Shown here piece by piece: positions 1-64,000 of a stretch of 64,000 nt of DNA; positions within the stretch are counted from its first letter, which is position 1, and each line of letters starts with the position of its first letter. This DNA comes from an uncultured cyanobacterium. GTDB taxonomy: Bacteria > Cyanobacteriota > Cyanobacteriia > Phormidesmidales > Phormidesmidaceae. The notes beneath the pieces were generated by a model. It searched no databases, was not told where the DNA came from, and saw nothing but the letters and a program-made list of their open reading frames with translations. Made by a program: the position numbers and the translations under genes. Location of the stretch: contig CAWBZI010000002.1 of the NCBI GenBank assembly GCA_963793265.1, positions 608,001 to 672,000 of the forward strand, given 5' to 3'.

Positions 1-174
1 TTTTTGAGAACCAGTAATGCCAGTAGAGCCGGTGACGGTGGGATCGCTGGTAAATTTATCAGCGACCAGCATATGAGAATCAACGCCCGCGCTACGGAGA
101 GCTTTGTGCAGGCTATAAGCGCCTCGGGCCGCGCCACCGTTGGCATCAGCAGCGCTTAGATGGAGTATTTTCAT
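1..174 (-). CDS. Glycosyltransferase family 4 (WcaC-like), N-terminal part; runs off the window start
   Basis: Not in the ORF track. Manual translation from ATG 174 gives MKILHLSAADANGGAARGAYSLHKALRSAGVDSHMLV, the typical GT4 N-terminal GGA motif; directly downstream of a GT2 gene. Confidence 0.8.
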   Translation of the reverse strand, partial: MKILHLSAADANGGAARGAYSLHKALRSAGVDSHMLVADKFTSDPTVTGSTGITGSQK

Positions 175-183
175 AATGGTGGC

Positions 184-1155
184 TTACGGCTGATTGAGAA
201 CGGTTTGGGCAATGTCAGTCGGGATGTTTTGACGCTGAAAGTAGGCTTGAATGCGCGCTTGCCGAACCTGCCAGGGAATCAGCTCGCTGCCGATGATTTT
301 GATGAGCTTGCGACAGTAGAACAAGAGGTATTTCCACTTCGGAATAGAGGGCTCAGCGCGGTGAATGCTGTTGACCATGTGCTCAACGTTGTGGGGCGAT
401 CGCCTGCTCGAAAGGCTCTTAAGCACTTGCCATTTATCAGCTAGTCGGGCACTTGTAGCCCACTGAATCCACAGTGGCATGTAGCGAATCACATCTGCTG
501 GGCGGTAGTCGGTTGTTGCCCGCAGATGACTCGATAGCTGGGCGGTGTAGCCATTTCGCTTAGCCCGGCAGATGTATTCAAAGTCACCACCGTAGTGCCG
601 AAAGCGCTGAATATCGGGCAGGCCAATGTCGGCTATAATCCGGGTCGGTAAAACTGCAATGTTGCCGTTGAGCGTATCGACGTTGAGAACAGGGCGATCA
701 AATTGTGCAATGTCGTTGATAAGCTGGCTGGCGATAACGCCGCCGAAGACAATCCAATCAGGATGCTTTTGATCGCAGATGACGCCGCCTGTGAGCGTTT
801 TAGCCTCGGGTTCTTTGAGCTGAATAACCTGGCTGATGAAGTCGTCGGCTAGGGTAATGTCGTCGTTTAGCCAAATTATGTAGTCGGTGTGAAGGGTGTC
901 GGCTGCGTAGGTCATGGCTTGTGCGATCGCCCCTGTCCACCACAGCTCACCATCACCTCGCAACAAATGGACATTGGGAAAGCTTGTCTCAATTAGCTCA
1001 GGTGTGCCGTCAGTAGAACCATCATCTACTACGACTATCTGCACGTCTTTGGCATGTAGATTTTGATTTACTATTTGCTCGGTAAGCTGCTGTAAGATTG
1101 CGCTGGTAAAGGCTTTTCGGTTGCGAACTGGGATAGCGATCGCAAAACTAGACAT
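184..1155 (-). CDS. Glycosyltransferase family 2
   Basis: AIAIPVRNRK, VVVDDGSTDGT, WLNDD (DxD) motifs. Confidence 0.9.
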   Translation of the reverse strand: MSSFAIAIPVRNRKAFTSAILQQLTEQIVNQNLHAKDVQIVVVDDGSTDGTPELIETSFPNVHLLRGDGELWWTGAIAQAMTYAADTLHTDYIIWLNDDITLADDFISQVIQLKEPEAKTLTGGVICDQKHPDWIVFGGVIASQLINDIAQFDRPVLNVDTLNGNIAVLPTRIIADIGLPDIQRFRHYGGDFEYICRAKRNGYTAQLSSHLRATTDYRPADVIRYMPLWIQWATSARLADKWQVLKSLSSRRSPHNVEHMVNSIHRAEPSIPKWKYLLFYCRKLIKIIGSELIPWQVRQARIQAYFQRQNIPTDIAQTVLNQP

Positions 1156-1320
1156 AACGCTTTTCAGGTAAAACTCACCTTATTTATGCCCATTTGTCAA
1201 ATCAATAGAGCATCAAAAATTAATACAACTTCTACGGATTTGTGCTTAGCTAATCGCGTAACGAATAGGAACTGACAGGGCTGGAAATCATCAGGCGAAG
1301 GTGTTAAGCTCTATCACTAA

Positions 1321-1368
1321 ATGCTATATGTAGCGTTTTTAGGTTCTGCTTAGCACTACATACGCTAC
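1321..1368. promoter_or_regulatory. Tandem NrdR-box-like operators upstream of nrdJ
   Basis: ATGCTATATGTAGCGT (1321-1336) and GCACTACATACGCTAC (1353-1368) resemble acaCwAtATaTwGtgt, offset 32 bp, just before the RNR start. Confidence 0.7.
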
Positions 1369-1395
1369 AAAAGCGCCCACTCATCTCTTAAAGCC

Positions 1396-3591
1396 ATGGT
1401 TCAAGAACTTGATCGCATTCGTCTGAAAAACAAACAGAAAAGTCCTTTTCCTGAAACTGCGCCTGCGGCCTATCCTGTGTTCTATCGCACCTATAGCCGT
1501 CGGTTTGAAGGCGGGCGGCGTGAGAGTTGGCATGAGGTATGCGATCGCACACTCACCGGATTAGTAGAACTCGGCAAGCTCACTGACGAAGAGCGCGATC
1601 TGGTTTCTAAAATGCAGCGCAACCTCAAAGCGATGCCCTCGGGCCGATGGCTGTGGGTTGGTGGTACAGAGTGGAGCAAAAATCCTAAAAACTTTTCGGG
1701 CGCTTACAACTGCACAAGCACGAACGTTGTGGACTGGCGTGCGTTTGGCCTGATGATGGATTTAGCCATGATGGGCTGTGGTACGGGCGCGGTGCTGGAG
1801 CCAAAGTACATCAGTCAGCTCCCTGCGATTCGTAACAAGATTACGGTCAAGATGCGGGGTGATGTGGGCATGACCATTGCTAGCCAGCGTCGGGAAGAGG
1901 CAGATGTTGAGATAGATACTGAGAATAATCGGGTTGTAATTGTTGCAGGTGACAGCCGTCAGGGCTGGGTGAAGTCTTATCAAACGCTGCTAGAAACTTC
2001 TACGGATGAGCGGTTTGAGGGCGAGGTAGAGATCGTTGTAGACCTGAGTGACGTGCGGCCTGCGGGTGAGCGGCTGAATGGATTTGGCGGGATGGCGAAT
2101 CCGGTAAAGCTGCCTGAGCTATATGAGCGCTGCGCCAAAATTTTGAACAATGCGATTGGGCGAAAGCTGAATTCGATTGAGTGCTGCTTGCTGATTGATG
2201 AGGCTGCGGCCTGTGTGGTGGCCGGAAATATTCGAAGATCCGCTGGCATGAGGCAGTTTGATAGCAATGATGATGTTGCTACGGGCGCAAAGGAAAACTT
2301 GTGGCAGCAGGATGAGGCAGGTAATTGGCGAATTGACCCAACGCGCGATGTGCTGAGAATGGCAAATCATACGCGGGTTTATCATGAAAAGCCTTCAAAA
2401 GACGATGTGCTCAATGCAGTTCGCAAGCAATTTCATTCGGGTGAAGGTGCTATTCAGTGGGCAGGGGAAGCAGAGCGGAGAGCTGGTGGAAAAGGAAGAT
2501 ATGGTCTGAATCCATGCGGTGAGATTATTGGGCAGGATTTTCACTGCAACTTGGCTGAGATTCATCTGAACCAGATTTCACCAAGGGATGAGCAGGAGCA
2601 GGAAGACGCATTTAAGGCTGGCGCGATCGCTGTAGCCGCCCTCCTAAACCACCAATTCCAAGAACCTCGCTACCAGCAGTCCCGAGAGGAAGACCCGATT
2701 GTAGGCGTTTCCTTCACAGGCTTCTTTGACTTTTGCGTCAAGGCATTCGGTGTGGAATGGCTGCAATGGTTTGAAGATGGTCGGCCTGATACGATGCAGG
2801 GCTTGGAGTTTAAGGAAAAGGAAGCGGCTTATTTAAGCCGGTGGAAAAAGGTCGTGCATGAAACCGTTTGGGAGTATTGCGATCGCCACCAAATCCGCCG
2901 ACCCAACCGCTGCACTACCGTCCAACCAGCAGGCACCAAAAGTCTGCTTACGGGAGCATCTTCTGGCTGGCATCCGCCCAAGGCACAGCGATTCATTCGC
3001 CGCATTACCTTCCGCAAAGATGATCCGGTTGCATTAGCCTGTATCGCCTACGGCTACTCGGTGATTCCGTCACAGGCTGATAAGGATGAAAACGGCAACT
3101 TGCTCAACGATCCGTTTGATCCGCGCTGTACTGAGTGGCTCGTTGAGCTGCCGGTAGAGGTGGACTGGGCGAATTTGCCGGGGGCCGATGAGGTGGCGAT
3201 TGAGAAGTTCACGGCGCTGGCGCAGTTTGACTTTTATATGCAGGTGCAGAAGCACTACACCGCGCATAATACGTCTGCGACAGTGGAGCTAAGAGAGCAC
3301 GAGGTTGAGCCTTTGGCTGAGCGGATCTATAGCGCAATTGAGAATGACGAAGGGTATATCTCGGCGGCGCTGCTGGCGCGGTTTGATGATGTGCAGACGT
3401 TTCCGAGACTGCCGTTTGAGCCGATTACAAAAGCTGAGTATGAAAAGATGTTGGCAGGGGTGCGATCACGTCGAACCACTGAGAACTTCCATGCGGCATT
3501 AGAAACGCACGATGCGGGTGAACTGGTAGAAGCAGGCCCGGCAGGCTGTGACTCTGATAAGTGCCTGATGCCTGAGGCTAAGCCTGACTAG
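1396..3591 (+). CDS. nrdJ: Class II (adenosylcobalamin-dependent) ribonucleoside-triphosphate reductase
   Basis: YRTYSR, AGNIRRSA, GLNPCGE (thiyl radical Cys), TTVQPAGTKS, C-terminal GCDSDKC; no intein seen. Confidence 0.95.
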   Translation: MVQELDRIRLKNKQKSPFPETAPAAYPVFYRTYSRRFEGGRRESWHEVCDRTLTGLVELGKLTDEERDLVSKMQRNLKAMPSGRWLWVGGTEWSKNPKNFSGAYNCTSTNVVDWRAFGLMMDLAMMGCGTGAVLEPKYISQLPAIRNKITVKMRGDVGMTIASQRREEADVEIDTENNRVVIVAGDSRQGWVKSYQTLLETSTDERFEGEVEIVVDLSDVRPAGERLNGFGGMANPVKLPELYERCAKILNNAIGRKLNSIECCLLIDEAAACVVAGNIRRSAGMRQFDSNDDVATGAKENLWQQDEAGNWRIDPTRDVLRMANHTRVYHEKPSKDDVLNAVRKQFHSGEGAIQWAGEAERRAGGKGRYGLNPCGEIIGQDFHCNLAEIHLNQISPRDEQEQEDAFKAGAIAVAALLNHQFQEPRYQQSREEDPIVGVSFTGFFDFCVKAFGVEWLQWFEDGRPDTMQGLEFKEKEAAYLSRWKKVVHETVWEYCDRHQIRRPNRCTTVQPAGTKSLLTGASSGWHPPKAQRFIRRITFRKDDPVALACIAYGYSVIPSQADKDENGNLLNDPFDPRCTEWLVELPVEVDWANLPGADEVAIEKFTALAQFDFYMQVQKHYTAHNTSATVELREHEVEPLAERIYSAIENDEGYISAALLARFDDVQTFPRLPFEPITKAEYEKMLAGVRSRRTTENFHAALETHDAGELVEAGPAGCDSDKCLMPEAKPD

Positions 3592-3661
3592 CAAAAGGTC
3601 TGAAGCTGACGGAAAAGCTGACAGATGTTACGGTTCAACAAGCTAAATTGATTCAATAGGC

Positions 3662-3701
3662 AAAAGGGGAATGCTCTACCGGAGGGCGTTCCCTTTTTTT
3701 T
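3662..3701 (+). terminator. Rho-independent terminator after nrdJ
   Basis: AAAAGGGGAATGCTCT-ACCGG-AGGGCGTTCCC followed by a T8 tract. Confidence 0.8.
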
Positions 3702-3872
3702 GCTTTTTCCGGCTCTTTTTTGACATCCTCTTTGGAAGATTTTCAGGAATCAACCTAGTATTTACGGTATCTACTTGCACGATAGAGTGAGATTCCTTGA
3801 TATCAAGAGCGAGTCTTGGAAAGATGGAAAAGTCCTTGGCATTCTGTCCGTTTAGTCCTTAAGAGCAATCCT

Positions 3873-4577
3873 GTGCAATCAGTTTATTGGTTTTGTTTTG
3901 TAATTGGCGGCGTTTTTGTTGCCCTGTCTATCTTTGGCGGTGGCGAACTGCTAGACGCGGACGGTGATTTTGACGCGGACGTAGATGTCGATTTCGACGC
4001 GGACGGTGATCTAGACGCTGATTTTGATGCCGATGTCGATTTGGATGCTGATGCGGATCTAGATACTGGTACAGATGTGCAGATGGACACCGATGTCGAT
4101 TTGCTGCGCGATCGCCGTCGCCGTCGCCGCATACCAGGCTGGCTATCAATGCTGATGAGCTTTAAGTTCTGGACGTTTGGCGGCTGCTTTTTTGGCTTGA
4201 CAGGGTTGGTAATTGGCGCGACTGAGCCAGGTTTGTCTGTGGCGGTTGTGTTTGCGATCGCCTTAGCCATTGGCTTAATCTGCGGTGGTACACTCGTCAG
4301 CGCTCTACGTAGCTTAAAAGGTCGTCAGGTCAGCAGCATGGTACGAAACGAAGATTTTGCTGGGCTGCTTGGCACTGTAGAGCTACCGTTCGATGCGAGT
4401 AGCAAGGGCAAAGTGGTTTTGGAAGTTGGCGGCAGTACGCTCCATTTGGTCGCACAAACCGATGAGGAAAAGGCTTTTGTAGTCGGAGAGCCCGTACTCG
4501 TGGTCGGTCGTACGAATAACCGGCTTTGGGTCGTCTCATCAGAAGGCAGCTTTAATTCAATCAGCGAAGAAGTTTAA
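3873..4577 (+). CDS. NfeD/YqiJ-like membrane protein (flotillin-associated, C-terminal OB fold)
   Basis: Several hydrophobic segments, Asp-x repeat loop, C-terminal GLLGTVELP..KGKVVLEVGG..GEPVLVV; immediately upstream of flotillins; GTG 3873 preferred over ORF-track TTG 3816. Confidence 0.75.
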   Translation: MQSVYWFCFVIGGVFVALSIFGGGELLDADGDFDADVDVDFDADGDLDADFDADVDLDADADLDTGTDVQMDTDVDLLRDRRRRRRIPGWLSMLMSFKFWTFGGCFFGLTGLVIGATEPGLSVAVVFAIALAIGLICGGTLVSALRSLKGRQVSSMVRNEDFAGLLGTVELPFDASSKGKVVLEVGGSTLHLVAQTDEEKAFVVGEPVLVVGRTNNRLWVVSSEGSFNSISEEV

Positions 4578-4634
4578 GCGACTCTCTCTCAATCATTCAC
4601 ATAGATCATTCACCGATAGAAGGATGGATACGTT

Positions 4635-6095
4635 ATGGATCAACCCACTTTTGAAGGTATGTCTGCACCGGAAATGTCGCAACAGGGAGATCAGCAAATG
4701 ATGTCTTTACGAACAGAGCAGATCGTTGACACGTTCAACAGTTTTCAGCCAATACAGGCAACGGCGGCAATTGATGCAGGGGCCGTGGGCGCGATCGCCG
4801 TAGGCTTCGTCGTCCTTGGTTCGGCTTTTGCTCTGATCAAGTCTTCTCTACGAATTTGTCAGCCCAACGAAATTTTAATTGTTTCGGGTCGTAAGTATAA
4901 GCAACAGAACGGGTTAGAAGTCGGCTATCGCGTTATTTTTGGCGGTCGGGCCTTTGTGATTCCGATTATCGAGCAGGTGGAAAAAATGGACATGACCACC
5001 ATGCCGATTCCCGTAGAGGTGACGAACTCTTATGCAAAAGGAGGGACGCCGCTGAATATTCAGGCGATCGCGACCGTGAAAATCTCTAGCCAACGCGGCG
5101 TAGTTGGCAATGCCATTGAGCGATTTTTAGGCCGCAACCGCTCAGAGATTGAGCGCGTCGTTCGCGAAACGCTAGAAGGTAACTTGCGTGGCGTCGTTGC
5201 CAACCTCACGCCAGAGCAGGTTAACGAAGATAGGCTTAATTTCGCTCAGCGAATTGCTGAAGATGTCGCTCGCGATCTCAATAAGCTGGGCCTGCATCTA
5301 GACACGCTTAAAGTGCAAAGCGTTACCGACGATGTAGACTATCTCAGCTCGATTGGTCGCCGCCAGATTGCCAATATCATTCGCGATGCTGAAATTGCTG
5401 AAGCTGAAGCGCTAGGAGAAGCTGACCGCATAGAGTCTGACTGTCAGCGGCGATCGGAGGTGTTTAAGTCTCAAGCACTGACCGTCATTCAAGAGAAGCA
5501 AAACCAGCTTCGTAAAATTAAAGCCGAACTTGACCAGCGCTCTAAGTCTGAAGAAGAGCGGACGGCGGCAGCGGCCAAAGAAGCTAGGGCTAGAGCCGAA
5601 CAGCAGCTTCAAACGGTGAGAGCTAAGCTAGAGCGTTTGCGTTTAGAAGCTGAGCAGGTGCTACCGGCTGAAGCGCGTAAAGAAGCTCAGGCGCTTCAAG
5701 CGAAGGGCGCGGCGGCTGAGGTTGCGGAGAATGCGAAGGCGGCGGCTGAAGTGAACGAAATGCTGGCTCAGGTTTGGGAGAAAACCGGCAGCGATGCGAC
5801 TCAGATCTTTTTGCTACAGCAGATTGACATGGTGCTTAAAGAAGCCGCTTCGATTCCTCACAAGATGAACTTAGAGAACATTAACGTCATTGACAACGGC
5901 GATGGTAAGTCAATTGCGAGCCTCGCAAATGTCTATCCCGAGATTGTTAGACAGTTCTTGGTTCAGGTAGAACAAACGCTTGGAATTGATGTAGCCGGTA
6001 CGCTCAGCCAGCGGAACCTAGCTAGCAACGGTTCATCTAGCAACGGTGCAGAGAATGGCTCACAGACGGCAGTGCCCGTCGCACCTACGGCGTAA
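4635..6095 (+). CDS. Flotillin family (SPFH/band 7) protein
   Basis: N-terminal TM, ICQPNEILIVSG, TLEGNLRGVVANLTPEQVN, AEAEA-rich coiled coil. Confidence 0.92.
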   Translation: MDQPTFEGMSAPEMSQQGDQQMMSLRTEQIVDTFNSFQPIQATAAIDAGAVGAIAVGFVVLGSAFALIKSSLRICQPNEILIVSGRKYKQQNGLEVGYRVIFGGRAFVIPIIEQVEKMDMTTMPIPVEVTNSYAKGGTPLNIQAIATVKISSQRGVVGNAIERFLGRNRSEIERVVRETLEGNLRGVVANLTPEQVNEDRLNFAQRIAEDVARDLNKLGLHLDTLKVQSVTDDVDYLSSIGRRQIANIIRDAEIAEAEALGEADRIESDCQRRSEVFKSQALTVIQEKQNQLRKIKAELDQRSKSEEERTAAAAKEARARAEQQLQTVRAKLERLRLEAEQVLPAEARKEAQALQAKGAAAEVAENAKAAAEVNEMLAQVWEKTGSDATQIFLLQQIDMVLKEAASIPHKMNLENINVIDNGDGKSIASLANVYPEIVRQFLVQVEQTLGIDVAGTLSQRNLASNGSSSNGAENGSQTAVPVAPTA

Positions 6096-6151
6096 AGCAC
6101 TATTCGATTGCAGATTCTTTTTAGAAAACACTCACCAGGAGAGTTACAACC

Positions 6152-7444
6152 ATGGGTTTTATTCTTGCCATTTTAGCCACCGCTGCGGGCTCTGGCTATT
6201 TCATCGTCAAGAACCTTTACTACGTCTGTCAGCCCAACGAGATTTTGATATTTGCGGGCACTAAGCAGAAGTCAGGCGATCGCAATCTCGGCTACCGACT
6301 CATCAAAGGCGGCAACAGCATTCGCACACCCCTGCTTGAAAAAGTGATGCGAATGAACCTGAGCAACATGATCATTGAGCTAAAAGTTTCTAACTCCTAC
6401 TCCAAAGGCGGCATTCCGCTACAGGTAGAAGGCGTTGCTAACATTAAAATTGCGGGCGAAGAGCCAACGATTCATAACGCGATTGAGAGACTGTTAGGCA
6501 AGCCTCGCAAAGAGATTGAGAAAATTGCGAAAGAGACTTTGGAAGGGAACTTGCGTGGTGTACTTGCCAGCCTAACGCCCGAGCAGGTGAATCAAGACAA
6601 AATCGCTTTTGCTAAAAGTCTGCTAGAAGAAGCGGAAGAAGACCTTGAAAAGCTTGGTTTGGTGCTAGACACGCTACAGATTCAGAATATCTCTGACGAC
6701 GTGCGATATCTTGATTCTTTAGGCCGCAAGCAGCAGGCTGACTTGCAGCGCGATGCTCGAATTGCTGAGGCCGAAGCCCGTGCTGAATCTGAAGTACAAG
6801 CGGCTGAAAACAAGAAAATTACGGCTGTTCGCCGGTTAGAGCGCGATATTGGCGTTGCCCAAGCGGCGGCTGAGCAGCGAACTCAAGATGCACTCACAGG
6901 GCGAGCGGCGGTTGTGGCAGAGGCGGAGGCGGAGATTGCCGCTGAGCTGGCGCGGATTCAGGCGGATGTGCCTGTGCAGGAGGAGCGGATTAAGCAGGTT
7001 GTGCAGCAGCTAAAGGCGGACGTGATTGCTCCGGCTGAAGCGGACTGTAAGCGTGCGATCGCCCAGGCCCAAGGTAATGCCTCGGTCATCCTTGAAGAAG
7101 GTAAAGCTCAAGCCGAAGGTACGCTCAGACTTGCTGAGTCTTGGGTAGCCGCAGGCGACAGCGCTCGCGATATCTTCTTACTGCAAAAGCTAGAGGGACT
7201 GCTAAAGACGCTGACTTCGACAGTGCCGCCAATTTCCGTGCAAAACGTGACGGTGATCGATACAAAGTCAGGCAACTTGGCGACTCAGGCGGCGGCTTTC
7301 ATGACGCAGCTTAAGCAGACCGCTGGTGTGGATGTTGCTGGTGCTATCAACGGCTTTGGGCGAGGCGATCAATCTGTCAGTGATGCAGATATCGCCAGGC
7401 TGAAGCAGCTTGTGCAAATCGATTCGCAATCTACCGACGCTTGA
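6152..7444 (+). CDS. Flotillin family (SPFH/band 7) protein, paralogue 2
   Basis: VCQPNEILIFAG, TLEGNLRGVLASLTPEQVN, RDARIAEAEARAE. Confidence 0.92.
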   Translation: MGFILAILATAAGSGYFIVKNLYYVCQPNEILIFAGTKQKSGDRNLGYRLIKGGNSIRTPLLEKVMRMNLSNMIIELKVSNSYSKGGIPLQVEGVANIKIAGEEPTIHNAIERLLGKPRKEIEKIAKETLEGNLRGVLASLTPEQVNQDKIAFAKSLLEEAEEDLEKLGLVLDTLQIQNISDDVRYLDSLGRKQQADLQRDARIAEAEARAESEVQAAENKKITAVRRLERDIGVAQAAAEQRTQDALTGRAAVVAEAEAEIAAELARIQADVPVQEERIKQVVQQLKADVIAPAEADCKRAIAQAQGNASVILEEGKAQAEGTLRLAESWVAAGDSARDIFLLQKLEGLLKTLTSTVPPISVQNVTVIDTKSGNLATQAAAFMTQLKQTAGVDVAGAINGFGRGDQSVSDADIARLKQLVQIDSQSTDA

Positions 7445-7548
7445 ACTTAGGGAGGGGACGTAATCTAGAGGCTCACTATATAATTGAGCCTGCGCTAGCT
7501 TAATTGCTGGCGTACATTCGTTAAAGTTGTGCCCTTCAAACAATATCC

Positions 7549-8367
7549 ATGAGACTTTCCCCCGCTGGCCAGCGCTTTTACCAAGAGGTTCAAAAAGCGG
7601 AGGGGCGAATTAATCTAGCAGCCGCAGCGCTCTACATTGCGCAAGAAGACTACTGGGATATGGCTCCTGGAGAGTACCTTGAGAAGCTAGATACGATGGC
7701 AAGAGAAGTGCGATCGCGCCTTCCTCCCGGTCGCTATCCGCTCAAAATTATTCAGGTCATTAACGACTATTTGTTTGGCGAACTCAAGTTTTCGGGCAAC
7801 GCTCAAGACTATTACAATCCTGACAATAGCTGCCTTAACTGCGTAATCGACCGGCGGTTAGGCATTCCAATCACGCTTTCGCTGGTTTATTTAGAAATTG
7901 CCCGGCGCATTCAGTTCCCGATGGTGGGGGTGGGAATGCCTGGGCATTTTTTGGTGCGTCCGATAGTCGATGACATGGAAGTATTTGTTGATCCGTTTAA
8001 TCAGGGCGAGGTGATGTTTTTGGCAGACTGCCAGGGACGCTTTCGACAGCAGTACGGGCCAGATATTGAGTGGAAAAATGAGTTTGTCAGCGGGGTGACG
8101 CCGAAAGTTTTTTTGATGCGGATGCTGCTGAACTTGAAAATGGTCTATCTGAATTTGGAATCGTTTGAAAAGGCCGTGGCGACTTTGGATAAGCTGCTGA
8201 TTTTGATGCCACAGCAGCCGCAGCACGTGCGCGATCGCGGTCTTTTACACTACGAATTGCAGAACTACGAGCTTGCTCAGCAAGACTTGAAGGGATATTT
8301 GCGATCGCACCCCCGCGCGCCCGACAGCCAAAAAATCCAAATCATCCTAAACAAAATTGGCCTGTAG
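7549..8367 (+). CDS. SirB1-family protein (transglutaminase-like domain plus TPR)
   Basis: FSGNAQDYYNPDNSCLN..GIPITLS..GVGMPGHFLV, C-terminal RDRGLLHY TPR. Confidence 0.88.
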   Translation: MRLSPAGQRFYQEVQKAEGRINLAAAALYIAQEDYWDMAPGEYLEKLDTMAREVRSRLPPGRYPLKIIQVINDYLFGELKFSGNAQDYYNPDNSCLNCVIDRRLGIPITLSLVYLEIARRIQFPMVGVGMPGHFLVRPIVDDMEVFVDPFNQGEVMFLADCQGRFRQQYGPDIEWKNEFVSGVTPKVFLMRMLLNLKMVYLNLESFEKAVATLDKLLILMPQQPQHVRDRGLLHYELQNYELAQQDLKGYLRSHPRAPDSQKIQIILNKIGL

Positions 8368-8464
8368 CAAAACTGGGTCACAAGACCGACACGCAGCAGC
8401 GCAGGTCTTTTTTGGTGATTCTTTTTGTTGATACAATCTAAACCTTATTTGAAAGGCGAAGTGA

Positions 8465-9241
8465 ATGGATGTCATCCCGGCTATTGACCTGCTTGAAGGG
8501 CGCTGTGTAAGGCTGTTTCAGGGCGATTACGCGCAGTCTCAGGTGTTTAACGAAAATCCGGTGGAAGTGGCCCGGCAGTGGGAGGCCGAAGGGGCAACGC
8601 GGCTGCATTTAGTAGATTTGGATGGCGCAAAGGCGGGGAAGCCGGAAAACTGGCAGGCGATTGAGGCGATCGCTCGCGCGGTGAATTTGCCTATTCAGGT
8701 GGGTGGGGGCTTGCGGGATAGCGATCGCGTCAGCGCCCTATTCGAGCTAGGCGTACAGTACGCAATTTTAGGCACCGTCGCCGTTGAAAGTCCAGATCTC
8801 GTCGGGCAACTGTGCGAGAGATTTCCCGGCCAGATTATTGTCGGAATTGACGCCCGTGAAGGCAAAGTAGCCACTCGTGGATGGCTAGAGACTTCTGAAG
8901 TAATGGCCGTTGAACTTGCGCAGCGGATGGGTGAAATGGGCGCAGCAGAAATTGTTTACACCGATATCAAGCGCGACGGCACGATGAAAGGCCCCAATAT
9001 GGAAGCGCTCAGGGAACTAGCTAATGCAATCGACACGCCCGTCATCGCCTCGGGTGGCGTTAGCTCGGTGTCTGATTTGATGAAACTGCTGAGCCTTGTG
9101 CCCTCTGGTGTGTCCGGTGCGATTGTCGGGAAAGCGCTCTATACCGGGGATGTATCGCTCAAAGAGGCGATTCGGGCTGTAGGGCCTGGGCGCTGGCAAG
9201 ATGTGCCACCTGCGGGCGGTGGGGGAAGTGTCATCGCGTAG
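8465..9241 (+). CDS. hisA: ProFAR isomerase
   Basis: [42 protein letters not shown]. Confidence 0.96.
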
Positions 9242-9337
9242 ATTTTGAAGGAAGTCGCCCTAGTATCCGTGCTGGGGCTATAGCAAGATAAGATAGCAAG
9301 GTTAAAACACGGGGCTAGAGGCCCTAATTTTTTTGCG

Positions 9338-9856
9338 ATGAAGCATACGCTTTCTGTATTGGTTGAAGATGAAGCGGGCGTTTTGACCCGAATTGCCGGG
9401 CTCTTTGCTCGGCGCGGCTTTAATATTGAAAGCCTAGCGGTAGGGCCAGCCGAGCAGCCTGGCATCTCGCGGATCACGATGGTTGTGCCCGGCGATGATT
9501 TGGTGATTGAGCAGCTTACTAAGCAGCTATACAAGCTGATTAACGTGCTCAAAGTGGATGACATCACCGAAACGCCTAGCGTTGAGCGCGAGCTGATGCT
9601 GCTAAAGGTAAGTGCAAACGGCCAAAATCGATCGGAAGTCGTAGGGCTCGCTCAAATTTTTAGGGCGCGTGTGGTCGATGTCTCTGAAGAGTCGCTGACG
9701 CTTGAAGTGGTAGGCGACCCTGGCAAAATGGTGGCGATTGAGCAGGTGCTTGACCGATTTGGCATTACTGAGATTGCTCGTACAGGTAAGATTGCGCTCA
9801 CGCGTGAGTCGGGCGTGAATACAGAGTATTTGAAATCTTTGGAGAGCCGGGTTTAG
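9338..9856 (+). CDS. ilvN: Acetolactate synthase small (regulatory) subunit
   Basis: [36 protein letters not shown] domain. Confidence 0.96.
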
Positions 9857-11568
9857 GCGGGGGCGGAGGTGTAGGTGTTGAGTAGCGCGATCGCGTTCTC
9901 CAATGTATCGGCCTCAGCCATCGGCTTGTCATCTCGCCAGCGCAAAATCCGTGGGAAGCGAACGGCAATGCCTGACTTATGCCGCTTGGATTCAGCAATG
10001 CCTTCAAACCCGATTTCAAAGACGTGCAAAGGCTCGACCGATCTCACCGGGCCAAATTTTTCGAGCGTATGCCGACGAATCCAGCGATCCAGCTTCTCAA
10101 TTTCCTTATTGTCTAGACCAGAATAAGCCTTAGTAAACGGCACCAGCGTCTCGCCCTTCCAGAGCGCAAACGTGTAGTCAGTAAACAGGTTCGCCCGTTT
10201 ACCTGTACCTGCTTGCGCGTAAATCAACACGGCGTCTAGCGTCATCGGATCGACTTTGTGCTTCCACCAGTAGCCACGCTTACGGCCTACAAGGTAGGGG
10301 CTGTCTAGCGCTTTGAGCATTAAGCCTTCTGCGCCGTAGGTTCTAGAGTGCGATCGCCATTCTTGAATATCGGCAAAGCTCTCTATTGGTAAGGGATTTG
10401 CATAGCTGATACGGGTTTGAAGCGCGGGGTGATTGTCGATAAGTTGAGTGAGGAGGGTGCGGCGCGATCGCAGCGCCTTCTCCCGAATGTCCTCACCGTC
10501 AATTTCCAGCAAATCGTAAGCAATAAAGTGCACCGGGTTCTCAGCCAGCAGCTTCTTAGTCACCCGCTTACGTCCCAAACGCTTCTGCAAATAATTAAAG
10601 TCCAGCGGCCTAATCGTGCCATCTTTCGCTACGCTCTGCCCATCCCAACACACTACCTCACCATCAATCACGGTGCCCTGTGGCAGCTCCATCATCGCCT
10701 CGGCCAGCTCAGGAAACTGATGCGTCACCAAATCCTCGCCGCGCGACCATATAAACGTCTGCTCGGCCCGATGGATCATCTGAGCGCGAATGCCATCCCA
10801 CTTCCACTCCGTCTGCCAGTCTCTTTTCTCAGCCTCCGCGCCCTCTTCAGATCCTTCATCCTCAGACTCGCAATCAATTTCGGCCGCAAATTTCTCCACA
10901 TCAATTGGCGAGGCCAAAAAGAAAGGATAGGGCTGACTCGGTAGCGTATCGGCATCATCTGGATGCACCAGCGCCTCATAGAACGCTGCTGTCGGCTCAA
11001 TTTCACCCATCAGCCGGTGCGCCAAAACGGCCTCCGTCAGATCATATCCAGCCGCCAGCGCCTTAATCACTAGCTTAGTGCTCACCCCGACCCTAAAAGA
11101 GCCAGTAAGCACCTTATTTAGCACAAAGATCTCGCCCTCTGACAAATTTGCCCACCAGTCAATCACCAAATCCTTAAGCTGATTTTCGTCTGTTTTAGAA
11201 AGCTGCTTGACCTGAGGAATAATATCCTCCATCCATACGTGCAAAGGCGTATTGCTATCAGCATCAGAGGCACCTGTCGGCGCTATTGGCGTATCGCGTA
11301 GCAGTAGCGCGATTGTTTCTGCCGAATCACCCACGTGCGAATAGCTCTCTTCAAATAGCCACTCTGGAATATCTGAAATCTGTAGAAAAATCTCCCGCAA
11401 AATCCGCGACGTAATCAGACGTTTGCGGGTCTTGCCCAGTAGCAAGTAGAGTGCCCACACCGCATTCTCAGGGCGCTCCTGCTGAAAGTAGTGCTGGAGA
11501 GCTTTAACCTTTTCGTTAGTTGATGTCGTCGCATCAACGGCCTTGAAGAGCTGCGTGAACTTTTCCAT
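9853..11568 (-). CDS. ATP-dependent DNA ligase
   Basis: [10 protein letters not shown] (motif I Lys), DGEV, AYDLLE, EGLMLK, RFPR; stop overlaps the ilvN stop. Confidence 0.93.
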
Positions 11569-11789
11569 ATTCTCTGATTTTGCTCCTATTAGTCTCAGGC
11601 CACATCATGCTCTTGGGCATCTATCGCCCTGCTGACATTTTCAGGCTCAAACTAGCTCAAACTCAGATACTTTCTATGGCTAGCGAAACCCACAGCCATT
11701 CATTAAATCATTTGCAGAGATTTAGATCAGTGAGGCAAACACAGATTAGACTGTTAAAGTTCGCAACATTTTGAGATATCGTCATTCCC

Positions 11790-12719
11790 TTGCAGCCTTC
11801 TGACTCCACCTTAGCCAGAAATCGTGTGACTCCCCAGTCTGTTATGAAAAAAGCCAATGAAGCCAACACCACTAGCGGCTCCTTAGAGAATTCTTTAAAG
11901 AGAGAGGTAAAGCCGCCTGCTGTTTCTAGTGAAGAGGCTAAATCGCAAGCCAACGGGCAAACCAACGGGCAAACCAAAGCGATCGCAGGCACACATCAAA
12001 AAAAAGTCAACAATCTCATTCTCAAAAGCAGCGCTAGTCAGAAATCCGTAGCGCTGTTTCATAGGCCATTAAATATCCAAAGCACTGCTAGCTCCGATTC
12101 AGATTCTATGTCTGATATGAGCACTTATTCCATCAGAGACGGTCGCACGTCAATACCCGCGCCCACTACGAACGTCAGACGCCATGCCGTCAATCGCACG
12201 CCTTCCTTCCAGTCGAGCTTTCAGCCTGCTAGCGAAAGTGGTGATCGCATTGCCATTTTCATCGACGGCTCCAACCTTTTCTACGCCGCCTCCCACCTCA
12301 ACATAGAAGTAGACTACCGCCGCCTGCTCACCACCTTAGTTCGGGGCCGTCGCCTGCTACGCGCCTACTTCTACACAGGCGTTGATCCACAAAACGAGAA
12401 GCAGCGCGGTTTTCTCCTTTGGCTTAACCGCCATGGTCACCGCGTCGTAAGCAAAGAACTCGCCCAGCTCTCCGATGGCTCTCGTAAGGCCAATATGCAC
12501 GTCGAAATGGCCGTTGATATGATGCGTATTTCTGAATACTGCTCGACTCTGACGCTGCTTGGTGGAGATGGAAATTTAGCTTACGCTCTGCAAGTTCTTT
12601 CTCAGCGTGGTACCTCTATCGAGGTTGTGAGCCTGCAATCTATGACCAGCGATAGCCTGATTGATCTTGCGGATTCGTACACAGATTTAGCGGATCTGAA
12701 AGATGAGATTAGGCGATAG
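11790..12719 (+). CDS. NYN domain (LabA-like) protein with long low-complexity N-terminus; true start uncertain
   Basis: RIAIFIDGSNLFYAA, LRAYFYTG, GGDGNLAYAL, SLIDLAD. Confidence 0.85.
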   Translation: MQPSDSTLARNRVTPQSVMKKANEANTTSGSLENSLKREVKPPAVSSEEAKSQANGQTNGQTKAIAGTHQKKVNNLILKSSASQKSVALFHRPLNIQSTASSDSDSMSDMSTYSIRDGRTSIPAPTTNVRRHAVNRTPSFQSSFQPASESGDRIAIFIDGSNLFYAASHLNIEVDYRRLLTTLVRGRRLLRAYFYTGVDPQNEKQRGFLLWLNRHGHRVVSKELAQLSDGSRKANMHVEMAVDMMRISEYCSTLTLLGGDGNLAYALQVLSQRGTSIEVVSLQSMTSDSLIDLADSYTDLADLKDEIRR

Positions 12720-12738
12720 AGAATAGGAGGCATACATC

Positions 12739-12782
12739 AAAAAGCCCCAGACTCTTAGCAAAGATTAAGTCTGGGGCTTTTT
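12739..12782. terminator. Bidirectional terminator between convergent genes
   Basis: Perfect 15-bp arms AAAAAGCCCCAGACT / AGTCTGGGGCTTTTT. Confidence 0.88.
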
Positions 12783-12815
12783 AGGATTTTGTCTATGTCG
12801 GTCTATACCAAAGGT

Positions 12816-13382
12816 CTACGCTTTACGCTTTACCCGAGCAAAACCAATGCAGGCTGCCGCTACGGCAATTGAGCCCACAGCCATCAAAGGTGAGCTGGCA
12901 TAGTGCACATCCTGCACTTCATCGCCCTGAGCGATCAAATCAGCTTCAATACCTTCTTCACTCACTGGCACATGAATAATATCGCTGTGCCCAGCTCGGT
13001 TAATCTTCACTTCCCACTCGCCAGGAAGGGCAGCATTAGGCGAGAAAGTGTATCGGCCCTGGCTGTCTGTAAGGCCAGTTGCGTAGGGTCTGAAAGACTG
13101 ATCGGGAGCATAGACGGTGACTTTAGCGCCCTTGAGCGGCTGGCCATTGCTGAACGTAGTATGTAGCTCTAGAGAACTAGCTTCAGTCGGTTGAACAGCA
13201 GGTTCTGGGCTTGTAGCTTCCGGGGTCGTCAGCTCAGGGATCGCTGGAGCAGCGTCTTGAAAGCTATTGCCTTTCAAAATATAGTTGGTCTGTACCTGGT
13301 GAGCAAACGCGGTAGTGGGGACGCTTGCCATACCCGCAGCAGCGAGCACAAGGAACGTATTGCGAAAAAATTGCTGTTTCAT
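12816..13382 (-). CDS. Exported protein with carboxypeptidase-regulatory-like beta-sandwich and C-terminal membrane anchor
   Basis: Signal peptide ending AFA followed by His; GQPLKGAKVTVYAP..GLTDSQGRYTF..GEWEV..AGH; C-terminal TM plus basic tail. Confidence 0.65.
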   Translation of the reverse strand: MKQQFFRNTFLVLAAAGMASVPTTAFAHQVQTNYILKGNSFQDAAPAIPELTTPEATSPEPAVQPTEASSLELHTTFSNGQPLKGAKVTVYAPDQSFRPYATGLTDSQGRYTFSPNAALPGEWEVKINRAGHSDIIHVPVSEEGIEADLIAQGDEVQDVHYASSPLMAVGSIAVAAACIGFARVKRKA

Positions 13383-13570
13383 AGAATTACCCTCTTTGGG
13401 CCTTTGGGTAGTTGTTCAGAAAAGTTTGACTTCAGTAGAACGATCAACTCTAGGTTTGCCCAATAATAACGTGGACATAACAAGTCGTCTCGATTTGACC
13501 ATATTACGGGCTTACTTGCTCTTACGCAGGTAGCTAGGGCCAATCAGGGAATTGGTTCATCCGACTGAAC

Positions 13571-13843
13571 TTATTCAACCGGCAAATCGAGCAGGTCTTT
13601 AGCATCCCACTTCAGCACAGAAGCCTCTACGCCCTCGGTTTGCTTGCGCTTAGAGTCAGCCTCAAACCAGGCAATAATTTGCTCGTTAGTCAGCGCCTCT
13701 ACAGTCGTATTAAGGTCTTTAGCAATATAGGTCAAAAGCTTGCTCGTCGAGAGCGTTAGCCGGGTCAAAAACTTTTCGGGGGTCGTGAGCAAGGCTGCAT
13801 CTACGGCGGCGGACTCTTCAGGCGTTAAAAACTGTAGCGACAT
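13571..13843 (-). CDS. Hypothetical protein downstream of sufR
   Basis: 90-aa ORF starting 4 nt after the sufR stop; QFLTPEESAAVDAALL..EKFLTRL resembles a conserved cyanobacterial small protein. Confidence 0.75.
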   Translation of the reverse strand: MSLQFLTPEESAAVDAALLTTPEKFLTRLTLSTSKLLTYIAKDLNTTVEALTNEQIIAWFEADSKRKQTEGVEASVLKWDAKDLLDLPVE

Positions 13844-13847
13844 AGCG

Positions 13848-14498
13848 TTAGTGTTGATCTTTAGTTTTGACGAGGTAGCCGCACTGATGTTCGCCGTTGA
13901 CGAGCCAGTGGGTGCGCTCTACTGAGCAGTCGGGGAGGGCGATCGCAAACATCGCTAGCTCATGACCACACACGGTAGGGTAAGACTCGGCAATATGGGC
14001 GATCGCACAGTTATATTCAGTAATCACAAACGCCGCCGCATCCTCTTCGGCCGCCGGATGACACTCCGCCATATAGCCTTCTGCCTGCCTCAGCTTCACC
14101 AATGTCTGCATCCGATCTGCTAGTGGAGCCTCACCCAGCTTTTCCCTATATTCTTTCGCCTTACTTTGCCACTGGTGCTTTAGAAGCTTACTCACGTGCT
14201 CGGGGCCCATCGTATCGGCCACCGTATTCAGCAGCGACAGCGCAAACTGATCGTACTGATCGGGAAAATGCTCTCGGCCCTTACGACTAAGCTGATACAC
14301 ATGGTTAGGCCGACCAATCCCCTCTTGAGCGCTCTGGTGCTCAATGAGTTCGCTAGATTCTAAGGTTTTAAGATGGCGACGAATAGCTTGAGGTGTGACT
14401 TGGAGGTGACGAGCGATCGCGCCTGCATTTGCCGTTCCACGCTTAAGCAAAAAGCGTAAAATGTCCTCTCTTATAGATGGGGTCTGTTGAGAAGTCAT
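13848..14498 (-). CDS. sufR: Fe-S cluster biogenesis transcriptional regulator SufR
   Basis: N-terminal HTH (QAIRRHLKTLE..GRP), EGYMAE, Cys cluster NCAI..VCGHEL..QCGY; divergent from suf operon; start taken at ATG 14498. Confidence 0.95.
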   Translation of the reverse strand: MTSQQTPSIREDILRFLLKRGTANAGAIARHLQVTPQAIRRHLKTLESSELIEHQSAQEGIGRPNHVYQLSRKGREHFPDQYDQFALSLLNTVADTMGPEHVSKLLKHQWQSKAKEYREKLGEAPLADRMQTLVKLRQAEGYMAECHPAAEEDAAAFVITEYNCAIAHIAESYPTVCGHELAMFAIALPDCSVERTHWLVNGEHQCGYLVKTKDQH

Positions 14499-14600
14499 TT
14501 CCTCGCGCAAAGATCTCCGTAGGTAGTTTGGCAGTCTGTAGTTTGGCAAGCAGTCTATAGATAGGATGAACCGTCCTAAATGCAACGGTTTGTTCACAAT

Positions 14601-14680
14601 ACTTTAGAAACACTTTTGTTGCTAAAGTAGGGTTATTAAAGTAATCTTTAAACAGTTAAACAACCAGTGCGTTGCTTAAC
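14601..14680. promoter_or_regulatory. Two SufR operator sites (CAAC-N6-GTTG)
   Basis: Imperfect AAAC-ACTTTT-GTTG (14608-14621) with palindromic flanks ACTTTAG/CTAAAGT; perfect CAAC-CAGTGC-GTTG (14661-14674). Confidence 0.85.
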
Positions 14681-14818
14681 TACTTTTCAATCTTAGACCA
14701 AAATCATCGGTTGCATCTGCCATATCCTCATTTACCGATTGCGTAGTTTGCCTTTGAGGTTTTAGTCTCTTTTCCCAATCGTCCCCCGATAAAACGTAAA
14801 CTTCTCCCCTTTAGCACA

Positions 14819-15184
14819 ATGAGCGCTCCCAATCCTCTCCAAGGCTCAGATAAAAGCCTTGAAATCATGCGAAATTTTGCCCAAAGCTACGCTAAGCGTA
14901 CGGGTACTTACTTTTGCCAAGATCTAGGCGTCACCGCCGTTGTGCTCGAGGGTTTGGCTAAACACAAAGACGATTTGGGCGCACCCCTATGCCCCTGTCG
15001 GCACTACGAAGACAAAGAAGCCGAAGCAAAAGCTTCTTACTGGAACTGTCCTTGCGTACCCATGCAAGAGCGCCAAGAATGCCATTGCATGTTATTTCTC
15101 ACCGAAGAAAATCCATTCTCCGGCACCGAGCAAGCGATTACCTTTGAGCAAATCCGCACCGAGACAGGCGCAGTCAAGTCATAA
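14819..15184 (+). CDS. ftrC: Ferredoxin-thioredoxin reductase catalytic subunit
   Basis: CPC, WNCPCVPM, CHC motifs. Confidence 0.95.
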   Translation: MSAPNPLQGSDKSLEIMRNFAQSYAKRTGTYFCQDLGVTAVVLEGLAKHKDDLGAPLCPCRHYEDKEAEAKASYWNCPCVPMQERQECHCMLFLTEENPFSGTEQAITFEQIRTETGAVKS

Positions 15185-15262
15185 GCCTTAAGGTTTGAAA
15201 ATTCAAGGCTTAGAGTCTCCCTCCACTGAATCCTCACACACCCTTCAAAAGCAGCCCCAACA

Positions 15263-16705
15263 ATGACATCCAGCGTTCAAACTGTTGTTAGCCAACCCTA
15301 TAAATACGGTTTTACCACTGATATCGAAACCGATTCGCTTCCTCGTGGCTTGAATGAGGACGTGATTCGGGCGATTTCAGTGAAGAAGAACGAGCCGGAA
15401 TTTATGCTGGACTTTAGGCTTAAAGCCTATCGTCGCTGGCTGAAGATGACGGAGCCTTCCTGGCCGAATGTGACGCATCCACCCATCGACTACAACGAGA
15501 TTGTCTACTACTCTGCGCCCAAGCAAAACGTAGAGAAAAAGCTAGACAGCCTTGATGATGTCGATCCAGCGCTGCTAGAGACTTTTGACAAGCTAGGCAT
15601 CTCTATTAACGAGCAAAAGCGCCTGGCAAACGTAGCGGTAGACGTCATTTTTGACAGCGTTTCTATCGCCACTACTTTTAAGAAGGATCTTGCCAAGCAC
15701 GGCGTTATCTTCTGCTCTATTTCTGAGGCAGTTCAAGATCATCCTGAACTGATTGAGAAGTATATGGGCAGCGTCATTCCGGTGGGCGACAACTATTTCA
15801 CAGCGCTCAACTCAGCGGTCTTCACAGACGGATCTTTCGTCTACATTCCAAAGGGCGTGAAGTGTCCGATGGATCTATCGACTTACTTCCGTATCAACAA
15901 CGGCGACTCGGGTCAGTTTGAGCGGACGCTGATTGTGGCTGAAGAAGGTAGTTCTGTTACTTACTTGGAAGGCTGTACGGCCCCAATGTACGACAGCAAT
16001 CAGCTTCACGCTGCGGTCGTTGAGCTAGTCGCTTTAGACAACGCAGAGATTAAATACTCTACCGTGCAGAATTGGTACGCTGGCGACGAAGACGGCAAAG
16101 GCGGCATTTATAACTTTGTGACCAAGCGCGGGCTGTGCAAGGGCGTTAATTCCAAAATCTCCTGGACTCAGGTAGAAACGGGTTCAGCGATTACCTGGAA
16201 ATATCCTAGCTGTGTGCTGGTGGGCGATAATTCAGTGGGCGAGTTTTACTCGGTAGCCCTAACAAACCACCGTCAGCAGGCAGACACAGGTACCAAGATG
16301 GTGCATGTCGGTAAAAACACTCGCAGCACGATTATCTCTAAAGGTATCTCTGCCGGTAAGTCTAAAAATAGCTATCGCGGCCTGGTGCAGATAAATCCTA
16401 AAGCAGAAGGTGCTCGCAACTACTCACAGTGCGACTCTATGCTGCTAGGCGATACTTCTAACGCCAACACATTCCCATACATTCAGGTACAAAACAGCAC
16501 GGCTCAAGTAGAGCACGAGGCGTCCACCTCCAAGATTGGTGAAGACCAACTGTTCTACTTTGCTCAGCGCGGCATTTCACCAGAAGACGCAGTGTCGATG
16601 CTCGTTAGCGGCTTTTGTCGCGACGTATTCAACGAGCTGCCCATGGAATTTGCGGCTGAGGCCGATAAGCTATTGAGCTTGAAACTAGAAAACTCTGTCG
16701 GATAA
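15263..16705 (+). CDS. sufB: Fe-S cluster assembly protein SufB
   Basis: [29 protein letters not shown]. Confidence 0.97.
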
Positions 16706-16720
16706 AACAACACTTCAGTA

Positions 16721-17500
16721 ATGATCAACGAAAACGCCGATACTATTCTTTCCGTCCGTAACCTTCATGCCAGCGTAGAAGGCACAGAAATTCTCAAAGG
16801 CGTCAACTTTGAGGTGAAGGCGGGAGAGATTCACGCCATTATGGGGCTTAATGGCTCAGGCAAAAGTACCTTTTCTAAAGTGCTAGCGGGTCATCCTGAC
16901 TACGAAGTCACGGCTGGAGAAGTGCTGTTTAAGGGCCAAGACCTGATGGCATTAGAGCCGCACGAGCGGGCTAATTCTGGTGTGTTTCTAGCCTTTCAAT
17001 ATCCATTAGAGATTCCAGGCGTGAGCAACCGTGACTTTTTACGAGTTGCTTATAACGCTCACCGTCAGGCTAATGGTGAAGAAGAAATTGACGTGTTTGA
17101 TTTTGACGACTTGGTAGAAGATCGTTCTGAAATCGTCAAAATGGACGTTAGCTTTTTGGATCGCAGCGTGAACGAAGGCTTTTCAGGCGGTGAGAAGAAG
17201 CGCAATGAGATTTTGCAGATGGCGCTGTTGCAGCCTCACCTAGCGATTTTAGATGAGACAGATTCAGGCTTAGATATTGACGCTTTGAAAGTTGTTTCGG
17301 GTGGCGTTAATCAGTTGAGCACCGACGATAACGCGACTGTTTTAATTACGCACTACCAGCGGCTGCTGAACTACATCGTGCCTGATTATGTGCATGTGAT
17401 GTCTCAAGGGCGCATCGTCAAGACAGGCGGTAAAGAGCTGGCTCAAGAGCTTGAGTCTCGCGGCTATGACTGGATTACGGCTGAGGGGGTAGCAGCGTGA
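16721..17500 (+). CDS. sufC: Fe-S cluster assembly ATPase SufC
   Basis: [31 protein letters not shown]. Confidence 0.97.
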
Positions 17501-18849
17501 GTACGACCAGTACGACTGAGCAGTCAATATCGGCTAAGCGTCAAACGTATTTGAAGCATTTGCTGACTCAGGCGGTTGAGGCTTCCGATGCTTCGGGTTT
17601 GGGATTGAAGAAGTTGAGAGAAGAGGCGATCGCACAAGTCAGCGACCGATCTTTCCCCCACGGCAAAACCGAAGAATGGCGCTTCACCGATCTCTCTGAA
17701 ATGCTGTCTCTTCCCTTTCAAAGCGCCAGTACAGCACCAGTAGACAACAAGCTATCTGCGCATCTCACGCTCCTAGAGGACGGTTATAGACTAGCCACTA
17801 TTAACGGTCACTACGACGAATCTATTTCGGTAAAAGGTCGTGCTGTCGCTGCGCCGAAGCTACCGGAAGGGGCGGTTATTGCGCCATTATCTAAGCTGAT
17901 TGCCCACCCTGATTATGGCGATCGCGTCGCTAGAATAGTCTCAGAACGACTCGCTAAAGTTGAAGGCAGCGAGGAAGTCTTTACAGCGCTAAACACCGCT
18001 GGATTCTCTGATGTGATGGTGATTTGGATTCGAGCCGATCAGGTGATCGAACAGCCCATTCATATTGCTCGCGGGTCTGAAGGCGATGGAATCGCTCACT
18101 TGCGATCGCTCATCATTGCCGAACCCAACGCTAAGTTCACCCTCATAGAATCCTTCTGGGGCGATGCCGAACAAACTCGATGCAACACCAGCGTCACTGA
18201 ATTCTTAATTGCCCAAGGCGCACAGGTTACTCATGTGCGTCTCCAAGACGAAGGCGCACAGACCTTTCATATCGGCAAGACAGCGGTTTCTCAAGCCGCA
18301 GACAGCCGCTACCATTGCACCTCTCTAGACTTAGGCGGCAAGCTATCTCGCCACCATCACGAGATTTATCAGCAGGGGCCGCAGACAGATACTCATTTGT
18401 ACGGACTGAGTGCGTTGAGCGATCGCCAACTTGCAGATACCCACAGTCTGATTGCACTGACTCATCCTCACGGCAGCGCTACCCAGGTTCAAAAAAACGT
18501 AGTTGATGATCAAGCCCACAGCGTCTTTAACGGCAGAGTTTACGTCGCTCGCGAGGCTCAGTTTACGAACGCAGCTCAGCTCAACCGAAATCTGATGATT
18601 TCTAGCAAAGCGCGGATAGACACTAAACCTGAGCTAGACATTGTTGCTGATAACGTTAAATGCGCGCACGGTGCCACGGTCAGTCAGTTGCAAGCCGATG
18701 AAGTCTTCTATCTTCAGAGCCGAGGAATCGATGCCGCACAGGCCCAGAGACTTTTACTGTACGGCTTTGCAATGGAGATCGTTGAAAAAATTACGGTTGC
18801 TCCGCTGCGTCAGTCTTTGAGCGATCGCGTTGCTCAGTGGGCTCGCTAA
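17497..18849 (+). CDS. sufD: Fe-S cluster assembly protein SufD
   Basis: [34 protein letters not shown]. Confidence 0.95.
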
Positions 18850-18907
18850 GCGATCTACAAAAACCTCCCTACTCCCCCACCTCCAAAAAACCGCTCGCCC
18901 CACCACT

Positions 18908-20176
18908 ATGCCTACCACCACCCTCCAAAAAACGCTCCTCGCTGACGAAGTTCGCGCCGACTTCCCCATCCTTCACCAGCAGGTCAACGGCCAGCCCCTC
19001 GTCTATCTAGACAACGCGGCCACCTCCCAAAAGCCGCAGGCAGTGCTAGATGCCATGACGCACTACTACGAGGCTGATAATGCCAACGTGCATCGGGGCG
19101 TTCATACCCTGAGCGCGCGCGCAACTGAAGCCTATGAAGGGGCTCGGGACAAAGTAGCTGCCTTTGTGAATGCTGCCTCCCGTGACGAGATTGTATTCAC
19201 TCGTAACGCTAGCGAAGCGATTAATTTAGTCGCTTACGCATGGGGCCTTAATGAACTCTCGCCGGGCGATGAAATTTTGCTATCGGTGATGGAGCACCAC
19301 AGTAACTTAGTACCCTGGCAGCTCATTGCTAAGCGGACGGGCGCGGTGCTCAAACATGTGCCCTTGAACGAAGCACAGTCATTTGATTTAGACGCATTCA
19401 AGCAGCTCATCAACGATAAAACTAAGTTAGTAGCCGTCAATCACGTTTCCAACACACTAGGGTGCATTAACCCTGTGCGAGAGATTGTAGAAACTGCGCA
19501 CAAGTACGGCGCTAAAGTTTTGATCGATGCCTGTCAGAGTGTGCCGCACATGCCGGTAGACGTGCAGGCGCTTGACTGTGATTGGCTAGTAGCCTCGGGC
19601 CATAAAATGTGCGGGCCAACTGGCGCGGGTTTTTTGTACGGCAAGCTTGGTGTGCTTCAGGCAATGCCGCCTTTCATGGGTGGTGGTGAGATGATTCAAG
19701 ACGTATTTTTGGATCATTCGACCTATGCTGAGCTGCCGCATAAGTTTGAAGCAGGGACGCCAGCGATCGCAGAAGCCGTCGTTTTGGGTGCAGCCGTAGA
19801 CTACCTGAACAAAATTGGGATGGATCGAATTGCGGACTACGAGCATCAGCTCACTGCGCATTTGTATGACCGGCTGAGCGAAGTGCCCAAGCTGAATTTG
19901 TATGGGCCTAAGCCAGCAGCAGACGGGACGGGGAGAGCCGCGATCGCAACCTTCACCGTCGATGGCGTTCACGCCCAAGACCTCTCTACTTTTCTAGATC
20001 AATCAGGCGTTGCCATTCGCTCGGGTCATCACTGCACCCAGCCGCTTCACACGCTTCTAGGCGTTGACTCCACCGCCAGAGCTAGCCTGTACTTTTACAA
20101 TACGCCCGCTGAAATCGATACCTTCATCAAGTCGCTTAAAGAAACTATTGACTTCTTCGGTACCGTTTTCGACTAG
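18908..20176 (+). CDS. sufS: Cysteine desulfurase SufS
   Basis: [19 protein letters not shown] (PLP Lys), [12 protein letters not shown] 18908 preferred. Confidence 0.96.
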
Positions 20177-20254
20177 ATAAGGCAGGTAAAGACCCCTTTC
20201 TTATCAATTACGATAGTTTTAACTGAGGTAAAGGCACTCTAGGGGCATTCATCG

Positions 20255-22870
20255 GTGCCTCCTTCTGCCATGCCGCTTAGCATCAACCGATCGCACGATC
20301 TGTTAACAACGCCAGTCATGCCTGAGCAAAAGCTAGGTCTGCTGGCGCAAAACTCCCCGTTGGCAATGATCGAATGGGACAGCGACCTGACCGTAATCGC
20401 CTGGAACCCGGCAGCAGCGGCGCTATTTGATTTTTTTGAAGACGAGGCCGTTGGTCAGCCATTAAACGAACTGCTTGATCAAAGACAAATTTCTAACTTA
20501 GGTCGAGAAGACTGGCAGAGCTGCGATCCAGCAGGTATTTTGCGCGCCCACGTATGTATTACCGGAAAAAAACTATGCCGCTGGTACAATACACCGCTTT
20601 GGATTAGAGCAGAAGAAAGACAGGTCGGGACGCTGGCAACCATTGTCGATGTAACTCATCAGACAGCGCTTTCTAATGAAGAACTGCGATCGCAGCTACA
20701 GTCTCGAACCCGCGTACTCAAACACACCACAGAGCGACTTCAACTTGCTATGAGCAGCCGCGCTCAAACAGATGCAGCCCTCAGAGCCAGCGAAGCTCGA
20801 TTCATTAACCTGGCCGCCAACGTGCCCGGCGTCCTCTATCAGTTTTGTTTACATGCCGACGGTAGCTACACCTTTCCCTACATCAGCGTTGCTTGCCAAG
20901 ACATCTATGAGCTAAGCGCCGAGCAGCTACAAAAAAACGCCGCTCCCGTAATGGAAATGATTAGTGAAGAGGATCAGCAGCGCCTAAAGGAGGCCATGCG
21001 GGCATCGGCTAAGAGCATGTCACCATGGCACTTTGAGCATCGAATCACCACGCCTAGCGGTCAAGTTAAGTGGGTAAAAATTGCCTCTCAACCGCAGCGA
21101 ACACATAGCGGCAATATGCTGTGGTCAGGCATCCTCACCGATATTACTGAGCGCAAGAAAGCAGACCATAAAATACAGGCGGCGCATACTTTCCTAAGAA
21201 ATCTTATCAACGGCATTGCAGAACCTGTTTTTGTGAAAGACCAGAATCATAAATGGATATTGTTGAACGATGCTTTCTGTAAGTTTATGGGGCGATCGCG
21301 CGCCGACCTACTAGGCCGTAACGATGCCGACTTCTTCCCCCCTGAAACTGCCGAAGAAGCCTTCTTACAAGACAACCAGGTGATTGAAAGCGGTCAGAGC
21401 TGTATCAGCGAAAGGTACTTTAATAGCTGTAAAGAATCTGTTGCAGGAGTAAATGAGCAGTCGAGCTTTCAGTCAGAAGAAAGACTGATTTCAATCGTTA
21501 AGACGCGTTTTTATGCACTTGATGGTGCGCCTTACTTACTTGGAATTATTCACGACCTGACCGAGCAAGCGAACGCTCAAAAAGCACTTCAGGAGAATGA
21601 AAAACAGCTCAAAAAGCTAACGGCTAATTTGCCAGGAATGCTCTATCAGTTTTGTCTGAGCGCTGAACTCCAACCCTCCTTTCCTTTTGTTAGCAGCAGT
21701 AGTCAAACAATCTTTGAATGTTCTTCAGATGACATTATTGCGGACGCTAAGTGCTTAATAGACAAACTACATCCTGACGATCGTGCCAGCTTCAACAGCT
21801 CCGTTGTTGCTAGCGCACAAACGCTCGCTGACTGGCACTGGCAAGGCCGTTTTGTCCTGCCTTCAGGTCGGATGATTTGGGTTCAAGGAGCTTCTAGACC
21901 CGAGCGCTGCGCCGACAACAGCATCCTTTGGGACGGCCTGCTGATGGACATTACCAACACCAAAGAATCTGAAGCCGCCCTTCAGCAGTCTGAAACCCAA
22001 CTGCGACTACAAACCCAACAGCTCACCACGACATTACAACAGCTCAGACAAACCCAATCCAAGCTCATTCAAAGTGAAAAAATGTCTTCACTGGGGCAGC
22101 TAGTTGCTGGAATAGCACACGAGATCAACAATCCCGTGAACTTTATTCACGGCAACTTAACGCACGCGCAAGGCTACATCGAAGACATGCTAACCATCAT
22201 TCGGCTGTATCAGGCACACTACCCAGCCCCTATTCCTGAAATTGCGAGAATTAGCGAAGAACTAGAGCTAGACTACGTGCTTCACGACCTTCCTAAGCTG
22301 CTAAATTCAGTCCAGTCAGGAGCCGATCGTATCCGGCAGATTGTTCTATCGCTCCGCAACTTCTCTCGCTTGGATGAATCAGAACTCAAGCAAGCTAACA
22401 TTCACGAAGGCATAGAAAGCACGCTGATGATTTTGAGCAATCGCCTCAAGGCAACAGCTTCAAGACATGCGATAGAAGTTGTGAAAGCCTATGAAAATAT
22501 TCCAAAAATAGACTGCTATGTGAGTCAGCTCAATCAGGTCTTTATGAGCGTTTTAGTCAATGCTATTGACGCCATTGATGGCTCTAGTACACCTGACAAA
22601 ATCTATCAAATAGTGTTACAAACATTTCAGCGAGGAAAGCATGTTGTTGTTCGGATAACGAATAACGGGCCACCCATCGAAAGCGAAACAGTCCAAAGGA
22701 TGTTTGATCCCTTCTTTACGACTAAGCCTGTGGGTAAAGGTACCGGCATGGGACTAGCAATCAGCTACCAAACCATTGTAGATTTGCATAAAGGTAGTTT
22801 GGAATACACTCAAACAGAAGATCAAAAGACGGTTTTTACCATCGAAATTCCGATAGAAATCAATCAGTAG
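20255..22870 (+). CDS. Multi-PAS sensor histidine kinase
   Basis: About four PAS/PAC repeats, IAHEINNPVNF H-box, NAID N-box, FDPFFTTKPVGKGTGMGL. Confidence 0.92.
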   Translation: MPPSAMPLSINRSHDLLTTPVMPEQKLGLLAQNSPLAMIEWDSDLTVIAWNPAAAALFDFFEDEAVGQPLNELLDQRQISNLGREDWQSCDPAGILRAHVCITGKKLCRWYNTPLWIRAEERQVGTLATIVDVTHQTALSNEELRSQLQSRTRVLKHTTERLQLAMSSRAQTDAALRASEARFINLAANVPGVLYQFCLHADGSYTFPYISVACQDIYELSAEQLQKNAAPVMEMISEEDQQRLKEAMRASAKSMSPWHFEHRITTPSGQVKWVKIASQPQRTHSGNMLWSGILTDITERKKADHKIQAAHTFLRNLINGIAEPVFVKDQNHKWILLNDAFCKFMGRSRADLLGRNDADFFPPETAEEAFLQDNQVIESGQSCISERYFNSCKESVAGVNEQSSFQSEERLISIVKTRFYALDGAPYLLGIIHDLTEQANAQKALQENEKQLKKLTANLPGMLYQFCLSAELQPSFPFVSSSSQTIFECSSDDIIADAKCLIDKLHPDDRASFNSSVVASAQTLADWHWQGRFVLPSGRMIWVQGASRPERCADNSILWDGLLMDITNTKESEAALQQSETQLRLQTQQLTTTLQQLRQTQSKLIQSEKMSSLGQLVAGIAHEINNPVNFIHGNLTHAQGYIEDMLTIIRLYQAHYPAPIPEIARISEELELDYVLHDLPKLLNSVQSGADRIRQIVLSLRNFSRLDESELKQANIHEGIESTLMILSNRLKATASRHAIEVVKAYENIPKIDCYVSQLNQVFMSVLVNAIDAIDGSSTPDKIYQIVLQTFQRGKHVVVRITNNGPPIESETVQRMFDPFFTTKPVGKGTGMGLAISYQTIVDLHKGSLEYTQTEDQKTVFTIEIPIEINQ

Positions 22871-22942
22871 CACTCGCGCTCATAAGCAGGTATTGCTTAG
22901 CGTTAGCCGGTTTCTGCAGTCTGAACATTTATTCAATGCTAC

Positions 22943-22951
22943 GGGAATCCT
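22943..22951 (+). promoter_or_regulatory. Possible SigF/SigJ-type promoter element
   Basis: GGGAATCCT, 1 mismatch to GGGAATACT, about 50 nt before the diguanylate cyclase start. Confidence 0.4.
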
Positions 22952-22999
22952 ATTGATATGGAAATTAGCACTGGGCAGAGTTGCTGTTAAGTAAATAGA

Positions 23000-24682
23000 A
23001 TGTCAATTCTCTCAGAGCAACCTGTTGTTTGGCCTACTGACAAAACGCTGTCAGAACCGTTATCACAACAATCTCAACTAGCGAACTCAATGCCTGTGGA
23101 CTCGGTAGGTGAAATACTGACGTCAATTGATAGACAGCAGCAGGGCTTGCAGTCACTATCTCAGCACCCTTCTATTTACGGCGGAGATTTGGCGGCGGCA
23201 GCAGCAGAAATTACGCAGACAACAGCAAATATGCTGATGGTCGATCGCGTTAGCCTATGGCTATACGCTAGCGACCGACAGAGCTTTGAACAGATCGATA
23301 GCTATGAGCGTGTAGACGACTTACATACCAAGGGCACAGCGTTAGTTATTACAGAGCGTGCCGACTACTTTGCAACATTAGGCGATCGCCCAGGACTACT
23401 GCTCGAAGATGTATCAGAAAGCATAGCAGCCGGGCTACCGCACATCGGTACGCTGACCCAGCATAAGCTGATATATCAAGAGCCAGGATCGCTGTTTGAA
23501 CTTCCGATTCGGTGTCAGGGCGCAGTCGTTGGCGCGCTGTGGTGTGAATGCATTGGGGCTCGCCGCTGGACAGCTTCAGAAAGAGCCGCTGCCTTGTCGG
23601 TATCTTTGCTCGCCGTTACCGCTATAGACGCCCAGCAGCAGCGGCAGCTATCAGCCTCTTTAGCGACGCATACCCGTCAGCTCAAACGAGAAACCATTGA
23701 ACGTGAACAGGCAGAACAAGCTTGGCAAGAGAGCCAGCGTTTTATTCAAGGCATTATCGATGCCAGCACGAATATTTTGTACGTTGATAGCTTTGCCGAT
23801 GGCAGTAACTTTTACATCAGCCGATGGATTAAGAACGTACTTGGCTATGAGCCGAGCGAAGTCCAAAAGCTAGGGCCAAAGTACCTTGAGCAGCTTGTTC
23901 ATGCTGACGAGAAAAAGCATATGGCCGATGAGCGCAGTAAGCTTGCAGCTATCAATGATGGCGAGGTGGTAGAGAACGAATACCGTTTCCGCCATCGTCA
24001 GGGCAACTGGCGGTGGCTCCTATGCAGAGAAACCGTTTTTCAGAGAGACAGCGAAGGGCAGCCGACTCAAGTTTTTGGAACGGCAACTGATATCACCAAG
24101 CGTAAGCACGCCGAAGTAGCACTTAAGGAATTTAACGCAGAGCTAGAACGGCTCGCCAATATGGACGGCCTTACGCAGGTAGCTAACCGCCGATCGTTTG
24201 ATAATTATCTGAGCCAAGAGTGGAAAAATGTAGGCTCCGGGCGTTCTACGCTGTCTTTGATTTTGTGCGATATTGATTACTTTAAAAATTACAACGATAC
24301 CTACGGTCATCAGGCAGGCGACGTTTGTTTGAGGCAAGTAGCAGAGGCGATAGAGCGAGCCGTAAAACGCTCTACTGATTTGGTGGCTCGCTACGGGGGT
24401 GAGGAGTTTGCGGTGGTGCTGCCGAATACGAGTGGGGTAGGCGTAGAGCAAGTTGCCATTGGAATTCAGCAAGAGATTGAACAGCTCAGTATTCCGCATA
24501 GCCGTTCAGAGGTGAGCGATCGCATCACGCTGAGCTTAGGGATAGCCTCTGTAAGCAGTACCGAAAATACGCATCCAGATATGCTGATAGCTGCCGCTGA
24601 TCAGGGCTTGTATCAGGCAAAGTATGAGGGCCGAAATCGCTTTTGCTTTGCAGAATTAGAGCAACCTCAGAACGAACCGTAG
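23000..24682 (+). CDS. GAF-PAS-GGDEF diguanylate cyclase
   Basis: DRVSLWL GAF, PAS (HADE..YRFRHRQGNWRW), DGLTQVANRR, RSTD I-site, GGEEF. Confidence 0.93.
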   Translation: MSILSEQPVVWPTDKTLSEPLSQQSQLANSMPVDSVGEILTSIDRQQQGLQSLSQHPSIYGGDLAAAAAEITQTTANMLMVDRVSLWLYASDRQSFEQIDSYERVDDLHTKGTALVITERADYFATLGDRPGLLLEDVSESIAAGLPHIGTLTQHKLIYQEPGSLFELPIRCQGAVVGALWCECIGARRWTASERAAALSVSLLAVTAIDAQQQRQLSASLATHTRQLKRETIEREQAEQAWQESQRFIQGIIDASTNILYVDSFADGSNFYISRWIKNVLGYEPSEVQKLGPKYLEQLVHADEKKHMADERSKLAAINDGEVVENEYRFRHRQGNWRWLLCRETVFQRDSEGQPTQVFGTATDITKRKHAEVALKEFNAELERLANMDGLTQVANRRSFDNYLSQEWKNVGSGRSTLSLILCDIDYFKNYNDTYGHQAGDVCLRQVAEAIERAVKRSTDLVARYGGEEFAVVLPNTSGVGVEQVAIGIQQEIEQLSIPHSRSEVSDRITLSLGIASVSSTENTHPDMLIAAADQGLYQAKYEGRNRFCFAELEQPQNEP

Positions 24683-24711
24683 AATATTAGAGTAGTCATA
24701 GAACTAGGCCG

Positions 24712-25188
24712 ATGAAAACCAATGCAGCTCGCGGACTAGATGCGCTCGGCATTGAATACGAACTGCTCGACTACCCTGTAGATCTTGACAATTTGGCCGC
24801 GACTTCGACCGCTGAGAAGCTGGGTTTGCCTGTCGATCAGGTGTTTAAGACATTAGTGGTGAGAGGCGATCGCAATGGTGTCGCCTTAGCGGTGATTCCA
24901 GGCAGCTATCAGCTTGACTTAAAAGCTTTGGCAAGGCTGAGTGGTGATCGCAAAATAGAAACCGTCGCGCTCAAGCAAGTGCAGCCTTTAACCGGCTATG
25001 TTCGCGGCGGCGTTACCGCGCTAGCTTGTAAAAAGCCATATCCTGTCTTTTTAGATGAATGGGCGACTGTGTACGAGCGAATTACAGTATCAGCCGGGGT
25101 GAGAGGGCAGCTAATGTTATTGCGTACAGACGACTATGTAAGAGCGACCGGGGCGACGGTAGGGGCGATCGCTAAAGAGGATCGTTAA
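24712..25188 (+). CDS. ybaK: Cys-tRNA(Pro) deacylase
   Basis: MKTNAAR, QVFKTLV, TGYVRGGVT, VSAGVRG. Confidence 0.9.
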   Translation: MKTNAARGLDALGIEYELLDYPVDLDNLAATSTAEKLGLPVDQVFKTLVVRGDRNGVALAVIPGSYQLDLKALARLSGDRKIETVALKQVQPLTGYVRGGVTALACKKPYPVFLDEWATVYERITVSAGVRGQLMLLRTDDYVRATGATVGAIAKEDR

Positions 25189-25194
25189 ACCCAG

Positions 25195-25923
25195 CTAGCG
25201 CTGCACCAAAAACATATAGCCGCGTCCTCGAATCGTCATAATAAACTGCGGATTACTCGTAGGGTCGTTGAGCTTAATGCGCAGCCGAGAAATATGGACA
25301 TCTACCGTTTTGGTATCAGTAGCGCTACCGGCGTCATAGCCCCATAGCGATTGCAAAATGGCATCGCGTGAAAAGATATGACCGGGTTTGCTAGCGAGTA
25401 GCTCAAGCAGCCGAAACTCTATCTCAGTCAGGCGAAGCTGGTGGCTGTCTCGATAGACTTTGCGCGTGATCGGATCGATAGTTAGCGAGCCAACTTTGGT
25501 GAGCTTACTCAGAGAAGGCATTGGCTCAGGGCGATCGCGGGCGCGAGGTATTCGCCTCAAGATAGAGCGAATACGAGCAATTAGCTCTTTCGTAGCAAAA
25601 GGCTTAACAATATAGTCATTGGCACCCATTTCCAAGCCGATTACGCGGTCGGTAGCACTGCCTAAAACAGTCGCCATAATGATCGGCACGTCTGACGTTT
25701 GCCTGATAGCCTGACAGACTTGAAAGCCATCTAAATGAGGCATCAGCACGTCGAGAACGACAAGATCGATACCGTCACTGGTGGCATGGAACAGGTCTAA
25801 AGCGGCTCGCCCATCGGCAGCAGCTATCACCAGATATCCAGATAATTCGAGGCTCTTGGTCAGCGCCCTGCGGGTACGCTCGTCGTCTTCGGCAATGAGA
25901 ATTCTAAAACTTGGCTTGCTCAC
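25195..25923 (-). CDS. OmpR-family response regulator (RpaB-like paralogue)
   Basis: Receiver (AEDD, LDVLMP, KPF) plus winged helix (LTEIEFRLL, VDVHISRLR, TIRGRGY). Confidence 0.9.
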   Translation of the reverse strand: MSKPSFRILIAEDDERTRRALTKSLELSGYLVIAAADGRAALDLFHATSDGIDLVVLDVLMPHLDGFQVCQAIRQTSDVPIIMATVLGSATDRVIGLEMGANDYIVKPFATKELIARIRSILRRIPRARDRPEPMPSLSKLTKVGSLTIDPITRKVYRDSHQLRLTEIEFRLLELLASKPGHIFSRDAILQSLWGYDAGSATDTKTVDVHISRLRIKLNDPTSNPQFIMTIRGRGYMFLVQR

Positions 25924-26616
25924 TAGAAATTGGGAAAATTGGTTTTTAAAGGGGATTTAAGTCGAAAGCGGTCTAGAGATTTAGCGTCAAGATGCAGGAT
26001 CTCAAAGCTAAGCCTCTATATATGACCGAGTTTTTTAGAAACGAACGATGATAAAAAAAGATTTCAAAACTTGCGTCTAGGGCTTTCGTTTAGCAAAGCT
26101 CCAGCCGCGTGTACTCATGCGGCTGGCAATTCGAAGGGTTGCATTTGGCTTAACGTTTGGCTGTAGACAAGTTCCTTTAGCCATATAAATACATATACGG
26201 TCATTAACACAAGTATTAATTGCACCTAAATCGTTTCTATCGCTTCGTTAGCTTAGATTTCTGCTGCTTTACTGAAATTCAAGCATTTGTAATATTTAGA
26301 TACAAAGTTAACGTAATATTTCGTGCCCTCGATTTTGCCTACTCTCTATTACTAAATTAAAGGTACGTGCCTTTCACCTGGCGCGTATCTTTTCGTCGGT
26401 TTTTGGCAGACGAGCTGTATTCAAGTTCCTTCTCTATATAGTTTGTTTTAGCGATCGCCGGGGGATATATCCTTTCGCGCGAATTTCTCGTGTCTTGATG
26501 CTTTAGACTTGTTTGAGATCGAAGGCAGACCGCTAAAATAGGGGTTTGGCGATTCGATTTTAGCAGTGCGAGTTAGCAGTGCAATCTTAGCGACTTAATT
26601 TCTAAAAGGAAGGCCC

Positions 26617-28425
26617 ATGCGACTGTCTCAAATGCTGTTTGTTACGCTGCGCGAAGATCCAGCGGAGGCAGAAATTCCTAGCCACAAGCTGCTGTTGCGA
26701 GCGGGCTACATGCGGCGTGTGGGTAGCGGCCTGTATGCCTATTTGCCGCTACTGCTGCGAGTGCTCAGCAAAATTTCAGACATTGTGCGCGATGAAATGA
26801 ACGCAACGGGCGCGCAAGAATGCCTGCTGCCTCAGCTTCAGCCTGCCTCACTGTGGCAAGAGTCAGGCCGCTGGGACACGTACACCAAAGCAGAAGGCAT
26901 TATGTTCAGCCTGGGCGATCGCCGCCAGCAAGAACTTGCCCTTGGCCCCACTCACGAAGAAGTCATCACCGCCGTTGCCCGCGACATGATCCGCTCGTAC
27001 CGACAGCTTCCGCTCCACCTCTATCAAATTCAAACCAAGTTTCGCGACGAGATCCGCCCCCGATTCGGCTTGATGCGCGGACGCGAATTCATTATGAAAG
27101 ACGGCTACTCGTTTCACGAGGATGCTGAGAGCCTGAAGCAAACGTATGACGAGATGTACCAGGCTTATAGCAATATTTTGCGGCGTACGGGGCTGGCATT
27201 TAGAGCGGTAGATGCCGACTCTGGCGCGATTGGTGGCTCGGGCTCTACCGAATTTATGGTGCTCGCTGAAGCGGGTGAAGATGAGGTGCTGTATACAGAA
27301 GATGGTAAGTACGCAGCGAACGTAGAGAAAGCTGTAACGCTGCCCCCCGATGCGGAGCCTTCTCCTTTTACGGCTTACGAAAAACGTGAGACACCGAACA
27401 CAGCGACTATCGCAGCGATGGTGAAGTTTTTAGACTGTTCACCGACGCAGGTTGTAAAAGACGTGCTGTATCAGGTGAGCTATGACAACGGTCGTCGGGT
27501 TTTGGTGATCGTGAGCATCCGCGCCGATCAGGACGTGAATGAAACCAAGCTACAAAATGCGCTGACGAACTTAGCCGGTAACTACGGAGGCTCGGCGGTA
27601 CTTGCGCTAGAGGTGCCCGACGAAGAGGCGCAGGCGAAGTGGGCAACAAAGCCTTTACCGTTAGGTTATATCGCGCCGAATTTGTCGGATGAGTACATCG
27701 GCAAAGCGGAAGGATTAGAGCCAAAGTTTTTACGTCTGGTTGATGAAACGGCGGTGGAGCTAAGGAATTTTGCAACCGGCTCTAATGAAAGCGGCTTTCA
27801 TGTGGTGGGTGCTAACTGGGGTAAGGAGTTTGAGCTGCCTGAGATTAAGGTGGATGTGAGAACGGCGGTGGCGGGCGATCGCGCTATCCACGACCCCAGC
27901 CAAATTATCCAAACTGCCCGAGGCATCGAAATCGGCCACATTTTCCAGCTCGGTAACAAATACTCACAGGCACTTGGCGCAACTTATACCAAAGAAGATG
28001 GCAAAGAAGCGCCGCTAGAGATGGGCTGCTATGGCGTGGGCGTTTCTCGCTTAGCGCAGGCAGCAGTGGAGCAGTCTTACGATAAGAATGGGATTATCTG
28101 GCCGGTTGCGATCGCCCCCTATCATGCCATTGTCGTTGTCCCTAATATCAGCGCGGCAGATCAGATGGAAGCTGCTGAAAAGCTGTATGCCGAGCTTAAC
28201 GCTGCTGGGGTTGAAACACTGCTAGATGACCGCAAAGAGCGGGCCGGGGTGAAGTTTAAAGACGCTGAGCTAGTGGGGATTCCGTTTCGGATTGTGACGG
28301 GGCGATCGCTCAAAGATGGCAAGGTAGAAGTGGTTAAGCGCGCTGATGGCGAAGCGCAGGACATGCCGATAGCAGACGTTGTATCAACGGTAAAAGGCTG
28401 GGTGGATGCGGCAATCGGTAAGTAA
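26617..28425 (+). CDS. proS: Proline--tRNA ligase
   Basis: [50 protein letters not shown]. Confidence 0.97.
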
Positions 28426-28438
28426 ATAGAAGGCGTTT

Positions 28439-29263
28439 ATGGAAGTTATTACAGTTGTTCTTTCTAGCTTGCTGCTGCTGATTTCGCCGGTTGGTGTAGT
28501 TGTAGATCAAGTCGCCGAAGACGCTATTCGCTCACGGTTAGCGAGCGTAGAAAGCTTGGACGTGCGAGTAGATAACGGCCCATCTTTTCAGCTCCTTCAG
28601 GGCCGAGTTGATCGGGTACGGATTGCCGGGCGGGGCGTGGTGCCGACCCCTGGACTAAGATTTGAAGTTGCTGAGCTAGAAACCGATCCGATTGATTTGG
28701 CTTTTAAGGCGCTGCGGCAGGGTGAGGTGGTGCTAGAGGAGCCTTTGCAAGGGGCTTTGCATTTGGTGATTACTGAGGCGGATGTCAATGCTTTTTTGCG
28801 ATCGCCCACAGTTGCCCGACAGCTTGACGAGTTGAAAATCGGCTCGCTTACTCAGGCGCAGGCCAGAGAACGAGAACGCTATGAAATTGAGAATCCTTCG
28901 ATTGACTTTTTGGAGGACGATCGGCTGAAGGTTTCGCTGGATCTGGTGGACTTGGTGGAAGAGACGACGCTACAGATAGAGGCTGAGTCGGGATTGAGTG
29001 TTTCGGCGGGCGATCGCCTCACGCTTGTCTCTCCAGTGCTCACCGTGAACGGCCAGCCCGCACCTAATCAACTTGTAAAAGCGCTGCTAGGGAACGTGAA
29101 CGATCGCCTTAGCCTACAGAACTTAGAAAGTCGTGGCCTTACTGCGCGGGTGATCAATTTAGCAGTGCAGCCAGATAGCCTTGACTTAGCGCTATGGGTG
29201 CGTGTAGACCCCAGCGTGACAGCGCCAGTCGTAGCGGGCATTGATACGGGCGCTTTAGAATAG
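28439..29263 (+). CDS. DUF2993/LmeA-like membrane-anchored protein
   Basis: N-terminal hydrophobic segment, LLQGRVDRVRIAGRG, ITEADVNAFLRSP. Confidence 0.75.
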   Translation: MEVITVVLSSLLLLISPVGVVVDQVAEDAIRSRLASVESLDVRVDNGPSFQLLQGRVDRVRIAGRGVVPTPGLRFEVAELETDPIDLAFKALRQGEVVLEEPLQGALHLVITEADVNAFLRSPTVARQLDELKIGSLTQAQARERERYEIENPSIDFLEDDRLKVSLDLVDLVEETTLQIEAESGLSVSAGDRLTLVSPVLTVNGQPAPNQLVKALLGNVNDRLSLQNLESRGLTARVINLAVQPDSLDLALWVRVDPSVTAPVVAGIDTGALE

Positions 29264-29311
29264 GTTATGCAGAAAATAAGCTTCTTACATTCTCCTTTAG
29301 TGTGTTAGCTC

Positions 29312-29926
29312 ATGACTTATACCTCTATCACCGACCGTCGGATTCGCTACCAAAGCTACCAAGAATATTTAAACAACGAGTCGCTATCTCCTGAGGGTAA
29401 CTATCGTCTACTTAGCACTGGAGAACTTGTTGAAGTGTCCTCAGAAGACGACCTCAACCAACTCATAGCAGTTCGTTTACTGCTGCAAATAGCTCAGTTA
29501 GAAAAAGGTGCTTTTGCAGAAAGAGTCCGAATTGGCAACAAAGAAATACAGGTGCGGCCTATTGGCGATCAGCGAGTAAATCGAAAACCTGATTTGGTCG
29601 TTTTACAGACTGAACATTTGGTAGTTGCTAAACAGGCTGTTCTACTTGATATGGTTCCGCCTTTGTTTGTCGCTGAAGTGGTGAGTCCGGGTAATGATAA
29701 TAGCGATAATTATTTGCAAGACTACGTTTGGAAACGGCAGCAGTATGAGGAGATGGGCATTCCTGAATACTGGATTATTGATCCGCATAGAGAGAAAGTA
29801 ACTGTTTTGGGGCTTGTTGATGGCACTTACTCCGATAGAGAGTATGTAGCACCTGAGCAGACCATCTCTAAGGTATTTCCGACACTTTCGGTAACGGTTC
29901 AATCTCTATTAAAAGGTGACTTGTGA
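29312..29926 (+). CDS. Uma2-family PD-(D/E)xK endonuclease
   Basis: RKPDL, P.FVAEVVSPG, K..QYE.MGIPEYWIIDP. Confidence 0.9.
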   Translation: MTYTSITDRRIRYQSYQEYLNNESLSPEGNYRLLSTGELVEVSSEDDLNQLIAVRLLLQIAQLEKGAFAERVRIGNKEIQVRPIGDQRVNRKPDLVVLQTEHLVVAKQAVLLDMVPPLFVAEVVSPGNDNSDNYLQDYVWKRQQYEEMGIPEYWIIDPHREKVTVLGLVDGTYSDREYVAPEQTISKVFPTLSVTVQSLLKGDL

Positions 29927-30531
29927 TGACATATGCACTCACGCAAACTCGCTACCGCAACTATCAGGAATATCTAGATGATGAACGACTATCGCCAGAA
30001 GATGATTATCGTCTACTTAACACAGGAGAATTGATTGCTGTGCCGCCAGAAGATGACGATAATATTAGCGCCGCTTTTGTATTGGGTTTTTCGATTGCTC
30101 AGGCGACGGATGCGGCTGTCGTGAGTTTGATACGCACAGGCACAAAAGAGATTCAGGTTACGCCAGTGGGCGATCGCTGCGTAAACCGTAAGCCGGACTT
30201 ACTCATTTTGCATCCTGAACATAGAGAGATTGCAAAACAAGCGGTTCTTAAAGGGATGGTTCCGCCTTTGTTTATTGCTGAGGTGGTGAGTCCGGGGAAT
30301 GAGGATAGCGATAACTATCAGCGGGACTATGTTTGGAAACGGCAGCAGTATCAGGAGTGGAGAATTCCTGAGTACTGGATTATTGACCGGCATCGGGGCA
30401 CGGTAACAGTTTTAGTTTTAGTGGATGATTTGTATAAAGAAGCGGTTTATCGTGAGGATGAGAGGATACAATCTACTGTTTTTCCAGCTTTGGAAGTGAC
30501 GGCTGCTAAGGTGCTAACGGCTAGCGTTTAG
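29923..30531 (+). CDS. Uma2-family PD-(D/E)xK endonuclease, tandem paralogue
   Basis: RKPDL, FIAEVVSPG, IPEYWIID; overlaps the upstream stop. Confidence 0.9.
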   Translation: MMTYALTQTRYRNYQEYLDDERLSPEDDYRLLNTGELIAVPPEDDDNISAAFVLGFSIAQATDAAVVSLIRTGTKEIQVTPVGDRCVNRKPDLLILHPEHREIAKQAVLKGMVPPLFIAEVVSPGNEDSDNYQRDYVWKRQQYQEWRIPEYWIIDRHRGTVTVLVLVDDLYKEAVYREDERIQSTVFPALEVTAAKVLTASV

Positions 30532-30613
30532 CGAGTGGGCAAAAGTGCTGGGCCGAAGAGGAATGATTTTTCTTTGTTTTGAACTGAAGTTTTTGTCAGG
30601 TTCTTCGCCTCAG

Positions 30614-31885
30614 CTAGCGTCGCAATCTGTCTCCTAAGCTGGGTTTCTCTTTCAATCGATTCTGGATGGTTTCTAAACCTTCTTGTGACGAGATGGTGTC
30701 AGGATGGCTAGAACCAAGCCGTTCTATACAAATATTAAGAGCTTTAGACATAGTAGTAGCAGCCTCCGGCAGGCGATTTGTGTTGTAGTACAACCATGCT
30801 AGGTTGTTCAGACTGGTAGCAGTATTGGGATGGCGATCACCTAGTTCGGCTTTACTAATCTCCAACGCTTCGACATACAGCGGTTCGGCTTCGCTATAGC
30901 GACCCTGTGACTCATACAGGACTGCCAAGTTGTTCAGACTGGTAGCAGTAGAGGGATGGCGATCACCCAGTTCGACTTTCTTAATTTCCAGCGCTTCGAC
31001 ATACAGCGGTTCGGCTTCGCCATAGCGGCCTTGAATTTTATAGGCTCGCGCTAGTCGATCCAAGCTATCTGCATACTCTTCGGAATTATCTGAAGACTCC
31101 AGCATTTCAGCAGCCGTCTTCAGATAGGTTGTTGCCTTCTCAATCTCTCCTTTATAGCCTTGCGCTTTCCCCGTTTCCACTCGGCTTACGTAGGCGCTCC
31201 CTGTTTGCAGGTATAAACCAGCTAACAAAGCGCTGTCCGACGACTTTGCTACCGTTTCTTCTATCAAGTCTTCTAAATCATCAATTGGTAATGTGTTCCC
31301 CACATCCTCCAATTGTGAGAACTGCTCATGCTTACGGAGTGAAGCCAGCTCATCTGTCGAAATAGCCTGTCGCTTGGGCGAAACAAAACGCATCACATCT
31401 CGCCGCCAGCTCCAAAAGTCAGGGGCCTTACGGCTGAGCTGTTCCTGAAGCTGGTAAGTCACCCACAGCACAATTGCAAATGGAAAATCTTGTAGCCCTT
31501 CTCGTGTCCACTGCAAATAGCCAAAAAACGCCTCCTGCTGAGACTGCGCTGCCTCAAACCTGAGCGTACGCAAGCCCTCAGCCCCTAAAATGCTCATCAC
31601 CGCCCGTCCGCCCTGCTGTAGGTACGGGTCTTCCTTAACCTGTTGCAGCAGCAACGCCTTTAAGCTCGGCTCGTTTGCATTCAACCTCAGCCGATAGTGC
31701 CGAAACTCAGGGGCTAATTCCTGCTCATAGCGGTTAATAATGTCTTCTTTGAGCTGCGGATCATCACACACCGCAATATAAATGCCCAATCGCCCGCCGC
31801 TAGCCTCTATCGACACCAGCAAATCATCCAGCGCATCCTGGTTTTCCTGAGATAAGTTCTTATCGGTAAGGCCGATCTCAGCCAT
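30614..31885 (-). CDS. TPR-repeat protein with N-terminal LQWTRE..APDFWSW domain
   Basis: 42-aa repeats GRYGEAEPLYVEALEI..LGDRHPSTATSLNNLA. Confidence 0.88.
   Translation of the reverse strand: MAEIGLTDKNLSQENQDALDDLLVSIEASGGRLGIYIAVCDDPQLKEDIINRYEQELAPEFRHYRLRLNANEPSLKALLLQQVKEDPYLQQGGRAVMSILGAEGLRTLRFEAAQSQQEAFFGYLQWTREGLQDFPFAIVLWVTYQLQEQLSRKAPDFWSWRRDVMRFVSPKRQAISTDELASLRKHEQFSQLEDVGNTLPIDDLEDLIEETVAKSSDSALLAGLYLQTGSAYVSRVETGKAQGYKGEIEKATTYLKTAAEMLESSDNSEEYADSLDRLARAYKIQGRYGEAEPLYVEALEIKKVELGDRHPSTATSLNNLAVLYESQGRYSEAEPLYVEALEISKAELGDRHPNTATSLNNLAWLYYNTNRLPEAATTMSKALNICIERLGSSHPDTISSQEGLETIQNRLKEKPSLGDRLRR
30803..31033. repeat. 126-bp tandem repeat encoding TPR units
   Basis: GTTGTTCAGACTGGTAGCAGTA starts at 30803 and 30929; identical ACATACAGCGGTTCGGCTTCGC in both copies. 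Confidence 0.9.
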
Positions 31886-32169
31886 CGATTATCCCCCGTA
31901 TTCGCAATCGAGAAGCGCACCACAAAATAGTTGCGCTCCTCACACCGACGGCCAAACTCAGCTAAAAGCGTAGACTTACCGCAGCCGCGATGCCCAGCAA
32001 ATATAGTTTTGCGATCGCGACTATCATCATCCTCAATAAGCTGCTCTAGCTCCGCCAGCACATCCTCACCATAGGTCACCCGAAACTTCTCTAGCTCCTT
32101 TTGGCCCTGTAGCGGCAGCAGGTCTAAATTAACGTAAGCCCTTTGAAATTCCTCAAGCCGAGTAGCCAT
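31878..32169 (-). pseudogene. P-loop ATPase remnant with an internal deletion
   Basis: Only about 89 aa with Walker A GHRGCGKST, no Walker B; after FSIA the sequence jumps to the region just before the TPR start. Confidence 0.75.
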
Positions 32170-32257
32170 AGTCAGTAAACGTAAAGGGTCAGATTTCGAG
32201 CGGCACTGTGAATGAAAACGATAATTGGAATATTGCTAAATCCTACTGTATTGCGTT

Positions 32258-35200
32258 CTATTGCGCTGATAGCCCCGCTTCAATTTCGCCTTCAGCTTCG
32301 TGCGCGATCGCCCGCAACCCATCCACCATTTCCTCACTTGCCCCTTCCCACAGTCCCCGCTGATTAGCCTCTAACAATCGCTCCGCCATGTCTCGCAGCG
32401 CCCAAGGATTCGATTTTTCAACAAACTCTCGCACCTCAGAATCAAACACATAGGCATTCGCAACACCTTCGTACATATGGTTTTCTACACAGTGCGTTGT
32501 GGCATCGTAAGCAAACAGGTAATCAACCGTTGCAGACATCTCAAAAGCGCCCTTATAGCCGTGTCGCATTACGCCTTCGATCCATTTGGGATTAACCACA
32601 CGAGAGCGGTAGACTCGGGCGATTTCAGCCTTTAGCGATCGCACCCTCGGCCTCTCAGGCACCGCATTATCGCCAAAGTAAGTCACAGGCGCTTCCCCCT
32701 TTTGCGACTTCACCGCCGCCGTCAGCCCGCCTTGGAACTGATAATAGTCATCAGAATCAAGCAAATCATGCTCGCGATTGTCTTGGTTTTGCAACACAAT
32801 TTGCATTTGAGCTAGGCGCTGATTAAACGCTTCAGGGGCGCTGTGTCCGTTCGCCTGGCCGGTATAGGCGTAGCCGCTCCAATTGATATAGGCGCGAGCC
32901 AAGTCTTCATCACTCTCCCAGTTTTGGGCTTCGATTAACCCTTGCAAACCTGCGCCATAAGCACCGGGTTTAGAGCCAAAGACTCGATAGCGCGATCGCT
33001 CCAAACTCTGCTGATCACTAAGTCCTTCCTTTTTCCAGTAGTGGTAATCCTTCTGCACTTGCCCCGCGAGTGGATTGTCTTCTGCTGATTCATCTAACGC
33101 TGAAACTGCGTTGACCGCCTGATCAAACAGAGAGATTAAATTGGGAAACGCATCGCGGAAGAATCCAGAAACGCGCAAAGTGACATCTACGCGAGGACGA
33201 CCTAACAAAGAGATAGGCAAGATTTCAAAATCCACTACCCGCCGACTAGGGCCGTCCCATACGGGACGGACGCCCAGTAAGGCTAAGGCTTCTGAGATAT
33301 CATCGCCGCCTGTGCGCATCGCCGCAGTTCCCCACATTGAGAGGCCCAGCGTACGGGGATATTCGCCGTTCTCTTGGGTGTAGTTTTCGACGACGATTTC
33401 GGCGGCTTTTCGCCCGACATCCCAGGCGCTTTCGGTGGGAATGGCGCGGATGTCTACGGAGTAGAAGTTGCGGCCTGTCGGGAGAACTTCGGGGCGGTTG
33501 CGGGTAGGTGCGCCTGAGGGGCCGCTGGGAACGTAATCACCATTTAATCCGTTTAGTAGATTTTGAACTTCATCGGTTGTGCGGCGGAGGTTGGGCAGTA
33601 AGAGACGATTAATCCAGTTTAATACCGGCTGGACTGCGGCAGAAGGTGCAGATTCTAGAGTTTCTCTTACCATCGCTTGAACGAGATATTGAGCGTGAGC
33701 TTCAATTTTTTCTACAATGTCGCCAGTCGTACGGCAGTCTTTGAGATGCGGCTGGTTTGTAGAATAGGGCTCTGATAGGTCTGTGGCGAGCGGGTCGAAG
33801 TCCAGGTTCCAGTCTTGGGCGATCGCCCGGCTCAGGCCCATGTGTTCTGAGTTAGGATGACGCGCGATCGCGACCACCAGATCTACAAGCTGCCTTCCTG
33901 TTGGGCACTGTCCGTATATGTGTAAACCATCTCGAATTTGAGCTTCCTTTAGCTCGCAGAGATAGCCGTCGATTTGAGGAAGCCAGGTTTGTAGAGTATC
34001 TGAGCTTTCTACGGGGGAAAGGTTCAAATCCTGTTGAAGCTGGGTGCTTTTGAGCAGCGCAACAATTTTGTTCGCGATTAAAGGTAGGCGCGTCGGGTCT
34101 AAATTTTGAGCTTCGTAGTACTCATCAACCAGGCTCTCTAGCTGCTGTAAGGGGCCGTAGAGTTCAGCGCGGGTCATTGGAGGCGTGAGGTGATCGAGAA
34201 TGACGGCTTGCGATCGCCTTTTTGCCTGTGCCCCTTCGCCTGGATCATTCACAATAAACGGATAAAAGTGCGGCATTGGGCCAAAAGCGGCCTCTGGATA
34301 GCACTCATTCGATAGCGCAATACCCTTGCCCGGTAGCCATTCCAAATTGCCATGCTTACCAACATGAACCATCGCATCAGCTTCAAAATGGTGGCGGAGC
34401 CAGTGATAAAACCCTAAGTAGGCGTGAGTAGGCTCTAAATCTGGGGCGTGATAGTTCAAGCTTGGATCAATGTCGTAGCCTCGGCTCGGCTGAATGCCTA
34501 CAAACACATTGCCAAACTGAACGCCGGGGATAGGCATTGCTGTCGCAGATTCCGACTGCGCGGCAGGTGAAAAACGCTGCCACTCTTCAATTGCAGTTCC
34601 CCACCTTTTCGACACGCCCGACTGTACTAAATTCGGAAGCGTTTCAAAAAACTGCTGATAGTCTGTCTCGCTGAGCGTTTGAGCGCTTGGCTTTAGACCA
34701 TAGCCTTCAGGATCGTTGGTGATGCCATCAGTCAGTTGCGACATCAGGTCATCGCCCGTTTCAGGTAGCGAGCTAAGGGTATAGCCTGCCTGCTGCAAAG
34801 CCTTGAGGATTTGCAGGCAGCTTGCAGGGGTATCGAGGCCAACACCGTTCGCAATACGGCCATCGCGGTTAGGGTAGTTGGCTAAAATAAGCGCGATTTT
34901 GCGGTCTTCGACAGGCGTGTGCTTGAGGTGAATCCAGCGGGCAGCTAGGTCAGCGACAAAATCGACGCGATCGCCCACCGGCTCATAGAGCACCACATCC
35001 GTTTGCAACTGACCGCTATCACCCTCTTTCTGCGTCGCCTTAAAAGACACCGTTCGCGTGATGATGCGACCATCAACTTCAGGCAGCGCCACATTCATCG
35101 CAATATCCCGTGGCGTTAAGCCCTGAGGATGACTTTGCCAGTGTTCTAAGGCGCTGCCGCTACAGATGGCCTGAAGCACGGGGACGTTTAGCGATCGCCA

Positions 35201-36358
35201 CAGGTTGAATTTTTCTCTGTGCTGAGTAGCGCCTTTAGCAGATTGAGCGATCGCATCGTTCAGACTCGTAATAGCAAAGCTAGTGGTGTTGATCAACAAA
35301 TCAATCGGCGGACTGTCTTGAGCTTGGCCCAGGTCTTGATTCTGGCCCAGACAGTAGCGCAATAGCGCCTGCTGAATATCAGCATCTTTGAGAGACGACA
35401 CGTAAATAGGCAGCGCCTGCAAACCGCGCTGATGCAAAGCAGCTGATATAGCGTCAATAACTTTAGTATTTCCTGCCAAATAGTGTGCTCTGTAAAAGAG
35501 AACGCCGACTACAGATTTTTTTGGCGTATTTTCAATCGATTCAGCAAACCCTTCATCGTTAGTTAGATGACTCTGAGATCCGCTTAATATTTGTTCATTA
35601 AATGGGGCATTAAAAGTTCCCTTTCTTAATGTTTTGAACAGAATGTTTGGGTTAATAAACGTTTTGTTTTCAATCTCACTTTTAGCCGTTGTTTGTAGTG
35701 ATGAATTCTCTGCCAGAACGGAATCTATAGAAGGTCTTAAATTCTGATTTGAATAGCTAATCAAAGTGTCATTTGATAGGCTAGTCAGAGGCGTTTCAAA
35801 GATCTTCGCTGAAGTATAAATACCTACCTTAGGAATGGTCTGAGGGGGCAGCGGATGATACTGAGTTGAAAGCGTGCGATCGCTGGCATACAGCAGCCCG
35901 TTAACCCAGTTGATAACGCCCCCTTCATTGAAATATTGCCAGAGCTGATTGACCACAGACAGCGGCACTGTAGAGTGACTCATTAAGTCTAAATCTGGGC
36001 GATCGTCGCCCGGAATAACTACCAGCGCTGCGCCTGTTTCAGCCACCAGCGCCTTAACAACCTCTAGCCCGTAGGCCCAGTAGGCCCTACCGCCTAGCAC
36101 GCGCAAGATAATCAGTCGAGCGTGGCGTAGTACTGCTTCAGCATAAGTATCAATACTGAGCTGTTGCTGAAGCTGAAGCAGGTTGACACAGCGGATATCA
36201 CTGAAGCTTTTAGGAAGCTTAGCCGCCGCTTGGTTAAGCGCTGAAATATCGGTATCTGCAGCCGTCAAAATAATAATTGGAGCAGGCGTTTGTTCAATAA
36301 AAACGACACCTTCTACGCCGCTGTTCCATCCGCCTGGAGTGGCTGCTAAACGATGCAT
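32258..36358 (-). CDS. cobN: Cobaltochelatase subunit CobN
   Basis: MHRLAATPGG, LFYRAHY, HVGKHGNLEWLPGK, LPTGRNFYS, SGFFRDAF, DSDDYYQFQGG; ATG 36358 preferred. Confidence 0.96.
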   Translation of the reverse strand: MHRLAATPGGWNSGVEGVVFIEQTPAPIIILTAADTDISALNQAAAKLPKSFSDIRCVNLLQLQQQLSIDTYAEAVLRHARLIILRVLGGRAYWAYGLEVVKALVAETGAALVVIPGDDRPDLDLMSHSTVPLSVVNQLWQYFNEGGVINWVNGLLYASDRTLSTQYHPLPPQTIPKVGIYTSAKIFETPLTSLSNDTLISYSNQNLRPSIDSVLAENSSLQTTAKSEIENKTFINPNILFKTLRKGTFNAPFNEQILSGSQSHLTNDEGFAESIENTPKKSVVGVLFYRAHYLAGNTKVIDAISAALHQRGLQALPIYVSSLKDADIQQALLRYCLGQNQDLGQAQDSPPIDLLINTTSFAITSLNDAIAQSAKGATQHREKFNLWRSLNVPVLQAICSGSALEHWQSHPQGLTPRDIAMNVALPEVDGRIITRTVSFKATQKEGDSGQLQTDVVLYEPVGDRVDFVADLAARWIHLKHTPVEDRKIALILANYPNRDGRIANGVGLDTPASCLQILKALQQAGYTLSSLPETGDDLMSQLTDGITNDPEGYGLKPSAQTLSETDYQQFFETLPNLVQSGVSKRWGTAIEEWQRFSPAAQSESATAMPIPGVQFGNVFVGIQPSRGYDIDPSLNYHAPDLEPTHAYLGFYHWLRHHFEADAMVHVGKHGNLEWLPGKGIALSNECYPEAAFGPMPHFYPFIVNDPGEGAQAKRRSQAVILDHLTPPMTRAELYGPLQQLESLVDEYYEAQNLDPTRLPLIANKIVALLKSTQLQQDLNLSPVESSDTLQTWLPQIDGYLCELKEAQIRDGLHIYGQCPTGRQLVDLVVAIARHPNSEHMGLSRAIAQDWNLDFDPLATDLSEPYSTNQPHLKDCRTTGDIVEKIEAHAQYLVQAMVRETLESAPSAAVQPVLNWINRLLLPNLRRTTDEVQNLLNGLNGDYVPSGPSGAPTRNRPEVLPTGRNFYSVDIRAIPTESAWDVGRKAAEIVVENYTQENGEYPRTLGLSMWGTAAMRTGGDDISEALALLGVRPVWDGPSRRVVDFEILPISLLGRPRVDVTLRVSGFFRDAFPNLISLFDQAVNAVSALDESAEDNPLAGQVQKDYHYWKKEGLSDQQSLERSRYRVFGSKPGAYGAGLQGLIEAQNWESDEDLARAYINWSGYAYTGQANGHSAPEAFNQRLAQMQIVLQNQDNREHDLLDSDDYYQFQGGLTAAVKSQKGEAPVTYFGDNAVPERPRVRSLKAEIARVYRSRVVNPKWIEGVMRHGYKGAFEMSATVDYLFAYDATTHCVENHMYEGVANAYVFDSEVREFVEKSNPWALRDMAERLLEANQRGLWEGASEEMVDGLRAIAHEAEGEIEAGLSAQ

Positions 36359-36540
36359 AAATACCTGAAATATAAAAGAACTATTGGGATAATTGCGAAT
36401 GCGCAAAACCGGACGTTAGGATGCAGACGAAGCAGTACTCAAAGCCCACAATAATTATGTTCTAAAGGTGAGCTTTGAATAGATCTGACGAGCGGTCGCG
36501 ATCGCTAATCTATCAGCACTAATTCTGTCATAACGCATTA

Positions 36541-36612
36541 TCCAAAACGCTAAGTCCAAAACGCTAAGTCCAAAACGCTAAGTCCAAAACGCTAAGTCCA
36601 AAACGCTAAGTC
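36541..36612. repeat. Perfect tandem repeat (TCCAAAACGCTAAG)x5
   Basis: Five identical 14-bp units read directly, in the divergent cobN-cikA intergenic region. Confidence 0.97.
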
Positions 36613-36762
36613 GAGTCCAGGTATTTTTTCTCCGGCTACCTAAACACCACCTTGCGTACCATCACACCATTGAGTATCCCAGACAACACGCTTAGTCCGC
36701 GCGAATCTATGAACGCGAGGCCATAGCCAACTTACATTTTTCCTTCTTTTGTACCCTCAAGA

Positions 36763-39297
36763 ATGCAAACTTCTGAACACCTCATTGCCTATCAAACGGT
36801 TTCTCTTTCAGCCTATGAGCGGCTGAGAGAAACCTTGACACAGCAGAAGCATGTGTTTGAGTCGGTTCTCACAGAACGGGACGCCAGAATTAGTCCATTA
36901 GGCATAGCAAGCTTTGTGCTGATGCGATCGCCTACGCTGAACGTGTTACTCACAGCATCCCCCATTGCGGCACCGTCGCTGGTTACTCAAGCAGCTTCCT
37001 TGACAGCAGCGAGAATGGAGCATCATCCTTTGGCCAGCAAACACGCTCGGTTCCAGGGAAAGGATCGTGAGCAGGTTTTTGAGTCAGCTGAAAGCGCGGG
37101 GAAAGAGTACAGAGTTGGGCTGACGTTTGATAACAGAGCGATCGCAGTATTCATCAATCGTTTGAGAGCCCTACAACCAGTGCAGCAGCTCACACCATCT
37201 TCCGCTCATCAGAACGATGTTCAAAACATTCAAAACAACATTCAGCTTGATATTCACGATGATGGCCACAGCAATGCAACCGATGATAAAAAGCTCATCG
37301 CGCAAAAAGCCTTCGTCTTGACGTGGGCCAAAAGCCTAGCCACATCGCCTGAAGGCGACACTCAGCCAACCAAATCTACGCTCGACAATCAGCTACAGCA
37401 GAGTCTCCTGCTCGATCAGGTGATTACCCGCATCCGCCATAGCCTAGATCTCTCCGCGATTTTGGAAACGACCGTCGCCCAGGTCAGGGAATTTTTATCA
37501 GCCGATCGGCTAGTGCTTTATCAGTTTGATCAGTTTGAGTTTACTGACGATCTTCAGCCGTCAGATGGTCAGGACGCAAGCACCGATTTTACTAGCCCTC
37601 AAGCAATAAATAACCTCTCAGCAGCGGCTGTTATTGAGCAGGAAATGAGGGCTCAACGGCTTGCCAGAGCAGCCACTCAGTCACCTGATGATCAGACATC
37701 AAGCCGTCAGCACGGCCAGTCAGTATTAGGCCAGTACGCACACTCAGGACACGTCACCTACGAGGCGCGAGTATCTGCAGAGATTCCTTCAGTCCTGCAT
37801 ATAGCAGAAGAAGAATGCTTTGAACCTTCTTTACCTATGCGCACCCGGTACCTAATGGGACAGCCGATTGCGATTGATGATGTAGAAAAGCAGTATGCAA
37901 AGGTTCCTTGTCTGCTGACTTTTTTACAGCAAGCCAAAGTAAAGTCAAAAATTATTGCCCCTATTCTTGTCAAAGATCGGCTTTGGGGGCTGCTGATTGC
38001 GCATCAGTGCCAAGATTACCGGCACTGGGAAGAAACTGAGGCGACGTTTTTACAGCATATTGCTGAGCACCTAGCTGTTGCTATTAGCCAGGCTTCGCTG
38101 TATCAACAGCTTCGCCAGCAGACCGTTAGCTTAGAAAGCTGCGTCATCGAGCGTACGCAAAGCCTGCATGACGCGCTAATGGCCGCAGAATCAGCCAATA
38201 TCACTAAAGGCGAGTTTCTTTCGACGATGAGCCATGAGCTGAGAACGCCACTTACTTACATTATCGGGATGTCAGCAACACTATTGCGCTGGTCGTTTGG
38301 CGATCTTAACGAGCGTCAGCGCAGCTATCTAAAAACGATCAACCAAAGCGGCGAACAACTGCTCGAAATCATCAACAATATTCTTGAGTTTGCCAGCGTC
38401 GAGTCTGGGCGATCGCTCCTCGACTTCAGCGAGCTTTCGCTGAGCCAGCTTACCAATAGCGTCATCGCCCAGCATCAGGACATGGCCGAAAAGCAAGACG
38501 TGACGTTGACCTTGCACTCCAAGCTTAGAGCCGTAGACGACCGCTTCGTTGCCGATCCTAAACGCCTGCAGCAGATTCTCTCTAATTTGCTACACAATGC
38601 CATCAAATTTACTGGCGGCGGCGGTCAGGTCAACGTACACGCATGGCGAGAAGCACAGACGACCGTTTTTCAAATTAAAGACACAGGCATTGGTATTCCT
38701 GAATCGCAGCAAGACGTACTGTTTGAAAAGTTTAAGCAGCTAGAGTCTCCTTTTCAGCGGCAGTACTCAGGAACCGGACTGGGCTTAGCGATGACAAAGC
38801 GCCTAGTAGAACTGCACGGCGGCACGATTCAAATCAAATCGAAAGTAGGTGCAGGATCTACGTTCACGGTACGGTTGCCGGTACAGCAAAAGCCTGCGCA
38901 CTCACCGCACTATCAGGTGCCTTCGACGCTTAGAGAAGGGCCTGAGCGCGTGATTTTGCTAGAGAAAGATGAGAATAATGCTGCGATCGCCTGCGAAATG
39001 CTAACCGCTGCTGGATACGAAGTCATTTGGCTAGTCGAATCAGATCGGCTGGCCGGACAACTTGAGCTACTACAGCCCATTATGCTGATCGCCGATCTGT
39101 CTTTATTAGATCCCAAAGTCAGCGATATCAAAGAAATTCAGCACTCCATCACATCACTCAATGCAAAAGTGCTGGCGCTTTCTGCTCATCAAGAGCTGCT
39201 GCCTTCGGCCATGGCCCACCATGACGTGCTGCGTAAGCCCATCGATCCTAAAGCGCTATTAGCCAAAGTACGACAGCTCATGCAACCGGTTGCATAA
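36763..39297 (+). CDS. cikA: Circadian input kinase CikA-like (GAF, HisKA, HATPase, pseudo-receiver)
   Basis: DRLVLYQF GAF, STMSHELRTPLTYIIGMSATLLRWSFG, GTGLGLA, degenerate C-terminal receiver. Confidence 0.82.
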   Translation: MQTSEHLIAYQTVSLSAYERLRETLTQQKHVFESVLTERDARISPLGIASFVLMRSPTLNVLLTASPIAAPSLVTQAASLTAARMEHHPLASKHARFQGKDREQVFESAESAGKEYRVGLTFDNRAIAVFINRLRALQPVQQLTPSSAHQNDVQNIQNNIQLDIHDDGHSNATDDKKLIAQKAFVLTWAKSLATSPEGDTQPTKSTLDNQLQQSLLLDQVITRIRHSLDLSAILETTVAQVREFLSADRLVLYQFDQFEFTDDLQPSDGQDASTDFTSPQAINNLSAAAVIEQEMRAQRLARAATQSPDDQTSSRQHGQSVLGQYAHSGHVTYEARVSAEIPSVLHIAEEECFEPSLPMRTRYLMGQPIAIDDVEKQYAKVPCLLTFLQQAKVKSKIIAPILVKDRLWGLLIAHQCQDYRHWEETEATFLQHIAEHLAVAISQASLYQQLRQQTVSLESCVIERTQSLHDALMAAESANITKGEFLSTMSHELRTPLTYIIGMSATLLRWSFGDLNERQRSYLKTINQSGEQLLEIINNILEFASVESGRSLLDFSELSLSQLTNSVIAQHQDMAEKQDVTLTLHSKLRAVDDRFVADPKRLQQILSNLLHNAIKFTGGGGQVNVHAWREAQTTVFQIKDTGIGIPESQQDVLFEKFKQLESPFQRQYSGTGLGLAMTKRLVELHGGTIQIKSKVGAGSTFTVRLPVQQKPAHSPHYQVPSTLREGPERVILLEKDENNAAIACEMLTAAGYEVIWLVESDRLAGQLELLQPIMLIADLSLLDPKVSDIKEIQHSITSLNAKVLALSAHQELLPSAMAHHDVLRKPIDPKALLAKVRQLMQPVA

Positions 39298-39628
39298 GGC
39301 ATTTGAAAATAAATACGTCTCAAGTGGATGCGTGTTATCACTTAGGATTGAGTAGCAAAAGTGAGTTTTGTATTTTTAGACACATTTTCAGGAATGGCTA
39401 TACGGGTTTCTTAATCAATCAAGTAATCTTGAATTAGGAATACTTATCAACACATATAGCTTCCGGGATGCATCAGTATTTCGGGGTACATTACCTCAAA
39501 TACCTTAATCGTGTTGAGTGAAAAAGGTCTGCTGAGCGCTAAAAAGGTAGCCGCTGAGTCTACAAGACCTGATTTTGTCCGGTATAAATACTTAGTTCAG
39601 TTTCTCACACCCCCTATTTACACTCTGT

Positions 39629-40285
39629 ATGAAGCGACTTTCTTCTTTCATGCTACGTTGGTCTTTGCCTTTACTAAAGCGCCAGAACAAGCGTTTTTCG
39701 TACGGCGGGTTGCTGCTAGCAGGTAGCCTCATGTTTGCAGGACTCAGCGAAGTAGCCCCCCAAGCCTTGCGGCAGGCAGCAACAGCGCTGCCAGATACTC
39801 AGATTGCAAGAAGTAGTGAGCCCTGGCAAATTGCTTCTTTTCCGGTAGAAGGGTTCCAGGCTTATACCTCTCCGTTTGGCTATCGTTCATCGGGCTTTCA
39901 TTACGGCCTGGATATTGCTGCGCCAACGGGTAGCTACATTCGTAGCTGGTGGGAAGGACAGGTCGTCGAAGTCTCTGACGATAGCGCCTGTGGAACCTCT
40001 GTAGTGGTTGAATCAGGCGATTGGATGCATGTGTACTGTCATATGCAAGGCTATGTGACCACCGACCGGGGTCGTAAGGTGTTTGTAGACAGCAGGGGCG
40101 GTCTGCGGATTGCTGAAGGGCAAGAGATTGGCACGGGCGATCGCATTGGCAGAGTCGGCATGACGGGGCGCACCACAGGCCCTCACCTCCACTGGGGAAT
40201 GCGCTATCAGGGTGACTGGGTTGATCCTGGCCTGGTGCTTCAGGCCATGGCTGACGGTCAGCGTCGCGCGTCTTTGCCCCGCTAG
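39629..40285 (+). CDS. M23 family metallopeptidase
   Basis: HYGLD (HxxxD), GRTTGPHLHW (HxH). Confidence 0.9.
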   Translation: MKRLSSFMLRWSLPLLKRQNKRFSYGGLLLAGSLMFAGLSEVAPQALRQAATALPDTQIARSSEPWQIASFPVEGFQAYTSPFGYRSSGFHYGLDIAAPTGSYIRSWWEGQVVEVSDDSACGTSVVVESGDWMHVYCHMQGYVTTDRGRKVFVDSRGGLRIAEGQEIGTGDRIGRVGMTGRTTGPHLHWGMRYQGDWVDPGLVLQAMADGQRRASLPR

Positions 40286-40319
40286 AGAATAGACGGCTTG
40301 TGCAGTTTACTTTCACAGC

Positions 40320-40356
40320 AAAAGCCCTGAGTGGATATATCCGCTCAGGGCTTTTT
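40320..40356. terminator. Bidirectional terminator between M23 gene and ftsH
   Basis: AAAAGCCCTGAGTGGAT / ATCCGCTCAGGGCTTTT. Confidence 0.88.
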
Positions 40357-40402
40357 GTTAGTCTTGCTTCCGATCAGATGTACGTCTTCAATCCTAGCGA
40401 GG

Positions 40403-42493
40403 TTAGGAGGCGGGAGCCTTTGGCCTTGCAATCGTAGTCAGAACCTTTTCAGGCAGTTGAGTGTACTCGCTCACGATGCCGCGAAACTCTTCACCGTCAA
40501 TCGTCTCTTTCTCAATCAGCGTATCGACCAGCCGATCGACCAGCGAGCGGTTGCTGCGAATGATCTCAATGGCTTTATCCAGGCTCTCTTGCGCGATCGC
40601 CCGCACCTTCTCATCAATCTTAGTGGCCAGCTCATCAGAATATTCATGACCGCCGCCCATCAAGTTACTCTGACCGAGGAAAGGCTGTGAGTTTTCACTT
40701 TCTAGCGCAAACGATCCTAGCTCAGTCATGCCAAACCGGGTCACCATCTGCCGAGCAATCCGGCTAACCTGCTCAATGTCGCTGCTAGCCCCAACCGTCA
40801 CTTCATCATGACCAAAAATCACTTCTTCAGCCGCACGACCGCCTAGCGCCACCACTAGCTGATCAACAATCTCACCATACGAAACCAGGCCATCGTCTAC
40901 CTGTTCTTCTTTAGGTAAGAAGCTGGCAAAGCCACCCACCCCACCAGAGCGTGGAATAATCGTGACTTTGTTCAGCGGATTAGCGTGTTTGCACAGCGTC
41001 GCAGTCAGCGCATGGCCGACTTCGTGATAGGCCACCAGTCGCTTTTTCTTGCTGTCTAGCAAAGGCGTCAGGCTCAGGCCCATCGTGAGGCGATCAATCG
41101 CGTCGTTCACTTCGAGCATGGTGACGGCATCTTTGCGACGGCGAGCGGTGAGAATGGCTGCTTCGTTGAGCAGGTTAGCAAGCTGAGCACCTGAGAAGCC
41201 GGGGGTGCGGCGGGCGATCGCCTCCATTTTCACACCGTCCTCAATCTTCTTATCGCGCGCGTGCACCTGCAAAATGCCCAGACGACCTTTGTACCCAGGC
41301 AAATCAACCGATACCTGACGGTCAAATCTGCCGGGCCGCAGCAGCGCCGAGTCCAAAACATCAGGACGGTTCGTCGCCGCGATAATGATAATGCCGCTAT
41401 TGCCTTCAAAACCATCCATTTCAGTCAGGAGCTGGTTAAGCGTTTGCTCGCGCTCATCATTACCGCCGCCAATGCCCGTACCGCGCTGACGACCTACCGC
41501 ATCAATCTCATCAATAAAGACGATACAAGGCGCGCTTTCTTTCGCTTTTTTGAACAGGTCACGGACGCGAGAAGCGCCCACACCGACAAACATCTCAACG
41601 AATTCTGAACCCGAAATGCTAAAGAAAGGCGTACCGGCTTCACCTGCGATCGCCTTGGCCAAAAGCGTCTTACCCGTTCCAGGCGGCCCTACCAGCAGCA
41701 CACCTTTAGGAATTCTGGCCCCAATCGCCGTAAAGCGCTCTGGATTTTTCAAAAAGGTCACCACTTCTTGCAGCTCCTCTTTAGCCTCATCAATCCCGGC
41801 TACATCATCAAACATCACGCCCGTTTTTGCTTCCATCTGAAAGCGAGCCTTGGACTTACCGAAGCTCATCGCCCCGCCGCCCGATCCGGCTGACTTGCGC
41901 AACAGCATCAGCATGGCAAAAATCACCAGCACAGCGATAAAAGCCGTGGTCGCGAAGCTAGTAATAGCGCTGTTATCGGCATTGCGAGCGGCTTCCCACT
42001 CGACGTTATTCGCCTGCAAACGCTCCTGCAAATCCAGGTTCTTATCGTTTGCAAATATCTCAACGCGGCGCGGGTCAGCGTCCGGCGGGTCATTCCTTAG
42101 CCTTACGCTGGCAACACCGTTGAGCTGATCGAGCGAAACCTCTTTTACTTCGCCGTTGTCAATCTTTTCGAGCAGTTGGCTGTAGGTAAGTTCGTCCTCT
42201 TCGCCGTCTTCTGCCGCTTCACCATCTAGCGTCGCTGCGGGTGGGGTTTGCTGCTCAACCTCAGTAACATTTGGGGTGTCGGCATCTTGAGCGATCGCAG
42301 GTGATAAGGCCATCAGTCCACCATGACCTAGCAGCAGCGTTACCGCCAAAGTGCTCGCAGAAAGTGCGCCTAGCCTGGCGCGAAGGGAATACCGTTTCGA
42401 GCGCCTATTCTGGCACTTAGCCATGCGGGTTTGAGCGCGCCGATACGTCCGGTTAGTCGCGGACTGGTCTTTCTGAAAAGAAGGTTTGGTCAT
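40403..42493 (-). CDS. ftsH: ATP-dependent zinc metalloprotease FtsH
   Basis: [40 protein letters not shown]. Confidence 0.96.
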
Positions 42494-42707
42494 CGAGCTG
42501 ATAGGTTAAAGGCCACTGCCATCACGTTGATATCCGATTAGTCTAACCCCATAGCCCAATAACTAACCGCTCAAAGACAGAACTCCATAAACTTAAGATG
42601 AAATTTCAGGAAATATACGCAGAGTTTGCCGCTAAGTCGCTGCCGACAATGGAGGGTATCTATATATTTCAGTCTTAATTTTTAAGTTTTGATGGAGCGC
42701 TGACGCT

Positions 42708-43649
42708 ATGGCTGCAACCTCTTTTAGTATCGCGATCGCTACTTACAACCGCCTCGACTTACTCAAGCGCGCCATCCAGTCGGCTCTCGATCAAACCGTC
42801 AGCGCCGAGGTGATTGTGGTCGATAATGCCTCGACCGATGGGACTCAGGCTTATGTGGAGGCGCTAGGCGATCGCGTCATATATGTGCGCAACAGCTCGA
42901 ACCTAAACCATGCGGGCGCGGTGAATGCAGGCGTAGAAGCGGCCAGTGGCGAGTGGATTAAGCTGGTGGATGACGATGATTATTTGGCGGCAGATTGTAT
43001 TGAACGGATGGGGGATGCGATCGCCCTACGCCCCCAGGCCGTAATCTGCTCCTGCCAAGCCGCCCAAGTCAATGCCGAAGGCACCGAACTAAGCCGCACC
43101 CCGACCACTGGCCCCGGCAAAATCTTTTACATTCCCCAAGCCGATATCCACTACGGCATGTTGTTAGAAGTCGTTCCTTTCGGCACTCCCATTCAGGTCG
43201 CCGTCCGCCGCGACGCCTTTCTCAAATCCGGCGGCTGGGACTTATCGATGACAAGCTGCGACGACATCGACTCCTGGATTCGCGTTGCAGAGCACGGCGA
43301 TGCCCTCTTTATCAATCAGTGCTTGGCCTATCGCACCGTATGGCCCGGCGGCTACGACCAAAAGATCGCCCTACCGCAGCGCCTATCCACCAACTTACTG
43401 ATGAAAGAGCGCATCTACCCGCGCGTGAACGCCAAGCACAAAGCCAACCTGCCGCAGCTCTCCACTATTAATAAGTATCTACATTTGCACTGGGCAATCG
43501 TGGCGCTTAAACGCAAGCAGCTTGCGACTACGGCATCCCTCGGCTTTCCAGCCGCGTTTTCTGTACCGGCATGGCAGCTCTTGCAGCAAGCCATCGCCTT
43601 TAGAAAGCAAAAAGCTCAGGCCCCTATTGAAAAAACAGCTTTAGCCTGA
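42708..43649 (+). CDS. Glycosyltransferase family 2
   Basis: SIAIATYNR, VVDNASTDGT, LVDDDD. Confidence 0.9.
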   Translation: MAATSFSIAIATYNRLDLLKRAIQSALDQTVSAEVIVVDNASTDGTQAYVEALGDRVIYVRNSSNLNHAGAVNAGVEAASGEWIKLVDDDDYLAADCIERMGDAIALRPQAVICSCQAAQVNAEGTELSRTPTTGPGKIFYIPQADIHYGMLLEVVPFGTPIQVAVRRDAFLKSGGWDLSMTSCDDIDSWIRVAEHGDALFINQCLAYRTVWPGGYDQKIALPQRLSTNLLMKERIYPRVNAKHKANLPQLSTINKYLHLHWAIVALKRKQLATTASLGFPAAFSVPAWQLLQQAIAFRKQKAQAPIEKTALA

Positions 43650-43704
43650 GCCAGCGAGTGCGCTATACTAGCTTGGCTGAATACGTACTTTAGTTGGAGA
43701 AATA

Positions 43705-44313
43705 ATGTCTCGATATAGAGGTCCTCGCCTAAGAGTGGTGCGCCGCTTGGGCGACCTGCCGGGTTTAACCCGCAAATCGGCTCGGAAAGCGTATCCCCCT
43801 GGACAGCATGGTCAGGCTCGTAAAAAGAAGTCTGAGTACTGCATTCGTCTAGAAGAGAAGCAAAAGCTTCGTTACAACTATGGTGTTACCGAGCGCCAGC
43901 TTCTCCGCTACGTGAAAAAAGCACGTCGCGCGAGTGGTTCTACAGGACAAGTGATTTTGCAACAGCTAGAGATGCGGCTGGATAATACCTGCTTCCGCTT
44001 AGGCATGGGGCCAACCATCCCGGCTGCTCGTCAGGTTGTAAATCACGGTCACATCACGGTCAATGGCCGTGTGGTTAGCATTCCTAGCTATCAGTGCCGT
44101 CCGGGTGATGTAATTGGGGTACGCGGCAAAGATGCTTCTAAAAAGCTGGTAGAAGGCAACCTGGAGTTTCCAGGGTTGGCTAACATTCCAGCACACTTGA
44201 CCTTTGATAAAGGCAAGCTAGAAGCAACGGTCAATGGCGTCATCGAGCGCGAATGGATTGCACTGAACATCAACGAACTGTTGGTGGTTGAGTACTACTC
44301 ACGACAGGCTTAA
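43705..44313 (+). CDS. rpsD: 30S ribosomal protein S4
   Basis: [31 protein letters not shown]. Confidence 0.98.
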
Positions 44314-44394
44314 GCTATTGGCATATCGTTACATCGCTTAGCTGCGACATCTGAAATTAGACTGATGTCTTCGGGACACCTTCTTTTTCTACTA

Positions 44395-44426
44395 AAAGCC
44401 TCTTAGTCTTCGGATTAAGAGGCTTT
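44395..44426. terminator. Terminator hairpin after rpsD, probably bidirectional
   Basis: AAAGCCTCTTAGTC-TTCG-GATTAAGAGGCTTT with a cUUCGg tetraloop. Confidence 0.85.
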
Positions 44427-44446
44427 GACATTAATAGATACAGCTT

Positions 44447-44740
44447 CTAGCTGACTTCTTGGAGATATTTTCGCTTCAGAGACGCTGCAAAATCTCTAAC
44501 TTCTGCTAAGCCCTCCTCCGGCAAATTACCTAGAAGTTCAGCTACTTCAGTCTGAATCAGCGTTCCGTCAAGCTTTATATCAGCTCTTTCTAGCGTCAAT
44601 ACATGAGGGGGCTCTATAAATTCGACCTCGAAGCCCTGTCCACCCTTATAGCAGTGAACTACCGCACCTCTATCTCCTTTATATAGGCCAAACTTCGTAA
44701 GGTCACGAGTTAGAACAACAACATCATGTTCGTTAATCAT
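44447..44740 (-). CDS. DUF4926-like protein with C-terminal helical extension
   Basis: EHDVVVLTRDL..GLYKGDRGAVVHCY..GFEVEF; ATGA overlap with the upstream gene. Confidence 0.72.
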   Translation of the reverse strand: MINEHDVVVLTRDLTKFGLYKGDRGAVVHCYKGGQGFEVEFIEPPHVLTLERADIKLDGTLIQTEVAELLGNLPEEGLAEVRDFAASLKRKYLQEVS

Positions 44741-45099
44741 AGGATGGTATCTTCAACTTTACGTTTCTTGTAAGGGCGAGCAGTAACTAGGCGAGGAGCG
44801 ACTTTTCCAGTATCGATAATCCAGACTGTCAGTATGGTAACGGTTTTTCCAGTTGGCGTTGATATGGAACCAATAATGACGTGCTTCAACCCGTACACTG
44901 TTTCAACAACTTCTTGTACGGATGACGTTCTAGCAATGTGAAGAAGTTCATCTTCTAAAAGCTTTAAGTTCGTCTCGCTAAAACCCAGCGATCTAAAGAA
45001 CTTTGCTTTGGCTCCACCAACAGGATGCGTTTTGAGCAATAAATACCCTGTGAGCTTGCTGGGCTGAATAAAAGCGCTCGTGCGGTTGGGAAGCAGCAA
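44737..45099 (-). CDS. DUF6883-like protein (candidate toxin)
   Basis: KLTGYLL..HPVGGAKAKFFRSLGF..TVWIID..PRLVTA; TTG start with AAGGA SD. Confidence 0.7.
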   Translation of the reverse strand: MLLPNRTSAFIQPSKLTGYLLLKTHPVGGAKAKFFRSLGFSETNLKLLEDELLHIARTSSVQEVVETVYGLKHVIIGSISTPTGKTVTILTVWIIDTGKVAPRLVTARPYKKRKVEDTIL

Positions 45100-45157
45100 T
45101 TAATATCCTTCAGCACTCTCGGCTTTCTGCATCCTATCTACCTAACTGTTAGCCTGT

Positions 45158-46189
45158 CTAGCCCCCAATTTGAGACATCGTGCGGCTGTAGGATCCGGTA
45201 ACGCCAGATTCGCGCATTTTGAAGTTGATATCAGGCTTCTCGCCTACTAGAGCGCCTACCCGTTTTCGCAAGGTGGCCAGCGGAATGCCAGAACGTAAAC
45301 TGGAGCGTAGATCTATCTGGCCGGTTTCGTTGAGGAGGCAGGGTCTTAGAAGGCCATCGGCAGAGAGGCGCATTCGGTTGCATCTATCGCAAAAGCATTC
45401 TGACATTTGGCTAATAAAACCTAATGTTCCTTTTGCGCCGGGAATTTGAAAGACATCAGCCGGGCCATTGCCTTTCACGCTGCCGTCTGTAATTCCCCAG
45501 CGCTGGTTAATTTGTGCGCGGATAGATTCACTATCTACCCAGCCTTTGCTGCCGAATAGATCGCTGTTGCCGATGGGCATGAATTCGATAAACCGGACGT
45601 GCCATTCTTGCTCAAGCGTGAGTGCGGCCAAGTCAAGGACTTCGTGATCATTGATGCCGGGAATGACAACTACGTTCAGCTTAAGAGGAGAGAATCCGAC
45701 TGTGTGGGCAGCTTGGATGCCGCGCCAAACTTCGTGCCAACGAGACTGGTTTTTGCCGCCGACGATTTTTTGAAAGGTGTTGGGGTTCAGAGAATCTAGG
45801 CTGATGTTGATGCGTCGTAAGCCTGCGTCGTAGAGCGGCTGGGCAAGTTTTTCTAGGCGGAAGCCGTTGGTGGTGATAGCGAGGTCTTGGGTTTGCCGGA
45901 GATGGGCGATCGCATCCACCAGCTCCACAATGCCCGGCCTCAGCAAAGGCTCTCCGCCCGTCAGCCGAAAGCGCGTAAACCCCAAAGGAATAAACACTTC
46001 TTTAAGCAGCGTCAAAATCTCATCATGCGTCAGCCAGTGCTCTTTAAGCGCATACTCAAGATCTGCGCCTTCGGGCATACAGTACACGCATTGAAAGTTA
46101 CAGCGGTCGATCAGACTGATGCGTAGATAGTCAATGCGATTTGATGCGGGTGGAACGTTGGCGTTTTTGACACCTAGAAAGGTATTCAT
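45158..46189 (-). CDS. moaA: GTP 3',8-cyclase (radical SAM)
   Basis: [29 protein letters not shown]-terminal MSQIGG. Confidence 0.96.
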
Positions 46190-46335
46190 AGTTTGTAAAA
46201 CTCCTTCTTCCCATACTCCTTCATTCGGAAAGAAATGGCACAGCAGAAAGTATTTTGAGGCAAAACTGAAGGGCTAAAACCGATAGGCAGTAAAGTAAAA
46301 TTGGCACTATGAGCTGTACGTAGCGGAGGCAATTG

Positions 46336-46599
46336 ATGGAATCTTTGAGTGCAAGCGAGGCTAGCGCTAACTTATTTGGATTGGTTGAGCAAGTCAACAA
46401 GGATCATTTGCCTAGAAGGATTATGAGTCAGAACGGCAATGCTGTTTTGCTCTCACAATCGGACTGGGATAGTTTGCAAGAAACGCTTTATCTACAGTCT
46501 ATTCCCGGTTTTGTTCAGTCGGTGAAAGAGATCGACGAGGCAGACGACTGGGTGTCAAAAGCAGAATTTCTGAGGGCGTTAGATGGTGTGGACGATTGA
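46336..46599 (+). CDS. yefM: Phd/YefM antitoxin
   Basis: SASEASANLFGLVEQV..NAVLLS..DWDSLQETLYL; GGAGG SD before ATG 46336. Confidence 0.88.
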   Translation: MESLSASEASANLFGLVEQVNKDHLPRRIMSQNGNAVLLSQSDWDSLQETLYLQSIPGFVQSVKEIDEADDWVSKAEFLRALDGVDD

Positions 46600-46840
46600 G
46601 TTTAGCCGAAAGGCTCTCAAAGACGCCAAAAAGGTCAGAGCTGCTAATTTAGATCGGAACTTGAGACAGCTATTGGAGGAGCTTGAGCAAGACCCATACG
46701 CGCCGCCTTACGAAAAACTATCTGGCAATCTCAAAGGATATTATTCAAGGCGAATCAATATAAAGCACCGCTTAGTTTACAAGGTAGATGACGCTGATAA
46801 ATCCATTCGAGTGATCTCTGTGTGGTCGCATTATGAGTGA
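46583..46840 (+). CDS. yoeB: Txe/YoeB toxin
   Basis: PPYEKLSGNLKGYYSRRINIKHRLVY, C-terminal WSHYE. Confidence 0.92.
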   Translation: MVWTIEFSRKALKDAKKVRAANLDRNLRQLLEELEQDPYAPPYEKLSGNLKGYYSRRINIKHRLVYKVDDADKSIRVISVWSHYE

Positions 46841-47942
46841 AATTTCTTCTACACCTCAAAGCGGATACACATTACCTGTATTTGCCTGTGCAGGTGCGAT
46901 CGCTGCCCTCCGCCTCCTTTCAAAAAACCAATCCCAAACCACCGTCACCCTCAACCTCATCACCCCCGCCCAAACTGCCGACATCTCCATTGAGCAGTCT
47001 GCTCTCCTCCCTGACGCTTCAGCCCTCGCCATCACTCGCAGCGATCCCGGTGACAACTTAGATCTCACACGCCACACGCCGATCTGGTCTATCGTAAGCT
47101 GGGCCAGCGCCGATCAAACTGAGCAAGTTCTATTAGAAGGCGGGGAAGGGATTGGACAACACGCTGACGGCCCAGCCATCTATGCCTACGCGCGGCAGCT
47201 TTTGCAAACGAACCTGGCAAAAGAGTTAAGTGCCGATCAAAAAATTAAAGTAACTATTATTTTGCCAGCCGGACGACAGCTTGCACTGCGCACGTCCAAC
47301 GCGGCATTTGGCGTAGTAGATGGTTTGTCGCTACTCGGCACTAGCGGTATCGCGCAGCCGCTTAGCGCCCCTGGTCAGCTAGAAGCTTATAGACAAACGC
47401 TCAGGGAAAAAGCAGCTAAGTTTGACGATTTAGTTTTTTGCTTGGGTGAGAACGGGCTGGATCTGGCACTGAAGCAGGGGATAGCGGCAGAGAAAAGGTT
47501 GAAAACGGCTAACTGGATTGGGCCTTTGCTTGTAGAAGCTGGGCTACTAGGCGTACGCTCAATTTTGCTCTTTGGCTATCACGGCAAGCTGGTTAAGCTA
47601 GCGGGCGGGATTTTTCATACGCATCATCATGTCGCGGATGGGCGGCAGGAGATTATGGCGGCTTGCTGCGTGCAGGCGGGGATGGAGAGTGCGATCGCTC
47701 AAAAAATCCTTGCTGCAGGCACCACCGAAGCCGGGCTGGAGATCTTGAGAAAGTTGGATCTTCAGCAGGGGAGCCAGTGGGTAGAACAAGTGTATAAAAT
47801 TATCGCTGAGCGAATCGATTATCGCTCGCAGGCTTACATTCAAACCCACGGCGGGCCGAAGGTTCAAGTCGGCAGCGTGCTATTCGACCGGCAGCGTCGG
47901 ATCGTTGTAAAAAGTGAAATGGGCGCAAAACTGCTGGCTTAA
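46833..47942 (+). CDS. cbiD: Cobalt-precorrin-5B C1-methyltransferase
   Basis: SGYTLPVFACA, SDPGDNLDLT, RTSNAAFGVVDGLSLLGTSG, GYHGKLVKLAGGIFHTH. Confidence 0.93.
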   Translation: MSEISSTPQSGYTLPVFACAGAIAALRLLSKNQSQTTVTLNLITPAQTADISIEQSALLPDASALAITRSDPGDNLDLTRHTPIWSIVSWASADQTEQVLLEGGEGIGQHADGPAIYAYARQLLQTNLAKELSADQKIKVTIILPAGRQLALRTSNAAFGVVDGLSLLGTSGIAQPLSAPGQLEAYRQTLREKAAKFDDLVFCLGENGLDLALKQGIAAEKRLKTANWIGPLLVEAGLLGVRSILLFGYHGKLVKLAGGIFHTHHHVADGRQEIMAACCVQAGMESAIAQKILAAGTTEAGLEILRKLDLQQGSQWVEQVYKIIAERIDYRSQAYIQTHGGPKVQVGSVLFDRQRRIVVKSEMGAKLLA

Positions 47943-48081
47943 GTTTGCAACTGGTTTGCTACTGTAATTAAAAGCAAATTGGCGATAACACTTAGCGTAG
48001 CAACGTTTGCATAGCAACGTTCTGCCTTCAAAAAGTCTTATCTCAGCCTCAAAAACCCCACCTCAAAACACAGGATTGATT

Positions 48082-49701
48082 GTGGCTTCTCAAACCCAAA
48101 CCTCACAACATCAAGTCGCCAGCTCAGCATCTACTACCGCGCTAAACCGCCAGATGATAGCCATTCTAGACTTTGGCTCTCAATACTCTGAACTCATCGC
48201 CAGGCGGGTTCGCGAAACCGAAGTGTACTCAGAAGTTCTTTCCTATCGCACCACCGCCGAACAACTGCGCCAGCTCAACCCCAAAGGCATCATCCTCTCC
48301 GGCGGGCCAAACTCGGTATACGATTCAAACGCGCCCATCTGCGATCCTGAGATTTGGAACTTAGGCATTCCTGTCCTCGGCGTTTGCTACGGAATGCAGC
48401 TTATGGTTCAGCAGCTCGGCGGTCAGGTGGAGCAGGCAGAACGCGGTGAATATGGCAAAGCTGCCCTGCAAGTTGATTTAGCTGAAGGTCTATTGACCGA
48501 AGTTATTAACGACTCGACAATGTGGATGAGCCACGGCGATTCGGTGACGCAGTTGCCCGATGGTTTTGAGGTGTTAGCGCATACTGAAAATACGCCCCAA
48601 GCTGCGATCGCTCACCCTTCAAAACACTTCTACGGCGTCCAGTTCCACCCCGAGGTCGTCCACTCTACCGGCGGCAGCGCCCTGATTCGCAACTTTGTCT
48701 ACAACATTTGCCAGTGCCAGCCCACCTGGACAACCGAGGCTTTTGTTGAAGAATCTATTCGCGAAGTTCGTGCCAAAGTTGGCAAAGAGCGCGTACTGCT
48801 CGCCCTATCTGGTGGCGTGGACTCTTCTACACTTGCTTTCTTACTTCACAAAGCTATTGGCGATCAGCTCACCTGCATGTTTATCGATCAGGGCTTTATG
48901 CGTAAGCGCGAGCCTGAGCGGCTAATTGAAATATTCAAAAATAAATTCCATATCAAAGTGGAATATATTAATGCGCGCGATCGCTTCTTAGCCAAAGTAA
49001 AAGGCGTCACCGATCCCGAAGAGAAGCGCAAAATCATCGGTCACGAATTCATCCGCGTATTTGAAGAAGAGTCTGCGCGGCTCGGCCCCTTTGATTACCT
49101 AGCGCAAGGCACACTGTATCCTGACGTGATTGAATCGGCTGATACTAACGTCGATCCTCAAACGGGTGAGCGCGTTGCCGTCAAAATTAAGAGCCATCAC
49201 AATGTCGGCGGACTGCCTAAAGATCTGCGGTTTAAGCTAATTGAGCCTTTACGAAAGCTCTTTAAAGACGAAGTGCGCAAAGTGGGCACAGCCGTGGATC
49301 TGCCCGACGATATTGTGCGTCGCCATCCGTTTCCTGGCCCTGGTTTGGCCATTCGGATTCTGGGTGAAGTCACGCCCGAGCGGCTGCATATTTTACGAGA
49401 GGCCGACTATATCATTCGCCAAGAGATTCGCCGCAGTGATAAATACCATGACTTCTGGCAAGCCTTTGGCGTCTTGCTCCCGGTTCGTAGCGTCGGGGTT
49501 ATGGGCGATCAGCGCACCTACGCCTACCCGATTGTGCTTCGACTGGTGAGCAGCGAAGATGGCATGACCGCCGACTGGTCGCGCGCGCCCTATGAGCTGC
49601 TAGAAAGCATCTCGAATCGTGTTGTCAATGAAGTTGAAGGCGTGAACCGAGTGGTCTACGATATTACGTCTAAACCGCCTGGCACCATTGAATGGGAATA
49701 G
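48082..49701 (+). CDS. guaA: GMP synthase (glutamine-hydrolysing)
   Basis: [37 protein letters not shown] 48082 or a later start likely. Confidence 0.97.
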
Positions 49702-49878
49702 ACAAGTCGGCATAGCGGTAACTTTTCTGTCTATGGTCGGTAGCCGCCGCTTTGAGTTTGCGGCACAATACAGGCTATAGACTGTTGGCCATAGACTGTG
49801 AATCACAAAGCAGTTTACGCCCACACTCTCCCGAATAAAACTCTCCTTAACCTTTGTCTGGAAAATATCTGTAGCGTC

Positions 49879-50286
49879 ATGAACACCGACACAATTGTTG
49901 AACTATTACAAAAAGGCTATCGCGTGACTTTGGGCGCAGCGTCTTCTGCCGTGGAAGCGGTACAAGATCCGCAGAGAGCCGCCGATGAATTTTCAGCTGT
50001 AGGCACAGACTTCAATCGTCTTGCGGACAAGCTAGAAGTGCGAGGAGCGCTTACTGAGAAAGAAGCCCGTGACTTTATGGAAGGCGTGGTTAGCCAAATG
50101 CCCGAGCCCTTCCGCAGCGTCTCTTCTACATTCGTACAAGACACAACGCCCAAAGAGCCCCGAACGGTCACCACAGTGGCGACGCCTGTAATTGATTCTG
50201 GCCTAAAAGCAGAAGTTGAGTCTTTGACGGCTGAGCTGATTGCGATGCGTAAAGAAATTGATGAGCTTCGTCAGAAAGACAGCTAG
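49879..50286 (+). CDS. Hypothetical helical protein (weakly phasin-like)
   Basis: LQKGYRVTLGA..GALTEKEARDF, C-terminal coiled coil; followed by a terminator. Confidence 0.7.
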   Translation: MNTDTIVELLQKGYRVTLGAASSAVEAVQDPQRAADEFSAVGTDFNRLADKLEVRGALTEKEARDFMEGVVSQMPEPFRSVSSTFVQDTTPKEPRTVTTVATPVIDSGLKAEVESLTAELIAMRKEIDELRQKDS

Positions 50287-50314
50287 GTCAAGTTCGCTGG
50301 ACTTTTGGAGAATC

Positions 50315-50348
50315 AAAAGGAGGTGTCTGCAAATGTAGGCACCTTTTT
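50315..50348. terminator. Terminator hairpin
   Basis: AGGTGTCTGCA-AA-TGTAGGCACCT followed by TTTT. Confidence 0.7.
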
Positions 50349-50531
50349 CGTTGAGTCCTTTCTCAAAAGAGCTTGATGCTACTGTAAAGGCAGATTCGAG
50401 AAACGAAGAAGAAACAGATATTTGGATCGCCCATGTATTCTCCTCAGTCGCCCCTATCTGCAGAGCCTCAGCCCTGAAAAATTGCCTGAAAAGCTGCGAT
50501 CGCTAGGCATCAATCCAGACGAGCTATAAAA

Positions 50532-51203
50532 CTAGGGATCAGCAGGCTCGATAGGAGATGAACCCGCAGGCGGCGCAGTTGGCGTCGGGGAAATAGGCGG
50601 CAGACCGTTCGGAGCGGTGAGCTGGCCGCCAGACGGTGCTGAAGGAACATTGAGGCCACCATCGCTAGGCAGTGGCGCGGTTTGACCAGGCGTATTTTGG
50701 CCCGGTGTAATCTGTACGCCCTGAGAGCGCAAAACGTCTTCTAGGCTCTGGCCGCCTTGCGTCGGATCGAGAGAGGCGTCATTAGGCAGGGTTGCTAAGG
50801 CTACGCGATCACCCCCAACTGAGCGCAGCAAATCGAGCACTTTCACCACGTCCTCATAGCGCGCGCTGCGAGAGGCATACAGCACAATTGTGCCGTTGGG
50901 TGCGATTTGCTTGTGCTGCACCAGTACGTCGTAAAGCAGGCCGAGCGGCACCGCACTTTTGTCTACATATACCTGGCCCGCACTGTCTACGCTGACATAG
51001 AGACGATCGCGACTATTGCCTTCAACGGGTGAGCTATTGGTGACTGCTGGTAGATCGAGTGCGATCGCCTGCTGCCGGGTCAGCCCTACTGCCGCCAAAA
51101 TAAAGAATGTCAGAATACAAAAAATCACATCAATCATCGGCAGAATTTCAATCTGCACGTCTGACTGGCGATTATCGTCGAGATCTAATTTCATAGCGGC
51201 CAA
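50532..51203 (-). CDS. exbD: ExbD/TolR family protein with Pro-rich tail
   Basis: ILPMIDVIFCILTFFI (conserved Asp), YEDVVKVLD. Confidence 0.88.
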   Translation of the reverse strand: MAAMKLDLDDNRQSDVQIEILPMIDVIFCILTFFILAAVGLTRQQAIALDLPAVTNSSPVEGNSRDRLYVSVDSAGQVYVDKSAVPLGLLYDVLVQHKQIAPNGTIVLYASRSARYEDVVKVLDLLRSVGGDRVALATLPNDASLDPTQGGQSLEDVLRSQGVQITPGQNTPGQTAPLPSDGGLNVPSAPSGGQLTAPNGLPPISPTPTAPPAGSSPIEPADP

Positions 51204-51243
51204 AATAGGGATGAGAGAGATCGATCAGGAGATATTAGTAGCG

Positions 51244-51975
51244 CTAGAAAACGGTAGGCGTGCCTTCTTCCTGCGGTAAAGGCGTATCTATCGTCGGAGA
51301 TGGCGGCGCATTGACGAGGTTTTCACTCAGCAGGCTAGGCTTACCGTCTGTATAGGCCCAAGCCTGACGATATAACAGCTCTAACTCGTTGCCCGAAAGC
51401 TGAAACATCTTGGCCTGACCAAATACAAAGCCCTGAAACAAGCGGTAAAAAGCTAAGCTCACAATCGCAATTACCAGACCCGCAGCGGTACTAATGAGCG
51501 CCTCGCCAATGCCCAAAGCAGTCCCGGCAGTCGCATCGCCTACGCCTAGATCGTTGAGGTTAATCGAGCCGAGCGAGTTGATCAAACCCACAACCGTTCC
51601 AAGCAAACCGAGCAAAGGGGAAAGGGCAATCACCGCTTCTAAAACCTTCTCGCCCCGGCGCATAATCGCCAGCTCTTCGTTAGCCGAAGTTTCTAGCGCC
51701 AGGCGAAACACCTCTGGGTCTTGGTCTTTGAGCTTGAGAGCACCTAACAAAAAGCGACCCATCGGTAGCCGACTGGCGCGCTGAGCAATTTGGGTTGCCG
51801 CTGACCATTCGCGCCGCGCTGCTTCTAGTACGCGCCCAGATACCTCACGCTCTCGGGTCAAAATTCTAGACCAAAACCAAATTCTTTCCATAATGGTGCC
51901 AAGTGCCAAAATAGATAGAAACAGCAGCGGCCACATTGCAATGCCGCCCTGCTGAAAGAGTTGCGAGATGTTCAC
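51244..51975 (-). CDS. exbB: MotA/TolQ/ExbB proton channel protein
   Basis: GGIAMWPL, SPLLGLLGTVVGLI, GIGEALISTAAGL. Confidence 0.9.
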   Translation of the reverse strand: MNISQLFQQGGIAMWPLLFLSILALGTIMERIWFWSRILTREREVSGRVLEAARREWSAATQIAQRASRLPMGRFLLGALKLKDQDPEVFRLALETSANEELAIMRRGEKVLEAVIALSPLLGLLGTVVGLINSLGSINLNDLGVGDATAGTALGIGEALISTAAGLVIAIVSLAFYRLFQGFVFGQAKMFQLSGNELELLYRQAWAYTDGKPSLLSENLVNAPPSPTIDTPLPQEEGTPTVF

Positions 51976-52185
51976 GAGCTACCTTCTCCTAACCGCCAAA
52001 ACACACCCTTCATTCATGGACTCTTTAAAGAGCCATAAAAAGTTTACGGGGTGCCGTATATTTTCTGAACCAGTGTAGTGCATATAGGGCTAACGCCCTC
52101 TACCTCATGTGCACTTTTTACGGCGGTTTATCGCATTAACAGTGCGAAATCCAGGTAATTTTAAGGCGTAATACTAGGCGTGATA

Positions 52186-53376
52186 CTAAGGCAGCATGTC
52201 TAGAATTTCGTTAGCAGCGCGATCGCACACCCCAACCGCACCCATCGCCGCTCTCATCTGCGCATAACCAGCTAACATCTGCTGCCGCTTACCCTCATTG
52301 GTCAAAAGCTCCAAAGCCGCACGGCTAATCTTCTCAGGCGTAGCATCCCACTGCAACAGTTCAGGCACAATCGGCTGATTTTCCATGAGGTTCACAGGCG
52401 ATACGTAGTCACCGGTAAATCGCACGATGTACTTAGCAATAAAACCTGTGAGGTTGCTCAACCGGTAGGTCACTACTTGAGGGACATTCATCAGGGCAAC
52501 TTCTAAGTTTGCGGTGCCTGACTTGTTGATGACTAAATCGGCAGCGGCGATCGCCGTTTGCCCCTTGCTCTTATCTAACAGTCTCGCATTCAGCCCATAT
52601 TCATCAACAGCTTCAGCAATCAGCTCTTTAAAGTCTGGTAGCGAAACTGGCACCAAGAATTTCACGTCCTGTTCCTGCTGAATTTTGCTTGCCGCCTCAA
52701 ACATTCTCGGCATGATGTACTTTAGCTCCTGCTGCCTGGAAGCAGGCAAAAGCGTCACAATCTGCTCATTAGCGTCAATCTGTAGCGCCGCGCGAGCCTC
52801 TGCTTTAGCCATCGGCTCGGCCAAAATATCTACCAGCGGATGACCAACCCAGCGCACGTTCGCCCCAGCTTTCTCATAGTACTTCGCCTCTTCTGGAAAA
52901 ATCGCTAGCAGCTTATCGCTGACATCTAGAATGTTTTGCGTGTCGGTCTTAGTCGAAAAAACCCACTGCTGCGGCGCGATGTAGTAGGCAATCGGCACCT
53001 CGGGCATATGCTTGCGCATAAACTTACCAACCGGAATATTCGGCCCCATATAGTCCAGCAGCACTAGCAAATCAGGTGGGTTATCTAACAGGTATTGATT
53101 AACCTGCTTTTGAGCCTCGCGCCCCTTTTTGTACATAGGCAGCGCTTCTAACAAACCAATGGCACTGAGCCTAACCGTATCTACCAAAATTTTAGCGCCC
53201 GCTTCTTCCATGCAGTGTCCGCCCACACCCAGTACAGAGAGGTTCAAACCCCGCTTTTGGGCCTGCCGGTAGAGCGCGTGAGTCAGCAGTCCGCCCTGCA
53301 AATCGCCAGAGACTTCGCCCGTATGAATAAATATCTGAGTTGCTTTTTCGGTCTTGTTTTCGGTTGAGACGCCCAT
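52186..53376 (-). CDS. lpxB: Lipid-A-disaccharide synthase
   Basis: GEVSGD, YYIAPQ.W, VGHPL, LLPASRQQE, KSGTANLE. Confidence 0.94.
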   Translation of the reverse strand: MGVSTENKTEKATQIFIHTGEVSGDLQGGLLTHALYRQAQKRGLNLSVLGVGGHCMEEAGAKILVDTVRLSAIGLLEALPMYKKGREAQKQVNQYLLDNPPDLLVLLDYMGPNIPVGKFMRKHMPEVPIAYYIAPQQWVFSTKTDTQNILDVSDKLLAIFPEEAKYYEKAGANVRWVGHPLVDILAEPMAKAEARAALQIDANEQIVTLLPASRQQELKYIMPRMFEAASKIQQEQDVKFLVPVSLPDFKELIAEAVDEYGLNARLLDKSKGQTAIAAADLVINKSGTANLEVALMNVPQVVTYRLSNLTGFIAKYIVRFTGDYVSPVNLMENQPIVPELLQWDATPEKISRAALELLTNEGKRQQMLAGYAQMRAAMGAVGVCDRAANEILDMLP

Positions 53377-54191
53377 TACTTCTTTCGTCCTGGCACTGGC
53401 CCTCGCCGCCCTTTCTCATGAGCAGACGCCTGCAAAAACTCGTACAGATACCGCACGTGCACGTTGTCAGCCATCGCCTCTAGCTTGCTAATCGCCTCTT
53501 CGAGCGTTAGCCCTGCTCGATAGAGAATGCGAAAGGCCTCTCTCAATTCCTTATACACCTGCCCGCCGCCCTCTTGAGCGATACCCGAGCGGCGCAGCAG
53601 CACTTGATTGAGCCCGCGTACTCTAGAAGGATTGCCCTCGACCATCGTGTAGGGCGGTACGTCGCGCTCAATCCGGCTCATGCCGCCGACCATGGCATAG
53701 CGGCCGATGTGCACAAACTGGTGTACGCCGACTAGGCCGCTGAGCCTGGCGTGAGACTCGATTTCGACATGGCCTGCGAGGGCAACTGAGTTGGCAATGA
53801 TGACCCGATCGGCGATCGCACAGTTATGGGCCACATGCGCGTACGCCATAATCAAATTGTGGTTGCCCAGCCGCGTCACCTCACCGAGCCGCGTCGGCCG
53901 GTTGATGGTGACGCACTCGCGAATGGCGTTATCGTCACCAATTTCAACCAGGCTCATAGACCCGTCATACTTGAGATCTTGAGGTTCTAGGCCGATCGCG
54001 GCATGAGGGAAAATGCGGTTGCGATCGCCAATTTTAGTAAAGCCATCAATCACCGCATGAGCGCCAATACTGGTATCTGCGCCCACCGTCACCTTTTCGC
54101 CGATGACCGCGTAGGGGCCGATCGTAGCGCTAGGATGCACCTGAGCGCCGCTGTGAATCACAGCCGTCGGATGAATGAGAGTAGTAGTCAA
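53376..54191 (-). CDS. lpxA: UDP-N-acetylglucosamine O-acyltransferase
   Basis: IHPTAVI hexapeptide repeats, PQDLKY, HVAHNC, VHQF; TTG 54191 with GGAGG SD preferred over 54299. Confidence 0.94.
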   Translation of the reverse strand: MTTTLIHPTAVIHSGAQVHPSATIGPYAVIGEKVTVGADTSIGAHAVIDGFTKIGDRNRIFPHAAIGLEPQDLKYDGSMSLVEIGDDNAIRECVTINRPTRLGEVTRLGNHNLIMAYAHVAHNCAIADRVIIANSVALAGHVEIESHARLSGLVGVHQFVHIGRYAMVGGMSRIERDVPPYTMVEGNPSRVRGLNQVLLRRSGIAQEGGGQVYKELREAFRILYRAGLTLEEAISKLEAMADNVHVRYLYEFLQASAHEKGRRGPVPGRKK

Positions 54192-54321
54192 AGCCGTGCC
54201 TCCAGCAGAGCCGCCGAATAATGAGGGCCCATAGCTGGGCATGTGAGCTGTCTGATGATTTGCCTTGTAAGCTGTCTGTGGCTGATTATTTTTAAGCATA
54301 CAAATGGCATAGGGTGACCTT

Positions 54322-54903
54322 TTAATCCACCACCGAAAACATCAAAATGCCTTCGCAGGCCAGGTGTCCATCCACCGTCGCCCGAGACTTCATTTTGCCA
54401 AAGCGTAACGCTTTAATGGTCACTAGCTCAGTCGTAATTACCAGCTGATCACCTGGCACCACAGGTCGCCTGAATTTTACTTTGTCAATACCTGCGAACA
54501 CGCACAGCCGACCGTCTACACCCGGCACCTGGCTTAGCACAATGCCGCCGACCTGGGCCATCGCCTCAACAATCAGCACTCCTGGCATAATAGGCCGACC
54601 TGGAAAGTGGCCCTGAAAGTGTGGCTCATTAAACGAAACGTTTTTAATCCCAACGGCCTTCTCGCCAGCTACATACTCAATAATCCGATCTACCAGGGCA
54701 AAGGGATAGCGGTGCGGCAAAAGCTGTTGAATTTCTTCGAGCGTGTAGGTGACTTTGGTCACCTCAGCACTGTCTGTAGTGCTGTCTGTAACGCTGTCTA
54801 CAGCGCCTGTTGAAGCTGTTTTCTCGGCGGTACCTTTCTCTGTAGAAGTTGCAGGAGCAACGCTTTTTGAAGATGCGGTGGAAGCGGGAGCACGGGTCGG
54901 CAT
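54322..54903 (-). CDS. fabZ: 3-hydroxyacyl-ACP dehydratase with low-complexity N-terminal extension
   Basis: [30 protein letters not shown]. Confidence 0.96.
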
Positions 54904-54980
54904 AAAAGTTAAGTCGTAGCGGCGCGGGGTCAGCGTTGTACAAAACCCTTTCCGATTTTGCCATTAGACGGTGCTTGACG

Positions 54981-55886
54981 CTACGAAGAAGTCGAAATTA
55001 GCTTTTTAGCGAGCGCTACGTGCAGCGCATGGCTAGCTTTGTAGGCAACATAATGAGCTGTTGGAATATCGCCCAGTAGGCTCAAATCACCAATTAAATC
55101 AAGCAGCTTGTGCCGCGCGGGTTCATTATCAAAGCGCAGCGGTGGATTTAGCCAGCCCTGCTCGCCGCAGACGAGAGCGTTTTCTAGGCTACCGCCTTTG
55201 ATCAGCCCTTGAGCCCGCAGATAGTCAATTTGGTGCGCTAGGCCGAACGTGCGAGCAGGCGCAATATCTACTGCAAAACTATCAGCCATATTGCCTTTTG
55301 CGCCTTCATTAGCAGCAGACCAGCTATGCCACTGGTTACCAATCGCGGCCAGATCGAAGTCAATACCGTAGGTAAAGCGCAGCTCGCTACTAGGGAAAGC
55401 GGTGACTAGCGCGTCTTCAGACTGTACGGAGATTGGCTGAGTTACGGCTAAAGGCGTTTGCCTGGAAGCTGACTGAGGCTGCGTGCCGGTAGCGGCGATC
55501 GCTACCATCCATTCCTTAGCCGAACCGTCCAACAGCGGCAGCTCTGGCCCATCTATCTCAATTCGCACATTATCAACGCCCGTAGCCACCAGGGCCGAAA
55601 GCAAATGCTCTACCGTCCTTACCTGCGCCTCGCCTACGCCTAGCTCAGTGGAAAGCTGCGTCTTGATCACGTTCGCAATCTCTGCGGCAATTTGCGGGCT
55701 ACCGGCTAGATCGGTACGGACAAAATATCGCCCTTCGCCGGGCTCAGCAGGCCGCAAGCGTACGGTGGTTTGCGCGCCTAAGTGCAGCCCAACGCCACTA
55801 GCGATCGCCTCACCAGCTAAGGTGTGCTGCACCGCACCTTTGCCCGCTGAGGCTTCAGGCGCATTAACTAATAAAGCGTCTGCCAT
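54981..55886 (-). CDS. lpxC: UDP-3-O-acyl-GlcNAc deacetylase
   Basis: [27 protein letters not shown]. Confidence 0.95.
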
Positions 55887-58366
55887 TAGAACCGTTCTCC
55901 AAAGCCAAAGTGAAAGCGACTGCCCTCTTCACTCAAACCATAGTCTAATCGTAGTGCGCCCAGCGGTGTTTGCACTCGAACACCCGCACCATAGCCGAAG
56001 CCACTGCCGTCCTTACCGCGATCGCCCGCTGGGTCGCCCGGCACGTTATCACCTGTGCCCAAGTCAGTACCGTAGTCTGCAAACAGTGCGCCATTCAAAA
56101 ACTCAGTAAATAGCGGAAAGCGATACTCTGCCGTTGCGAGCACAAACGATGTACCTGCGCCAACTTCGCCCTCTTCAAAGCCACGAACTGAATTACCACC
56201 GCCCAGCGGAAAAGCCTCATAGGGTGGAATTTCACCAATTGCCGTACCACCTTGCAAATTAAAGGCAAGCGTTTCACCGCGATCCGAATTGAAGAAGTTG
56301 ACCGGCACATACTGACTATAGCTAGCAGTCAGTTTGTTGTAGAAAATGCTGCCGCTACCAACGGGCACCGACTGCTCTGTCCCCAAACGAAGTAAACTAC
56401 CGCTGGTTGGCGCTAGCGCATTGTTTCGTCTATCTAGTACCGCACCAAACTGCACCGTGAACAAATCATCTCGCCCGCTAGAGCTAGCCGTCAGCGGATT
56501 GCCTGCCGCATCAACTGCGTTCACATCACCGTCAGAATCTAGTACAGCAACGCGCTCATACTGCGTTCCTAAAGACAGCGACAAGCCATTGTCTAGCGGG
56601 CGAGAGAAGCTAATACCCGTACCCAAGCGGTTGATTCTGGGCGTATCGCCCGCATCCAAATCGTCGGGGTTATCAGGATCAGGCAGGTCAATTTCTGTAT
56701 CGCCACCATCAAAAATTAGCGAGGTTGAGCGGCGGTTGAATAAGCTTGTGGTGTAGGAGGTTCGGTAGGGATCGCCTGCAATCCAAGGATCAGTGAAGCC
56801 AATGTCGAACAGAAAGTCGCCTCGGGTGGTGACGCGGCCTTCAGTTCTGAGCTTTTGGTTGTTGCCGCCAAAGTTGTCTTCGTTATAGCTAAGCTGACCA
56901 AACAAATCGCCGCGTAAGTTAAAGCCCAAAGATGCACCGATAGAGCCCGTGTCGCGTTCAGCGACGCTGACAATTAGCTTTACCTTACGCGGGTCTTCGT
57001 CACCGGGGTCAAACGAAAGCCGAATATCTTCAAAAATGCCTAAGCCAAAGGCATTACCCACATCTCTTTGAATATCTTGTTCTCTAAACACGTCGCCTGG
57101 CTCAGTTTCAAACTCACGAGTGACAATAAAGTCGCGGGTTTTACCCCCGATCGGATCGCCATCTTCATCAGTGGTATTACCATCAGGGTCAATAAAGCGC
57201 ACCTCAATCGACTCAATTTCACCTTCTGCGACAATCAGCGTCACTTCACCGTCCTCAGAAATCTGCGGTGCAGCCGTCACCTGAGCGAGCACATAGCCAT
57301 TTTCTTGATACCAGTCATTCAAGTCCAGCACGGCATCTTGAAAATTGCGCAGGTTCAAAGTTTCGTTATACTGATCGCCAAAAATCTCATCGATTGTCTC
57401 GTCGGTAAGCACCTGACGATTGCGTACGTCTACATTGGTCAATACCGGGTTAGGTTCTACAAAGTAGGTGACCTTCACACCCAGAGGCGTATCTTCAGGC
57501 TCAGCGCGGACGTTTGAGAAAAAGCCGGTGCTAAAAATGCTGTTGATGTCCGTTTGAAGCTGAGTGCGCGTCGTGGTTCTACCGGGCACGGTGCCGACCG
57601 AGCGATATACCGCGTCAATGAGTTCGTCGGTCAGAGGTCGCTCGTTGCTCGAAACGACATCGACTTCAGAGACTAAAACGCGAGTTTCGGCAGGCGCTTC
57701 GCTTTCCTCTGTATCGGGCGCTTGACCAGGTGCCTGATTGGGCGCTTGATTGGGCGTATCGCTATCAGGCACCGGAATCGCGTTATTTGGAACAGAAGGC
57801 GTAGGCGGCTGTTCTATTTGAATATCGACTTCGCCGTCATCTGGATTGATCTCGTCGCCAAACTCTTCTTCAAGCTCGTCGTCTATTGGCCCTTCATTCA
57901 CATCTGGGTTGAGCGGATCGTCAAGCAGAACGTCGTCTGTCGAGTCATCATCATTGGCCTCGATTCCTGAGTCTTCGTCGGTATCATCAATTTGAATTTC
58001 AATATCTGGCTCCTGCCGCCTTTCTATCTGTCGGTCAGCAGGCGGCACTGGCAGCACAGGGTTACCCACAGGCGAGCTTTCTGCCTGCGCGGTCTGAACG
58101 GGCTCAAGCGCGGTTGCTGGCGGTTGCTTAGAGGCACCTTGGAGCAGCCTGGATAAAGACACCGTAGGCTCTAGATGCTGCTCCACCATCGGCTCTAAGC
58201 GAGTCCCTTCTGAAGCGGGTGCTGCTTGAGCGAGATGAAGCGTGGCTTCATCTGTATGAGATATATTAGAGGTGCTAGCGGCCTCAGAAGATTCAGCCGC
58301 TTGGCTTGGTAAACCTGCGATCGCAACCAAACTACAGCAGGCCAACAGAGCCGGGGAAACACGCAT
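55886..58366 (-). CDS. bamA: Omp85/BamA outer membrane assembly protein
   Basis: Acidic Pro-rich N-terminus, POTRA repeats, [10 protein letters not shown]-terminal FGFGERF; ATG 58366 with AAAGGA SD. Confidence 0.92.
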
Positions 58367-58625
58367 AACCAGTAAATCCTTTATTAAGTCCACTTCCTCA
58401 CCACACCTTCGTCATGCACTTTCGCGCGCTATCACGGAGTTTTGCACCTCAAGGTGCGCCTATCCGAGGCCAAAACAGCCTGGAATAGATTAATTTCAAT
58501 CGATACTACCGCACTGCTGAGCGCACCATGAAAATTCACTGTGCCAGAACTGAAGCCTGCACTTGCGTATTGAAAATTAGCTCAACTCAGTAGCTTTTTG
58601 GCTAGGCACGTATACAAGGCTACCG

Positions 58626-59372
58626 TTATTTTTCCGTAAGCTGGCTCAATATCCGATCAAGCACGGCCTGATAGCCTGCGGCCACGTCGCCCAAATCTTG
58701 CCGAAAGCGATCCTTGTCCATCACTCGTTTGCGCTCGTCAGCTTCAGTCGCATCCCATAGGCGACAGGTGTCGGGGCTAATTTCATCGGCGAGCAGTAGG
58801 GTGCCTTGCTGATCGACACCGAACTCTAGTTTGAAGTCAACGAGCGTAATATCGCAGCTTGCAAAGAACTCACTGAGTACGCTGTTCACCGTTTGGGCTT
58901 TGCTGACGAGCTGATCGAGCTGTTCGGCGGGGGCAATATTCATGGCAAAGATGCGATCGCGCGTCAGCAGTGGATCGCCCAAATCATCATTCTTGTAGTA
59001 AAACTCCACCAGGGACGGTTCCAGCTTTGTCCCTAGCGCAATCCCCGTTTGCTTACAAAGGCTACCGGCAGCGATATTGCGCACCACGACTTCTAGCGGC
59101 ACGATATCGACACGCTTTACGCGCATCGTGCGATCGCCAGTCGTTTCTAACAGATGAGTCGCAACCCCCTTTCTCTCTAACAGCCTGTATAAGTGCGTCG
59201 TCACCTTGCAGTTAATCACACCCTTATTTACAATCTGCCCTTTCTTCTGCGCATTAAAGGCCGTTGCATCATCCTTAAAGTAGGTCACTAAAACCTCTGG
59301 ATCATCTGTGGCGTAGATGATTTTGGCCTTGCCTTCGTACAGCTTGCGGTCTTCTTGTAAGGCGTCAGTCAT
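58626..59372 (-). CDS. purC: SAICAR synthetase
   Basis: YEGKAK, PLEVVVRN.AAGS, VDFKLEFG, ADEISPDTCRLWD, DKDRFR; ATG 59372. Confidence 0.96.
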   Translation of the reverse strand: MTDALQEDRKLYEGKAKIIYATDDPEVLVTYFKDDATAFNAQKKGQIVNKGVINCKVTTHLYRLLERKGVATHLLETTGDRTMRVKRVDIVPLEVVVRNIAAGSLCKQTGIALGTKLEPSLVEFYYKNDDLGDPLLTRDRIFAMNIAPAEQLDQLVSKAQTVNSVLSEFFASCDITLVDFKLEFGVDQQGTLLLADEISPDTCRLWDATEADERKRVMDKDRFRQDLGDVAAGYQAVLDRILSQLTEK

Positions 59373-59652
59373 GGGGCAGCTAAAAATAAATGAGAGCAAC
59401 CTGCCCATTATTACGGCAAACCACGGCAACAACACAACTTTCGTGATGTCACTTGCAAAAACGCTCTTCGCACAAGTGACTAGGCGAACAGTCAGTCCAT
59501 AATTTCTTTCGTGGTTAGCGTAACTTTTTGAGCAAAGGGAGGCACAGGTAGCGGCGCTACAGTTCCTCACGAGTCGAAGGCGGTTGTCGAGGCCGACATA
59601 AAAGAAAAATTCCTCATGCTCGCATTCATAGCTTTGATGATGTTGCGAGTGA

Positions 59653-59955
59653 TTAAGCGACCTTTTGGTCGGCGCTGGTGAACTTCATGCCAATGCCCAT
59701 TGCCCGCAATACACAGAGCAGACTCGACAGTGTTGGATTACCATCTCCTGAGAGCATCTTGTACATACTTTGTCGATTGAGATCAGTGATGTTAGCGAGT
59801 ACACCTATGCCACCATGTGCTTCAGCAACATTCCTCAATGCCAATAAAAACTCATCTGTAGATTTCTCTTCAATCGCCGCTGAAAGGTACTCAGCAGCTA
59901 TTTCTGGATCTTGCAACTGTTCAAACAAAAATTCGCTGTAGTTCTTAGTTGACAT
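59653..59955 (-). CDS. HigA-like addiction module antidote (HTH)
   Basis: DPEIAAEYLSAA..ALRNVAEAHGG..LNRQSMYKMLS..GNPTL; ATG 59955. Confidence 0.88.
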   Translation of the reverse strand: MSTKNYSEFLFEQLQDPEIAAEYLSAAIEEKSTDEFLLALRNVAEAHGGIGVLANITDLNRQSMYKMLSGDGNPTLSSLLCVLRAMGIGMKFTSADQKVA

Positions 59956-60281
59956 TTTCTTGATACTCCTTCTAGTATTGGTGAGCGATAACAATATCTT
60001 TTTTCTGAGAACTTTTGTCTCCGGCACTCAAGAGGATAACTAGCTGCTCGTTAGCAATTCCAAAGTAAACACGATAGCCAGGGCCGCACTGAACACGCAG
60101 CTCATAGACGCCATTACCAACACTGCGACAGTTGCCAAAGTTCCCGAGTCGAACGCGGTCAATTCGCTGAAGAATTCGAGCGATCGCACGTTATGTCTTT
60201 GAGATTTTGAAGCCAGTCCTCAAAAGGAATTTTGCCTTCTAGCGTTTCGTAACTCTCAACAGTTCTTAGTACAGCATCCAT
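59945..60281 (-). pseudogene. HigB/RelE-like addiction module toxin, inactivated
   Basis: Manual translation MDAVLRTVESYETLEGKIPFEDWLQNLKD / RAIARILQRIDRVRLGNFG..GVYELRV..GPGYRVYFG..GDKSSQ; 1-nt frameshift near 60192 and in-frame TAG at 59972-59974. Confidence 0.88.
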
Positions 60282-60316
60282 AGCAACAGTGTCGCATGAA
60301 TACGACACTGTTGCTA
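60281..60316. promoter_or_regulatory. Inverted repeat at the toxin start (likely antitoxin operator)
   Basis: Perfect 14-bp arms TAGCAACAGTGTCG / CGACACTGTTGCTA with 8-nt spacer. Confidence 0.65.
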
Positions 60317-60367
60317 AGAGTTTGATTGTGTAAGCGATGGTCTTTTAACTAAAACGTTCCTCACCGC

Positions 60368-62971
60368 TTACTTCGTCGTCATCACATGTACACCATCCCA
60401 GTCAGCAGCGAGCGGGCGCTGAATATATTCCTGTGCCCGTTCCAAATGCAGGGAAACCGCTAAGTCGTCAGGCCGCATGGCTAAGGCTGCGTCAAAGCAG
60501 GAAATAGCAAGGTGGAAGGATTTAGCTTTGTAGGCTTCGCGGCCTTGGGTGTAAAGATCTAGGAAATTTTCGGTGTCTGAAGAGAGCGGGTGGGCGCGAT
60601 CGCCTATCAGCTCATAAATTTTCACCGGCTTCAGTTTCCCTTTCACCCGAATCAAATCCAGCTCGCGCACCCAAATCTTGTCATGGCAAAGCTCATACGT
60701 ATGCTCGCTGAGCACAATATCACAGCCGTACTGCTTGGTAATACTCTCTAGCCGAGCGCTCAAGTTCACCCCATCGCCAATCACGGTATAGTCCATTTTG
60801 CGCTGAGAGCCAATATTTCCTGATACCACTTCTCCCGAGCTAAGACCAATCCCAATTCGCAGCTCAGGCTGTCCTTTTTCGCGACGATCGCGGTTGAACA
60901 CCACTAGACGCTGCCGCATATCCAGCGCCGACTTCACCCCCGACCAGGCATGGTTACTCAATGGCAGCGGCGCGCCAAACACCGCCATCAGCGCATCGCC
61001 AATAAACTTGTCCAACGTGCCTTCACAGTGAAACACCGACTCCACCATCGTCTCGAAATATTCATTCAGCATAGACACCACATCCGAAGCCTCTAGCGCC
61101 TCGGTCAAGGTGGTATAGCCGCGAATATCAGAAAACAGCACTGTCACATCCTTACGCTCACCCACCATCAGCACGTCTTCACCTAAAGCCATCACCCGCT
61201 CAGCCACACTCGGCGTCATATACCGATACAGCGTCGTCTTCATCCGCTTCTCCTGACTAATATCTTCCAATACCACCAGGCCCCCACGCACACCCCCATT
61301 CGGATCGCTCAACGGACTTACCGTTAGGTTAATACTTCGGTTCCAACCCATCACCGACTCAGGCGCGTATAGCCGATCGCCCGAGCCCCATAGCAAATAC
61401 TCATCGCCATCTGGCACTACTAGCACACACTGCTCAGGCATCGAACGTCTGCTATATTCAGCCACCTGCACTTCAGCCGGATAGCTCAGCGCGGTCGAAG
61501 CGACAGTTACCGTCAAAGACTGCTCGGGTACATAGTGACGCGCCCCGCTTTGCAGACTATCCTCTAGTCGAAATCTCAGTTGCTCTAAAGGCAGCACATC
61601 CCAAAGGCACCGACCGAGCAAAGCTTCATGCCAAAGGCGGCCGACAACGCCGTTTATACGCTGCTCTGCATCCTCATTGACACCCGGCCCCAAATCAGTA
61701 AAGTCCCCAGTTGGACAGCCTAACAGCTTCAGCGCAGCCTCGTTAATGGTGACAATTCGCCCGGCCATATCGGTTGAAATTACGGCATCAGAAAGACTCT
61801 CTAAAATGTCTTTTTGGTATTGTTTTTCTAACGAAATCTCTTGGAATAGCTGAGCGTTTTCTAACGCAATACCGGCTTGCGTATTAAACGCTCGCATGAA
61901 AGATTCGTCTAGCTGCGTAAACTGCCCCTGCACTTTGTTAATGAGCTGGCTTACGCCAATCAGCTTGCCGCCAGAGTTAAACACGGGCATACACAAAATA
62001 TTGCGTGTTCGATAGCCTGTCTTCAAGTCAGATGATACGTCGAAGCGCGCGTCGCGATAGGCATCTAAAATGTTCAGCGTCTCGGCAGTGGTGGCTACAT
62101 GTCCCACAATTCCTTTATCAGCAGGCAGTCGCAAATTAATCAGCCGACCACCATCAGCGCTTTGCACCTGCGACCACAGCTCGTTTTTGGCCTCGTCTAT
62201 TAGCCAAAGGGTACTTCTGTCGGCCTGCATCAGATTACGCGCAGCGGCCATCACCGATTGCAGCGTCACGGTTAAGTTCAGGCTTTGCTCCATTGAAGAG
62301 ATGGCTTTGAGCAGTGCGGCTACGCCTTTTTGGTTACGCGCGGCCCGGTAAAAAGACTGGCAGCTTTCGAGTAAAACACCGATAGAGGGTGCGAACCTGG
62401 CAAAGCGGGCTTCGTCATCAGCCGAGAAGGGAGCGGTGCCGACTTTGTTGAGGAGCTGAGCGATCGCAACCACCCTTTGCTCACTATCCACCACCGGCAT
62501 ACACAAAATATTGCGTGTCCGATAGCCGGTCTGCCGGTCTGTAGCATCGCTAAACCGCGAGTCTGCATAGGCATCAGGAATATTAAGCACCTGCCCTGTT
62601 GTTGCCACAAAACCAGCGATCCCTTTATTCAACGGCAGCCTAATTTCCAGTCCGCCTGTGCCACCTGTGCCCTGTGCCACCTTACTCCACAGCTCCTGCC
62701 GGTCTTCATCCACTACAAAGATCGTCGTACGATCTGCCTGCAAAATCTGACCTATTTTGAGCGTAAACGTCTCTAACAGCTCATCTAGCATTGGCTCTAG
62801 CGACTGATTATTGATTAAGTCAATCACCTTGAGAAATTGCTTAAAATCGCGAGTTGTTCGCTCTAGAAAGTGAATGAAATCAGGAATCGAGAGATCTTCA
62901 ACCCGCTCAGCCAAACGGCCATGGTTTTGCTGAGAAAGGGCCGAGAAAACACTGCTTGTTGACTGAGCCAT
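60368..62971 (-). CDS. cyaB: GAF-GAF-PAS class III adenylate cyclase (CyaB-type)
   Basis: Two GAF domains with NK..F...D(E) motifs, FSDIRGYT, DKFIGDALMAVFG, YTVIGDGVNLSARLE. Confidence 0.9.
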   Translation of the reverse strand: MAQSTSSVFSALSQQNHGRLAERVEDLSIPDFIHFLERTTRDFKQFLKVIDLINNQSLEPMLDELLETFTLKIGQILQADRTTIFVVDEDRQELWSKVAQGTGGTGGLEIRLPLNKGIAGFVATTGQVLNIPDAYADSRFSDATDRQTGYRTRNILCMPVVDSEQRVVAIAQLLNKVGTAPFSADDEARFARFAPSIGVLLESCQSFYRAARNQKGVAALLKAISSMEQSLNLTVTLQSVMAAARNLMQADRSTLWLIDEAKNELWSQVQSADGGRLINLRLPADKGIVGHVATTAETLNILDAYRDARFDVSSDLKTGYRTRNILCMPVFNSGGKLIGVSQLINKVQGQFTQLDESFMRAFNTQAGIALENAQLFQEISLEKQYQKDILESLSDAVISTDMAGRIVTINEAALKLLGCPTGDFTDLGPGVNEDAEQRINGVVGRLWHEALLGRCLWDVLPLEQLRFRLEDSLQSGARHYVPEQSLTVTVASTALSYPAEVQVAEYSRRSMPEQCVLVVPDGDEYLLWGSGDRLYAPESVMGWNRSINLTVSPLSDPNGGVRGGLVVLEDISQEKRMKTTLYRYMTPSVAERVMALGEDVLMVGERKDVTVLFSDIRGYTTLTEALEASDVVSMLNEYFETMVESVFHCEGTLDKFIGDALMAVFGAPLPLSNHAWSGVKSALDMRQRLVVFNRDRREKGQPELRIGIGLSSGEVVSGNIGSQRKMDYTVIGDGVNLSARLESITKQYGCDIVLSEHTYELCHDKIWVRELDLIRVKGKLKPVKIYELIGDRAHPLSSDTENFLDLYTQGREAYKAKSFHLAISCFDAALAMRPDDLAVSLHLERAQEYIQRPLAADWDGVHVMTTK

Positions 62972-63010
62972 GATTGCTATTTTTAACCGAAGAGGGTAGG
63001 CACCACATCA

Positions 63011-63019
63011 AGTATTCCC
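63011..63019 (-). promoter_or_regulatory. SigF/SigJ-type promoter element GGGAATACT upstream of cyaB
   Basis: Exact GGGAATACT on the minus strand, about 40 nt before the ATG. Confidence 0.55.
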
Positions 63020-63170
63020 GTTAAGTCCAGCTCGCTTTCCTTTCAGCTCAAGCGATTGTAGGGACATTGGGATCTAGATACTCGGTTATAAAACTGGCAT
63101 TATCTTTGCGTAATTCTTGTCCCGTCAGCTGATGATATTTTAGAAACCGTTGCTCTTAAGAGATAATGCT

Positions 63171-64000
63171 ATGCGTCTTGCTTTTATCAAACGATCTGTT
63201 CCTGTGCTGGTAGCTGTTGCGATCGCAGGCTGTAATTCTGCGCCTGAAAGCACGACCGTAGATTCTGTTGATACTAACAGTACAACTGATACAACAGAAA
63301 TAGACAAAGACTCGAAGGTAGAGGGTGATCGCGCTCAAAAGCCTACAGAGCAGCCTAAGAGCACTCCAAAGTACGTTTCTCCCTCGCTACAGCCCGGCAC
63401 ATACTGCTACGAAACTAGCGATGAGATTGAAGATATTTCGGTGCGATTGGTGGTTGATAGTAGCGATCGCATCACCGGAAACGTACAAGGCACCATCCAC
63501 AACGAAGAAGCCGGTTACTACACAAGCTATCGCCAGGCAGTAACCGGCACTATCGACGGCAGCAACCTCAATGTAGATATTGCAACCTGGATTGAATACG
63601 ACAAGCAAAACGCTCAGGAAACTTGGAGCGCCAGTCCGACAGCACTCACGATGAGAGATGACACGCTTGCTAAAGCGAGCTGTGAGAAGGTGAGCAAAGT
63701 CTTTCAGAACGAAAATGGCTTGGAGGCTAAAGACTTAACACAGAGCGCTAATAATGTGCGAACAGAACAGGTTTACTTTTCTCAAGGAAAGAGTGGAACG
63801 ACGGTGAGCAATGCTGTGGTGAGGGGCGATCGCGATGTGTACGTGCTCACGGCTCAGGGCGGTCAACAGATGGATCTCTCTATCACTTCGCTAGAAGACA
63901 ACGCCGTATTTGATGTTATTGATCCTAGCGGTATTATTTTAGGAACAGAGATGACGAAAGAGACTGTGTTTTTGCCGCATACGGGAGACTATGAAATTAT
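63171..64000 (+). CDS. Putative lipoprotein with C-terminal PPC/PliG-like beta-sandwich; runs off the window end
   Basis: Not in the ORF track. Open frame from ATG 63171: MRLAFIKRSVPVLVAVAIAGC (lipobox) ... VVRGDRDVYVLTAQGGQQMDLSITSLEDNAVFDVIDP. Confidence 0.8.
   Translation, partial: MRLAFIKRSVPVLVAVAIAGCNSAPESTTVDSVDTNSTTDTTEIDKDSKVEGDRAQKPTEQPKSTPKYVSPSLQPGTYCYETSDEIEDISVRLVVDSSDRITGNVQGTIHNEEAGYYTSYRQAVTGTIDGSNLNVDIATWIEYDKQNAQETWSASPTALTMRDDTLAKASCEKVSKVFQNENGLEAKDLTQSANNVRTEQVYFSQGKSGTTVSNAVVRGDRDVYVLTAQGGQQMDLSITSLEDNAVFDVIDPSGIILGTEMTKETVFLPHTGDYEI

Follow-up and report, generated by a model that had tools for sequence, protein, structure and literature searches.

The palindromic octamer HIP1 (GCGATCGC) was recognised about thirty years ago, and the available portions of papers from 2018 to 2026 still call its function open. 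In the model of Elhai, as set out in the accessible text, HIP1 is the site of a mismatch repair directed by G-5mC and patterned after the Dam/MutH system of E. coli (PMC4390886). The accessible text on Synechococcus PCC 7002 describes an increase in transformation of more than 100-fold when HIP1 is present in a homology arm, an effect that does not need addAB (bioRxiv 10.1101/2024.09.10.611283). Mutagenesis that is strand-asymmetric and mirrored about a site has been described at human meiotic break hotspots, where it extends over about 1–2 kb (Hinch et al. 2023, PMC7615360). According to the portion of that report available, the strand left single after 5′→3′ resection (the forward strand on the left side) loses C and A, and its authors attribute the asymmetry in part to error-prone fill-in (PMC7615360). 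A literature search found no published description of a skew in the flanks of HIP1.

The DNA analyzed here, referred to as the window, is a stretch of 64,000 nt from an uncultured cyanobacterium of the Phormidesmidaceae (GCA_963793265.1, contig CAWBZI010000002.1, positions 608,001 to 672,000 of the forward strand). HIP1 was found 93 times in the window against 2.07 expected copies, and 100 shuffles produced a maximum of 5. The spacing between copies has a mean of 822 nt and a median of 585 nt, and 40% of the genome lies within 200 nt of some HIP1.

The G-rich to C-rich switch at HIP1

The initial annotation proposed, from hand counts at a few sites, that base composition flips from G-rich to C-rich across HIP1 regardless of gene direction. 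All seven G and C counts were exact, including the one that does not fit the pattern (Table 1). The caveat that the six supporting sites had been picked because they were striking was justified, as their ranks show, and the median site (7) has the same sign. The flip persisted when all sites were averaged. The GC skew at 1–30 nt to the left and right of HIP1 was +0.25 and -0.24 in the window (n = 92) and +0.220 and -0.230 genome-wide (n = 6,886), where the values were +0.073 and -0.091 at 51–100 nt and +0.014 and -0.030 at 201–300 nt. In the adjacent 30 nt, G exceeds C on the left of 73 of the 93 window copies and C exceeds G on the right of 72; both flanks conform at 55 copies and the reversed pattern is present at one. 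The size of the flip was expressed as D, the value of G minus C on the left less that on the right, taken for the window over nucleotides 4–33 from HIP1. The window mean was 7.20 ± 0.65, with D above zero at 84.9% of the HIP1 copies versus 44.7% of all window positions, and the largest mean obtained in 10,000 random draws of 93 window positions was 2.16. Across all seven contigs D ranged from 5.3 to 6.6. These results confirmed that the G-to-C flip at HIP1 is real.

Table 1. Positions of HIP1 copies and skewed tracts in the window (base counts are for the adjacent 30 nt; ranks are among the 93 copies)
Feature	Position	Strand	Description
Span of all 93 HIP1 sites	396..63833		each on average centres a G-rich to C-rich switch on the + strand
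HIP1 cited in the initial annotation	10464..10471		14G/3C left, 5G/13C right; in - gene 9853-11568; rank 4/93
HIP1 cited in the initial annotation	27875..27882		15G/3C left, 3G/12C right; in + gene 26617-28425; rank 2/93
HIP1 cited in the initial annotation	41214..41221		15G/7C left, 1G/12C right; in - gene 40403-42493; rank 6/93
HIP1 cited in the initial annotation	43017..43024		13G/3C left, 6G/14C right; in + gene 42708-43649; rank 7/93
HIP1 cited in the initial annotation	45906..45913		13G/4C left, 5G/14C right; in - gene 45158-46189; rank 8/93
HIP1 cited in the initial annotation	60596..60603		13G/4C left, 3G/9C right; in - gene 60368-62971; rank 17/93
HIP1 with misfit left flank	46896..46903		6G/7C left; right flank fits, 2G/13C
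C-rich long tract, right of HIP1 10464	10472..11200	+	GC skew -0.30; below 1st percentile (-0.286) of 700-nt windows
C-rich long tract, right of HIP1 60596	60604..61400	+	GC skew -0.34; below 1st percentile (-0.286) of 700-nt windows
G/T-rich tract, left of HIP1 33819	33300..33818	+	GC skew +0.18, AT skew -0.18; slightly below 95th percentile (+0.185)

The footprint is most pronounced at fourfold-degenerate positions, where the GC skew next to HIP1 is +0.61 on the left and -0.60 on the right and decays within about 1 kb. A kernel describing the influence of one HIP1 amounts to 1.53 logit at 0–10 nt, 0.58 at 70–100 nt, 0.16 at 400–600 nt and 0.01 beyond 1.2 kb. Between neighbouring copies the skew takes the form of a sawtooth, a sharp jump followed by a gradual return, and the influence of one copy partly passes the next one. 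Intergenic skew is about threefold below that of fourfold sites at equal distance (0.12–0.15 versus 0.42–0.45 at 11–30 nt). Two of the three long tracts noticed by eye in the initial annotation lie below the 1st percentile of 700-nt windows and the third, G/T-rich, falls slightly short of the 95th percentile. The description of the 5′ side as G/T-rich also stood in part: the excess of G is strong, and that of T is weak over all bases (AT skew of -0.04 on the left and +0.065 on the right) and clear at twofold sites. No clear replichore structure was found in 50-kb windows, and the large-scale skew contributes no more than an offset to the local one.

Octamer specificity and direction of cause

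The genome-wide D of HIP1 (6.93 ± 0.07) was compared with those of 165 other palindromic octamers, which had a median of -0.2; the second-highest, ATCGCGAT, consists of two overlapping HIP1 copies. As had been asked of control words, nothing comparable was seen at GATC, CGATCG or the other palindromic octamers, and the effect is specific to HIP1. Window copies of GATC and CGATCG located more than 150 nt away from HIP1 showed no flip (D of -0.21 ± 0.44, n = 139, and -0.20 ± 1.04, n = 10, respectively), and the flip was also absent from the larger sets of CGATCG (n = 830) and GATC (n = 14,121). Variants of the octamer changed at position 1 or 8 lack it as well. Among the HIP1 variants a near-full flip was seen only at GTGATCGC and GCGATCAC, both of which arise from HIP1 by C>T decay. 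Hexamers away from HIP1 stayed at or below 1.6 in absolute value, compared with 8.7 for HIP1. Looked at from the other side, 582 of the 884 strongest G-to-C flips of the genome are centred on HIP1, as are none of the 344 strongest opposite flips; a search for a counter-motif at the latter found no hexamer. The flanks have an extended consensus of G at -1 to -3 and C at +1 to +3, with no base above 0.41 at any position. An extended palindrome or hairpin of the REP type was discarded, the mirrored complementarity being at or below the expectation from composition at all 16 positions tested in the range 1–30. The footprint is thus anchored on the full octamer, dyad-symmetric and polar.

A comparison of 274 ortholog pairs between this genome and a relative showed that the flip is present only in whichever genome has HIP1 at that position. 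Where HIP1 occurs here only (n = 182), D is 8.0 ± 0.6 here versus 0.53 ± 0.49 in the relative; where it occurs in the relative only (n = 143), D is 6.3 ± 0.7 there versus 1.4 ± 0.7 here. Sites common to both genomes (n = 203) have D of 11.7 and 8.5. Ordinary flips are conserved between the two genomes with a slope of 0.56, from which a pre-existing flip would predict a D of 4.4 in the relative rather than the 0.53 observed, and HIP1-free positions with D of at least 6 do have a D of 4.9 there. The footprint thus depends on the presence of HIP1 in the lineage concerned. These comparisons support HIP1 as the cause of the skew, with an effect that builds up after the octamer appears and acts at the DNA level.

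Independence from gene direction was true as proposed, but it carries no weight alone because the palindrome forces it; more can be learnt from the test across transcription units. Fourfold skew is the same for a nearest HIP1 within the gene itself and for one in an adjacent gene, be that gene co-directional, convergent or divergent. A cause at the level of mRNA was rejected because the effect is equal across convergent and divergent gene boundaries, and the footprint is a property of the DNA. The flip is also equal in + and - genes, in the eight fourfold codon families and in the three reading frames (D of 9.5, 8.8 and 8.8). Its size is greatest at fourfold sites and smallest at the first two codon positions, and intergenic DNA shows it too. 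Its consequences reach codon and amino acid usage: the share of G-ending versus C-ending codons is 0.56–0.89 upstream and 0.12–0.39 downstream of HIP1, and Met, Glu, Val and Gly are enriched upstream, as are Thr, Asn, Ile, His and Pro downstream.

Silent-site exchanges and a proposed strand-polar mechanism

At fourfold sites of the 5′ flank, G increases from about 0.29 to 0.45–0.49 and C falls from about 0.28 to about 0.11, A and T shift by only about 0.02, and there is no drop in GC content. The purine share of the 5′-flank strand rises from 0.48 to 0.67, which requires transversions or a fixation bias. At twofold sites of the same strand T replaces C and G replaces A: C/(C+T), with a baseline of 0.489, is 0.244 upstream and 0.617 downstream, and G/(A+G), with a baseline of 0.526, is 0.672 upstream and 0.327 downstream. 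The fourfold and twofold shifts therefore give the order G > A~T > C on the 5′-flank strand. C is lost at every site class; A, which is unchanged at fourfold sites, is replaced by G at twofold sites. No sequence-context signature (CpG, TpC or GpC) was found. The initial annotation had explained the pattern by nicks or breaks at HIP1 followed by 5′→3′ excision and deamination of the exposed strand. The polar dyad anatomy and the twofold transitions agree with this proposal. Deamination alone as the whole cause was rejected because fourfold sites gain G rather than T and GC content stays up, and plain deamination explains only part of the base shifts.

All seven public runs that were found are stored as contigs. 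Contigs of closely related strains showed 234 variable places, and the 40 among them that were listed are too few for a spatial reading. In the closest strain G↔C exchanges account for 7 of 134 differences. The other relatives are different species with 71–80% nucleotide identity; their fourfold identity is 0.38, near saturation, so the polarised substitutions that had been suggested could be read only as net flows. Lineage-specific flanks show a net gain of G at the expense of C, T and A and a net loss of C to the other three bases, with A↔T in balance.

The polar footprint points to a one-directional step of DNA repair or recombination that starts at HIP1, since a strand-unequal 5′→3′ process starting there would leave the anatomy seen. 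The best reading, which we regard as having about an even chance of being correct, is that one strand is removed 5′→3′ from HIP1 and then resynthesised. HIP1 would be the anchor of a strand-polar DNA transaction in which one strand is opened at the octamer or processed starting from it, removed 5′→3′ over tens of bases to about 1 kb, and remade using the other strand. Because HIP1 is palindromic, removal would run to the right on the + strand and to the left on the - strand; as a result, the DNA 5′ of HIP1 would repeatedly be the exposed template and the DNA 3′ of it the newly made strand. Two sources of error may contribute, lesions of the exposed template that become fixed (C>N and A>G) and a biased fill-in that inserts C too often and G too rarely. 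The outcome would be G > A~T > C on the 5′ flank, mirrored on the 3′ flank, in a footprint that would grow with the age of the HIP1 site. In this scheme the nick or break is an inference, and so are the chemistry and the direction in which the strand is removed.

This genus has an extreme footprint; several other cyanobacteria have a weaker one, and some that are rich in HIP1 have none. One such genome (G017) has 7,537 copies and no footprint (D = 0.37 ± 0.26); therefore, HIP1 alone is insufficient. Candidate enzymes were sought in five genomes. Neither a MutH-type nickase (PF02976; the E. coli control matched), the Vsr endonuclease (PF03852; the control matched three known genomes) nor recC (TIGR01450) was found in any of the five. 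For RecBCD/AddAB the search covered recC and PDDEXK_1, the latter matching only short ORFs of 199–296 aa. MutL (PF08676) is present in all five, and so is RecJ, a 5′→3′ exonuclease; their presence agrees with strand removal from HIP1, as does the effect of HIP1 on transformation in PCC 7002 (bioRxiv 10.1101/2024.09.10.611283). The C5-methyltransferase family PF00145 has eight matches in this genome, and NCBIfam yielded no specificity for six methyltransferases. The family has no member in G017 and seven in G052, both without a footprint, and its counts do not cleanly track footprint strength. In the three genomes with the largest footprints sampled, which are close kin in a small sample, RecJ carries a long C-terminal extension; a search seeded by one sequence found three further loci. 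The fold of the extension resembles a HEPN domain (Z of 10.2 to RnlA over 139 residues, a weak indication given that it is a helical bundle), which suggests recognition of RNA rather than of HIP1. Foldseek found no match to it in the PDB, and the protein atlas offered nothing usable.

Some observations stand against removal and resynthesis from HIP1. No candidate nuclease was found in the five genomes, and some HIP1-rich genomes lack the footprint. With intergenic skew weaker than that of fourfold sites, a pure mutation bias would need intergenic constraint or a faster turnover. The main signal is an exchange of G for C that leaves A and T unchanged and is independent of neighbouring bases, and we know of no single lesion with this result. 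Recent G↔C differences in the closest strain are few, and the same composition would follow if G minus C were the target of selection or of a conversion bias. Several of these points speak for a fixation bias instead of a mutation bias, in which fixation favours alleles that add G to the 5′-flank strand or remove C from it. It could operate through biased gene conversion in heteroduplex started at HIP1 (between chromosome copies or with imported DNA), through a drive by uptake or recombination, or through selection if a G-rich 3′ tail served the role of HIP1 better. A single additive scale, G > A~T > C, fits the data, and the net flows in lineage-specific flanks, the weaker intergenic effect and the rarity of recent G↔C changes in spite of G-for-C being the main signal all agree with it. 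So do the aid that HIP1 lends to recombination or uptake in PCC 7002 (bioRxiv 10.1101/2024.09.10.611283, accessible text) and the role as an uptake signal proposed for it in the available part of another report (PMC13756078). However, the simplest form, a conversion bias in which G:G is repaired and C:C is not, touches only G↔C and was discarded as the only cause in view of the strong shifts at twofold sites. With the usual polarity, in which an invading 3′ tail is corrected to match the donor, the sign by reasoning would be opposite; the flanks of HIP1 lack the position-specific consensus that uptake sequences have, and any selection that reached individual synonymous sites as far as 1 kb away would have to be very weak at each of them. 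Overall, we consider a fixation bias rather unlikely, and less likely than removal and resynthesis from HIP1.

A by-product of replication is much less probable. In that case lagging-strand fragments, or repair-type replication, would preferentially begin or end at HIP1, so that strands are exposed unequally on either side of it. Bacterial Okazaki fragments are of the same order of length as the mean HIP1 spacing, the sawtooth between copies resembles a small-scale replication skew, and a G/T-rich strand is the signature of one that is often single-stranded. However, priming at HIP1 would expose the template longest on the far side, which by reasoning gives the opposite sign, and the effect of one HIP1 partly passes through the next. 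Moreover, the flanks are equally strong on all seven contigs, including C4 and C6, which at a skew of +0.044 and -0.033 have D of 5.7 and 6.3; a process restricted to the lagging strand would need forks to travel equally often both ways everywhere. Even less credible is reverse causality, the preferential origin or survival of HIP1 at pre-existing switches from G-rich to C-rich. The stronger flips of shared, older sites (11.7 versus 8.0) could reflect survival in a skewed context and the extended consensus would be in line with it, but the genome lacking HIP1 has none of the flip that conservation predicts, and two thirds of the strongest flips and no opposite ones fall on HIP1, so the flips are not an independent background. 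Lastly, the amino acids or codons that accompany GCGATCGC in frame are refuted as an artefactual source, in spite of the palindrome mimicking direction independence for a sense-strand rise in G and fall in C (which deprived the original argument of its force), by the tests on fourfold sites, reading frames, HIP1-lacking orthologs at the same protein position, intergenic DNA and neighbouring genes in either orientation, and codon context as the full explanation is thereby ruled out.

Returning to 5′→3′ removal and resynthesis, a broader statement is plausible, if tentative: HIP1 may be the entry of a previously undescribed strand-polar pathway in which, after a nick or break, as much as about 1 kb of one strand is replaced 5′→3′. 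In this genus it would run often enough to set silent-site composition and, measurably, amino acid usage in the 40% of the genome within 200 nt of HIP1. If so, the footprint would preserve a trace of the places where the pathway acts and of its reach, and HIP1-rich lineages without it would be the place to seek the missing enzyme. An octamer-specific polar footprint makes the question of HIP1 testable, with a start at HIP1, a fixed strand direction, a reach of about 1 kb and a lineage-dependent strength, and comparing the lineages with and without it offers a way to find the enzyme behind it. In this genome it is a short repeat, not replication or expression, that chiefly shapes GC skew on the local scale and the choice among synonymous codons. 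Studies of cyanobacterial codon usage, skew-based prediction of origins and substitution models should allow for the HIP1 footprint.

Comparison with known systems

Hyper-abundant short words located in and between genes are also characteristic of DNA uptake sequences (DUS/USS), and the strong over-representation expected of them is found for HIP1; a drive could spread the word and shape its flanks. Uptake sequences have a position-specific flank consensus over tens of bases, unlike the flanks of HIP1, which have no fixed positions and only a shift in composition that extends to about 1 kb. Vsr repair patches measure about 10–20 nt, far from the reach of about 1 kb of the HIP1 footprint. To our knowledge, no flank skew has been described at Chi. 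Like Chi with RecBCD/AddAB, HIP1 is an over-represented octamer tied to recombination, and the strand 5′ of the site would become a single-stranded 3′ tail. Unlike Chi, which lacks symmetry and is co-oriented with replication, HIP1 is a perfect palindrome and both of its flanks are equally affected. RecC was not found in the five genomes, where PDDEXK_1 matches were short ORFs, and the effect of HIP1 on transformation of PCC 7002 is, in the accessible text, independent of addAB (bioRxiv 10.1101/2024.09.10.611283).

HIP1 and replication skew have in common a G/T-rich strand that is, or at HIP1 would be, more often single-stranded and abrupt jumps followed by a gradual return. Replication GC skew switches at the origin and the terminus, and mammalian replication domains show a sawtooth of skew. 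At HIP1 there are thousands of switches, about one every 0.8 kb, with the sign of the jump at a terminus and not at an origin, and the amplitude at silent sites is ±0.6 versus a standard deviation of about 0.04 for the large-scale skew (50-kb windows, this genome). An origin or terminus switch, expected once or a few times per replicon, was discarded with 6,888 switch points counted.

The model of Elhai agrees with the present results in that HIP1 is a landmark for strand nicking and degradation with a reach of about 1 kb, and in the requirement for the outermost G and C of the octamer (PMC4390886, accessible text). As outlined there, the model explains the accumulation of HIP1 and predicts no flank skew; the terms “skew” and “asymmetr” are absent from the accessible text (PMC4390886). 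Furthermore, 7-mers treated there as active (PMC4390886) have no footprint here, and MutH was found in none of the five genomes. Repair of the MutH type excises both ways, which by reasoning would leave no polarity, and the HIP1 footprint is polar.

The hotspots of human meiotic breaks differ in that they were described, in the available portion of the report, from new mutations at protein-defined sites in a eukaryote (PMC7615360); the HIP1 footprint is an equilibrium composition at an 8-base palindrome in a bacterium. At HIP1 the chief outcome is a replacement of C by G, and A hardly changes at fourfold sites. Nonetheless, the C>T and A>G exchanges on the 5′-flank strand at twofold sites match the “C>N and A>N” reported at the hotspots (PMC7615360, available portion), and the mirror-image strand asymmetry over about 1–2 kb that marks them has its counterpart at HIP1, where it reaches about 1 kb.

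Reality and specificity of the composition flip

The octamer HIP1, GCGATCGC, is present in 93 copies in the window, where 2.07 are expected, and in 6,888 copies with a median spacing of 585 nt in the genome that contains it (G000; 5.68 Mb, 7 contigs, 51% G+C). The window corresponds to G000:C2:608001-672000, and the names attached to close homologs assign the genus to filamentous cyanobacteria of the Phormidesmis/Leptolyngbya-like kind. The initial annotation had described a change from G-rich to C-rich DNA across HIP1 on the plus strand, and had proposed as checks an average over all sites, control words, and silent and intergenic positions split by gene strand. Its seven hand counts of G and C were all exact on recount. 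The six sites that it quoted were extreme picks, ranking 2–17 of 93, but the unpicked set behaved alike: G exceeded C on the left at 73 of the 93 sites and C exceeded G on the right at 72, with both flanks conforming at 55 and the reverse pattern at one. The mean of D, defined as (G−C)left − (G−C)right, was 7.20 ± 0.65 over nt 4–33; when 93 positions were drawn at random 10,000 times, the largest mean was 2.16. Averaged over every HIP1 genome-wide (n = 6,886), GC skew was +0.220/−0.230 at 1–30 nt and still +0.014/−0.030 at 201–300 nt. With 50-nt flanks, D was positive at 84.0% of HIP1 sites versus 46.5% of all positions genome-wide. The distribution of the shift was unimodal, no subset of sites drove it, and all seven contigs showed it. 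The G-to-C flip at HIP1 is real. No description of HIP1 with GC skew or flank asymmetry was found in the main texts of the open-access literature, HIP1 papers since 2018 included; compositional skew or asymmetry is absent from Elhai 2015 (PMC4390886) and Xu et al. 2018, and from the available portions of a 2024 preprint (bioRxiv 10.1101/2024.09.10.611283) and a 2026 GBE paper (PMC13756078).

The palindromic octamers present in 20 or more copies number 166, HIP1 included; D was 6.93 ± 0.07 for HIP1 and had a median of −0.2 for the others. The second highest, ATCGCGAT (4.1), is a sequence contained in two overlapping HIP1 copies. Copies lying 150 nt or more from the nearest HIP1 showed no effect for GATC (n = 14,121), CGATCG (n = 830), GGCC, GCGC, CGCG, TCGA or any HIP1 variant at position 1 or 8. 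A near-full effect among one-letter variants was seen only at GTGATCGC (n = 248) and GCGATCAC (n = 306), the C>T products of HIP1. These are the commonest of its one-letter variants, two to six times commoner than the others (50–171, at least 150 nt from HIP1), a pattern that recently decayed HIP1 sites would produce. The counts are consistent with frequent decay to T of the second C, which is methylated in CGATCG according to the available text of two sources (PMC4390886; bioRxiv 10.1101/2024.09.10.611283). No hexamer away from HIP1 reached |1.6|, versus 8.7 for HIP1; therefore, there is no counter-motif. HIP1 stood at the centre of 582 of the 884 strongest G>C flips genome-wide and of none of the 344 strongest opposite flips. 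Neither fixed flank positions nor mirrored complementarity was found around HIP1, which excludes a longer palindrome.

Coding context and reach

Genes were called with a simple codon-usage model (4,625 genes, 85.7% coding), errors of which could only dilute the skew signal. Skew at fourfold-degenerate sites changed sign at HIP1, being +0.61/−0.60 at 1–10 nt, +0.42/−0.45 at 11–30 nt, +0.22/−0.25 at 61–100 nt and +0.09/−0.14 at 101–200 nt. Intergenic DNA had a weaker skew, of 0.29–0.32 at 1–10 nt and 0.12–0.15 at 11–30 nt, the latter about three-fold weaker than at fourfold sites, and codon positions 1 and 2 had the weakest. The size of the effect was equal across all three reading frames and all eight fourfold families, and it shifted amino-acid use, favouring Met, Glu, Val and Gly on the upstream side and Thr, Asn, Ile, His and Pro on the downstream side. 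Fourfold skew was identical in plus- and minus-strand genes, in agreement with the claim that the flip is independent of gene direction. As an argument, however, this is weaker than it looks, because a palindrome places the G-rich flank 5′ on the sense strand in both gene orientations.

The question of coding context was settled by ortholog and transcription-unit tests. The first test mapped individual codons between G000 and three congeneric species, over 274 pairs of orthologs. Where HIP1 was present in G000 only (n = 182), D over 50-nt flanks was 8.0 ± 0.6 in G000 versus 0.53 ± 0.49 in the relative; where it was present in the relative only (n = 143), D was 6.3 ± 0.7 there versus 1.4 ± 0.7 in G000. 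Sites common to both genomes (n = 203) gave 11.7 and 8.5, and random aligned positions 0.1 and 0.0. The flip is stronger at older HIP1 sites. For ordinary flips, conservation between these genomes is about one half (slope 0.56); therefore, a flip that pre-existed at HIP1 positions would predict 4.4 in the relative, where 0.53 was observed. Thus, the flip follows HIP1 in an unchanged protein context. Fourfold skew at a given distance was also unaffected by where the nearest HIP1 lay, be it within the gene itself or in a neighbour of co-directional, convergent or divergent orientation. At 200–300 nt, sense-strand G/(G+C) across these placements was 0.538, 0.564 and 0.545 upstream and 0.447, 0.472 and 0.449 downstream, with a baseline of 0.474. 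The cause of the flip acts on DNA, not on the transcript.

Between neighbouring HIP1 sites, silent-site skew formed a sawtooth that crossed zero at the midpoint in every spacing class. A logistic fit to 450,615 fourfold G/C sites gave a kernel (logit) of 1.53 at 0–10 nt, 0.58 at 70–100 nt, 0.22 at 200–300 nt, 0.16 at 400–600 nt, 0.07 at 800–1,200 nt and 0.01 beyond. Relative to the nearest site, the contribution of the next-but-one HIP1 was about one half below 150 nt and equal from 300 nt on; therefore, an intervening HIP1 does not stop the long-range part. DNA no more than 100 nt away from a HIP1 makes up 23% of the genome, and DNA no more than 200 nt away 40.5%.

Other lineages and close strains

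D over nt 4–33 was compared across 17 further genomes, with 72–260 kb sampled per genome; these genomes are kin and the samples small, and the comparison carries no statistical claim. D was 4.6–6.1 in the same genus (G001, G004, G007; 6.7 in a 300-kb stretch of G000). In other families it was 3.7 ± 0.5 (G037), 2.9 ± 0.7 (G018, G022) and 1.5–1.8 (G028, G065, G020, G049), and lowest at 0.6 ± 0.55 (G052), 0.37 ± 0.26 (G017, 461 sites) and 0.26 ± 0.93 (G019); the G015 stretch, with one HIP1, gives no estimate. Thus, the footprint is widespread but its strength varies; it is extreme in the genus of G000 and absent from some HIP1-rich genomes. G017 has 7,537 HIP1 copies in 2.8 Mb and no flank skew (loci L009–L018 sampled), and its whole genome gave no match to the C5 DNA methyltransferase family PF00145; therefore, a genome can be rich in HIP1 while lacking a C5 methylase from this family. 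The class of the window seems not to be the limit of HIP1 enrichment: genomes labelled as of the same phylum but not the same class (G039, G042, G051, G054 and G057 in f25, G045 and G060 in f24, G027 and G033 in f20, G030 in f23) have 1,055–2,885 copies versus 8–74 of the reversed control word. The sampled pair, G042 and G045, showed little flank skew.

Close strains, represented by public metagenome contigs, differ in or beside two HIP1 copies of the window (table below), which indicates site turnover within the species. A segment of one gene matches many head-to-tail copies in relatives, spaced by about 126 nt, and has the appearance of a 42-residue protein module that is repeated a different number of times in different species. 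The two replacements found in close strains are structural variants adjoining this gene.

Coordinates of features in the window and elsewhere
Feature	Location	Strand	Observation
HIP1 copy	window 26915-26922		close strains: T>C at 26919; also differ at 26911 and 26914, just before it
HIP1 copy	window 32992-32999		close strains: C>T at 32999, its last base
Repeat-bearing gene	window 30614-31885	-	
Repeat segment	window 30789-31035		
Repeat example in a relative	G011:C9:60844-61715		76-85% identity to the segment (both examples)
Repeat example in a relative	G008:C304:6318-6992		
Replacement	window 30620-31307		close strains: 686 nt replaced by 204 other letters
Replacement	window 31884-32185		close strains: 300 nt replaced by 46 other letters
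RecJ, 1,077 aa	G000:C5:247034-250270 (L131:1-3237)	-	outside the window

Substitution scale and candidate mechanisms

At fourfold sites adjoining HIP1, on the strand 5′ of it, G rose from about 0.29 to 0.45–0.49 and C fell from about 0.28 to 0.11, while A and T moved by about 0.02 and GC content did not fall. Transitions responded strongly at twofold sites, where G<->C exchange is not silent: C/(C+T) was 0.244 upstream, 0.489 at baseline and 0.617 downstream, and G/(A+G) was 0.672, 0.526 and 0.327. These shifts therefore give the order G > A~T > C on the 5′-flank strand, which gains purines; the order does not depend on the neighbouring base. In the flanks of lineage-specific HIP1 sites, G gained from C, T and A (asymmetry 0.39, 0.18, 0.13), C lost to G, T and A (0.39, 0.31, 0.22) and A<->T was balanced, the values being blurred by indirect paths because substitutions at fourfold sites approach saturation. 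Compared with the closest strains (public metagenome contigs, run X1), 109 of 134 differences were transitions and only 7 were G<->C.

In sign, the G/C asymmetry and the weak A/T asymmetry both match a strand that is frequently single-stranded, i.e., the strand 5′ of HIP1. A nick or break at HIP1 followed by 5′->3′ removal of the complementary strand would expose it, as would a helicase-nuclease that spares the 3′-ended strand from HIP1 onward. Fill-in synthesis that incorporated C too often and G too rarely could then produce the single scale G > A~T > C. A fixation bias would yield the same scale as such biased fill-in. Deamination of the exposed strand, put forward in the initial annotation, explains the shifts at twofold sites but not the exchange of G for C.

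MutL and RecJ were found in five of five genomes and MutH, Vsr and RecC in none of the five; PDDEXK_1 matched only short ORFs. In the G000 RecJ, the DHH, DHHA1 and RecJ_OB domains end at residue 589. The remaining C-terminal stretch, some 490 aa long, contains a coiled coil and a conserved domain of roughly 230 aa, whose structural model (pLDDT 76) resembles HEPN domains (against RnlA, Z 10.2, rmsd 3.6, 139 residues aligned). An R-x4-H motif is present in four of six aligned sequences, and the domain occurs in 76 database proteins, each of them a RecJ fusion. Among the sampled genomes, it was detected in the three with the largest footprint (G000, G007 and G037) and, with the same query, not in eight others.

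According to the available part of a preprint (bioRxiv 10.1101/2024.09.10.611283), HIP1 in a homology arm raises transformation of Synechococcus PCC 7002 more than 100-fold without addAB, which fits a role of HIP1 in recombination. The closest documented parallel to the HIP1 footprint is, in the accessible portion of its description, that of human meiotic break hotspots, where resected DNA carries a C>N and A>N asymmetry ascribed in part to error-prone fill-in (PMC7615360).
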